Positions 1 through 64,000 of a stretch of 64,000 nucleotides of DNA are shown in pieces. The position numbers and the translations under genes were made by a program. Origin of the DNA: Wickerhamiella versatilis. Lineage: Eukaryota. The notes under the pieces were generated by a model, which had not been told where the DNA came from, ran no database searches, and saw nothing but the letters and a program-made list of their open reading frames with translations. The stretch spans positions 2,232,001 through 2,296,000 of the forward strand of contig JAQOWU010000008.1 of NCBI GenBank assembly GCA_030867685.1. Direction: 5' to 3'. Every line of letters starts with the position of its first letter. The first letter of the stretch is position 1.

Positions 1-2
1 GT

Positions 3-716
3 TTACTGCTTGTTCGCCTCGTCCTCCTGCGTGGCTCTTTGTTGTCGCTGCTGCTCCTCCTCGAGAGACATGCGAAGTGCCATTTCGAGTTCGGGATCAG
101 CATCCGCTCCCAAATCGTCATCCATAAATCCAGTTTCACCGCCTGACTCGGCAGCACCAAGAATAGCTGAGTGGGAGACCTGCTCCGAAAGCCAATACGG
201 TCCTGGGGGGACATCAAGTAAATGAGAATTGTCACCTGAATTCACTGTGTCGACAAACAACTGAAGTTTTGCAGTATTGTCTGCCTCCTGGCCGAAATTT
301 ACGAAATCAATAGCGATATTATTCTTCTTCATTTTAGCTGCGAGACGCTGCAAATCATGCTCGCTCTCGGTAACTGGTGAACCAACAAAAACCACAATCC
401 GCTGTCGCTGGTTCTTGTTCTGTCGGTGGCGCAGTGCCAGCTGCGCGACTTGGACAGCAGCACTTAAACGCGAGTTACCTGTGATCTTAGTCTCCTTGCA
501 AGCGTAAAGAAACTTGCCGGTATCAGTTATGAACGTAACTTTAACGTCACCTGCCATTGTCATCAGACCAACAGTATTCTCAGGGTTGGCTCTGGTTTTA
601 GCATTGAACACAGTCTGCGCAGCCTCTATTTCTGCAGCAAACCGTGATGGCAAGTAGTCGCCGTTTCGCATATACTCGCTGGTATCCAGCACAATCATCG
701 TTGCCTCAAGAACCAT
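3..716 (-). CDS. RPN10: 26S proteasome regulatory subunit Rpn10 (vWA + UIM), complete
   Basis: MVLEATMIVLDTSEYMRNGDY, LRHRQNKNQRQRIVVFVGSP and UIM DPELEMALRMSLEEE; stop TAA at 5-3. Confidence 0.97.
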   Translation of the reverse strand: MVLEATMIVLDTSEYMRNGDYLPSRFAAEIEAAQTVFNAKTRANPENTVGLMTMAGDVKVTFITDTGKFLYACKETKITGNSRLSAAVQVAQLALRHRQNKNQRQRIVVFVGSPVTESEHDLQRLAAKMKKNNIAIDFVNFGQEADNTAKLQLFVDTVNSGDNSHLLDVPPGPYWLSEQVSHSAILGAAESGGETGFMDDDLGADADPELEMALRMSLEEEQQRQQRATQEDEANKQ

Positions 717-1296
717 TCTGGAGATGCTTACAAACTGATGTACTGAACTTGAATGTAAGGTCTGGCGACGCTGGATAAATTGAAGATTCTACCCATGTAG
801 GCATTGTTTTATTGATTCTCCTTCAATTATAGTGACTTCACTGTTACATGTTAGTCGTTGATGCCACGAAATGGCAAATTAGAGAACCCTTTGTGCATAC
901 TAGGTAGTTTAATCGTAGTGCTGAGATATTTATATTCTCATTCCTTACTATAGCTTTTAAATTCAAGCTTTGACCTATAGTTAATTATTATATGGCTACC
1001 AATTCACATTTCACTTTCTTGATAATTATGTTATCTATTTTTGTGGTGCAACATTATACATTTCATCTTGGAATTAGAAATTTAAAAGAAGATCGAAACA
1101 AGGCTGTATAAATTTATTCAATAAGAGCTCGCAGTGAAAAACTAGCTATTGCCAACTAAAACATGATTTCCATAAGTTGCATCTAGACATAGTCGATTAA
1201 ACGTATGTTCAGTATGTACATGAATATATTAATGTAAACGCTCAGAACACAATGATTGTGAAGTATTGGAGACCTCTACTTTTTTTTTGACACTGA

Positions 1297-1773
1297 TCAA
1301 CTCGTCGAGCGATCCTCTGAATTGACAATTTCAGCATCATCGTGGAAAGCGATAACATTCGCAGCCCACGGGTTGTCACTACTTTCCACCAGTCTCAACC
1401 GGTCAAGACGACGCTGGCGCAACTGATTCTTCGGTAGCATTCCGGACACAGCTCTTTTTAAAATTTCGCCGCCACCTTTCCGGGATTTAAGGTCAGCGAG
1501 AGTGATTTCATGGAGATTTCCTGGCTTTCCACTATGCGACCTGTATAGCTTATATTGGTCCTTTTTTCCGGTAGTGTAAATGTATTGACAGTTGGTTACC
1601 ACGACATAGTCACCACAGTCGCTGCCATCATAGTAAACTGGCTTATGCTTTCCCTGTAAAACGGTTGCAATAGATGTAGCAAGGCGTCCTAGTGGACGTG
1701 GATCACGTGCTACATCCACATGATGCCAAGTCCTTGCAAATCCCAGAGCAGATTTGCCAATATACTTCGACAT
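1297..1773 (-). CDS. MRPL23: Mitochondrial ribosomal protein uL13m
   Basis: L13 motifs [35 protein letters not shown]. Confidence 0.95.
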
Positions 1774-2035
1774 GTATTTCTTTCCTTCTGAGGACTGGAT
1801 GAATAATCAACAATCCAAGAGGTTAAGATGGTTATTTCGCGTGAGAGTCGCTGCGTTATTTTACATACTTAAGACCCTACCAGATGTGCTGTAAAAATTA
1901 TAACTTTGTCATATATTTTGATAGAAAGCTACTAATTTAAATCAATTTGCACTTACAGCAAATAGCCCTACCCAAACCCTTTGTGTAACTACACTGCGCC
2001 GCAGCTACGAGTCGCGAGAGAAATATACTGGTGAA

Positions 2036-4315
2036 ATGAGAGGGGGAGTGCCATTAGGCCTTTTATTTCTGATATCATTAATTTTATCTCTCAAATTTGC
2101 ATATAATGAGCCTAACACGTGCTCGATGTCTTGGAGTAGACCGGTGTACCACCCGATAACGGTTGTAGCTCCCAAGGCTAAAAAGGCGCAGAAGTATGGA
2201 ATCTTCCTATATAGAGAGGGAGGAGCGTCGAGAAAATTTGTAGAGCCCTCATCACTGGGTGGAACCCCCATTTTATTTCTTCCCGGTAACGCGGGCTCAT
2301 ACAATCAGGGCCGAAGCTTTGCAGCTCGCTCTGCAGTTGTCACCAAAGAGACGGATAGCAGCTTGGAGTTTGATTGGTTTCTTGCCGACTTTGATGAGGA
2401 TTTGAGTGCAATGCACGGACGAACTCTGCTAGATGAAGCTGAATATGTAAATGAGGCAATTCAACATATTTTGAGCCTCTATTCTGACTTTGAAACACCA
2501 CCCACATCAGTAATACTTGTATGTCACTCTATGGGGGGTATAGTTGCTCGCTTATTGCCCACCCTGTCTGGATACAAGCCAGGAAGTATTAATACCATTA
2601 TAACGCTGTCCACTCCTCATGCAATCCCACCTTTAACATGGGATAGGGATATTACTGGTATCTATGATATCATAAACCAGCATTGGAGAATCCAACCTGA
2701 AAAAGATATTTCGCTGGTGTCGATTGCAGGTGGTCATGCTGATCTCATGGTTGTTCCTGACTATACAAGTGTAGAATCCATTAGGACTGGATCCAATGCT
2801 CTAACTGCCTTTTCATATTCCATTCCGGGTGTATGGAAGGGAATTGATCACCTTGCAGTGGTTTGGTGTGCAGAATTAAGAGATGCGGTTACCGATTGTC
2901 TGTTTAGCATGGCAGACCCTTCTTCTGCCTCGCGAACACTCCCACTGGAAGAACGTATGGAAAAGTTTTCTAGAAGGCTGCAAACCCCCCTCGATAATAT
3001 TCTTAAAGATGGTGATACTATTATTTTCAATAGTGAATCCCCCCGAAGCTTCTCCTCACCCGTCGGAGAAATGTCGCTTGAAGCATCGAACTACAGTACA
3101 GCTGAAAATGAGGAGAAAGTGGACATAACACGTTTACAGGTGACGGGATGGCCATCATGGAAGCTAAGAATGACATCACGATTCGTTGATATTGCATTAC
3201 AAGATATTAATAGCAGCCTTATCGCTCTCCGACTTAATGGCCAGGGTGTTGAAGCTTTCCGTCATGTGTTCCCAGGAACGGGAGATTCCCGCTGGTATAA
3301 TGGTGATAGTGCATCAGTCGTATGGTATTCTCGTGGCCCTTATGTCCCATATGACCCCTCTTACCCAGAACATTTGCACATACAAGCAATAGGCAAGCCA
3401 GATGCGTTGATAGAAATTTCCATTGATTGGATTTCCACGCTGGCAAATATTGCAACACGTTACCGCACCCTTGTCGCAGTCTGGCCTCTTGCTATTACCC
3501 TAGTATGTCTTGCGATGCAATTGGGTACAAAGCCTGTATCATTTAAAGTGTGCTTTTCAGCTTTTATGTCTCTATATTTTTGGTATATGGTCATTGGACT
3601 GACCATTTTGCATTTACTTCTGGGTATTCCGTTGGTTCGTGACTCTGTGAGAGCGCTTCAGTTTCCATCGGAAAAAACAAACATGATGTCCCTGAAACAT
3701 GTAGGATTTGACATCAATGAGCTACTTCTTGGCACTAGCTTACTTGGTACTGCCATAGTTCCCTTTTTTCTCCTCTCAGTCGCCACTTCGGCTGTATTTT
3801 TATTGGATAAGGTTGCTGCAGTGATTGTCTACTTCAACCGCTTCCACAATTTTCATCTTCCCAAGAGGATACCGCTTTGGTTCTGGTGTGTGTTGCTAAC
3901 CGGTCTACTTTTTGTGCCATTTCAAGTTACTACCGTAGCATTTGCCTTATTGCAGCTATTGGCTACAAGAGGTACTCAAGGATGGCATTACACATTTAGC
4001 TTGGTTCTCTGCTGGATAGCGATTATTGATGCGCCAATATTACTGGTGTGGATGAGAAATTTAACGTGGAAATGGGCATGGGCCTTTGCAACAGTACGAA
4101 ATGTCATAGCTGCCGCGCCAATTGTGATTTTTGTTTGGATCAAACCAGATAAAATACCATTGAGATATATGCGCTTCACCAAATTAATCTTGGCATATAC
4201 AGTAATTTACTCATTGCTCTATGGATTTATGCATACGTTTGTGCTGCACCATCTCATCTCCTACTTCTGCGGATGGGTACTGGTTTTACTGCTTGAAAAA
4301 AAAACTAGAGAATAA
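2036..4315 (+). CDS. BST1: GPI inositol-deacylase (PGAP1 family)
   Basis: CSMSWSRP, PILFLPGNAGSYNQGRS, xHSMGG nucleophile, IDHLAVVWC, multi-TM C-terminus. Confidence 0.93.
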   Translation: MRGGVPLGLLFLISLILSLKFAYNEPNTCSMSWSRPVYHPITVVAPKAKKAQKYGIFLYREGGASRKFVEPSSLGGTPILFLPGNAGSYNQGRSFAARSAVVTKETDSSLEFDWFLADFDEDLSAMHGRTLLDEAEYVNEAIQHILSLYSDFETPPTSVILVCHSMGGIVARLLPTLSGYKPGSINTIITLSTPHAIPPLTWDRDITGIYDIINQHWRIQPEKDISLVSIAGGHADLMVVPDYTSVESIRTGSNALTAFSYSIPGVWKGIDHLAVVWCAELRDAVTDCLFSMADPSSASRTLPLEERMEKFSRRLQTPLDNILKDGDTIIFNSESPRSFSSPVGEMSLEASNYSTAENEEKVDITRLQVTGWPSWKLRMTSRFVDIALQDINSSLIALRLNGQGVEAFRHVFPGTGDSRWYNGDSASVVWYSRGPYVPYDPSYPEHLHIQAIGKPDALIEISIDWISTLANIATRYRTLVAVWPLAITLVCLAMQLGTKPVSFKVCFSAFMSLYFWYMVIGLTILHLLLGIPLVRDSVRALQFPSEKTNMMSLKHVGFDINELLLGTSLLGTAIVPFFLLSVATSAVFLLDKVAAVIVYFNRFHNFHLPKRIPLWFWCVLLTGLLFVPFQVTTVAFALLQLLATRGTQGWHYTFSLVLCWIAIIDAPILLVWMRNLTWKWAWAFATVRNVIAAAPIVIFVWIKPDKIPLRYMRFTKLILAYTVIYSLLYGFMHTFVLHHLISYFCGWVLVLLLEKKTRE

Positions 4316-4360
4316 TAAGTATGTTTGCAGAGCAACATAAAAAATAAATCTAAATCCACT

Positions 4361-7300
4361 CTATTCAACTCCAGGTTCTACGTTGTCCCACCAGTCTGTA
4401 CCATTAATTGTGGCACTGATGATACCCTTTCGGATTACAAAATCTCCAAAAGGCTCACCATCAGTCCTCTCTAAAGCCCACTGCTTAAACATTGGCTTCA
4501 ATGTCTTTAATATCTCATCTTCTTTAAGCGAGGATCGGTAAAGTTTGTTGAGTCGTTGACCGACATGTCCACCTCCCAGCATAAGGTTATATGCTCCATA
4601 GGCTTTGCCGATAAGGGCGACCTCCCCAAGCCATCCTCGAGAACATCCATTCGGACAGCCACCCATTCTCATCACAATCGAATCATGTCTCAATCCATAT
4701 TCCTCAAGTGCAGACTCTAGCTTGGTTATCAATTCCGGTAAGTATCTTTCTGACTCTGCCATAGCGAGGCCACATGTGGGGAATGCTACACATGATGCCG
4801 ATGCCAGACGTAATCCCGAGAAGGCCAGGTTGTCCAATTGGTACTTTGACATTAGCTCTGATACTTGCGGCTTGAAACTATCTGGTATGTTAGAAAGAAT
4901 CACATGCTGATTCGCGGTGAGTCGGAATTCACCGAACTTATTTTTCTCAAAATACTGAGCAATCTCACGCAATCCAGTTCTTTGCTGTAACTCAGGAGTA
5001 TCCTCTACTCGACCGTTTTCGATGAAACAAGTGAAATGGTTATTTCCTTCCTCATCACGGATCCACCCGTAAGGATCAACGTTAGTCTTGAAAGGAACGT
5101 GTTCACGTGCAGGCTCAAGTTCATAACCCAAATATTCCTGGAGCTTAGCCTTGAAGCCATCGACTGTCAAATCATCAACAACGTACTTCAAACGTGCGTG
5201 TTTACGGTTCTTACGGTCACCGAAATCACGGTGGATCATCATGACCTTTTCAGCGAAATCTACAGCCTTGGACACTGGAACAAATCCCATCAGCGAACCC
5301 ACCCGTGGGTAAGTCTTACGATTATTATGAGTAGTGCCCATACCACCTCCCACAAGTGCATTGTATCCTTCCACTTCATTCTTCTCGTTCACAATGGCAA
5401 TAAAACCGATATCATGTCCATAGACATCTGCATCATTATAGGGGGGTACAGATATATTGATTTTGAATTTGCGAGGTAAGTATGTAGGTCCATATAATGG
5501 TTCTTTGTCTTCGATCGTAGATTGACCCACCAAAGTGCGGTCTTTCTTCTGGTACGCAGTGTTTTGCGACTCCCATGCTTTAAACTGACCATTATCTGCC
5601 GGATCAGTCGCATCATCACCTTCTAGCCAAATTTCATAGTAGGAAGTAGACCTCCAGATCAAGTTATCACTTAACGACTTCGCTGTGTTGAAAATTTGGC
5701 GATGGACAGCGGCATTGTGGGTTGATGACGAGGTAACGACACCACGAATATTATCTCCACAGGCTGCGACCGTATCGAGCAGTTCAGAATTGAGACCACG
5801 GATTGCTGGCTTCAGATTCTCCTTGATTATTCCATGAAGTTGGAAAGTACCACGGGTTGAAATCTTGAACGTCTCGTTACCACGTGTGGAGGAAAGCTCA
5901 TCAACTTTAAGCCACTGGCGTGGCGAAGCAACCGATCCGGGAAGCCGCAAGCGAGCCATAAAGATATATGCAGGTTCCAAGCCTTCTGCCTTTCTAACGT
6001 CTCGCACATCTCTATCATCCTGCATGTAAATGCCATGAAACTTGGTCAATTGCTGGTCATCAGCACTGACTGCTCCAGTAGATTCATCCTGAAGACCTTC
6101 AGCAATCGTACCACGCAAATAATTGGAAGCCAACTTTATATCTTCATTGGTCTTGGGGGGAGGCTCGTCCGCGACTGCTACATTGGCAACACCAAGAGCT
6201 TCCCAGACCTTTGGCTCCCATTCATTGTAACCAGTGGCCCAGCCATCAGCGCCCTGGTCATCACCTTGGCCGAGGGGCACCAGTTCCTCAGCACCCAACA
6301 ATTTTAGTTTTGCAGAGAGATCGTTAGAGGGCTTATTGTAATAGTGCTTGTCTTGCTTCCTAGGCCAATACTGAGAGTCACCCATTCCAAACACTCCCAC
6401 TTTCACCGAGCTCAAATCAAGATCTGTTGCGTTCTTCAGCTGGTCCCATAGAGCACGGCCATTTTGCGGGAATTCTCCCTGGCCTGCAGTTGATGTCACA
6501 AAAATCACATGCTGCTCATTAGTTAGGGCCTCAACTTCTTCTATATCATCGAAAGCACATACAGTAGACTTCAAACCACGCTGCTTTGCTCTTCTGGCAA
6601 GACGACGTGCAACATTCTCTGCCTGTCCACCATCTGATGCGAATAAAACAAGAACAGGGGGTCCACTCAAGCCTTCTAGAAGTTGTGCGTAGGCAGACTT
6701 TGCCTTCTGAAGCTGAGATTTAACGTTCGTGCGATTCTCATCAAGTTCCAGATCCCTGGCAACCCGTGGCTTCTGTGAGGCTAACAAAGAAAGCTTGTTG
6801 CGACGTTCAAGGTACATCTCCAGGTTCTTTCTAATAGTATAACTATCCAGAATGAACTCGTCGTTAGTTGGCCTGTAACGGTAAAGCGGCCAGTAACCTG
6901 TTTCAACGGCTCTCTTCGTCTCCTTCAAAGAATCGAGGGCATCTGAGCCCCTAGGCAAGTAGGCAAGAACTATCGCAGGCCCATCGAATGCTTGGGCTTC
7001 AAGCAAAGCTTGTAGAACCTGCGTATATGAAGAGTAAATGGCCACAGACGCTACATAGACGGGTTCAGTGAAACCCAGAGCGTAAAGTCCAATGTCCTTC
7101 TTCCGCTGACGGGTACTGCGTATTTCAGATTCAGGGCTTGAGTCAATAACCAGCATTTTGACATTCTTGCCTGATGTCAAGACATGATGCGCACCAGAGT
7201 TTCCGAGATCGTAGGCCCAAGCATCGCTTCCTACAATCCAGTTTTCATGGTTCACATACTGCGAAAGTCCCGCATCATTGAGTTTCTTGTTGAGTTCGCC

Positions 7301-8503
7301 ACCTGCTTTTCCTGAACTAGTTACCCACTCTGAAATGAGATTAGAATGGGGTTCACCTTTCTTTACAAGATCTGGTGCTTCCCTAAGAAGCTCTGCTTGC
7401 CGCCTATCAAACTCCAAATATCTCCCGAATCCATATTCAGGAACATCCTCATTCAGAATTCTTAACCAGGGGAACAATTGATGGAGCACTTGGGTATACG
7501 CCTGCTCCTGCTTGCGGGACTGAGTCACTATAGCTTCTTCCTCGAGGTGAATTTGTGCTGCTTTTAGGGGTGATCCCACCAATGGCGGCAAATCAAAAGG
7601 GCTATCAAAATTAAGAGACTCAAGCGCCTTTTGAGGTTCGTCAAGGATTCCTAGGCGGAATGATCCGATATTCTCAAACCTTGATAAAGTTTCACGGCTT
7701 GCGCCAAATATGTCCTGTGTCAACGGAAGCATTAGCCCAGGGGATGGGGCTGCAATTTGCTCCAGGACCACAATATCTTTCACCTGTGGAGGAAGTGTAT
7801 TCAGTAAAGCATCCGGATCTAAAGGCGAATAAACCCGTGCAGTTAAGAGACCGTATTCAAGGAGATCTGCAGCCTCTGCGAGGCTCTCAGATACGTTACC
7901 GAAAATTAATAGAGCTTTTTTAGCGTTACTGGGGCCACGGTACTCATATTTCTCGTAATTGCCTCCAATAGCCTCCAATGCATTTTCTACAGCACCAAGT
8001 GGCTCAACAGCCTTTTCCTCTGGCGCCGCACCTGTAGCAAGGGCCGCACCAAGCAATTCCTGACTCCATTTAGTAGGGGCTGATCTTTCAACCTGAGCGT
8101 AGAAATGGATAACGGGTTGTTCCAAGCGCTCTGAAGTCACAAATGCAGCCAAAGCAGTATCCTGTGCATCCTCAGGACCGAAGCTCTGCAAAAATACGAA
8201 GCCACATTGCCTGAGAGCAGAAATACTACTGAAATCACCGGAAGGGGCGACTTCGGCATGGAAGACAACCTTCCGCCCTAGAAGACCCTGGAAGTGTCCA
8301 AGACCTTCGAAGAGAGCTTGTGCTGGCAATCGTACTGATACAGGAGGCTCTCCAGCCTCAGGATGATCGTCCAACCAAGCGACAACCTCGCCCACGGGGT
8401 CAGCACGTTGCAGCAGTCCCTTAGGTTCTCCTACCACAAAGGTTTGGGACCCAAGTGCAGTCGCCAAATTTGCAACAGCCTCACGTGAGCTACCCACGTT
8501 CAT
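4361..8503 (-). CDS. MET5: Sulfite reductase beta subunit (PFOR-like + flavodoxin + siroheme/4Fe-4S)
   Basis: WIVGSDAWAYDLG, flavodoxin FASDGG/TSTAGQGEFP, FHGIYMQDDRD, CVAFPTCGLA, GCPNGC. Confidence 0.97.
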   Translation of the reverse strand: MNVGSSREAVANLATALGSQTFVVGEPKGLLQRADPVGEVVAWLDDHPEAGEPPVSVRLPAQALFEGLGHFQGLLGRKVVFHAEVAPSGDFSSISALRQCGFVFLQSFGPEDAQDTALAAFVTSERLEQPVIHFYAQVERSAPTKWSQELLGAALATGAAPEEKAVEPLGAVENALEAIGGNYEKYEYRGPSNAKKALLIFGNVSESLAEAADLLEYGLLTARVYSPLDPDALLNTLPPQVKDIVVLEQIAAPSPGLMLPLTQDIFGASRETLSRFENIGSFRLGILDEPQKALESLNFDSPFDLPPLVGSPLKAAQIHLEEEAIVTQSRKQEQAYTQVLHQLFPWLRILNEDVPEYGFGRYLEFDRRQAELLREAPDLVKKGEPHSNLISEWVTSSGKAGGELNKKLNDAGLSQYVNHENWIVGSDAWAYDLGNSGAHHVLTSGKNVKMLVIDSSPESEIRSTRQRKKDIGLYALGFTEPVYVASVAIYSSYTQVLQALLEAQAFDGPAIVLAYLPRGSDALDSLKETKRAVETGYWPLYRYRPTNDEFILDSYTIRKNLEMYLERRNKLSLLASQKPRVARDLELDENRTNVKSQLQKAKSAYAQLLEGLSGPPVLVLFASDGGQAENVARRLARRAKQRGLKSTVCAFDDIEEVEALTNEQHVIFVTSTAGQGEFPQNGRALWDQLKNATDLDLSSVKVGVFGMGDSQYWPRKQDKHYYNKPSNDLSAKLKLLGAEELVPLGQGDDQGADGWATGYNEWEPKVWEALGVANVAVADEPPPKTNEDIKLASNYLRGTIAEGLQDESTGAVSADDQQLTKFHGIYMQDDRDVRDVRKAEGLEPAYIFMARLRLPGSVASPRQWLKVDELSSTRGNETFKISTRGTFQLHGIIKENLKPAIRGLNSELLDTVAACGDNIRGVVTSSSTHNAAVHRQIFNTAKSLSDNLIWRSTSYYEIWLEGDDATDPADNGQFKAWESQNTAYQKKDRTLVGQSTIEDKEPLYGPTYLPRKFKINISVPPYNDADVYGHDIGFIAIVNEKNEVEGYNALVGGGMGTTHNNRKTYPRVGSLMGFVPVSKAVDFAEKVMMIHRDFGDRKNRKHARLKYVVDDLTVDGFKAKLQEYLGYELEPAREHVPFKTNVDPYGWIRDEEGNNHFTCFIENGRVEDTPELQQRTGLREIAQYFEKNKFGEFRLTANQHVILSNIPDSFKPQVSELMSKYQLDNLAFSGLRLASASCVAFPTCGLAMAESERYLPELITKLESALEEYGLRHDSIVMRMGGCPNGCSRGWLGEVALIGKAYGAYNLMLGGGHVGQRLNKLYRSSLKEDEILKTLKPMFKQWALERTDGEPFGDFVIRKGIISATINGTDWWDNVEPGVE

Positions 8504-8583
8504 TCCTCTGCTGAAATTTTCAAAAACGAACTATTTATTGTTCAATTAGACACCCGGAATTCGGTGTTGGGACCAGATCTGAA

Positions 8584-8752
8584 ATCACGTGTGATTACGC
8601 AACTGGCGTTGTTCTATGATATCGTGATAATGAGTCAATTCAGGTATATTATGCTATTTGGCTACACATAGGCGTGTATATACATTTTAGTTTTTAGTCC
8701 ACGGAAAGTGGATATCCATCTTTTTTGATTGGTTAGATCGTTCACACGTGAT
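8584..8752. promoter_or_regulatory. MET5 upstream region: two Cbf1-type TCACGTG sites, a Gcn4-type ATGAGTCA and a CCAAT box
   Basis: ATCACGTGTGA at 8584-8594 and its exact reverse complement at 8742-8752; ATGAGTCA 8630-8637; TGATTGG 8726-8732. Confidence 0.7.
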
Positions 8753-9286
8753 CTGTCTTGTGATTCATATGACTAAACATATATTAATTTTACTTAATGT
8801 TACTGGCCGTGGAGTCTCTCCCCGTATTATGCTTTGGATCCCTCCCCTTCCTGGCTCATAAGTGCTAATATTTAATATATAATCGATTTTCCCACTTCTC
8901 TGCAGTATTTGCTAGAGGCTATGCAATGACAAAGTAGTTGTATTAACGTGTTAAAAAATTTTAGGATGTATACTGTGGGCTAAAGGCATGCGCCTAGCTC
9001 AGTCGCTCGCTAGGCGCTTGGTACATAGCCTATTAATCTGGACTAACTGATAGAGGCATCTGCAGTAGGAGTCACACATATGCCTACAATAAGCAGTCGT
9101 GAGAACATGTAAATTACTAATATTGAATGTTGGGATTGGTTTAAATGGTCTACGACTAATTGCGGAATTTTCGTCGATTTGTATTGCTAGCTGGAAATCG
9201 ATCGGGGGTATAGGCAATCTTGATGATCACCAGTACCCATATCTCTTCTGAACCCGATATTTTTTTTTCTTTCTATCTTTTTTTTT

Positions 9287-9467
9287 CCAATCAACTAATT
9301 TGCACTAGGCCGGTAGTAAGTAACCCGGAAAAATACCTTAACAACTAATTTGCACTAACCGGAGTCTATATCTTGTACAAAGACGTCGAAAGTTTGTCTT
9401 TCTTCCTTCTTAAGTCTAACGCCTTCGGAATAGTCAAGAGCGGATTAGTCACATACTCATCCAATCA
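9287..9467 (+). promoter_or_regulatory. Complex I 75-kDa gene promoter: CCAATCA boxes and a 16-bp direct repeat
   Basis: CCAATCA at 9287-9293 and 9461-9467; CAACTAATTTGCACTA at 9292-9307 and 9342-9357. Confidence 0.55.
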
Positions 9468-9506
9468 AGAATCAAGTAATCTGATTGATTACCCACCCAC
9501 ACACCG

Positions 9507-11636
9507 ATGCTAGGTCTGAGCAGGTCACTGGCGCGTGCCGGTCGTGCGCAGCGCCTGTTGAGTACTTCAAGGCCTGCATTTGCTGAAGTGACTTTGACAG
9601 TCGATGGGCGTAAAGTCTCCATCGAACAGGGCTCTTCATTGATTCAGGCTATTGAAAAGGCAGGTATTCAGGTTCCTCGCTACTGCTATCATCATAAGCT
9701 AGCCATCGCAGGCAACTGTCGAATGTGTCTCGTTGATCTTGAGCGGGCCCCGAAGCCTGTGCCTTCGTGTGCATTTCCGGCGTCGAACGGACAAGTCGTT
9801 CATACCAATAGCGAGAGAGCTCGCAAAGCACAGGAAGGTGTTACCGAGATGATTTTGATCAACCATCCTCTAGACTGTCCTGTATGTGACCAGGGTGGCG
9901 AATGTGATCTTCAAGACCAGACAATGCGCTACGGGTCTGACCGTGGGCGTTTCTCGGAAATCGCGGGCAAGAGTTCCGTGGAGGACAAGAACATAGGTCC
10001 TCTGATCAAGACAAAAATGACTCGATGCATTCAATGCACAAGATGTGTTCGATTCAGTAATGATGTTGCTGGTGCACCCGAGCTAGGTACCACAGCCCGA
10101 GGTAATGACATGCAGATCGGCACTTACCTCGAGAAAAATCTTAACACTGAGCTCAGTGGTAATGTTATCGATCTGTGCCCAGTGGGTGCCCTCACTTCGA
10201 AGCCTTATGCTTTTAAGGCCCGTCCGTGGGAACTTAAGAAGACCGAATCCGTCGATGTCCTGGATGGTCTCGGAAGTAACATTCGGGTAGACTCACGTGG
10301 ACAATCAGTCATGCGTGTTCTACCGCGTCTTAATGAGGATGTGAACGAGGAGTGGATATCAGACAAAACAAGGTTTGCGGTGGATGGTTTGAACACCCAG
10401 CGCCTGACCACCCCTCTTATCAAAGAAAACGGTATTTTCAAAGCTGCGTCGTGGGAAGATGTGCTTTTGTTGATTCAGGACAAGTTTAACGAGCTCCAGC
10501 CAGGACCCAATGAGTTTAAGGCCATCGCTGGTGATCTTACCGATGTGGAGTCACTAGTGACATTGAAGGATTTGGCCAACCGTCTTGGCAGTGAGAACTT
10601 GGCTCATGATTTCAAACTCGGTTCGGATCCTATCGCAGGAGGAGTGGACTTCCGCTCAAATTATCTTTTCAACGCTTCGATATTGGGTGTTGAGGAGGCT
10701 GATGTTATTCTATTTGTAGGGACGAATCCTCGTCGTGAAGCTGCCGTTCTAAACGGCCGCGTACGAAAGCACTGGTTGCACAACGATGTTCGCATTGGGG
10801 CTGTGGGTGAACCCTGGAATTCGACCTTCTGGGTTGAGGAACTTGGTTCGGACTCCAAGGCTCTAAGCAAAGCGCTTAGCGGTGACTTTGGCAAATCGTT
10901 GAAGTCTGCGAAGAGACCGCTGATTGTTGTGGGCTCGGGAGTGGCATCTTCGCCAGATGCCGGTGAGATATACAAGACACTGGGTAACTTTGCGGCGAAG
11001 AACCCTAATGTTGTGAATGATAGCTGGAATGGCCTAAGCTTCTTACAGCGTGCTGCTTCTCGTGCTGGTGCCTATGACATTGGCTTTGCTGTCCCATCAG
11101 AAGAGGTGAGCAAAGTTGCTCCAAAGATCGTGTACCTGCTAGGCGCTGACGAGGTGAAACCAGAGGACATTCCGAAGGATGCCTTTGTAATTTACCAGGG
11201 CCATCATGGCGATGTCGGAGCGCCTCTGGCAGACGTGATTCTTCCGGGCGCAGCCTATACAGAGAAAGCAGCTACATACGTAAATACCGAGGGCAGAGCT
11301 CAAATTACACGGGCTGCTGTTGGCCCACCTGGTGCCGCACGTGAGGACTGGAAGATTTTGAAGGCCGTCTCGGATGTTCTTGGCAAGGATCTTCCTTATG
11401 AGACTCTTCCTGAGTTGCGCCAGAGATTGTATGAAGTCGCACCCAACTTATTGAGCACGGATGCATTGGAGCCCAGCACCCTTGGAAAACTCGCAGCAAC
11501 ATCGCTTTCATCTCACAAGGCCGGTTCTAGTAAACCAGCAACTCTTACCTCGCCAATCACGAATTTCTACTTCACCGACGCGATATCGCGATCATCTCCA
11601 ACTATGGCTCGTTCGTCAGAGGCTTTTTCTATATAA
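9507..11636 (+). CDS. NUAM: NADH:ubiquinone oxidoreductase 75 kDa subunit (NDUFS1 ortholog)
   Basis: Presequence, PRYCYH..LAIAGNCRMCLV, HPLDCPVCDQGGECDLQDQ, RCIQCTRCVRF. Confidence 0.98.
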   Translation: MLGLSRSLARAGRAQRLLSTSRPAFAEVTLTVDGRKVSIEQGSSLIQAIEKAGIQVPRYCYHHKLAIAGNCRMCLVDLERAPKPVPSCAFPASNGQVVHTNSERARKAQEGVTEMILINHPLDCPVCDQGGECDLQDQTMRYGSDRGRFSEIAGKSSVEDKNIGPLIKTKMTRCIQCTRCVRFSNDVAGAPELGTTARGNDMQIGTYLEKNLNTELSGNVIDLCPVGALTSKPYAFKARPWELKKTESVDVLDGLGSNIRVDSRGQSVMRVLPRLNEDVNEEWISDKTRFAVDGLNTQRLTTPLIKENGIFKAASWEDVLLLIQDKFNELQPGPNEFKAIAGDLTDVESLVTLKDLANRLGSENLAHDFKLGSDPIAGGVDFRSNYLFNASILGVEEADVILFVGTNPRREAAVLNGRVRKHWLHNDVRIGAVGEPWNSTFWVEELGSDSKALSKALSGDFGKSLKSAKRPLIVVGSGVASSPDAGEIYKTLGNFAAKNPNVVNDSWNGLSFLQRAASRAGAYDIGFAVPSEEVSKVAPKIVYLLGADEVKPEDIPKDAFVIYQGHHGDVGAPLADVILPGAAYTEKAATYVNTEGRAQITRAAVGPPGAAREDWKILKAVSDVLGKDLPYETLPELRQRLYEVAPNLLSTDALEPSTLGKLAATSLSSHKAGSSKPATLTSPITNFYFTDAISRSSPTMARSSEAFSI

Positions 11637-11755
11637 ATTTTTAGTGGCAACCTTAGACAAAAATCTAGATGACATTTATACGAAAAAATGTTTCTAAGTA
11701 TGCTCGTTTCATATTGAAATGTGGATGGTCCAACCAGTGGCCGGCGTCTCTCACC

Positions 11756-12844
11756 TCATTTCGAATGCACATGAGTAGGGCTCATTTCCCCCAGTATAGA
11801 GCTAAGATCATCCATTTCACCCCCTATAGAAGTGACAGTACTTTTTCCCCTATCATTATCAGAACTTATGCGTTTTGCAGCATTGGATTCGGTGAAATAT
11901 GAATCGAAGTCAAGTATATCGAGATCTTGACTTGCTTCTTCAAGATCGTCAGGCTTCACAGCAATTTTTTCTTCAGGAGGCTGCATTCGGGACTGCATTG
12001 CCAACTCGTGGCTCTTAGCCTCACTCCGAAGTTCTTGAAGAATAGCAGTGGCCTTCGATACTTCTTTTTGTGTCTGAACTAGTAGAGAGGCCAGGTTTTG
12101 AGATTCAGACAAAGGAGGCGGAGAGGCCGTTGTAATATGAAAATCCTCTTTAGACCGCTCCTCCGAAATCTTGGAAGAGTATCTATCACGCAATTTTTCG
12201 AACGCCTTATCTATCACAGATTTCAGGGCTCTGTCTCGAGTTTTTTCAGATGCCTCTGCCACAACTTTTTTTGTTTTGCGAGCCACAATTCTAGCATCAA
12301 ATCTTTTAGAGGATGTCTTCTTGATTGAAAGTTGATAAAACTCGGACACGAGCTCACCAGCTTCATGCTCCCGCAGGGAAAGAAGTCTTGCGATAACGCT
12401 TTGGATGTTCATAATAATTGGTTCATGTAGTTTGTAGTACCATGATATTACTACACCTAAGCCTTGTTCAACAAAAAGAGCCCCAATATAGCGCTCGAAT
12501 AGGTCTGCAGCAGGTTTGCGACCTCTGATTATAGCGCTCTTGAGGTCAAGATCGGTATTAGCACTGACCATTTCGGTAAGCCCGGTGTGACGAGCGAGGT
12601 AGGCCATCCATCTATTACTTTCAAATAATACTTTTTGTTTAGCTAGAACGCTTGCCGGTTTTGCCGGTTTATAATGGTGAATAACCATCAGACTGAGAAG
12701 GCGTGCCAATGCATCACCCACCAGTTCTAGATATGCATTGGGAAGCGTCCTATTTTGCGGAGCTTGTATATCCAGTACCTGTCGCCTTAATTCAAGACTC
12801 TTTATAGGCGGTGGACGAGGAAGTGTCGCAAAAAGCCTCCGCAT
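11756..12844 (-). CDS. RNase III family protein (Rnt1/Dcr1-like): RNase III domain, degenerate dsRBD, coiled-coil/acidic tail
   Basis: NAYLELVGDA (signature variant), ESNRWMA, KPAADLFERYIGAL; lies near CUS1. Confidence 0.8.
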   Translation of the reverse strand: MRRLFATLPRPPPIKSLELRRQVLDIQAPQNRTLPNAYLELVGDALARLLSLMVIHHYKPAKPASVLAKQKVLFESNRWMAYLARHTGLTEMVSANTDLDLKSAIIRGRKPAADLFERYIGALFVEQGLGVVISWYYKLHEPIIMNIQSVIARLLSLREHEAGELVSEFYQLSIKKTSSKRFDARIVARKTKKVVAEASEKTRDRALKSVIDKAFEKLRDRYSSKISEERSKEDFHITTASPPPLSESQNLASLLVQTQKEVSKATAILQELRSEAKSHELAMQSRMQPPEEKIAVKPDDLEEASQDLDILDFDSYFTESNAAKRISSDNDRGKSTVTSIGGEMDDLSSILGEMSPTHVHSK

Positions 12845-12880
12845 GCCTGCAGGCCAAACTTACATAAAGCAGTCTTTTAG

Positions 12881-13435
12881 ATGCATGGAATTCTCGGGGT
12901 CCTTATATGGACAGTTGGGGCGCTATCGGCCTTATTGGAAGGATCAGTGACAGGCTTAATTCCTTCGGACTATCGATTGACTACCCTTACACTTGAGGAT
13001 GTCACCACGGGTGACGAACGGCAATATCATCTTGGCCCAAACGGTACCTTCGCTGTGGTAGTACCACCAACTCCTGAGGGATTCATTTTCGGCCTGGAGA
13101 GTTCCTCTTTGAGCCTCCCGTGGCGTTATCATGTTGTCTCTAAAGGCGATGGGGAGACTCTAATTTACAAGGTGTTACATGGACATGGTATCAACGATCA
13201 TGCCGCTCAATTAGGCCAACCATTGGTGATTTCTGAATGGACGCGTAAACGCCTTGTAACTGAAAGGCCAGTTTTCAGCATCTGGGAGATGATTAGGACC
13301 CCCTCGGTGGCTATGTCACTCGTGGCTTTAGGAATGGTGTTTGTAGCGCCGAAGCTTACCAGCCTGGCCGAAGAGCAAGAGGAAGCAGCAGAGGATCAGA
13401 AGGGAGGCGAAGTTAATGTGGTTAACAAAAAATAA
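12881..13435 (+). CDS. ER membrane protein complex subunit 7-like (EMC7/Sop4)
   Basis: Signal peptide, beta-rich lumenal domain (NGTFAV), ERPVFSIWEMIRTP followed by TM and PKL. Confidence 0.7.
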   Translation: MHGILGVLIWTVGALSALLEGSVTGLIPSDYRLTTLTLEDVTTGDERQYHLGPNGTFAVVVPPTPEGFIFGLESSSLSLPWRYHVVSKGDGETLIYKVLHGHGINDHAAQLGQPLVISEWTRKRLVTERPVFSIWEMIRTPSVAMSLVALGMVFVAPKLTSLAEEQEEAAEDQKGGEVNVVNKK

Positions 13436-13510
13436 GATAAGAGAATTCACTCGGGATCACCGAAGATTATTTTAGAAACATTTCGTGTATTTAATGCATT
13501 ACAAAATAAA

Positions 13511-14647
13511 CTAGAGACTATACTTTGATACTGGTCCTAGATAACTGGATCCGCCAGTAGTAGTAGTGACTTCGCGATAAAGCTCTTGCCGCGCTGCCGG
13601 CATGTTAGGTGCCTCCTCCATTATCTCAGATTCATTAGCCCTTCTTGCAGGCACTGAATCCTCCTCATCTGGTGTCGAATTAAGATCCTCGTTCTCTTGG
13701 TACTCAATATCTGGCTCATCTTCGTCAAAATCGAGGATCATTTCACCCCAGCGCTTTCCCAGATTTTGGGGCTTGTCCTTTGAGGGCCATGACTTATTCG
13801 GATTCTTTTTCACACTGGCAGCCCATGGAGGTAACGCATCAGGTCTAAGTCCCAAAGCAGAGCGGAGTTTCTCACTAAGTTTGCCAGGACGAAGATCAGG
13901 GTTGAAAGGAAACGGTGAATTTTGTCCTGACGTCTGTCCGTATTCAGACAGGCTGGGCTTAGTTTGGGAGCCGAAAAAAGCTGCATGTAGCTTTCTATAA
14001 TCCATATCCAGCCGACCAAGCTTTGGCTGGACACGTTCACGTGTTTTTTGACGTAAAGTGTCTGAATCTTCGGCTACCACATCTCGTAGCATCATGATTC
14101 CTGTCTCCTTAATGTTATCAGGCAAGCGATAAGGACGTTGAGCTCGAGTATTGGAGCTCTCATGCCTTCCCTGCCATGTAGACGGCACTGGCACGGCACC
14201 TGGTGCTGACTTTAGAGCATAAAGGAGGGCGGGGTCCTTGGCATCAACATCCCACCATTCAACAAGTTCCGGCTGCGGAACAGCTTCTTTCAACATTGCC
14301 AGACTCGGTTTCGTGTCTCTGCTTTTCTCCTTGGTATTCGAATCATATATAAAGTCCTTTGATGTCTCTATACGAGCTTCATCTGATTGCTGCCTCTCAG
14401 GCATCTCTGAGCTTTCGCTCACTACCTCCGCATTTTCATTATTGGCATTTACATCACTGCCATTGCTTTGAAATCTTCCAACTATATTCTCATATTCTCG
14501 GAAAAGGCTATTGCTCTGCAAGCCACTCATAAGAGATTCGAGAGAACTTGTTGATGGCTCTTGCGCTCCAGGAGAAGAGCGCTCAATATTTCGATCACTA
14601 TCTGTGTTATTGCGGCTCATCTTACCAGTTCCTACACTTCGAGGCAT
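13511..14647 (-). CDS. CUS1: U2 snRNP SF3b subunit (SF3B2/SAP145); start at ATG 14647 or 14620
   Basis: PELVEWWDVDAKDP, VPVPSTW, RERVQPKLGRLDMDYRKLHAAFF, PSP motif RPGKLSEKLRSALG..PPW. Confidence 0.92.
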   Translation of the reverse strand: MPRSVGTGKMSRNNTDSDRNIERSSPGAQEPSTSSLESLMSGLQSNSLFREYENIVGRFQSNGSDVNANNENAEVVSESSEMPERQQSDEARIETSKDFIYDSNTKEKSRDTKPSLAMLKEAVPQPELVEWWDVDAKDPALLYALKSAPGAVPVPSTWQGRHESSNTRAQRPYRLPDNIKETGIMMLRDVVAEDSDTLRQKTRERVQPKLGRLDMDYRKLHAAFFGSQTKPSLSEYGQTSGQNSPFPFNPDLRPGKLSEKLRSALGLRPDALPPWAASVKKNPNKSWPSKDKPQNLGKRWGEMILDFDEDEPDIEYQENEDLNSTPDEEDSVPARRANESEIMEEAPNMPAARQELYREVTTTTGGSSYLGPVSKYSL

Positions 14648-14707
14648 CACGCATGCTCAGGGGATAATCTTGTATTGTGACTAAACCGACCTTAGAGCAT
14701 TCAGGAA

Positions 14708-15007
14708 TTACTTCTCACCAACTTTAGAGAGCGTTGACGATAAGCGATCTAGTCGAGAATTTAAGTCAGTCTCAAAGCTATCCAGTGCTTTTTGAATGCA
14801 ATTCATATTCTTCTCTGCTTCACGTGCCAACTGTGGTATTCCCCTATGGGGAGTGGGACTCCGCGGAGTTTCAGTCTTCTTACTCTCTATCCGTCTCTCG
14901 TTACGATTGGAGTCAGTCTCACTGCGACTTTGATTCCCAGAAGATGTCGTGGTAGTTGGGCTTGGTGTCTGAGTACTAGGCTCAGAACCCTCCTGCTGCA
15001 GAGACAT
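14708..15007 (-). CDS. Small coiled-coil protein, possibly Bil1-like
   Basis: S/T-rich N-terminus then LAREAEKNMNCIQKAL...RLDRLSSTL heptads; divergent from RRG7, as I recall for BIL1 in S. cerevisiae. Confidence 0.5.
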   Translation of the reverse strand: MSLQQEGSEPSTQTPSPTTTTSSGNQSRSETDSNRNERRIESKKTETPRSPTPHRGIPQLAREAEKNMNCIQKALDSFETDLNSRLDRLSSTLSKVGEK

Positions 15008-15022
15008 AGTAAGCAAATTGGT

Positions 15023-15559
15023 ATGCGTCGGGCTCATCATGACCTGAAGTCTTTTTTGCAGTATACTTTAGCAACTAGTCCTGATCAGACTCAAAAAGTA
15101 TGGCGTGGAACTCTATACGAATACCAGTGTCAAATAGCACTTTGCAGAAAGTTTGCCAAATGGGGTCTCGGTTCTCTTCGATCAGTTGCAGGGACCGCAG
15201 ATAGAGGCATGGATCTTGTTGGCGATCTATCTGGCGTGCCAATGGTGGTACAATGTAAGTCTTCTCAGTCTAAAATTGCACCAAATATTTGGCGTGAGTT
15301 GGCTGGGGTTTACCTTCAAAAGCCTGGCTCACTCATTGTATGTGCTTCTCCCAATTCTATGACTTCTCAAGCTTACAGGGCGTTTGTATCTATCAAAGTT
15401 CCATTTCTGCATTGTCGGGTCCGATTTGAACCAGTTTTTTGGAACTCTACTTTAAATCGGTTAGACTGCTCAATTGGCGCCAAGAGCGTTAAATCTTTGC
15501 TTCTAAATCCTAGTGCAGAGGCACTGATATCGCAAATGAGTGAAAAATTCCCTTGTTAA
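15023..15559 (+). CDS. RRG7: Mitochondrial PD-(D/E)xK restriction-endonuclease-like protein (DUF2034)
   Basis: GTLYEY, GTADRGMDLVG, VVQCK, PNIWRELAG; likely ATG at 15023. Confidence 0.8.
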   Translation: MRRAHHDLKSFLQYTLATSPDQTQKVWRGTLYEYQCQIALCRKFAKWGLGSLRSVAGTADRGMDLVGDLSGVPMVVQCKSSQSKIAPNIWRELAGVYLQKPGSLIVCASPNSMTSQAYRAFVSIKVPFLHCRVRFEPVFWNSTLNRLDCSIGAKSVKSLLLNPSAEALISQMSEKFPC

Positions 15560-15623
15560 TGAGATTTTAACCATATTACATCTTTCTTTGTCCACTTTCG
15601 ATATTAGTAGTAAGCCCTGCCAG

Positions 15624-16808
15624 ATGGACAGCTCGCTGTCCGTGGAGGCAACCAATCGGATAAGGGTTGCATTAGGCCTGAAGCCCATCCCTACAGAACA
15701 TAATGCGCCCGAAGAAAACCTGTGGGCGGCAGAGCAGGAGCTCAAGGATCGAAGAACCAGAGTTCACGCGAAACTTTCGGAAGCTGCGGACAGAGCTGCT
15801 GTAAGAAATCTTGTGGACCAGGATGATCATGCCGATGTGTTGGAAACCACGGGGGATTGGATTTCTCGCATGAAGAAGCCTTTGGAGAAAGTTGGCTCAC
15901 CTGAAGCGAACCGATTGCATGAAGAATCGAATGGATCTAATAAATCTCAATCAACCCAATCAATCCAGAGTCACGGTGATGAACAAAGGCCACAACCAAC
16001 AGCGCATAATTTATTAGGCTCTGAGCCACCTAAATCTGAAGAGCCTAAAGAGTCTGTACCATCAGCTTTTCTTGTTGATGATGTCTTGGATCCACTATCA
16101 TCCAGTGAAATTCCCTCCCATAAACCAGCTTCTACATCACAATCTAGAGACTTCAAGCCAAAAGAAGTGAAATTTAAGTCTCGGAGACCTCACAAAGGAA
16201 AAAGACGACATATAGAAACAGAACCTGCTCCTCAAGCACCAATATTAAACAATGAGGTATTATCTGCTATTCTAGACGCAGAAAAAACGGATGATATATT
16301 CGTGAAACCATCTCGTAAAGCTGTGAAGTCTTCAGGATTAGAGGGAATTCCAAATGAACCCTCTCAGCCTCCTGCTGCGGGAGATACAGCTGCTTTTTTG
16401 GCGGCTTTTAAAGCACGCAAGAAGCCCAAACACACAGAATCGCAGCATAGAGATATGGACACTCATGGAAATCCTGCAGATGTAGAAGAACGGCATAGTG
16501 AGTCGGACATGGATGGGAGAAAAGATGAACAAGGAAAAGCAGAATTGGACGAAGAAGCTCAGAATATTAATGAAGATAATGAAAATCCCATAGGCAAAGG
16601 TGTGGGAGATGCATTAAGGTTGTTGGAATCAACAGGTGTGATATTTAATAATTTGGAGGAGAACACTGAGCAAAATAAAAAGGATGCTTTCAAAGAGCTC
16701 TCACACGCATTTCATGGTACATCAGAGGGGAAGAAACGGCGTCAACGCCGTGAAAGGCGTGACAAAGACCAGCATGAAAAAATACGTCGACCTTTGTTTC
16801 CCGATTGA
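15624..16808 (+). CDS. SNU66: U4/U6.U5 tri-snRNP protein SART1/Snu66 (short, ~394 aa)
   Basis: HIND motif SLSVEATNRIRVALGLKPIP right after ATG 15624; GKGVGDALRLL; KDAFKELSHAFHG. Confidence 0.88.
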   Translation: MDSSLSVEATNRIRVALGLKPIPTEHNAPEENLWAAEQELKDRRTRVHAKLSEAADRAAVRNLVDQDDHADVLETTGDWISRMKKPLEKVGSPEANRLHEESNGSNKSQSTQSIQSHGDEQRPQPTAHNLLGSEPPKSEEPKESVPSAFLVDDVLDPLSSSEIPSHKPASTSQSRDFKPKEVKFKSRRPHKGKRRHIETEPAPQAPILNNEVLSAILDAEKTDDIFVKPSRKAVKSSGLEGIPNEPSQPPAAGDTAAFLAAFKARKKPKHTESQHRDMDTHGNPADVEERHSESDMDGRKDEQGKAELDEEAQNINEDNENPIGKGVGDALRLLESTGVIFNNLEENTEQNKKDAFKELSHAFHGTSEGKKRRQRRERRDKDQHEKIRRPLFPD

Positions 16809-16849
16809 GCTAATGGCATAAATTCGGTAAGCAACATGTACTTTCCTCT

Positions 16850-18391
16850 ATGGCTAACACTGATGTTCTTGTTCCGAGATCTCATGATGGGCGTACTCGT
16901 GCGGTATTGAAGCGTACGCTATCTCATTTGATGCCGAAAAGGCAAAGGGGTACTATATCTGAGACCGCTACTGAGAATACCGTGGAAAAAGGGACTCCGA
17001 CACGATTTCTTGCCGCTCTGAAGCCCTGTTTGTCTCAAGAGAGTAAAGTGGATGAACTAGAACCCACATGGGATGACTGGCTAGAGTCATATCAGCGTGG
17101 AGGAAAGAATTTGAGCGATGCAAAACGGCCTACATGCTTCTCTGGTTTTGGTCACATGGTACCTCCAGAAGCCTGCGATGAGAGTGCAAGATTACGGGCT
17201 GTGACAATGGTTGAATGCGATAAGTGGTGGTGGCAGCATCGAAACAGGAGGGATAAGTGGCTTGCCTCTCAACTGCAACCAATTATTGACAGATTTGGTT
17301 TGTCCTCTGCCACAGTCTCTATTTTAGATCATTACACACAGAAGGTTTGTTTTCAAATTGGACTCGACTCAGAACTAAGGATTGTGGCTCGTCACCTGTC
17401 AATTGACGCACATACCTTGCTGTCGACACCTTATTTTTGCCTACTTGATGCCTCTAGTGACTGGAGAACCCGTTTAAACCCTCTGGTGCATGGTCCACCT
17501 TTCATAAAGTTTTATTTTGGTGTTCCAATTATGGTTCAAGGGCTGGCGATAGGAGTTCTCGCGACGACTGATCCCTACCTGAGACCGCGAAGTCCTCCAG
17601 GCCTTTTTGAAGCTTTGAATACTATATCAGAGCAAATTAGTGTGCAACTAGAGAATTCAAATCGACTTGAGCCACCTTCTCGTATTGATTGGGGGTCTTC
17701 CTCACCATCGTCGAGTGGCTCACCATCAACTACAGGTGATGAGTCCGCGAGCACAACGACGGCTGCGGCAAGCGATTTCGATATATCTGAGTATTGCTTG
17801 GAGCATACAGTTGCGACATCAACATTACATCCTCTGAGTGGTACGCAGCAAAGAGTTTTGCAACCTTTTCAAGTATTCGAATCTTTGCTTAGGTGCAGAA
17901 GCCTACCACGAGCCGTTGTGAAAGCCTGCCGCATAGTCTGTCAAACGCTGGGTGCAGAAGGTGTTTATGTGGTAGAGGCTCGCCGACTCTCTTTATCTAA
18001 ACCACCGGCAAGACTCGTGGGTAAGTACGAGGTAGCCGTCAGCGAGGACTATGGAATTGAACTCCTTAATTCCGATTTAATATCAGCGACTCTTCGTAGT
18101 GAGCATGGTCTGAGACTAGTAGCAGGTGGCGATGCCAAAAGTTTGGCCCATTCTGGTCTTCTCATTCCCTTTCGTCGTTCTTCGCCTCCCAATTCGGCAA
18201 TCCCGGATCTTGACCGTACTGAGAAGAAAGGCAGTAGCGCCAAATTTCATGGTGACGGAGGATTTGTGATGGCCGCATTTGCTTCTCAAGAACGGAGTTT
18301 CTCTCCCGGGGATGTCGCGTTTACGAAGAAAGTTGTCAGAGCGCTAGAAAATATCCTACAGTGCCGCGAGGAGACAGTCCTTTCATTATAG
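16850..18391 (+). CDS. Stand-alone GAF-domain protein
   Basis: DESARLRAV, VSILD, SIDAHTLLS, DWRTRLNPLVHGPPFIKFYFGVPI..GLAIGVLATTD; second GAF-like segment near the C-terminus. Confidence 0.75.
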   Translation: MANTDVLVPRSHDGRTRAVLKRTLSHLMPKRQRGTISETATENTVEKGTPTRFLAALKPCLSQESKVDELEPTWDDWLESYQRGGKNLSDAKRPTCFSGFGHMVPPEACDESARLRAVTMVECDKWWWQHRNRRDKWLASQLQPIIDRFGLSSATVSILDHYTQKVCFQIGLDSELRIVARHLSIDAHTLLSTPYFCLLDASSDWRTRLNPLVHGPPFIKFYFGVPIMVQGLAIGVLATTDPYLRPRSPPGLFEALNTISEQISVQLENSNRLEPPSRIDWGSSSPSSSGSPSTTGDESASTTTAAASDFDISEYCLEHTVATSTLHPLSGTQQRVLQPFQVFESLLRCRSLPRAVVKACRIVCQTLGAEGVYVVEARRLSLSKPPARLVGKYEVAVSEDYGIELLNSDLISATLRSEHGLRLVAGGDAKSLAHSGLLIPFRRSSPPNSAIPDLDRTEKKGSSAKFHGDGGFVMAAFASQERSFSPGDVAFTKKVVRALENILQCREETVLSL

Positions 18392-18519
18392 GCTTTATGT
18401 TCCCAACGATGGTGTAGTCTATATAATTGCCATACGAAAGTGATGAACCGCATAGAATTCAGACATATAAATCATTATCACTATGCTAAACTATATCAGC
18501 TATTATAAACTATAGGTTT

Positions 18520-19944
18520 TTACAGGAAGATGATGGGGAGTAGGACTGCCATGACAGGAATGGCAACCATAGTAGCAGCATTTGCCGTAGAGCCACTTGT
18601 AGATGACGAGGAGGAGTCTGCTGCAGGGGAAGAAGACGAAGGCGAGGAGGAAGAGTCAGATGATGCCGAAGCAGCTGAAGAACTTGCCGAAGCAGCTGCA
18701 GAACTTGCCGAAGCAGTTTCGCTTCCTGAGGCAGATCCACCTGAGCCTGATTCTGTGCTCGACTCGCTTGATGTAGCAGTCGATTCGGCCGAGGAGGAGG
18801 CTTTGGAAGCTTCACTCGAAGTAGTTGAACTTTCCTGTGAAGAGAACGAAGTAGAAGAAGCGGATGTCGATGATGATGGTGAAGAGGAGGAGGAGGACGA
18901 GCTTTCCGTCAAGGAGCCATTAGGTTTGAGACCTGTACCATCTGAAGATCCTAGAATTGTGTTGTCGTCAGTAATCGCTATATTCTTCGAAAGACCATCC
19001 TTAGATGTGTATACGTATGCCGACGAGCCATTAGTTTCTGTTCCCGAGGGAGGATCGTAACATTCAACCTCAACACTTGTAAACTCAGCATAGTAGTAAC
19101 CAGGATCCTGCATATCTTGCGAGTTCCAGTTGATGGATCCACCTGCCCACTCTACTGTACCTTGGGCACTGGAGTCACCAGCAGGCCAAATGCCAAATTG
19201 TATCCGTGCAGGTGTTTGAGGATAACTGTAAGTTTGTGACGTTTGATTGTAAGTGTCATCTTTCTTCAAAGTACGCACCACATTTCCATCAATTGACCAC
19301 TCGATCTGATCCTCCTGCCAGTCAAAGGTGTAACTATGATAGTTTTCGTAAGTATCTGATGTTTGACCACTTATTTCATTTGTGTAATTCAAAGCACCCT
19401 GCCAGTAGTAATTAGTCTGAGGTGCAGTGAGCTGATTGCCAATGCTTTCGAAATCAATCTCGTCCTTTACATTTGACAATAAAATTGCATCCGAAACAAC
19501 ACCACCCCCGTGACTGGTCTTCATATTGATGGTTACCTTGCCATACCATACATAATTAGACGACGACACAGAGGACCCTCCAGAATTCTTGAACATCTGA
19601 GTCCTCAACTTGTTATCAACTGCCGTGATATTACCCAAGTATGACCAGGGGCTCTTTTCTGCATCACCCATATATTCTGAATACGTTGATATGTCGTCAG
19701 TGTTAGTGAAGTTCCAAGTACCAGACTTGCAAGCGGGCATGGCTGCACATGCACCTGGCTCATAAGAATACCGGGGATCGCAACCTCCGAGACAAACGTA
19801 ACCATTACCGCAGGTGCCATCGGTAGAACAGCAAGGATATTCTTCAGGACATGCCTCCTTACCTGCTCCGCAAGATGGAATATTATCTGCACGCACAAAT
19901 GCACAAAGTGCTACAATAGCTACTGGTAGGATTTGGTGTACCAT
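18520..19944 (-). CDS. UTR2: GPI-anchored GH16 chitin transglycosylase with CBM18 (Crh2/Utr2 type)
   Basis: Signal peptide, CPEEYPCCS..G.CG, catalytic DEIDFE, YPQTP, Ser-rich stalk, hydrophobic C-terminus. Confidence 0.9.
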   Translation of the reverse strand: MVHQILPVAIVALCAFVRADNIPSCGAGKEACPEEYPCCSTDGTCGNGYVCLGGCDPRYSYEPGACAAMPACKSGTWNFTNTDDISTYSEYMGDAEKSPWSYLGNITAVDNKLRTQMFKNSGGSSVSSSNYVWYGKVTINMKTSHGGGVVSDAILLSNVKDEIDFESIGNQLTAPQTNYYWQGALNYTNEISGQTSDTYENYHSYTFDWQEDQIEWSIDGNVVRTLKKDDTYNQTSQTYSYPQTPARIQFGIWPAGDSSAQGTVEWAGGSINWNSQDMQDPGYYYAEFTSVEVECYDPPSGTETNGSSAYVYTSKDGLSKNIAITDDNTILGSSDGTGLKPNGSLTESSSSSSSSPSSSTSASSTSFSSQESSTTSSEASKASSSAESTATSSESSTESGSGGSASGSETASASSAAASASSSAASASSDSSSSPSSSSPAADSSSSSTSGSTANAATMVAIPVMAVLLPIIFL

Positions 19945-20482
19945 CAATAGCGTGCCACTAAGCGGGTGAGAAAATTATTTAAGTGGTTCAGTTTTCTATA
20001 CAAGAATAGAATGTCAGGGTAAGGGTAACTTCCTGATTCAGGTAATGTCACGCACTTTATTTCCTGAAAAGATATTTGACGCGTATTATGGCGTTTCAAA
20101 CAACTCCTATAGCCCATATAAGGCATAAACTGAAGTTTAGTAGTATATTTTTTTCAGGGGGTACAGTTTTCGAGATATCGGACTCTTGGCCAGGCTAAAT
20201 TTAGCCATTACACCCACCAATGAATAATCTGGAATATCCTTTTAGGTGTAGAAGCGCGTCTGCCCGCTTCAGGCCCCTTAAAGGACTCGTAATGCAAAAA
20301 CTCCGGTACAGACCAAGATCGAATACCAACCAAAAAAAATAAAAAGCAATAGACTAGCCAGAATTTACGACTATTAGCATATAGCTAAGCCCACAGGCAT
20401 ATAGAGGCCTAAATACTTTACCACTACAAACACCACCAACAGGTCCCGTCCTCCTTAACGTAAAATGAAACTAAGATCTAAC

Positions 20483-20989
20483 CTAATGATGATGCTCATC
20501 AAGAGGCGGTCCAATGTAGTTCAGCTTGTAGCAGCATCCAGATTCCCAGTCACGAGCGATCTTACCAAGCTCGAGCCTTAGGTAGGAGGTCTCCTCGTTG
20601 GAGCCCTGGGGCCATCCTGTGCAGCCAATATAACGGACTGTATCATAACTGTCCACAATTACAGGGTCATCCATGGTTCCCTTTTTATCCTGTCTAAGTG
20701 GAGACTCATCGAAAAGATCAATACCCTCAGCCTTGGCAAGCAGCTCCAAACGCTCAATACCAGTGGCTTGCTCGAATGAGTCTGGCATCTCGTTAGGCTT
20801 AGCACCTGGACCAAGGAGGGAATCAGGGTCCGTTGCCTCTGCAAGTGTGTTCGAGACCTTGAAGTCTGCAGGGCTCTTAGGCCCCGATGCGGGTGCCGAC
20901 ATGGCAACACGCGAGACCGAGAGAGCACGAGTGGCGAACGGAGTCACCGAACGACGTGCAGCCGCAGTCAAGCCCATACGCAAAAACAT
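20483..20989 (-). CDS. COX4: Cytochrome c oxidase subunit IV (COX5B family)
   Basis: Presequence, LLGPGAKP, EQATGIERLELL, GTMDDP, RYIGCTG; Zn ligands altered. Confidence 0.93.
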   Translation of the reverse strand: MFLRMGLTAAARRSVTPFATRALSVSRVAMSAPASGPKSPADFKVSNTLAEATDPDSLLGPGAKPNEMPDSFEQATGIERLELLAKAEGIDLFDESPLRQDKKGTMDDPVIVDSYDTVRYIGCTGWPQGSNEETSYLRLELGKIARDWESGCCYKLNYIGPPLDEHHH

Positions 20990-21236
20990 CCTGTGGAGAG
21001 AAGAGGGATTTCTGCTTACGTTGCTCCAATCACCTTCTTTCTAAGCTCGGTCAGAAGAATCTGAAACCCTAAACCCACCAAACGGTGATACGACCATCAT
21101 TTGGACCCTCCGCGTAATCCAGTGTTTTTGCGAAATGCCAATTGTTTTTGAAAAAGTAATATATATCCACTATAGCACTGCTTAGCTCTCTACATGGCGC
21201 ACATAACAAGACTATGTATATCTATATTTTATAACG

Positions 21237-21929
21237 CTATAGCTTGTACTTGGGCTCCCCCTTATCTTGTAACTGAGCAATAACTTCATGGTATAGCTCT
21301 TGACGAATCATGGCATATGAAGGCGACTTGGCAAATATAGCGAGGCTAGCAGCGGCTGCCTTGGCTTTAGGAAACCCACCCAATGCATCAACCAGGCCTA
21401 CATTGTAGGCTTCTTCCCCAGTAAATCTATGTGCGACGAATGTGATCTTTTGCGTAATTCGTGCTCCGTACTTCACTCGGAGGATAGTCATCATAGGAGG
21501 CAGGAGGGGCGCACCGAATTGCACTTCATTCATACACAGAAAGCCTGCGTCTGGATTCATGACAATGTGGTCATGACATGCCGCAACGAGAAACCCCGCG
21601 GCAAAGGCATGCCCGTTAACCAGGGCTACAGTGGGCCAAGGAAATCGAAGGAATGCCTCCATGACAGGATAATACGAGTTTTCAAAGAAATTGGGAGTGT
21701 TCACAGCACTTTCAAAATCAAGGCCATTACTATAGAATTTTGGGCTCGTGGAGGTGGTTAACAATGGCTTCGCATTTCCGCTAGCAACAATATTTTCCAA
21801 TGCTTCCAGCACATGCGAGCAAAAGGAACTAGTGAACCTGTTGTCAGGTGGATTAGCAAACTCAAGTAAATGACACTCGGGTAAATCAGTATAAACTACA
21901 AGTTTTTCCCCACCTGGCTTCATTGGCAT
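21237..21929 (-). CDS. Enoyl-CoA delta isomerase/crotonase family protein, possibly peroxisomal
   Basis: PDNRFT, KFYSNGLD, PTVALVNGHAFAAG, GFLCMNEV; ends in -YKL. Confidence 0.85.
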   Translation of the reverse strand: MPMKPGGEKLVVYTDLPECHLLEFANPPDNRFTSSFCSHVLEALENIVASGNAKPLLTTSTSPKFYSNGLDFESAVNTPNFFENSYYPVMEAFLRFPWPTVALVNGHAFAAGFLVAACHDHIVMNPDAGFLCMNEVQFGAPLLPPMMTILRVKYGARITQKITFVAHRFTGEEAYNVGLVDALGGFPKAKAAAASLAIFAKSPSYAMIRQELYHEVIAQLQDKGEPKYKL

Positions 21930-22306
21930 ATTGTTCTATATGACAAATCAGTAATAGGTGTGGAGATGGCAACTTTAACCCAACCCTCTAATATGAAGCA
22001 AGGTAATACAAAAGGTTTAGCTAGATGTTGGCTCAATCACAGACTGGAATAGGATAGACTAGAGTACAATGAAATAAGTCTCAAAGATTACGTCCAGTCA
22101 ATTATTCAATCCATAACTAAGAGTGACTTAAAGCCGCTGCCACCCATATGGATAGCAGTATATGTCGAAATTTTTTCCCTTGATTTATTCTTTACAATTT
22201 GAACTTTTTACGTCACCTTAATATTAAGCTATTTAGTACTCGTGCGTACGTACTCTTCGGTACAAATAGTAGAGCACCCTTCGCTTCTCTAAATCGCACG
22301 TGACTT

Positions 22307-23032
22307 TTAGTTCTGTGCCTTGATGAGAGCGTTGATGTTATCCTCACGGTTGCCGAAGGAACCGCCAATAATGAAGTGCTTGAACTTCCGGCGGACACCC
22401 CAGCCACCAGAGGGACTCGACAGGTGGAAAGGCCACAAGAAGTTGTTGGCCTGCTTGAAGTTAGGACCGACAGTGTAGATCTCGTGGATAAGATCTTCAA
22501 TGCAGATGATTCCGTACTTGCCCAGTGACTCTTCAATGATGGCATTGTCAGACAGAGCGACACGCTGCTTGTCGATCTTACCGAAGCCACGCTTGTAGAT
22601 AAGCTGTCTAACAGAGCTCAAGTTGGGGTAACCAAAAGCAACATAAGGCTCGACGATACGGAGGAGCTCAGCAGTAGCCTTGTTGATGCGGACGAAAACG
22701 CCAGCATTGATCTTGGTCAAACGAAGGAGCTGCAAAACCTTGCGAGGCTTGGGGGCAAGCTTGTTCACACCCTTGATACGGATAACGAAAGCAAGCTTCT
22801 CCTCACCAGGGACGTAGACCTCACCGTTAGCGCGAGCATCACGCTGGAGGCGGATCTGCTCACGCTCGGCATCACGGTACTCCTTGACGTACTTTTCAGC
22901 ACGCTGGAAGATAGCCTTGCGCTTCTCCTTGTTTGCGGCACGGCGAGCCACTGCCTCAGCGGCCTTCTGTTCCTTAACCTTCTCGGCGTTCTTGCGAGCC
23001 TTAAGGACAGTCTCGGGCACAACGTCACTCAT
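22307..23032 (-). CDS. RPL7: 60S ribosomal protein uL30 (L7), intronless CDS; ATG at 23032
   Basis: [40 protein letters not shown]; strong codon bias. Confidence 0.97.
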
Positions 23033-23095
23033 GCTGTTGCGTCTGGACAAGTTACCGGCGTCACAAAGAGTGAGATGGAGGTGAGAACAGGGTTG

Positions 23096-23103
23096 AGCCC
23101 TAA
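23096..23103 (-). promoter_or_regulatory. Tbf1-like site (TTAGGGCT) upstream of RPL7
   Basis: AGCCCTAA at 23096-23103 next to AGGGTT; another TTAGGG at 23438-23443. Tbf1 drives ribosomal protein genes in Candida albicans. Confidence 0.45.
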
Positions 23104-23509
23104 TGACTAACACATAGACTCTTTTCGAAATTGGAGATAACAGGGGTGTGAACCATAAAATTTCTTAAATTTAGTTCTATCGGCTGGGTTTGATCACGAT
23201 TCCTCAACATCAAGGCGAATGAGCAAGCAGTCGGTGCCCTGCGGATTGGCAGGATTTCTAAGGTTACCCTTACCCAAATGTTTGAAATATGATCATTGTG
23301 ATGTGCGGTGGGGTTTATATTTCAGGCCTAAAATGGAATTTCCTATATAAGAGCGTTTATCGTAGGCTAAGAATCTCGATGAGATGGTGTCTATATGCCC
23401 TAGCCCCGTGTTCGAAGAAACTAGAAAAGTGGAGAGGTTAGGGTAACTGTAGGTGATTGGCTTGTCAGTCTGAGCCCACAAATTGAAAGGCGCTGGTCGC
23501 CTTGAGGAA

Positions 23510-25159
23510 ATGGAACATTCTTCGCTGGAACGTCAGAATGCCTTGCAGTCTGCAGGGATATTTGGCTTCTATCCGGACCATAAACAACCCACAGGGGCTG
23601 AGCCACCTTTAATGTTTGCGACGGCACCCACTCTGAGAACCTCTTCGGCAGCAGGTTCTACTGTGGAAGAGCCTGAACCAAAGCATCGGAGGCTTTCATT
23701 CTCCCGTGCCAGTTCCAGTTCTGTTGAATCTACATCATCACTGGTGCATACCCCTACTGAGGACCCCCAAAATGAACTTATGAAGATAGCATTAAATTCG
23801 CTTCAATACCCAGTTGAAAGAGCGGCCCAGCATGTAAGAGAGGACGAGGAAAGTCCACTGGGTGAAAAAAGTCGACAGGTGTTCGGTATGAGTTGGCTAC
23901 TGCGCAATTGTGGGAAGCAGAAAGATTCCAATGTCCCGCGAAATCATATATATGCAGCCTATGTCGCTGCATGCGCCGAATTGAACCTACGACCCCTAAA
24001 TCATGCCAGCTTTGGGAAGCTGGTGCGAACCTGTTTTCCAGATATCAGAACCCGACGATTGGGAGTTCGCGGTAAGTCCAAGTACCACTATTGCGGGGTT
24101 ATGCTGTTGGTTCCTACTCCGGAGCCACGATTAGCCCATGAGCCAGCAAAGATTGTCCAGGCGCCTCCCCATGAGCCTCGGCCAAGTGCAGCATTAGAGC
24201 CAGCAGACCCAATTGCATCCCCAGCATTGGCTCTTCCAGGGCAGCATTTAGGACTATTCCCAAATGCGGAGCTGCCAGAACTGGCTAATTTTGTAGGCGA
24301 TGCTGACCCTGTGGCCGTAACGACACTGCAGAGTCTGTGTACTTCTCATTACCGGCAAATATCGGAGCTTTTCCGCACATTCAATGTTAAGAAGTATTTG
24401 AGCGTATCCGCAGGATTTTGTATGAGTTTGGCTGTTCCAATTCAGCGGCTACTGCTTACGCCGGGTGCCGTTGCGTGGGTGCAGTCGTGCGATAGAACGC
24501 TATATCGTACATTTGTATACCACTGTGGACAGCTGGCTGTTACTCCCATGCTACCTGCAGTTGCTGATGCTTTGCGCGCACTTGCTACTCAACTTCCAGC
24601 AGCATTAGATTTATGTAAAAGGGTACCTGGTGATGTGGTTGCGTCCCAGGCACTAGGAAGGGTCAAAGTGGAGGAAGCTCAAAAGTTCGCCGATATTTTG
24701 GATAGATTACTCCGCGTCAGTGAAAGTGCGCATACCGCTTTAAACGTCCTCACGTCGGAAGAGGTTGTAGCAATGAAGCATGACTGGGAAATGGCGGTCA
24801 CTCCTGCGGCAGCTCGTGATGCTCCATGCGGCCGGGAGCTTGCCACTCAGATGCTGGGCAACGATATTCCATCGTTGCTTTCTCTGAGAAGTGATAACCC
24901 TCTAGAAAACTGGGCTAGATGGCTAGCAGGAATTAAGGAGCATTTCTCTTCAATTGACCCAGCAATTCTTGCATTGCGTATTGGTGCTGTTTCAACCGCA
25001 GCTTTGCGGGATCTGAACAGGGCTGGTTGTGCATCTTTTGGTGCATGGTGGGTTCTGAAGTGTTGGGTGGATGATTGGATGGCCTGGACAGCCGAATCCT
25101 CTGATTTTCTTGGTGCTGCGGTTAGTGTTTCGTCAGCGAAGACGTCACTAGAAAGTTAG
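23510..25159 (+). CDS. RFX1: RFX winged-helix transcription factor
   Basis: RQVFGMSWL, VPRNHIY, PLNHASFGKLVRTCFPDIRTRRLGVRGKSKYHYCG, SFGAWWVLKCWVD. Confidence 0.92.
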   Translation: MEHSSLERQNALQSAGIFGFYPDHKQPTGAEPPLMFATAPTLRTSSAAGSTVEEPEPKHRRLSFSRASSSSVESTSSLVHTPTEDPQNELMKIALNSLQYPVERAAQHVREDEESPLGEKSRQVFGMSWLLRNCGKQKDSNVPRNHIYAAYVAACAELNLRPLNHASFGKLVRTCFPDIRTRRLGVRGKSKYHYCGVMLLVPTPEPRLAHEPAKIVQAPPHEPRPSAALEPADPIASPALALPGQHLGLFPNAELPELANFVGDADPVAVTTLQSLCTSHYRQISELFRTFNVKKYLSVSAGFCMSLAVPIQRLLLTPGAVAWVQSCDRTLYRTFVYHCGQLAVTPMLPAVADALRALATQLPAALDLCKRVPGDVVASQALGRVKVEEAQKFADILDRLLRVSESAHTALNVLTSEEVVAMKHDWEMAVTPAAARDAPCGRELATQMLGNDIPSLLSLRSDNPLENWARWLAGIKEHFSSIDPAILALRIGAVSTAALRDLNRAGCASFGAWWVLKCWVDDWMAWTAESSDFLGAAVSVSSAKTSLES

Positions 25160-25451
25160 AGCATACTTCTATTTTTATTATGCGATGAATCAGACTTCTA
25201 GTGCTCCAGATCCTCTATCTATGAGGCCGCTTTTGACCAAAAAAGGGAGCACTTTTTTTAGTTAAGCTCGAACGTTCGAAGCTTGAACATTTTATTAACC
25301 TGCAAAACAGGCATATTACTTTATATAGGCCATATTTGATGCCCAAATTTACCTGTAGCAGGGATTTGCTCCTCAAAGATGCCTTGTTTATTATAAAAAA
25401 ATCACATAGTTTCTAAGTATAAGCTGTATAACTGGAACAGATTTAAAAACT

Positions 25452-26153
25452 TCACAAAAGCGCAAAGATTATAGCACAAAGGCTACTTGCCATGGAAATC
25501 GATACGAGTTTGTCCGCCAGATTAGCACTAGCACTCGCGTCAGATCCTGATGATTCACTGGCAAGACGTGAACTAGCTCCACTGGCTGCCCCACCAGACA
25601 AGGATTGCAAGTTGCTAGCAGTAGAAACTCCCGTCACTGAGGTGGATAAGTTTCCTGTTTGCGTAACAGAAGCTTTCGATGAATTTCCAAACATCCTTGA
25701 TGATACTGTATTAGTCGCATCACTTGTGTTAGCGTTTACGGCGGACGACGAATTTGGGAATGATATCGAGCTGGGGGCAGTTGAGGACGTTGTTTTAGAC
25801 GAGCTAGTGCCATTTTTGGATTTTTCCACGTTGAAGAAGTTGGAATAGTTCACAAGATCTTTATTGTCGTCATCGATAACCTCTAAAGCATATCGACCAC
25901 TTTCAAAGTCAGCTGGTACTTTCCACTCTACCGTTCCGTCGTTAGAGACATTTTGACCTATCGTGGTAACCGTTTGGAGATTATCGGGACTCCCTTCTTT
26001 GACGAGTAGCGTGATTTTTGAGCCAGTAATATTTGTCCATTCAATGTGGAGCTGATCACCTGCGCTGACAGTAGAGTTTTCAGGTGGTGATATAAAGCTA
26101 TTGCTAGCCGCTGAGGCACCAACCATAAGTCGCAAAAAGTAACTAATTTTCAT
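25452..26153 (-). CDS. Ser/Thr-rich GPI-anchored protein with Kre9/Knh1-like N-terminal domain
   Basis: Signal peptide, I.W...ITL, NDGTVEWKVP, YALEV, NYSNFF, S/T stalk, hydrophobic tail. Confidence 0.8.
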   Translation of the reverse strand: MKISYFLRLMVGASAASNSFISPPENSTVSAGDQLHIEWTNITGSKITLLVKEGSPDNLQTVTTIGQNVSNDGTVEWKVPADFESGRYALEVIDDDNKDLVNYSNFFNVEKSKNGTSSSKTTSSTAPSSISFPNSSSAVNANTSDATNTVSSRMFGNSSKASVTQTGNLSTSVTGVSTASNLQSLSGGAASGASSRLASESSGSDASASANLADKLVSISMASSLCAIIFALL

Positions 26154-26383
26154 ATTGCAATTGAAGTCTCACCTCCCCACACACTCTTAAATATACAGCT
26201 GAGGTAAATGCTTCTAACTATAGGTGGGATAGGGTTCTGCAAGACAAAAGTTTAAACAAGGACTCAAATGAACAAATATTTACGAATAAATTGTTAAAAA
26301 CTTCATGGCGCCAGCACCATAAAGCCGTCTAGCAAAATTTCTGTTGACCAAAATCAACTATGCCTATATATAGTTCAACGTTT

Positions 26384-27307
26384 TCAGATATCATTGAGGG
26401 CCACCGAAATAACACCTTTTTGGTGGCCACGATATTGGCGAACGATCTGTCCATTTAAAAGGTCCCAAAGTCGAACATAATGGTCACTACAAGCAGTTAC
26501 AAGATATGCACTATCAGCTGTGAAAGCACAATCCCAAACCCATCTTTGATGACCGCGTAGGACGTTTTCCATTCTAAAATCTTGGTCTACAGACCAAACA
26601 CGTGTCGTGTGATCCGCAGAGCATGTGGCAAGATGTTTCACATCTGGACTTAGAAGCACTCGTGTAATATATTTAGAATGCGACCTGAATCTCGTAACAG
26701 GGTGCAGGCTAGTAATATCACGGGAATTGACCATTCTCCACACGTAACAATTACCATTGTTGTTTCCAGCCACTATCATGGTGCCATTGCTTGCGACAGA
26801 GACTGATCGTACCGGCACGTACTCCTCTGGTACAAGGTGATGCGTGCATATATTTTCACCAAGGTCCCAAACCCGGACGTTGCCATCTTGATCACACGAA
26901 ATGACCTCACCTTGATTTGGATGTATTACAACGTCATTTACGGGTGATTTGTGTCTATAGTTACGCTGAACAGACGGTGTTCGCATATCCCATACCTTCA
27001 CTGTCCCATCTTCTGAAGAGGTCACCATCCACTTTCCATCAGCCTGAATCGCCAATGCCGTTACATTTGCCTTATGTCCCTCAAAAGTTACAACCGGATT
27101 TGGATTATTGGACTTAATATCATATAACCGCACCGTTTGTGAGCCTGCACATGCAAGATATTTCTTGTCCTGAGTGATGATCATCCGGTTAACTTGCCCA
27201 TCCCCATGTTGTATGGTACGACTGCATACTCCACTTAAAGCTTCCCAGAACTTAACTGTCTGGTCGTAGCCGCTGGAGGCGAGCACCACAGATAGATCTT
27301 CAGACAT
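26384..27307 (-). CDS. LST8: TOR complex subunit Lst8 (WD40)
   Basis: VVLASSGYDQTVKFWEALSGVCSRTIQH, GHQRWVWDCAF. Confidence 0.97.
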   Translation of the reverse strand: MSEDLSVVLASSGYDQTVKFWEALSGVCSRTIQHGDGQVNRMIITQDKKYLACAGSQTVRLYDIKSNNPNPVVTFEGHKANVTALAIQADGKWMVTSSEDGTVKVWDMRTPSVQRNYRHKSPVNDVVIHPNQGEVISCDQDGNVRVWDLGENICTHHLVPEEYVPVRSVSVASNGTMIVAGNNNGNCYVWRMVNSRDITSLHPVTRFRSHSKYITRVLLSPDVKHLATCSADHTTRVWSVDQDFRMENVLRGHQRWVWDCAFTADSAYLVTACSDHYVRLWDLLNGQIVRQYRGHQKGVISVALNDI

Positions 27308-27766
27308 TAGCTCCTTAGTAAGAGCACTATTCTTCGAGCATGAACCGCTGGGATTTGGGCATTTAACTGATTTCGAATATTAGTAGAAATAAAAAGTAAA
27401 TCACCGCATCTAAAGAAATACCTTTTGTTTGGACGAGATTGAAAATTAGGAAAATTTCGAACCAAGAAATGCTTTCATTTCTCTAATCGAGCCAGTTAGA
27501 AGGTATCTAGGTATAAAGTAAGAAATAATCGAGTTATAATCTTTCTTTACATAGTAGTGGGCCCCGGACAAATCTCAAAGTTTTACCGTAGCAACCCATG
27601 ACTTCGAGATGTGTATGACCGTACCTAGAATACGAGGTCATCTATGTCATGAAATGGTATTACAGAATATAGCCAGATTGTTTTATTTGCCTAAATCTAT
27701 CATTGATGTAACAATAATATCTATAAGCATGAAATGGTATCCTCCAGAAAATTCGGTCGGAAGTTT

Positions 27767-27781
27767 AGAACATTCTCGAAG
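27767..27781. promoter_or_regulatory. Heat-shock element upstream of SIS1
   Basis: aGAAcaTTCtcGAAg is a perfect three-unit HSE; extra GAAnnTTC at 27747-27754. Confidence 0.75.
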
Positions 27782-27865
27782 GTTGATTCAAATCGTCTCG
27801 GTAGCCCATTATTAAGTGGTGCACCTTCGTTATTAGTCTTCGTCACTCCCAAAGCAACCTTTACT

Positions 27866-28909
27866 ATGGTGAAAGACACAAAGTTGTATGACTTGCTTGG
27901 TGTGTCGCCATCTGCAGATGAGCAGACCTTGAAGAAGGCTTATCGTAAGATGGCTTTGAAGTACCACCCGGACAAGCCAACTGGTGATGAAGAAAAGTTC
28001 AAGAATTTGTCCGAGGCATTCGATATTCTTTCGAATCCAGAAAAAAAGGAATTGTACGATCAATATGGGCTAGAGGCCGCAAGGACCGGACAAACTCCAA
28101 TGCCTGACTTTGGAGCTGGTGGAGCTGGTGGAGGCTTCCCCGGTGGAGGCTTCCCAGGCGGAGGTGGCCAAACCTTCTCCTTCGGTGGACCAGGAGGCGG
28201 CGGTGGAGCCTTTAGTACTGATGATGCATTTAATATATTCAACATGTTTGCAAATTCTGGTGGAATGGGTGGAATGGGTGGAATGGGTGGAATGGGCGGA
28301 ATGGGCGGAATGGGCGGCGGTTTCGGTGGAGCCGACGACATTTTTGGCCGTTCCACTCGTCGCTCGGGTCGCCCGAAGTCAGCGAGAACTCAGGTAGAGC
28401 CACTTGTAATTCAATTACCTGTAGCTCTCAAGGATATTTACACTGGCACCACTAAAAAGATGATGATCAAGAGGAAGGATCAATACGGAAATCCTGACTC
28501 GAATGTTGTCGAGGTCAATATTAAGCCGGGTTGGAAGGCGGGAACCAAGATCACGTTCAAGGCGCGCGGTGATGTCCAACCTGATGGTTCTGCCCAGGAT
28601 GTTGTATTCGTTGTGGAAGAAAAGAAGGATCCGAAATGGAGACGTGAAGGTAATGACCTATATACCAAGATTCGCATTCCTTTCAAGCAGGCCTTGACGG
28701 GGTTCTCGGAGATTGTTGAAACTCTTGATGGTAAGCGTTTGAAGGTTAGCCAAATGCGTCCTGCGCGTCCAGGCCAGGAAATAAGATTCCCTGGACGGGG
28801 CATGCCAACCAAGACTGGTGGTCATGGTGACCTTGTAGTTGAACTGGATGTTGATGTACCCACTCAACTGACTGAAGCGCAGCGAAAGGCTATCGAAGAA
28901 AACTTTTAA
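27866..28909 (+). CDS. SIS1: Type II Hsp40 co-chaperone; ATG at 27866
   Basis: MVKDTKLYDLLGV, HPD motif, G/F and G/M regions, IKPGWKAGTKITF. Confidence 0.96.
   Translation: MVKDTKLYDLLGVSPSADEQTLKKAYRKMALKYHPDKPTGDEEKFKNLSEAFDILSNPEKKELYDQYGLEAARTGQTPMPDFGAGGAGGGFPGGGFPGGGGQTFSFGGPGGGGGAFSTDDAFNIFNMFANSGGMGGMGGMGGMGGMGGMGGGFGGADDIFGRSTRRSGRPKSARTQVEPLVIQLPVALKDIYTGTTKKMMIKRKDQYGNPDSNVVEVNIKPGWKAGTKITFKARGDVQPDGSAQDVVFVVEEKKDPKWRREGNDLYTKIRIPFKQALTGFSEIVETLDGKRLKVSQMRPARPGQEIRFPGRGMPTKTGGHGDLVVELDVDVPTQLTEAQRKAIEENF
28259..28312 (+). repeat. Coding 9-bp tandem repeat (GGM)x6 in SIS1
   Basis: GGYGGAATG six times. Confidence 0.9.
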
Positions 28910-29050
28910 TGAGTGGTGTTTAACGACTTAGAGTATTTAGCTTCCTATCTATATAGAGGACAATTGAGATTGTTCTGTGAAAAGTTGAGGGTTGATCAGT
29001 TCGAGACTATTGTAATCCTATGTAGGTCAATACTATTAGCATACACAAAT

Positions 29051-30466
29051 CTACTCCTTACGCGACTTCTTCTTCTTCTTGGATCCGTCCTCGTCTTCTT
29101 CGTCGTCATCAGCCTTTCGCTTCTTTTCCTTTTTCTCCTTCTTTTCTTTCTTTTCCTTCTTTTCCTTCTTCTCCTTCTTTTCCTTCTTCTCTTTCTTTTC
29201 CTCATCCACATCCATAGTGTCTTCCTTGGGCGGCTCAGCAGACTTAGCCTCAGGGAAACTTGGGGCCGCCTTAGGGACGGCTGGTTCAGGTTGTGAACTT
29301 CCACTCAGATCAACGTACTTCTTCTTCCATTCATCTGGGGTGCTTTCATTGGTATGACCATACTTATCAAGCTGGCCGGCGGCCTTTAACTGCTTCTTAC
29401 GCTGGGCCACAGGACCAAGTCCCCAACGCCTGGGGTAGGTATCACGCTCCATGATGCACCGCTTGATTCGGGATACAACTCCATGGTCACACGTTGCCAA
29501 ATCAACGCTAGACATTTGAGCAATACCGAGAGCAATTGCCTCGCCCTTTGTGGTCATAAGAACACATTCGTCACCCACCTCAATTCCTTGTTCATAGCGC
29601 AGCAACCCGGGAATCATAAGTTTTGCACCATAGCAGACAGAGTTCACTGCCGAATCCTTAACTACAACCCTCTTGTACCCTACCAGAAGGGACTCAAGAG
29701 GCCGGATGCAGCGACGGAGGTAGGACTCATCACGGGAGTTGTCGTATACCCACTGCGCATCGAGCAAGTCATGAAGGGTTACCATATCATCCGACTCACT
29801 CATGGCACCGCTACGAACACGGCGTAATTCCTGCATATGTCCTCCCACTCCTAATAGCATACCTAGATGAACGCAGAGTGTTCGCATGTAGGTGCCAGCT
29901 TCGCAAGATGACCAGAAAACGGCAAGATGACGGTCATTATCAAACTCCAGGAGCTTTGAATCGTAAATAGTCCTGATACGCAATTGTCTTTTAACAGCAC
30001 TAATCAACGGAGGACGCTGGAAAAGCGCACCAGTAAGCGTCTCAATAGTACGGCCCAAGTCCTTCTCATCCTTAAGCAAATCATGTAGCCGGAGCACACA
30101 AACATACTCTTTACCAGCGCCTTGCTGGCTCTTTACTAGACGGGTTGCTCTATCAATGCAAACGATCAAGCATCCAGTGACCTTAGGGTCAAGTGTCCCC
30201 GAGTGGCCTGTCTTTTCAACACGGAGAATGCGCTTGATCCAAGCTACAACCTCGTGGCTACTAGGATTTGCGGGTTTGTCCAGGTTAATCACACCAGAAG
30301 AAATATAAGATCCCAAGTCCCGGTTCAAGGGGTTCGACCCAGAAGGGATAGGTGTATAGTGACCACTGCGAGCAACCAACTTATCATAGTTTTTCACCAA
30401 AAGTGGCCATTCAGAAGTATCTACAGGAGCCACAGAAGCTTCTGGTTTGATCGTATGATCGGCCAT
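29051..30466 (-). CDS. CBF5: H/ACA snoRNP pseudouridine synthase (dyskerin)
   Basis: [35 protein letters not shown]-repeat tail; RRPE-like GAAAAATTTT just upstream (30470-30479). Confidence 0.98.
29122..29202 (-). repeat. Coding (KKE)n repeat of Cbf5
   Basis: Degenerate 9-bp repeats encoding EKKEKKEKK... Confidence 0.9.
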
Positions 30467-30621
30467 GGAGAAAAATTTTGCTTACAAACTCACACTTACT
30501 CGGCTGTTGAGCATAATCCGTGGTGGAAATTAAGTCGTTAATTTATTATTGATTTTCGTTTATAGCTTCTAGATTAGATCTGAGTGAGTATTAGAATATC
30601 AATCTTTGCTGTTTTGGAGAT

Positions 30622-31554
30622 TCATGTCATTTGTTTCAAAGCAGCACGGCATAGGAACTGCTCTCGGGCCAAACCTCGAGTCTGCTTCAAAAAAGTTTCT
30701 AATGAGATACTTTCAGTATCTAGTGCTTTAGAGAGCACTGCTATCGCATAATTAGCGGCCCGATCTTCACTTTCTGCCTCATACTTTCGATATACGCCAG
30801 GATCAACAGCAACGAGTTTCTCAACTGGTAAATCTTGTGGGAATTGTTTGACGCTTCTAATTACAGTGTTTGCTCCTTCTAATGATTGCCTCAGAACATC
30901 GATATTCGATTTGTAGTCCTTGACGGCCTGCTCCAATTCTGATTTCTCCCGTTCCATTGCTTTTTCAACACGACTAAGGACACGACCAGCATGTTCCAAA
31001 GTACTTCTATCATCACCATGAGCATTTTTAAGTGAGATTCCAGTAGCTTCAATTTTATCATCGATCTTGGATAGTATTTTCTCTTTGGAAGTCTCAGCCA
31101 GGTTATTGCTAGAGGATGGAGACGTATTGGGGTTAGAAAGAAGATCAATCGCTTTGGGCTTCATGAAAAGTGGTGGATGTCGATTAAACACCTCAGAGAC
31201 CTCAATCAGAGTTTGCAGTAGGCTCTGCTTTTTCGGTGGCACCGGTACTCTACCATCTGCTCCTATCCACTTCGCCGTCTGCATTGCAGCTGTAGGTTTT
31301 ACATATATTTCAGGATGACCCTGTGGTGTTAACCAAACTTCAATGGGAATGCCATAAGTTCGTCCTTTCACGTTAGTTGGTAGAGGACCGTGTATCACCA
31401 ATCGAAGCCGCTTCCGAGAGTCATATGTGGATTTTGGTCTTAGCGGGGATATACAATCAAGTACTTCAAGAATTTCATCATGCTCGCGCAAGCTAAACCC
31501 CAGTGCTTGTGCGTTCTCGCTAACCCATCTAACGGCCTGAATGGGCAAAGGCAT
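30622..31554 (-). CDS. STP22: ESCRT-I subunit Vps23/Tsg101 (UEV + coiled coil + SB)
   Basis: HGPLP..YGIPIEVWL..P..YVKPT, ESEDRA, ISLETFLKQTRGLAREQFLCRA. Confidence 0.9.
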   Translation of the reverse strand: MPLPIQAVRWVSENAQALGFSLREHDEILEVLDCISPLRPKSTYDSRKRLRLVIHGPLPTNVKGRTYGIPIEVWLTPQGHPEIYVKPTAAMQTAKWIGADGRVPVPPKKQSLLQTLIEVSEVFNRHPPLFMKPKAIDLLSNPNTSPSSSNNLAETSKEKILSKIDDKIEATGISLKNAHGDDRSTLEHAGRVLSRVEKAMEREKSELEQAVKDYKSNIDVLRQSLEGANTVIRSVKQFPQDLPVEKLVAVDPGVYRKYEAESEDRAANYAIAVLSKALDTESISLETFLKQTRGLAREQFLCRAALKQMT

Positions 31555-31727
31555 GTATAAGCAGACAGGTTACCCGCTGCAAGATATCTTTTGAGCCAAC
31601 GAGCATATTCTCACATGCTATCCTCGAAATACAGATAGAGAAGCATACAAACTATGTCAATAGTCTTAATTTATGAGCATGCAAAGTATGTGCTTTTATA
31701 TATATATATTCTATCAATTGATCAGCC

Positions 31728-32432
31728 CTATGTAGAATACGAGCCTAAATGGCTTTCAGAGCTTGATGCTGGCACTATTCTGAGTACGGGGTTCTCCCCT
31801 TGCTCTATTAGCTCCTTGTAAACCAACAATACCTTTTCATTATTTTCCAGCGTGCGAGACTGTCCATCACCCCAATTTATTTGCATACGGAAGTTCGAGG
31901 GTTCACCTTCGAGTCCATACTTCTGTAGCACCATAGGAATAACATCTGAGCAAGGTTTATTTTTATGCAAAGCGAACCGCTTGAATGGCTTTTCGTTAAG
32001 TGACACATGTGTTGAGGGACTATTGTCATGAGAGCTTCGATAAACAGGCGTTCCTGAAAAGTAATTATCCGCTGGAGAGCTTGGTTTTGCTACCGGTGTC
32101 GGTAAAGGTTTGTTTTCCTTGAACATTTTGAAGAGGGGAATTATGTCGGTGCGAAGCCGCGAATATGCTTCTTTCGTGACCTTCAGCTCATGCTCAATTG
32201 ATTCTAGGCGTTTTTGCAAAGCTGGAGGGTCCAGTGGAGGAGGTCGTCCAAGCTGTTCTGAAGCTCGTAAAATAACCAATCTGTGGCCCAGAGAGTCGAT
32301 TCCCAATTCCCGTAAGTCTTCATGATCCAATAAAGGTAATACATCAAAGTCAACGGCATGGGCTCTGAAATTAGGTGCATACTTGCCCATTCCGAGACTA
32401 TCCAACCATTTCTTGCACCCTGCCGTCTCCAT
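31728..32432 (-). CDS. STE50: SAM + coiled-coil + RA adaptor (Ste50-like)
   Basis: SAM (WLDSLGMGKY..LRELGIDSLGHRL), KPLPTP, RA domain (PCSDVIPMVLQKY..RTLENNEK). Confidence 0.8.
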   Translation of the reverse strand: METAGCKKWLDSLGMGKYAPNFRAHAVDFDVLPLLDHEDLRELGIDSLGHRLVILRASEQLGRPPPLDPPALQKRLESIEHELKVTKEAYSRLRTDIIPLFKMFKENKPLPTPVAKPSSPADNYFSGTPVYRSSHDNSPSTHVSLNEKPFKRFALHKNKPCSDVIPMVLQKYGLEGEPSNFRMQINWGDGQSRTLENNEKVLLVYKELIEQGENPVLRIVPASSSESHLGSYST

Positions 32433-32466
32433 TAAGAGTGCTGGGGACGTGTGACGTAATAGTTAG

Positions 32467-33162
32467 ATGCAACGAGCAGCAGCACCAGGATTCTCGGAAA
32501 CTTGGGAGAAAATCCCTTATATTTCACGAAACCTGGGTGGTTTAGTGATTATGTTGTATTCAATGATGCTGGTGGCGCCATATTTCGCAGTAAAGTTTTG
32601 GTACTTACCGGGAACGACGTATCAATTTTGGCGTCTATTTACAAGCCCTTTTGCATGGCAGGGTAGGTTTGGTCTTCCGGGGCTTCTCACAGTCTTCTAC
32701 TTCTGCTTCAATGTGAACTTACTCGAGACACAAGTGTTTGCAGGACGACCAGCCGATTTGGTTACTTACGTGTCATTTGTTGGTATTTTCTTTCTGCTTA
32801 TAGGACAATATCTGAATATGTATGCATACCTGGGCGGGCTAGTAAGTGCCATGACTTATACCGTGGCCCAAGAAGCCCCCTATGAAGTCACGACATTAAT
32901 TGTGATTCAAATTCAAAGAGGATGGATCCCCTGGGCAAATGTTCTGCTGGGATTTGTTACGGGTGGAATACCTGGCACCTATGAGCCTATTCTAGGTATA
33001 GTAGTTGCTCATGCGTATCTATTTCTCTCTGAATTATTGCCTAATGCGGGTGGTCCCAAAGTTATCAAGACTCCTGGGTTTTTGACACGATTTTTCCTCA
33101 AACAGAAGCAGGAAAAAGGAGCGCGCATGCACTTTGGCCGCGGGCAGCGACTTGGAAAGTAG
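32467..33162 (+). CDS. DFM1: Derlin with C-terminal SHP box (Dfm1-like)
   Basis: QFWRLFTS WR motif, WIPW, GIVVAHAYLFL, SHP box HFGRGQRLG. Confidence 0.78.
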   Translation: MQRAAAPGFSETWEKIPYISRNLGGLVIMLYSMMLVAPYFAVKFWYLPGTTYQFWRLFTSPFAWQGRFGLPGLLTVFYFCFNVNLLETQVFAGRPADLVTYVSFVGIFFLLIGQYLNMYAYLGGLVSAMTYTVAQEAPYEVTTLIVIQIQRGWIPWANVLLGFVTGGIPGTYEPILGIVVAHAYLFLSELLPNAGGPKVIKTPGFLTRFFLKQKQEKGARMHFGRGQRLGK

Positions 33163-33225
33163 GCGTCATCTACGTAGCATTTTTGGAAACCCGTGTTGGC
33201 GCCTTAGTACATACATGAGCTGCAG

Positions 33226-33265
33226 ATATATATATATATGTATATATATATTTATATATATTTAT
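33226..33265. repeat. Imperfect (TA)n microsatellite
   Basis: atatatatatatatgtatatatatatttatatatattta, between the convergent DFM1 and VMA9 genes. Confidence 0.85.
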
Positions 33266-33434
33266 GTGTGTGAAATATTTTTTGACAAGAATAGATTGGA
33301 AAAATGCCTTCAATTATTGGTGTAAAGTGGGCCTGGCCCAGAGCCTAAGCCCCAGGATTCCACGCGGGAAGACAGCAGAAACATCTCCGAAGATATTAGA
33401 GAGATAAGGTAACGTAGGATGTATGATAACTCTA

Positions 33435-33653
33435 TTAGTCGGCATATTCAGGCCTGAGATCGCTCCTTACTGGAGCAACTAGCGGATGGAGCTGACACAA
33501 GTATGTTATCGCCCAGAAGATGTACATGAGGGCTAGAGAGAGAATAACACTAGACCTCCAGACATTTTGATCCTGCTTAGGCGCATAGCGCCAGAAGGCA
33601 GCGCTTGCTGCGGCCACGATGGCGAGCAAAATAATGACCGTCCAGCCGCTCAT
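33435..33653 (-). CDS. VMA9: V-ATPase V0 subunit e, intronless
   Basis: APK....WRSSVIL..MYIFWAITYLCQLHPLVAP.RSDLRPE. Confidence 0.95.
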   Translation of the reverse strand: MSGWTVIILLAIVAAASAAFWRYAPKQDQNVWRSSVILSLALMYIFWAITYLCQLHPLVAPVRSDLRPEYAD

Positions 33654-33793
33654 GATTACTCAGCAGAGAGTGCTCTTGCTTATCTCACCCGGCAGTAAAG
33701 TAGTAGCTCACAAATTCATGTTAGGTGAGAAAAAAAGGACACTTCACATCTATTCATATTATGTTAAATACAAAGTACTTCTATTGACTTAAA

Positions 33794-35506
33794 TTATTTC
33801 ACTTCTTGAAGTTTTTCTTCCTCGTCAACTTGATAACTGCTGCCTTCAGGAACTTCTCCTACCCAAGACATATCATATCCATTTGCAGCCAAATACTCAC
33901 GGAACTCAATATCTTCCTTTGCAACTGCATCTTGAGAGAGTTCTGGAATTAGAAGCGCCAAAAATGCACTGAACAAGCATAGGGCGGAAGAGATGTAGAA
34001 TAGTGGTATTTGACCCTTATCAGAATCGATACCATTGACTGGATCAAAGTCTTCGGCAATAGCTGGAAACACTTTAGTTCCGACGAAGGCACCAATCTTT
34101 CCCATAGCTGCAGCAATTCCATAATAGCGCCCCCGCACAGCAGAGGAGGATGACTTGGAGCAGATGAGTCCAATATTATCACCTGCGCCAAATTCACCCA
34201 GGGAAGTAAAAACACCGTAGGCTACTATGAAGCCTCCAATATTTTTCTTCATATTTTTGTAAACTGCTGCCATTATAAATCCAACAATTCCCTCCAAGAC
34301 ATTTCCTATGAAAAGGGTAAGGCGGGGACCTAGATAGTCTGAGGCAATTCCCCCTAAAAAGGTGCCTGGGAGGTAGAATGCCATTAGGAGAATTTCCCAG
34401 CCGTATGTCTTGTGAATATTTGAAATTGACATGTTCTCACCATCTGATCCCTTATAATCAACTGTTTTGACGTCAGTAACCACTGAGTTCAAAATAGTGG
34501 AGGACCAGTTTCCGAAACTATAAGTGCAGAAATCGTAAATGAACCATATTAATGACACGATAACAAGACGGGGTCCATAACGCTTGATGATGAGCCAGTA
34601 AGGAGTCTTACCTCCCTTGAACTTATTTTGAGTATAAGCATCCGACTCCTTGAATTTAAGACGTAGGAAGAAAAGCGAAATCGGAGGAATTGCACCCAAT
34701 CCCAAGAGAAGGCGCCATGTTGCCTCTAGGCCATCTGAATGGCTTGGGTAGGGATATGAACTTACAGAGCAAATGTAGAGAAGGATGAAGAGTACTAGCG
34801 CCGAGACTACATAGCCCACATCGATCATAGAGTTTGTGAACCATATAAACCAACGGTTACGCTTGCCCGGTGGGAGCATCTGGCACACCTCAGCACAGGC
34901 AACAGATCCACTTGGATATTCCGATCCAAGAAATACCCCAACAAAAGCACGCATGGTTATAAGCATGTTGAACATATTCAGAGGATTTTCTTTCATGCCT
35001 GGGCCCCATGAGCCAGCACACAAAATAGAAAATAAAATCAGCCCAACACAAGAAATCATCATACCCATTTTGCGGCCAAATTTGTCTACGAAGAAGCCAA
35101 ATCCTAACATTCCCACTACCTGCCCAACGAACGCAATGGCGGCAATGTTGGCTATTGCAGCAGACTTGCCCACATATTCTGGTTTGTACATGTCTGAGAA
35201 AAGAGTCGTAAGAAAACCTACACTGTTGTTAATATAACCATCACTGAAGAGACCTGCTCCTGCTGCAACAACAGACCAGCGGCTATTTTTCCGTTGACTA
35301 GGATCAGACCAGGCGTTTTCTTCGTCGAATGAGCCATTGGAGCCTGACTTCTGGGCAACAGAAACGGTGGTAGCCTCTTTAGGCTCATCATGGTCACTGG
35401 ACTTTGGATAGCGGTCCTCAGTAAGGATCTCCTCACCCCCCAACCAATGGGGGATTGCGGTCTCACGCTTCAACATGCTAAAATAGCTCCTAACAGGATT
35501 CCCCAT
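33794..35506 (-). CDS. GIT1: MFS glycerophosphodiester permease (Git1-like)
   Basis: AGAGLFSDGYINN, DKFGRK, GSEYPSGSV, WFIYDF, GEFGAGDN, RGRYYGIAAAMGKIGAFVG. Confidence 0.85.
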   Translation of the reverse strand: MGNPVRSYFSMLKRETAIPHWLGGEEILTEDRYPKSSDHDEPKEATTVSVAQKSGSNGSFDEENAWSDPSQRKNSRWSVVAAGAGLFSDGYINNSVGFLTTLFSDMYKPEYVGKSAAIANIAAIAFVGQVVGMLGFGFFVDKFGRKMGMMISCVGLILFSILCAGSWGPGMKENPLNMFNMLITMRAFVGVFLGSEYPSGSVACAEVCQMLPPGKRNRWFIWFTNSMIDVGYVVSALVLFILLYICSVSSYPYPSHSDGLEATWRLLLGLGAIPPISLFFLRLKFKESDAYTQNKFKGGKTPYWLIIKRYGPRLVIVSLIWFIYDFCTYSFGNWSSTILNSVVTDVKTVDYKGSDGENMSISNIHKTYGWEILLMAFYLPGTFLGGIASDYLGPRLTLFIGNVLEGIVGFIMAAVYKNMKKNIGGFIVAYGVFTSLGEFGAGDNIGLICSKSSSSAVRGRYYGIAAAMGKIGAFVGTKVFPAIAEDFDPVNGIDSDKGQIPLFYISSALCLFSAFLALLIPELSQDAVAKEDIEFREYLAANGYDMSWVGEVPEGSSYQVDEEEKLQEVK

Positions 35507-35599
35507 CTTCCCTTATCGCTATTCTCGTTGATGCTGTAATACGCAAATGGGTAGTATCTTATTAGCGATATATAGCAAACCATTCGGGGCTAGGTTTTA

Positions 35600-36072
35600 C
35601 ACGTGATAAGAGTTTTATGACTACTGGCAGTGATCTAGGAGATACGCGATCAAGTGCAGACCACGTGCGCAGTGGTTCCAATAGTTAGGATCAAATGAAT
35701 ATTTTTTTCTTTTTCAAATGTGTTTGCAAAGTAATTATTCCAGCGATAAAGGGTAGGTAGCCAAATCACAGGGAAATGGTTTATCATACTCGATATTGCT
35801 TATACATACTATAGCTCACCCATCTGAAACATATGTCCCACTGGTAGTAGTATGACTTCGCAGCCAAGATTATAACGTCATATATTGATAATAGCATGAT
35901 AATGCATAATGTTCTAGTAATACTAATGTCTAATAGACATTTTTACGGTACCACCAAGTATGAACCTGCAAATAAGTAAAAAAAACTCGATTAAAATAGA
36001 TTACACTCGGAAAAACATACTTTTCAAGCCGCGAAAATATTTGGAATGTGAACATGAGTAAACTAGCACGTG
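35600..36072. promoter_or_regulatory. Three CACGTG E-boxes (Pho4-type) upstream of GIT1
   Basis: CACGTG at 35600-35605, 35662-35667 and 36067-36072; S. cerevisiae GIT1 is a Pho4 target. Confidence 0.6.
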
Positions 36073-36134
36073 CTCGTTTTTTTTTCGAATAATGCATGCA
36101 GCCAAATTAGCATAGGCCTCGTGACAGAAAATCT

Positions 36135-36572
36135 TCAACTCTCAGTTTCTTCTAATATTGTAGGAACATGAGTTCTAAATGTTTGTGATTTAGAGTGATG
36201 GTTTATTGGTTGGTCGTCGATCATAGTTTCATCCATGGATTGTAAATATCGTGGGTGAGCATGGGTAGTACGATGAGGCCCATTTTGCAACGCCTTGGTT
36301 TGAGACTTTTGATCCTGCCTTATTGGTAAGACATCAAGCCAAATTGCTGCGATGCCCACCAGGCCTCCAGTTGCCAATCCTATACTACCACCTATTACTG
36401 CAAGGACAGCGACCGGCCAAATGATGGACTCGACAACATAGCGAGAAAGTGACAGAGGGACACGCACCATCGTGACGAAAATTGACATACAAAAGCTAAT
36501 AGATTGAAGCAAGACAAGAATAACAGTATACCATGCTACGAGGAGCACCTTGAACAAAAATGCTATGCCCAT
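36135..36572 (-). CDS. Hypothetical membrane protein (first ATG 36572)
   Basis: Long hydrophobic N-terminal half with GGSIGLATGGLVG, polar tail ending TILEETES. Confidence 0.55.
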   Translation of the reverse strand: MGIAFLFKVLLVAWYTVILVLLQSISFCMSIFVTMVRVPLSLSRYVVESIIWPVAVLAVIGGSIGLATGGLVGIAAIWLDVLPIRQDQKSQTKALQNGPHRTTHAHPRYLQSMDETMIDDQPINHHSKSQTFRTHVPTILEETES

Positions 36573-36945
36573 TGGCGTAATAAAGTAGTAGCACCTTGCA
36601 GATAGGCCTAGCCGACCTTTAAAGAGATACAATTGCCTCCCGGAAGTATAGCTGGAAAGTGTCGTTGTATGACTAATTAATAGTCGTAGTGGCTGGTACT
36701 AAACGAAGTAAGGCCAGCTGTGTTAATTCGCGTGTTTTCGAACTGTGTTAGGCTAATTTTAAATTCATTCACAATAAATACCTTATGTTTTAGAGTTCTA
36801 CACCAGTGGGATATCTTGCATTTCACTAGCTGAGACTGGTTGCAGCCGAAGCCAGTTAACGAACAAAATGTGACAATGACTCGTACAAATAAAAAAAAAC
36901 AAGGATAATAATTGCCTAGGGGTTACAGCTAACCACACGCTAAAA

Positions 36946-37623
36946 CTACCTACCCCATGAGGAAGGTAACAACCAGGCAATATAACGAGCCCATCTTGGT
37001 TCAATCATTACGATATTACCATGAGCAAGTGGAGTTTTGGTATCTACAGCGGCTTCCATGTCACCATAGTCATCCACTAGATATATCTCACCACTAGCTC
37101 CTGCTTTTCTGACGTTCCCAGATGAAACATCCGGGTCAGGTTTTGCCCGCAAACTGATCAATGAGCATACAGGTATGGGATTCACATGATCCACCTCTAA
37201 CTTGCCAGTGACACCGATTTTCCGAGGCAGCTGGGGAAAAGCAGCAGCTGCCAAACACTCATCAAACATAGTCGCGACAATTCCTGGGTGCAATGCCTCA
37301 GATTTACTGGCCAGACTAGTTCCAATGAGATACAATGTTTCTTGACGTCCTTGAGGCCCGCAGAATCTAACAGGATCACATTCAAATTTTCCGGGACCAC
37401 TCAAAATGCTTTTAACCACCATGTGGTTCCGGTGGAAAAATGGCGCGGGATGGCTTCTTTGTATTTTGTACCCCTCGTCTTGTAGGTGGGCAACATAAGG
37501 GTGACGTAAAATAATGTCCAGATTTTCAGGCTTTACTGGAGGAGGCTGTGCTACTGACCATCCGATATAGCCACAAGCACTCAGCAACCCCCACCTGGCC
37601 AAGCGCGCCCAACCACCTGACAT
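36946..37623 (-). CDS. HotDog-fold thioesterase, probably mitochondrial (Fmp10/Mrx3-like)
   Basis: LSGPGK, LHPGIVATMFDECLA, PRKIGVTGKLEVD, IEPRWARY. Confidence 0.8.
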   Translation of the reverse strand: MSGGWARLARWGLLSACGYIGWSVAQPPPVKPENLDIILRHPYVAHLQDEGYKIQRSHPAPFFHRNHMVVKSILSGPGKFECDPVRFCGPQGRQETLYLIGTSLASKSEALHPGIVATMFDECLAAAAFPQLPRKIGVTGKLEVDHVNPIPVCSLISLRAKPDPDVSSGNVRKAGASGEIYLVDDYGDMEAAVDTKTPLAHGNIVMIEPRWARYIAWLLPSSWGR

Positions 37624-37644
37624 AACCTGTTAGGTGGCGTGGTC

Positions 37645-38823
37645 ATGAGTGTGACAGTGAACTATGGATACAAAAGACTAAAGATCAAGTTGGGGCCTTC
37701 TTCCTCACTTGGAGAAGCGCGTGACAAGGCTTGTGGCATGATTGGCCAAGATGCTCTGTCGTTTGGCTTGTGTAGAAGCGGAAAGCAGCTTGATCTTACT
37801 GTACCCTTTCGACTATCTAATTTGGTATCAAACGCCTCTGTAGATCTTGTACCCATCCAAAAGCCCACCAAGCCAGTACGCATAAAGCTCAGAATTCCTG
37901 GAAAACCAGACTTTATCAGTGCATTTGCTCCTGAGACGTCGATTGCTCAAATACTACTGACAGCTGGCCTGCCAACTGGTAATGTGAGATTAGGAACACA
38001 ATCATTATCGCCAGATGATACCCTTCTGCATGCGGGTGTGACAGGAGCGGTAGTGTTGGTAGCAGATACAGGCCATAGTTCTATCCCATCAGCGGCCACT
38101 TCGAGTCAGCGTGATATTCCTCAATCGCAGACTGGCAAGAAAGAACTTCTAGATACAAAAGAAGAACCAAATCCACCAAAAAAAGAGGATATGAAGAAGA
38201 CACAGGAGCATACCCCAGAGCCGAGCCAACCATATGAATCAGAAGCCCATAAGGATAGAAATGTGGCCATAATTTCAAAGCCACATAACGAGATATCTTC
38301 TGCGGAAGCTCCAGCAGAGATGACAAGAGAGCAGTTCATGACCTACTATGAATATCTTCATGCACAGGCAACGAATCAAAAGCCAAAAAAGAGGCAGATA
38401 ACGAAGACTACTGTGCGTGTCAAATTGCCTGATGGTATCTGTATAGATGCAACTTTTAAGAAGGAGGCATGTGGCCGTGATGTTTACGAAACAGTCCGCG
38501 AACATCTACGCCAGTCTCAGGACTTATTTGAACTCATCCCTCGGGGTAGGGGTGATGTCTTGCAACCGGAACAAAATTTAATTGATGATTGTAGGTATGG
38601 TGATCGCATTTTATTGATTTTCCGGTGGTTAGATCGTCAACATGATACTAGCGAACCTATGCTTTCGGATAAAGCATTACAGAGGCTTGGCGAAATAAGA
38701 CATCCTGAACCTTTGGAGCAAGGCACTACCGCTCCGCCGAAGGAGCAACCCCCCACACCTCACACAAGGACCCCAGGAAATTCTTCCACATCAATACCTA
38801 AGTGGCTAAAACTGCATAAGTAG
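37645..38823 (+). CDS. UBX4: UBX-domain Cdc48 adaptor (ASPL/TUG type)
   Basis: LDLTVPFRLSNL, VRVKLPDG..IDATF, C-terminal IPKWLKL. Confidence 0.85.
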   Translation: MSVTVNYGYKRLKIKLGPSSSLGEARDKACGMIGQDALSFGLCRSGKQLDLTVPFRLSNLVSNASVDLVPIQKPTKPVRIKLRIPGKPDFISAFAPETSIAQILLTAGLPTGNVRLGTQSLSPDDTLLHAGVTGAVVLVADTGHSSIPSAATSSQRDIPQSQTGKKELLDTKEEPNPPKKEDMKKTQEHTPEPSQPYESEAHKDRNVAIISKPHNEISSAEAPAEMTREQFMTYYEYLHAQATNQKPKKRQITKTTVRVKLPDGICIDATFKKEACGRDVYETVREHLRQSQDLFELIPRGRGDVLQPEQNLIDDCRYGDRILLIFRWLDRQHDTSEPMLSDKALQRLGEIRHPEPLEQGTTAPPKEQPPTPHTRTPGNSSTSIPKWLKLHK

Positions 38824-38883
38824 TACGCCTATATAGAGTGCATTTTGAAATCCTAACAAAAAATAAAAGCTAGTTGAAAGAGT

Positions 38884-40110
38884 CTACGGAACAGCTTCTT
38901 CAATCTGCTTTAACACGGTTTTAGCGCGTTCCCATTCTTCCAGGACATTAGCAGGTTGAGGTGGTGGAAGTTTTAGTCTCTTTGTAGGGATTCCACCAGC
39001 GAACTCCACCAGTCCCTCAAGCAGGCGGGGGTGTATTGATAGATTCTTCCCTTTTACGAATTCATGAAAGAGCATTTCAAGTTTTGACCATTCTTTTTCG
39101 CGAATTAATGTTTCTGCCGCATTTGTCAAAAGGCTGTAGGATCTTACTCTTTTCATTGTTAGAGAAAATAGCCATTCGGGTCTATAATGAATTCGCCAAA
39201 GGGCCGCCAAGACGTGCTCGGGGATATCTGGATGTGAACCTAAGCATGTAATATCCAATTTGCTGAGAAGTTCAGGATCTACATTTGCAATCGAAGCTAG
39301 TCCTTCAGGGGAGTACTTAGTAGAGACATCACAGTCCTCCATTAATTTCCTGAGTTCACTTGGATTACAGCGACGAGCTATTGAGGCAAACCACCCTGGT
39401 CTACATGATGGCAATATAGACAGCAGAATACAGGCTTCCCTGACATTCAAATTTCGGAACAAGTCTGCGAAAGGGAGCTCAACGCCCTTCTCTCGCAAAC
39501 AGGTACATAGGTTAAGAGCTCGTCGGTGATCTGTGGGGTTCAACAAAAATGCTTGCCATATTGCGTAGACGTCTATATCATCGAGAATTTCGGGGCATTG
39601 CTCGACAATAGCTTGATTCAGGCATGCAATGAGTTTACTAGTATGAGGATCTAGCCTGCGGCGATACTTAAATGTTCTTCGCAGACTAGTTGCCAGATTA
39701 GGAGATATAAACTTGGACCAGCGCTCAAACTCTTTTTTATTCTCGTGATTTGCATAATATCTAGCAAACAATGACGATACTGTAGTAATATCCTCACTGG
39801 TTAGATTTTCGACTATTAGTTCTGCCTTATGAGGTTGGAACGCTTTCAAATAGTACTCCACCCCTTTGAGTGGAGATTTTCCTGGAATATTTTTCCAAAC
39901 TTCAATTGCCGCATAGGGATTTTTCTTGGCAAGTAAATCAGCATACTTTTGCGATCCCGATATTCCAAGAGCCCATGGCAACCCTGACTCATATGCTAGA
40001 GTTCCAGCCTTTTCCAGTTTACCATCAGCTAAAAAATCATTCACTTTACGGCTCACCCTCTGAGGATTTCCGGCACGAGGCCGTCTCACAAAACGAATAA
40101 ACCTCTTCAC
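38884..40110 (-). CDS. Hypothetical helical protein with Arg-rich presequence-like N-terminus; no ATG at the 5' end (GTG)
   Basis: 408-codon ORF fills the gap between UBX4 and VMA5; first in-frame ATG is ~250 codons in. Confidence 0.6.
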   Translation of the reverse strand: MKRFIRFVRRPRAGNPQRVSRKVNDFLADGKLEKAGTLAYESGLPWALGISGSQKYADLLAKKNPYAAIEVWKNIPGKSPLKGVEYYLKAFQPHKAELIVENLTSEDITTVSSLFARYYANHENKKEFERWSKFISPNLATSLRRTFKYRRRLDPHTSKLIACLNQAIVEQCPEILDDIDVYAIWQAFLLNPTDHRRALNLCTCLREKGVELPFADLFRNLNVREACILLSILPSCRPGWFASIARRCNPSELRKLMEDCDVSTKYSPEGLASIANVDPELLSKLDITCLGSHPDIPEHVLAALWRIHYRPEWLFSLTMKRVRSYSLLTNAAETLIREKEWSKLEMLFHEFVKGKNLSIHPRLLEGLVEFAGGIPTKRLKLPPPQPANVLEEWERAKTVLKQIEEAVP

Positions 40111-40136
40111 CTGGTTGCTCTTACGTAATAGTTAGC

Positions 40137-41309
40137 ATGACCTCGCTTGTCGTGTTAAGCCTGCCAACTAGCGCGGCTCCGGGCACTATGGGAGAGCCAG
40201 AAACTCGTGTGAAGAACTGGATAGATAAGGAGGTTGGTAGTAAATATGGTGTCTCATCAGTCGTACTTCCTGACCTCAAAATCGGAACTCTTGATAGTCT
40301 GGTGCAGCAGTCCGAGGTTGTGAGCGGCTTGGACAATCAATTACAGCAAATGGTTAATAAAACACATGATGCTATATCGCAGTTTTATGAGGGAGACGAA
40401 GCCAAGACTTCTCGGGCAGAACTGATAAATGGTAGGCCTGCCTGGCAATATCTGCAGCAATTTGGATGGAATACTGCGAAGTATCGGCCAGACAGGCCAA
40501 TTCCAAAGATACTTGCTGCAATCTCAGAGGAGGCAAATTCAGCTGATGCCGATTTGAAGGTGAAAACGAATATGCTAAGTCAAGCAAAAGCAGGAGTTGC
40601 TAACTTGGATAGAAGAGCAACTGGCGACCTCACGGTACGTTCTTTAGATTCAGTTGTGAAGAAGAGTGACGTTGTTCTAGATTCAGAGTATCTCCAATCC
40701 GTGTTGGTAGTCGTGCCTAATTCCCAAGTTCGTGACTTCACTGAGATATACGAGACACTGGTGCCTATGGTGGTACCACGATCAGCACACAAAATCACAG
40801 GAGATAGCGAGTTTACTCTTTTTTCTATTACAGTGTTCCGAAAACATGCCAGTGATTTTGAGAATAAAGCGCGAGAACGCAAATGGTTCCCAAGGGATCT
40901 GAGCCTGGGAGATAAGACTAGGGATCCAGATGCGTTGAAAAAGGAGGATGAATTAAGATCCAGCGAACGTGAGCTTCGTGTTACGGTGGAAAAGCTTGCT
41001 GCAGCAACTTTTTCAGATCTTGTGAAAGCTTGGGGCCATATCAAGATTATCAGACTTTTTGTTGAGAGTGTCTTACGTTACGGACTACCCCCTTCATATA
41101 TTACTGCTGCATTTGTGCCAAAGGGCTCTGTGGCTAAAGCGGAATTGACTTTGATATCCCAATTCGGATTCCTAGGTGGTAATGCTGTTGCTAAGGACAA
41201 GAGAGGTCGTATAGTGGGAGACGGCGATCTTGGTGAGTATAGTGCGCTTGTTGAACATGATTACAGGCCATTTGCTGTTTTTGTGTCGCTATTGCCTGGA
41301 GGAGAGTAA
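40137..41309 (+). CDS. VMA5: V-ATPase V1 subunit C
   Basis: PDLKIGTLDSLV, WNTAKY, SEYLQSVLVVVP, MVVPRSA, RLFVESVLRYGLPP. Confidence 0.96.
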   Translation: MTSLVVLSLPTSAAPGTMGEPETRVKNWIDKEVGSKYGVSSVVLPDLKIGTLDSLVQQSEVVSGLDNQLQQMVNKTHDAISQFYEGDEAKTSRAELINGRPAWQYLQQFGWNTAKYRPDRPIPKILAAISEEANSADADLKVKTNMLSQAKAGVANLDRRATGDLTVRSLDSVVKKSDVVLDSEYLQSVLVVVPNSQVRDFTEIYETLVPMVVPRSAHKITGDSEFTLFSITVFRKHASDFENKARERKWFPRDLSLGDKTRDPDALKKEDELRSSERELRVTVEKLAAATFSDLVKAWGHIKIIRLFVESVLRYGLPPSYITAAFVPKGSVAKAELTLISQFGFLGGNAVAKDKRGRIVGDGDLGEYSALVEHDYRPFAVFVSLLPGGE

Positions 41310-41466
41310 TTAAGTTCTAGCTTCTTTATATTCAGTGTTAATACGCCATTGTGAGGCTGAAAATCCCAGCTTTTAAGAATAGGAGTGTTTAAAATTTATT
41401 TCAGTAATCCCTCAACACAATAAGAGCTTGATAGATCGGTCTCCATACTAGTGCAGTTGCTTACCT

Positions 41467-41919
41467 ATGCGGCGACGTAGGGGGGTCATGAATGCTGTGC
41501 CTGATGAACAGGAACAAGAAGAAATCATATCTCGTTTTGAGCAGAAGGCCCATTTTCAACAAGTTATGTGGCGTACAATATTCACATGTATTGTTCTTGT
41601 TCCCACCCCTGCATACATATTTTTGCCGTACTGTCGTCGGCATGCAAAACTATCACTACTAGCTCTAGTCTCTACCGTGACGAGTGCGTACAGTGTTTAT
41701 TACTCTAAGGCATTTATGGGCCGAATTAATCTCGTCCTTGGTTTCCTCATAGCCGTGCAAGGACTCTTTAGAAATTCGCATTGGCAAAATGAAGACTCTT
41801 TGTGGCTACTGTCTTTTATAACTGCCTTCACTGCCGTGCTATTCAATTATTGGCTTGATCAGGTTCAAATTGAGATATCAACTCTCAAATCAAAGCGATT
41901 TGAACTTAAAGGGGCGTAG
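41467..41919 (+). CDS. Hypothetical four-TM membrane protein
   Basis: DEQEQEEII motif, about four hydrophobic segments, ends LKSKRFELKGA. Confidence 0.65.
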   Translation: MRRRRGVMNAVPDEQEQEEIISRFEQKAHFQQVMWRTIFTCIVLVPTPAYIFLPYCRRHAKLSLLALVSTVTSAYSVYYSKAFMGRINLVLGFLIAVQGLFRNSHWQNEDSLWLLSFITAFTAVLFNYWLDQVQIEISTLKSKRFELKGA

Positions 41920-42308
41920 CATTTTCTTCACACCAACCCCCCACTCATAGTTTAAATTTGTTATTATTGCTAACTTGATATTTATCTTCTTTCTTTAAAT
42001 GTACAAGGCAATGTAGTCCACTTCTGACTGAGGCTCTAAATGGTTGAGGAATATCTATACATATTTGTCGTTCCACTACCAAGCTCATCGGTGAGGTAAG
42101 GGTATGCTGGCCCTGACCTATATTTGCCTGAGTATGGAGACATCGTAGTGTCATAGAGGATAAAAAAGACTTTTTAGAATTCCTTTAAGTCTTCTTTCCC
42201 CAATTAATATGAGCCTCTTATCTCAATTATGTCAAAATGGAATATGTGGACTGCGGTGTGGATTATATAATCGTAAATATTGAAGCGCGCGATAAACAAT
42301 CAGAAAAA

Positions 42309-43829
42309 ATGGAACGTGCGGCCAGTTCACCTGGTTCCAGTATAAGTGTCATTGCACGCTTCCGCCCTCTGGTTTCTATTGAGCAGGAATCAGCAGAATC
42401 AGTTCGCTTCATTTCTCCTAATACTTGTGAGATACTAGGTGAATCTGGTGCTCAACCTTTTAGCTTTGACCATATCTTTGGTCCTGACAGCACACAAAAG
42501 GAACTATTTGATACTGCAGTTAAGAATATTGTGGATGGAGTACTCCAGGGCTTTAATGGTGCGGTCTTGGCTTATGGACAAACTGGTGCAGGAAAGAGTC
42601 ACACAATGATGGGGGGTGTTGGGCAAAGCAGAGGCGCAACTCCAAGAATGCTGGAATACCTCTTCCAGAGCGCAAGGGATTGCGAGATTACAGTCTCCTA
42701 CCTTGAGATATACAAGGAAAAAATTCGGGATCTGTTAGAACCTTCCAGTGTAGACTTGAAATTGTGCGATAAGCCTGGTGGCGGTTTCGCAGTACGAGGA
42801 CTTCGTCAGGTTACGGTAAGTACTGCAGCTGAGGTATTCGAAGTTATGAAAGAAGGATCAGCAAATCGTAGCGTTGCTGCAACGAACATGAATCAGAACT
42901 CCAGCCGCAGCCACTCAATTTTCAGTGTTGAGATTCATCGTTTCGGTTTCCGTTCCCGTCTATTTCTTGTGGACCTGGCTGGGTCTGAGAAAGCGGCAAA
43001 GACTGGTGCGAGAGGCTTGGTTTTGGAAGAAGCTGCTATGATAAACAAGAGCCTCAGTACTCTCGGAATGGTCGTCAATGCCCTAGCTTCTAAGTCTGTA
43101 CATGTTCCTTATCGGGATTCAAAGCTTACCCGTATACTGCAAGATTCCTTAGGGGGGAATTCACGAACCTCATTAATCTTGTGCTGTTCCCCATCAGAAC
43201 TTCATGTGAGTGAGACTATTGGGAGCTTAAGATTTGGGCTCCGAGCCTCCACTGTTCGTCAACACCCTCGATCTAATATGGAGGTGGATTCTTTAGAGGG
43301 TGCAGTGAAAGAATTGCTGCAATGGCGTTCAGGGCAACGACCACCTGAAAGCATGTGGGTAGACATCGGCACCCTTCGGCGCGAACCAGCACGACCACCA
43401 TCTTCGCTTAAGCGGCGGTCAGCTGGAATTGCATTGGAAGCTCAAAAAAGTCGCAGTGAAGACACCGCTGGCTTACTTGCTGAAATGAAACGCCAGATGG
43501 AATCGAAAGGAAAGGATTTGGAGACAGCAAAGAAATGCCTGGAGGGACTAATAGATGCTGCTATCCTTACAGATACCTGCCAGTTGAAACATAATATCTG
43601 TCATGCCCGCGAAGAGTATGAAACATTGAAATCGCGGAACCATCGCTTGCGAAATTTACTCGCTGCTCAGAAAAAAGCTGCTACGCAACGAGGTGAAGAT
43701 GCTAGGAGCATAAGAGCGGAAGTGTCGAAGACGCTTGAGCAGGCAGAAGCTGACAAGATAGGTGCAGAATCATCCCTGGCGGGACTCGAACGTCGGCTAA
43801 CTTCTTTGGGCCCGAAACCAGTAGCATGA
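42309..43829 (+). CDS. Kinesin-1 (conventional kinesin)-type motor with short stalk; start ATG 42309 (or 42237)
   Basis: GQTGAGKS, NQNSSRSH, LVDLAGSE, HVPYRDSKLTRILQDSLGGNSRT, fungal neck WRSG..P...WV. Confidence 0.9.
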   Translation: MERAASSPGSSISVIARFRPLVSIEQESAESVRFISPNTCEILGESGAQPFSFDHIFGPDSTQKELFDTAVKNIVDGVLQGFNGAVLAYGQTGAGKSHTMMGGVGQSRGATPRMLEYLFQSARDCEITVSYLEIYKEKIRDLLEPSSVDLKLCDKPGGGFAVRGLRQVTVSTAAEVFEVMKEGSANRSVAATNMNQNSSRSHSIFSVEIHRFGFRSRLFLVDLAGSEKAAKTGARGLVLEEAAMINKSLSTLGMVVNALASKSVHVPYRDSKLTRILQDSLGGNSRTSLILCCSPSELHVSETIGSLRFGLRASTVRQHPRSNMEVDSLEGAVKELLQWRSGQRPPESMWVDIGTLRREPARPPSSLKRRSAGIALEAQKSRSEDTAGLLAEMKRQMESKGKDLETAKKCLEGLIDAAILTDTCQLKHNICHAREEYETLKSRNHRLRNLLAAQKKAATQRGEDARSIRAEVSKTLEQAEADKIGAESSLAGLERRLTSLGPKPVA

Positions 43830-43982
43830 AATTATGATACGACTATTTATTGCCCAGTAGTGTGCATCAATTTTTAATCTTTTATTTGCCACGTATGACT
43901 TTAATACTCATTAGTTCTCTTGACTTCAATATGGTGTTTCTACTTATGAAGTCCAGAAATAGCATTTTTTTTCTATATAATT

Positions 43983-44801
43983 TCATTCCAAAATTGCTTC
44001 GTTCTGATTGTCCAATTCAGTTTTGGCATTAGCACGGTCCCCATCTCGTAGACAGAGGACAGAACGCACGTCTGAGGTCTGTCGAAGGGCCTCAAGAAGA
44101 GGAAGTAAGTGAAGGAGTGACCGATCTGATGGGTCGGAAATCCAGCCTTCAATGCCAATAGCATTGTAACGTTGTAGAGCGTAGCTAGTAGGACTATTAT
44201 CAACAAGCACCACACGAGCAAGATCATCCCCTAGAACACTCAAATCCTTGATATAACTCTCACCATCCTTATCCTGAATGCAATCAGACCTATAGAATCT
44301 CTTGCAGAATATCCGCTTGCCTTGTTCGAGCCAGTCAATCATAGGGTCGGCATATGTCTGTAGCGAGGCTGTGAAAACAACAACATCATACCATTCGCTA
44401 ACCTTCTCGAGAAAGTAGTCACAAAAAGGCCTTTTGTCTACATAGTATACGGCAGTAACAACAGGCTGAGCGTCAGTCAGAAGCACCTCAACCATATGTG
44501 TCGATCCTAACCGTGGACGTGACATTGAATGGATCAGAGTCTCATCCAAATCTAGTACCAACGTCTTGCGCCCATTTTTAGAGAGTGAGATTGAATTTCG
44601 AGACGTACTGCGAGACGTCGAACGTCGCGTTTTGCTCGATGGTCGCTTCGAAAGATGAAGTGGTCTTTGCGGCTGTGAACGGAGGTTCCTTATAATGGGA
44701 ATATAAGAAATGATCCTAGAAATCCATCTCTGTAGACGCGATGGCTCCTGAATTGCTAGTATCCCGTCTAAACGCGATTCCAGGTAACCTAAACTGTTCA
44801 T
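43983..44801 (-). CDS. NEM1: CTD-family HAD phosphatase, catalytic subunit of Nem1-Spo7
   Basis: MNSL start, KTLVLDLDETLIHS, KRPFCDYFL, YADPMIDWLE, DNSP, GWISDPSD. Confidence 0.9.
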   Translation of the reverse strand: MNSLGYLESRLDGILAIQEPSRLQRWISRIISYIPIIRNLRSQPQRPLHLSKRPSSKTRRSTSRSTSRNSISLSKNGRKTLVLDLDETLIHSMSRPRLGSTHMVEVLLTDAQPVVTAVYYVDKRPFCDYFLEKVSEWYDVVVFTASLQTYADPMIDWLEQGKRIFCKRFYRSDCIQDKDGESYIKDLSVLGDDLARVVLVDNSPTSYALQRYNAIGIEGWISDPSDRSLLHLLPLLEALRQTSDVRSVLCLRDGDRANAKTELDNQNEAILE

Positions 44802-45385
44802 GCATGTGATAGATGACAAACAATATTAACGTGGGTGAACTTATAGCCGGCACCAGGCTCCAACTTTGGAATCATGGCAAAAAAGGTGCCAGTTTCTGAG
44901 GGCAATTGTACACCAATTGGCAGAAATGTTAGCCTCTTGCTGAGAAGGAACGTTTCATACCTATGTCTGACGACGAAGTCGCCTGCGTATGGTCTCGTAG
45001 TATGTATATACTGAGAACTACCTAGAAATATTATTGCACCACTTGTTGAGCCGATTCGGACCACTGCTCTTTGCACAGCTACAGGCAGCTTGCAGCTGTT
45101 CTATAATAAATTAAGGCTCAGTTTCCTGTAAAACTAAAGCCTGGTCCAGCCAAAGAGTGCTTGAAAGACGAAATGTTCCCGAGTAGTTCGGTTAAAATCT
45201 GAAATTCGAAGCTATAAGTCGTTGGAAAATAATTTAAAGGCGCCAAATGGTTTAGAATATACTCTAAAAACGCCAAATACTAGCAGCTCAATCTGCATGA
45301 AACAAGATAATACAACTTAACCTTATTATCTACATTCTTTTAAAGTGGATCTATTTCAATTCATCTGGTTTGCGATAAGTAACAA

Positions 45386-45586
45386 ATGCCCAATAATGCC
45401 TCTGTCCCGCTAATTTCAAAACCAGCAGCGCGGCCAGAAAACTACACACTCCTTCATTCCCCAGTAAAGTCATATGGAACTCTTGCCGAAACAGTACGCA
45501 GGCGCTCGGCTTTTAATTCCGTCCCACTGTCCTTAGATTTATCTGAATGCCAGTCGCCAATAATACCTGTGGTCTCGTCGTCTTAA
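45386..45586 (+). CDS. Possible small ORF (66 aa)
   Basis: ATG preceded by taaGTAACaa; sits in an otherwise empty gap; no recognised domain. Confidence 0.25.
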   Translation: MPNNASVPLISKPAARPENYTLLHSPVKSYGTLAETVRRRSAFNSVPLSLDLSECQSPIIPVVSSS

Positions 45587-45653
45587 CTTTTGAGCTATTT
45601 GAATAAGTGTATACTTATATATACATAAATCTCTTTCATATTCTCAATAGCTA

Positions 45654-45725
45654 TCAGCGATAGTTTAACGGTAAGAATTTCCGCCTGTCACGCGGGGGAT
45701 CCGGGTTCGATTCCCGGTCGCTGAG
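45654..45725 (+). tRNA. tRNA-Asp(GTC)
   Basis: Acceptor TCAGCGA/TCGCTGA, anticodon loop CTGTCAC, GTTCGATTC T-loop, T7 terminator at 45728. Confidence 0.97.
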
Positions 45726-45908
45726 CATTTTTTTGCCTTTTTGTACAACCGAATGACCGTGGTAGGGATTTTCTTTTTGAAGCTAAGGCTTTATTTAAAG
45801 AACTATTGTCCCTATTAAAAAGAGAAAAGTCGTCTAGCGAGCACAAGCGGTGAGAGACTTGACACTCTACCGTATGCAGTCGCTTACTAACGCATTATCT
45901 GCCTCACC

Positions 45909-46571
45909 ATGGATCTTCTTCAAATGGATATTATCCCTTTACCTGAAGAATCAGAGAAAGGGGTAGCCGAGATTGATTTTGGTGGACTTTTAAAAGATCC
46001 GCTTAAGATTGAGGTGGATGGTGGAGAAGCTGGGTGCGGTGGTAAAATATGGCCCGCTGGTGATTTGCTAGGAAGATATCTTATTCGAAATTGTACATCG
46101 GAAGGTGCGCGGGTTTTGGAACTAGGTAGCGGAACGGGACTCTCTGGTCTAGCTTTGGCTAAGAAACAGAAGGATGCTACTGTTTGGCTAACTGACCAGG
46201 CACAAATGATACCATTAATGCAAGTAAATATTGCACTGAACAATCTAGGAGAAAGAGTTCATGCTACTGTGCTAGACTGGGGCTCGCAACTTGAACCACA
46301 ATTTAAAGATGTTGATCTTATACTTGCTGCAGACTGTGTTTATCTCGAAAAAGCATTTCCTCTCCTCGAAAAAACCCTGCTAGACTTGACGGCATCAAAA
46401 GATATACCCATATTGATGGCTTATAAACGACGTCGAAAGGCAGATCGCCTCTTTTTCAAAGCAATTCGTAAAAACTTCGTTGTGAACGAGATTCAAAACT
46501 TCCCTGAGTATGAGCAGTTCCACAGAGAAAGTGTTTTTCTATTCGAAATGCGAAATAAGCGTTATCAGTAA
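45909..46571 (+). CDS. EFM6: Protein-lysine methyltransferase (METTL21 family, eEF1A)
   Basis: GCGGKIWPAG, VLELGSGTG, LDWG, LAADCVYLE, YKRRRKAD. Confidence 0.88.
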   Translation: MDLLQMDIIPLPEESEKGVAEIDFGGLLKDPLKIEVDGGEAGCGGKIWPAGDLLGRYLIRNCTSEGARVLELGSGTGLSGLALAKKQKDATVWLTDQAQMIPLMQVNIALNNLGERVHATVLDWGSQLEPQFKDVDLILAADCVYLEKAFPLLEKTLLDLTASKDIPILMAYKRRRKADRLFFKAIRKNFVVNEIQNFPEYEQFHRESVFLFEMRNKRYQ

Positions 46572-46708
46572 TTTTCATGAAATGATGTATATATATTCTG
46601 AGAGAATTCTTGTTAAATGCATAGACTATTGTAAATATTTTCATAGAGAAGACTCTATCTATTGCAATGAACTGGGCGCGTGCGTAGTCACGGTCTGTAA
46701 GCATTCGG

Positions 46709-49700
46709 TTGGCGGAGCGTAGGGAGCGCCTTTGGGCAGCTACCAATAGCATTCAGAGCGACTCAGATGCTGCAAATGTTGTTTTTCAGGCGTTTGAATT
46801 TCTGAGGGAGGGTAGAATGGAGGCCGAAGTTCCATTGCGTGAGGTTTTCACGAAGTACGGAAATTTCGCGAAAATACGGGCCTTACGTGCCGCGATTACG
46901 GGTATTACCGGAGACCCGCAGCCCAAGGAACCTGTATGTGGAGTTTATAGCAATCTTTTTTTGCTACTAGCCTCCAACTCGGCGCATGTCCAGCATCTTT
47001 CTGTCGAAGAATGGTTCCAATTAACCACCTGGTGTGACAGCGTCCTAAAATACTTAAAGGAGATTTATCTATCTGATATTCTACAAGGTTTATCTTTTCT
47101 TCTTGAAGCCTCAGAGTCTGTCCATACTGGAGTAATGTACAAACTACTTAACACGCTTGAAGGTCTAGACTGCTACAGGACGGAGAATCCGTTATTGCCG
47201 TCAGCACTTCATTGCCTCCGCTTGATTGCTCATTATAATGTGGAGTACCCAAAGTGTGCAGAAATTGGTAGGCAGGCATTCAGCATAGGACGGGCGAGAA
47301 GCCCAGAGTTACGGAATGAGATAATTGCCCTAGCTTTCGATATTGGTGTGACCGAAAATAATTTCTCAACAATAGTTTCGAATATGGACTTTATCGACAC
47401 TCGTATGCTTGGATTTGATGGAGCCAATGTGTTCGTGAGTACTCCGTCACCGGCAATGAAGGCTACTCGTACTTTAGCTTCATTTATTTCGAAATCTGAC
47501 TTTCAGTTAGCAAAGAAGTCACGTGGATTAAGTAGGATTGTCCAACAGGTGCTCAAGCTTGAGCTACCCACTCAAGTGTTGTGCTTTGTGAAAACTGATG
47601 AAATTACGGAGGAAGATTTAGAACACTACCTGTCCAATGTAGATTTCTGGTCTTTGGTGTTTTTGGGAAGGTTCTTGAATAAGGCATCTAAAGGCCTTTT
47701 GCTAAAAGCATGGCGAGTTTCAATCGATTCGTTGACGTCATCACTGAGCTCCGCTGCTAGCTACTGTCTATCTCGAATAATTAAATATCTCTCATCTCCA
47801 GATAATGTGGACGAGCATGTGGTGTCACTTATCTCCACTCTTCTCCAGCAAATGGATGCGGCACCTATCTTATCTCCAGGCAGTGTAGAATTGTGGAAAA
47901 TTTTGAATGAGCTTGGTTTGCTGAATGCAAAATTCCACTCATTGAAAAAGGCACGCTTGAATCATTGGTCTTTAACGCAGTTAAAACTTCATGCAAAGGA
48001 AGGACCAACTGCTTTGGCTGTTGTTCCAGTGGAACATTGGCCCCAGTCATTAGATGCTCCCAGGACCCCAAGAGCTGCCCTTTGGCAGCTTTCTATGGCT
48101 GTTTCTTCCTCCCATGAAATAATAATGCCAAAGTGGCCCGCAGAACCTCCATCGTTGTCTGATATAGAACCACTTTGTACTCAAGATATGCTCTGTCTTG
48201 TTTGGTTTATAAGAAGACCGCATCTACCGCAATGGGCTCGAGACTCAGCGTTAAATCTTTGCCAAGATTGGTGGTTGAGCTCTGAATGTACTACTGAGGT
48301 CAAGCAAGCTATATCTGATATGTTAGTGCATAAAAGGTACCAAAATCCTGATTTGATTCACTACTTATCTAAAGTTCCTCCAGAGACTACATCTGAACAA
48401 GCCCAGAATGCCATACAGTTAGCTCCAGTGATTCTTGGATCGTATTGCTACCAGCGCGATCCTCACACTTTGAGTATTTTATGCCAATTTCTAGCTAAAG
48501 CCCCGCATACGCCAGAGCGCAAGCAACTTACTCAATATCTCCAGACTGTGACGGTCAAACAGTCGTCTTTCTCGCGACTAAGAAATGCTATTGCGCCCTG
48601 TCTTTCTCTCGAACCGCTATTACAACTTTTGAAGACGACAGCACCACGTATAACATTGACAATGATTCCAGCTTTTATCACGGAAGAAGATGCTTCAAAG
48701 CTTTTTAATATACTCGATCCTTCGATTCAGGAGCAGGCAGCAACGTTGCTGGCTGAAAGAGGTGCCTCTAAATCTGAAATGGCAGCAAGGCTTGTTGAGC
48801 TAGGAGCTATTTCGCCTTTAAATCTTTCGACGTTTGTGTTTGCATGGTATAGAGGGGACATTGATAAATTTCCATTCACGCTATTTCATTCAGATAGTGT
48901 CGAATGGAAGCATTCGCTGAGAGGTCGTAAAACGGCAATTTGGACTGATGACACCGATGAGGACTGGAATATTGTTCGTATGGTAAGAGGTTTCTCGCCG
49001 GAAGACACCCGTATACCATGCGACTTTTGTCGCTTCCCATTGAAAATTCTTTCTATAGAGCAAGCTACAATGGTGACTGAGATCATACTATCCGAATGTG
49101 TAGGATGCTCACCAGATGAGCGAAGCTTAGCTATTTCACAAGCACACTATGTCATTTCTATCGCAGACTCTGATCTCGGAAGACGCACGCTACTACGAGG
49201 TGCATGTATAGCAGGATGCGCAACTACTCAACTGAAACAAATGATATCTACTATGTTTCCTGAAAGAGACTCATGCCTGGCTCTTGAGATTTTAGGCTGT
49301 GTGCCTATCGAACTAGAGTCTTTTGTTCTTGGGAAAGTTAGTGGAGAGGAGCACCATGCTATGAAAGCATTGATATCTCATAACACGCTATATGTCCAGC
49401 AAAATTTGGAGTATTTTTTTGACGCCATTCATCAAAGGCTTGTTCGTGGAACGTCCTCTTTAGTATTTCAACATCTCATGGAAATGTCATCCACTCTTAA
49501 TCCAGTCTCCGTTGACCTAGAAAGGGCAATAGAATGGACGCGTAGGCATAGATGTCATGATGGATGGTACTCACTTCTAGGGAGAATGCAGGCCGTAGCG
49601 AAGCCTAGAACCGCGCTTCCTATAAGGCTATGGACTGAGGAACTCCGAGATCTATGGGATCATGAGGACTATGGTACTAGACGTACTCTGATGCCATTTG

Positions 49701-64000: not shown

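Follow-up and report, generated by a model that had tools for sequence, protein, structure and literature searches.

The short GT...YAG units that abut a number of start codons in the window, the whole 64-kb stretch of Wickerhamiella versatilis DNA analysed here, are probably halves of a start-proximal, orientation-independent element of the Yap/AP-1 (bZIP) type rather than introns, and the AG that closes each unit is then probably coincidental. The initial annotation had left three readings side by side: ultra-short 5′-UTR introns, collapsed intron relics, or a promoter motif with a YAG start context behind it. The last of these is supported, because the motif occurs in both orientations, dyad-symmetric full sites are found and there is no link to a YAG outside the window. 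The GTAA(G/T)C that heads the units would be one half of a dyad-symmetric bZIP site of the forms TTA(C/G)TAA, TTACGTAA, TGACTAA or TTACAAA; the likeness of GTAAG to a splice donor would be only superficial, and the YAG ahead of the ATG would be ordinary start-codon context that by chance is clustered in the window.

On re-reading, the letters and coordinates of all nine units (the six named ones and the 7- and 11-nt cases) were confirmed, the 7-nt case at the arrestin gene and the 11-nt cases at DFM1 and VMA5 being present as claimed, and the gene names RPN10, SNU66, RNase III, COX4, RPL7, VMA5, DFM1 and arrestin agree with Pfam. One detail needs correction, in that the RPL7 unit opens with GTAACT instead of GTAAG. 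The units have the GT...YAG ends of a U2-type intron, and the remaining features of such an intron are largely missing from them. The consensus donor of this genome, GTAAGT, which pairs with ACUUAC of U1, is present in only 1 of the 6 named units, and a YTRAY branch site, with which U2 could pair, is present in 0 of 9, as had been stated for the branch point. Furthermore, their lengths of 7-29 nt fall outside the range of the supported introns of this organism (41-50 nt).

When published Yap response elements (YREs) were laid over the GTAA of the nine units, three matched exactly, three with one mismatch and three more poorly. The GTAA of the 14-nt RPN10 unit (718..731, minus strand) comes from TTTGTAA (728..734, minus), which on the opposite strand reads exactly TTACAAA, a published Yap element; this unit has a single internal adenosine, at position 7, and is not judged to be an intron. 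The third 14-nt unit (40111..40124, minus) takes its GTAA from the minus-strand half of the TTACGTAA palindrome, an exact YRE-A, at 40121..40128, where a spacer of 26 nt separates VMA5 from a gene with a GTG start. The VMA5 11-nt unit comes from the same palindrome, so that the two units, as its opposite strands, are not independent. The 14-nt SNU66 unit (15610..15623, plus) is overlapped by a YRE-O-like site with one mismatch (15604..15615, plus) that ends in a GTAAGC half-site, and the 17-nt unit of the RNase III-domain gene (12847..12863, minus) by TTATGTAA at 12860..12867, one mismatch from YRE-A, in a 36-nt spacer common to two divergent start codons. Past position 4, neither of these last two units has an adenosine before its closing YAG, and hence neither has one on which to branch. 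The DFM1 11-nt unit lies in TGACGTAA (32452..32466, plus), a CRE/YRE-A-like sequence in a 34-nt divergent spacer. The COX4 and arrestin units are two mismatches away from any YRE; the arrestin unit (59191-59185) lies beside an exact YRE-O (59199-59205), the pair spanning 59185..59205 on the minus strand. The RPL7 22-nt unit (23034..23055, minus) has three mismatches, and a YRE does not explain it.

The same motif is also found in the window before start codons where there is no acceptor to pair with it. A GTAAGC at 16827..16832 (plus) is followed by an ATG 23 nt downstream with a YAG-free interval, and two GTAAG copies (30482..30499, minus) precede the ATG at 30466 by 33 and 19 nt, the closer one within TTTGTAA, again with no YAG before the ATG. 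At two further genes the GTAAG is antisense to the gene, as part of a TTAGTAA (YRE-O; 27315..27321) directly ahead of a minus-strand gene whose start is at 27307 and of another upstream of the plus-strand gene at 45909 (45884..45890).

Enrichment near starts was measured with gene starts called mechanically as the first ATG of ORFs of at least 150 aa. Directly upstream of the ATG of 143 genes GTAAG is the most enriched 5-mer (17 against 3.9 expected), and it is likewise enriched in the 102 genes outside the window (13 against 2.7). Start-proximal enrichment was also seen for its reverse complement and for GTAAT/ATTAC, and the top four strand-collapsed 5-mers near starts were GCTTA, ATTAC, CTTAC and CGTAA; CTTAC alone, outside the window, was not enriched (8 against 6.1 expected). 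A splice donor should be strand-specific, and GTAAG near starts is not, with 20 sense and 14 antisense copies (p 0.39).

The published words, taken together with the residues that define the Yap family from the available part of PMC6545440, are YRE-O (TTACTAA), YRE-A (TTACGTAA), TGACTAA and T(T/G)ACAAA, the family in S. cerevisiae being Yap1-Yap7. Of the 143 genes, 32 carry such a YRE at -45 to -6 relative to the ATG, against 6.1 expected, as do 21 of the 102 outside the window. Their density is 4.74/kb near starts, compared to 0.74/kb in intergenic DNA away from starts and 0.25/kb in coding DNA; near and away from starts it is 5.98 and 0.86 in the window and 4.40 and 0.70 in the C8 flanks, while in 30 kb of other contigs it is 3.84 and 0.56 (p 0.044, resting on 3 versus 2 hits). 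The sites are concentrated 6-45 nt before the ATG, with a peak at 16-30 nt and in either orientation, often in divergent-gene spacers of 21-59 nt. Such dyad symmetry and independence of orientation are typical of a Yap/AP-1 element, and a motif found de novo by EM was G[AC]T[TG]AC. The extended palindrome GMTTACGTAAK was not enriched genome-wide (10 versus 27 in the reversed control).

Proteins that could recognise such sites are encoded in this genome. There are nine bZIP matches, 7 above the cut-off, and three of the proteins (L119, L121 and L125) carry the Yap basic region N-x-x-A-Q-x-x-F-R. In an Atlas search L119 is named merely as a bZIP protein; a "KapC-like" label for it had no support in the search listing and was dropped. 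We infer from the sequence that a bZIP protein binds these sites, as well as which one it may be and what effect it would have, and that the units go unspliced; a dimer at a start-proximal site would most likely help to open or position the promoter of the adjoining gene or gene pair.

The pairing of GTAAG with a YAG that touches the ATG does not stand above chance as a class. It is seen in 4 of 6 genes in the window and 0 of 12 outside. Within the window the link is nominally significant (p 0.024, or p 0.002 with looser donors, 8/15 versus 2/26), and yet the chance of at least 4 such pairings in some 64-kb window of the genome is around 0.43. Nor, among genes outside the window, is there an excess of YAG within 2 nt of the ATG (7/118), as a spliced-leader acceptor would give. 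The 14-nt length, which had been singled out as special, likewise shows no genome-wide excess: there are 19 exact 14-nt patterns, against a mean per length of 396/19, or about 21, and 25 with the donor reversed. None of the 17 outside the window is at a gene start; about 1.7 patterns at real starts are expected by chance, and both real-start cases are in this single window. Such genome-wide counts against a reversed control (70 versus 108; 24 versus 35; 396 versus 507) are uninformative even for real introns.

Alternatively, the motif may be a core-promoter or initiator element, with initiation on the T-A of GTAA or close to it, or may be bound by a factor that is not a bZIP, its Yap likeness being incidental. 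This is unlikely but is the best of the other readings, since 6-45 nt from the ATG is the expected zone of yeast start sites and, according to the available part of PMC7849388, yeast initiation favours pyrimidine-purine steps. Furthermore, the 21-59-nt divergent spacers leave scant room for other elements, and GTAAGC itself has a slight sense excess (11 versus 6). However, an initiator should be strand-specific, whereas half-sites occur both ways at tandem and distantly divergent genes (antisense at 25/114 and sense at 31/114 genes without a close divergent partner), and full dyad sites are enriched around tenfold (15 versus 1.5).

The introns for which there is frame support are of quite another kind from the units. 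They are 41-50 nt long, with a GTAAGT donor in 9/9 (15 of the 18 candidates had been chosen with GTAAGT) and a CTAAC branch site (RCTAAC); the branch-pairing GTAGTA of U2 is canonical, as is the 5′ end of U1, although the U1 match is below the Rfam cut-off. The claim of ultra-short 5′-UTR introns is not supported: a branch adenosine is missing from two units, the genome shows no class of 14 nt, and the introns with frame support are canonical ones of 41-50 nt.

That the units are relics of lost 5′-UTR introns, from which the middle and the branch site have been deleted, is improbable. The genome donor GTAAGT is near to GTAAGC, the COX4 unit has a pyrimidine run before its CAG, and RPL7 introns of other fungi have been lost here: a metagenome scan (80 loci, 30 inspected; distant relatives only, best 73% identity) found 26 of 80 fungal loci interrupted at residue 33-34, where this genome has no intron. 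Relics would not, however, explain GTAAT or the antisense copies, which are equally common, so that collapse is not supported as a general account; neither is there a reason to keep a dead donor in 18 of 143 genes, the sixth base of sense GTAAG is C in 11/20 and T in only 3/20, and the YAG link is absent outside the window.

Still less probable is that the longer units are real short 5′-UTR introns with a degenerate branch site and the shorter ones are not. The COX4 29-nt unit (20991..21019, minus), whose GTAAGC half-site has two mismatches to YRE-A, is the least easy of all to dismiss; it and the RPL7 unit both contain internal adenosines, microsporidia, ciliates, dicyemids and myxozoans are known to have introns below 30 nt (PMC13644364), and canonical-looking candidates of 28-32 nt occur in this genome. 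Against this, YTRAY is absent from both units in a genome with RCTAAC introns and a canonical U2, of 8 candidates no longer than 32 nt, none proved to join coding sequence in frame (a result that speaks to coding and not UTR introns), and the Yarrowia minimum is 41 nt in the available part of PMC2911113. A 264-kb screen for short GT...YAG units whose removal would connect an upstream ATG with a coding frame produced a noisy set of matches, in which no micro-intron stood out. It is highly improbable that even one of the adenosine-bearing units (RPN10, 14 nt; 40124, 14 nt; RPL7, 22 nt; COX4, 29 nt) undergoes splicing despite having no branch site that can be recognised; if true, this would be a budding-yeast intron no longer than those of Stentor.

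Compositional chance, with TAA depleted in neighbouring coding DNA, is hardly a better account of the motif. In 16 genes of contigs C1, C3 and C7 the half-sites GTAA(G/T)/(A/C)TTAC were not enriched (1 versus 3.4 expected, with GTAAG at 0), a result that also weighs against the Yap reading; TGAC-type sites were enriched there, a wider pattern picked after those genes had been viewed. The start-proximal enrichment nevertheless persists against a non-coding background (p ~1e-12), so that stop-codon depletion is rejected as its cause, and it is specific among NTAAN words, most others showing none. Least credible is splicing of the 14-17-nt units as introns below Stentor size: they have GT...YAG ends, a 5′ position and a nominal clustering in the window, but SNU66 and RNase III offer no branch adenosine and RPN10 only A7, in Stentor introns the branch A has been retained, either at position 10 or at 11 (PMC9505925, available part), and neither the genome-wide counts nor the outside cases point to a 14-nt class. 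Splicing of the units in general appears unlikely.

The gene beside VMA5 is a GTG-opening ORF of 408 codons (38884..40110, minus) that matches no Pfam family and has its first in-frame ATG at 39342. The GTG start at 40110 proposed for it is plausible and agrees with an orthologue of 56% identity that is called from the same position. When the 40124 unit is removed, the sole nearby upstream ATG runs into a stop, a further point against splicing of that unit. Removal of a 22-nt GT...GAG segment, which would bring an upstream ATG in frame, was rejected because its acceptor is not YAG and because the orthologue retains the residues that would be deleted.

Comparison with known systems gives partial likenesses. 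In S. cerevisiae, Yap sites are typically found far upstream of the gene and are a mark of stress regulons. This genome has the same core words, likewise in both orientations, and it also encodes Yap-type bZIP proteins, but the candidate sites here lie 6-45 nt from the ATG of around one fifth of genes, of mixed functions, with many half-sites; a position cited for a S. cerevisiae YRE is -414 (PMC6545440, available part). The general regulatory factors Reb1, Abf1 and Tod6, with sites near yeast core promoters, also place a motif at a fixed distance from many unrelated gene starts, with a different sequence and a protein family other than bZIP, and no bZIP motif is named among near-core-promoter factors in the available part of PMC7849388. 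The 15-16-nt introns of Stentor coeruleus resemble the units in length range and GT...AG ends but, from the same portion of PMC9505925, form a genome-wide class with a fixed branch A, unlike the units, two of which have no usable A. The short introns of Yarrowia lipolytica share with the units a 5′ bias and, with those of this genome, GTAAGT/GTGAGT donors and a branch site near the YAG; the supported introns here fit the Yarrowia peak of 41-60 nt, whereas the units lack a branch site and Yarrowia 5′-UTR introns are mostly over 100 nt (PMC2911113, as available). A search of the accessible literature listed no paper that deals with bZIP sites close to start codons, or with ultra-short introns, in Wickerhamiella/Starmerella.

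Introns of 14 nt would, if true, redefine how small a spliceosomal intron can be; the evidence points the other way, and for sequence scans it carries the caution that a bZIP half-site mimics a splice donor. What is left is more modest, a known class of stress-factor site crowded into the last 45 nt before the start codon of around one fifth of genes, among them divergent pairs separated by only 26-59 nt. It is possible, though doubtful, that in this compact genome a Yap-type bZIP now serves core promoters in general, which would be a likelier novelty than a tiny intron. Should binding be confirmed, the sites would illustrate how promoters are built in a streamlined yeast with almost no intergenic room, and would offer an easy way into designing promoters for this lineage.

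The GT...YAG stretches abutting start codons in the window, in which the initial annotation saw possible micro-introns, were all found as described: 14 nt at RPN10, SNU66 and 40124, 17 nt at the RNase III gene, 22 nt at RPL7 and 29 nt at COX4, together with shorter units at the arrestin gene (7 nt), DFM1 and VMA5 (11 nt each). The RPL7 unit is present but its first bases are GTAACT rather than GTAAG, and the 40124 and VMA5 units are opposite strands of one TTACGTAA palindrome (40121-40128). Statistics were drawn from the window (C8:2232001-2296000), 200 kb of flanking contig C8 and 30 kb of contigs C1, C3 and C7, 294 kb of a 9.88 Mb genome in 8 contigs; a gene start was taken to be the first ATG in any ORF of at least 150 aa that overlaps no other. 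The window genes are dense and almost intron-free; gene density, short introns and a complex I 75-kDa subunit closest to NUAM-type chains among solved proteins mark the genome as that of an intron-poor ascomycete yeast, perhaps of the Wickerhamiella/Starmerella group.

It is clear that GTAAG near the ATG exceeds chance. It is the top enriched 5-mer at -40 to -8 (17 against 3.9 expected, 143 genes), an enrichment kept in the 102 flanking genes (13 against 2.7). With intergenic DNA away from starts as background, the top four strand-collapsed 5-mers near starts are GCTTA, ATTAC, CTTAC and CGTAA. Stop-codon depletion was ruled out as the source, because just 4 of the 16 NTAAN words rise: GTAAG, GTAAT, GTAAC and, weakly, CTAAC. 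GTAAG shows no difference between sense (20) and antisense (14; p 0.39), and among the 114 genes lacking a close divergent partner 31 carry sense and 25 antisense half-sites, GTAA(G/T) or (A/C)TTAC. Of 134 genes 60 have a half-site, full dyad sites exceed expectation (15 against 1.5), and an EM search returned G[AC]T[TG]AC; the motif peaks at -30 to -16 in both orientations.

This start-proximal, orientation-independent word family matches published Yap (bZIP) elements, so that the promoter motif among the options of the initial annotation is the one favoured. Words listed in part of PMC6545440 lie within -45 to -6 of the ATG in 32 of 143 genes (6.1 expected), and their density, 4.74 per kb near starts, falls to 0.74 in the remaining intergenic DNA and to 0.25 in coding sequence. 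Over the GTAA the match is exact in the RPN10, 40124 and VMA5 units and has one mismatch in those of SNU66, RNase III and DFM1; the COX4 and arrestin units have two mismatches, arrestin with an exact site just upstream, and RPL7 three. Candidate Yap-type proteins are encoded: of nine bZIP-encoding matches in the genome seven are over cut-off, and three have a Yap basic region. Two loci (L119 and L121) hold near-identical small Yap-type bZIP paralogues, their open frames 163 and 166 aa long, whose products are candidates for the binding factor. In the sequence tests the motif behaves as a Yap response element and would function alike; such a promoter element probably accounts for the units.

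Several results run against a Yap reading. Among 16 genes from other contigs the half-site occurs once (3.4 expected) and GTAAG is absent near starts. Full AP-1/Yap words are enriched in this sample but belong to the TGAC type: 4 against 0.4 with a pattern widened after these genes had been seen, and 3 against 2 hits with the published set (p 0.044). GMTTACGTAAK lacks genome-wide enrichment (10 against 27), CTTAC by itself shows no excess beyond the window (8 against 6.1), and the COX4 and RPL7 units fit poorly. In this small sample regions seem to favour different types of half-site, TTAC on C8 at 2.13-2.40 Mb and TGAC in the 16 genes of C1, C3 and C7 (L128-L130). It is conceivable, if rather unlikely, that an initiator or another factor explains the motif. 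Reb1, Abf1 and Tod6 motifs lie near yeast core promoters (PMC7849388, in part). Four of the five supplementary files of that paper, image logos excluded, make no mention of YAP, CIN5 or CAD1, though a similar Yarrowia or fission yeast motif could be missed there.

Canonical splicing signals do exist elsewhere in the genome. Eighteen intron candidates were hand-picked from hits to a pattern that included the branch site, and 15 of them were chosen with GTAAGT. Nine, spread over seven genes, have reading-frame support, eight by frame output (with Pfam backing for two genes) and one by hand reading. These nine are 41-50 nt long, with a GTAAGT donor and CTAAC a few bases before the YAG; one 48-nt candidate is not among them. 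U2 has the canonical GTAGTA, and a U1 candidate, its match below the Rfam cut-off, the canonical ACTTAC. The units fail as U2 introns in donor, branch, length and strand: YTRAY occurs in none, as the initial annotation had noted for the branch point, and start-proximal GTAAG is followed at the sixth position by C in 11 of 20 cases and by T in 3. At L105 (265-295, plus strand) a canonical-looking 31-nt intron directly follows ATG-AAG, which would leave an ORF of only 15 codons; it is possibly the shortest real intron of the genome, or part of a non-coding host transcript. A short element, noticed through recurring translations, is present 2-3 times per locus 3' of the candidate introns of L105 and L113 and is common to both; it may represent a family of small RNAs.

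S. cerevisiae COX4 and RPL7 carry introns, and in other fungi the RPL7 intron at residue 33-34 hosts a snoRNA. Related RPL7 loci break at that position in 26 of 80, with AG before the break in 10 of 10 inspected; the RPL7 coding sequence here (22307-23032, minus strand) is intronless. That the units are relics of introns is improbable, and that those of COX4 and RPL7 are real short introns a little more so: removing any of the eight candidates 19-32 nt long did not yield a joined coding frame, in a test blind to UTR introns, and Yarrowia introns measure at least 41 nt (PMC2911113, in part).

Chance is a very unlikely source of the motif. The proposed pairing with a YAG before the ATG does not exceed chance: it is seen in 4 of 6 window genes and 0 of 12 outside (looser donors, 8 of 15 and 1 of 32), and the probability that a 64-kb stretch somewhere in this genome would hold at least four paired genes is about 0.43. 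Nor is a 14-nt micro-intron class supported. The exact pattern occurs 19 times genome-wide, where 396 occurrences spread over 19 lengths average about 21 each and a donor-reversed control gives 25. All 17 cases outside the window were inspected and none has its ATG at a gene start; their longest ORF is 71 codons, and all lie within longer frames. Two cases at real starts compare with about 1.7 expected by chance; both happen to lie in the window, a coincidence that caught the eye in the initial annotation. In the 15-16-nt introns of Stentor the branch A is retained, at position 10 or 11 (PMC9505925 and PMC13644364, in part), whereas no adenosine lies between donor and YAG in the units of SNU66 and RNase III and RPN10 has only A7, so splicing of the 14-17-nt units is the least credible reading.

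Beside VMA5 lies a 408-codon minus-strand ORF (38884-40110) with no Pfam match. The GTG directly after the 40124 unit is probably its start, because the frame is open with no ATG until 39342 and an orthologue (P0150, 56% identical overall but almost identical over the first 23 residues) is called from the same position, although callers write GTG as M and the relative's M does not reveal its codon. The N-terminus is basic and looks like a mitochondrial presequence; the conserved 23-residue stretch overlaps the VMA5 promoter. Divergent starts on both strands lie 21-59 nt apart in five spacers (12845-12880, 32433-32466, 37624-37644, 40111-40136 and 59185-59243), four with a YRE-like site, and the 5' leaders must be very short or overlapping. 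At another locus (L011, 5042-5083) a divergent gene pair is separated by 40 nt, and each gene has its own GTAAG, back to back.

A literature search found no report of such a start-proximal arrangement, and portions of an Entamoeba preprint and PMC10581693 hold nothing on this lineage; this silence is weak evidence of novelty. Under the Yap account the units would be unspliced, kept in the 5' leader or placed upstream of it, with a bZIP dimer binding on or very close to the site of transcription initiation, where it may help to define promoters as tightly spaced as these. What is left of the micro-intron claim is modest novelty on a known promoter element.
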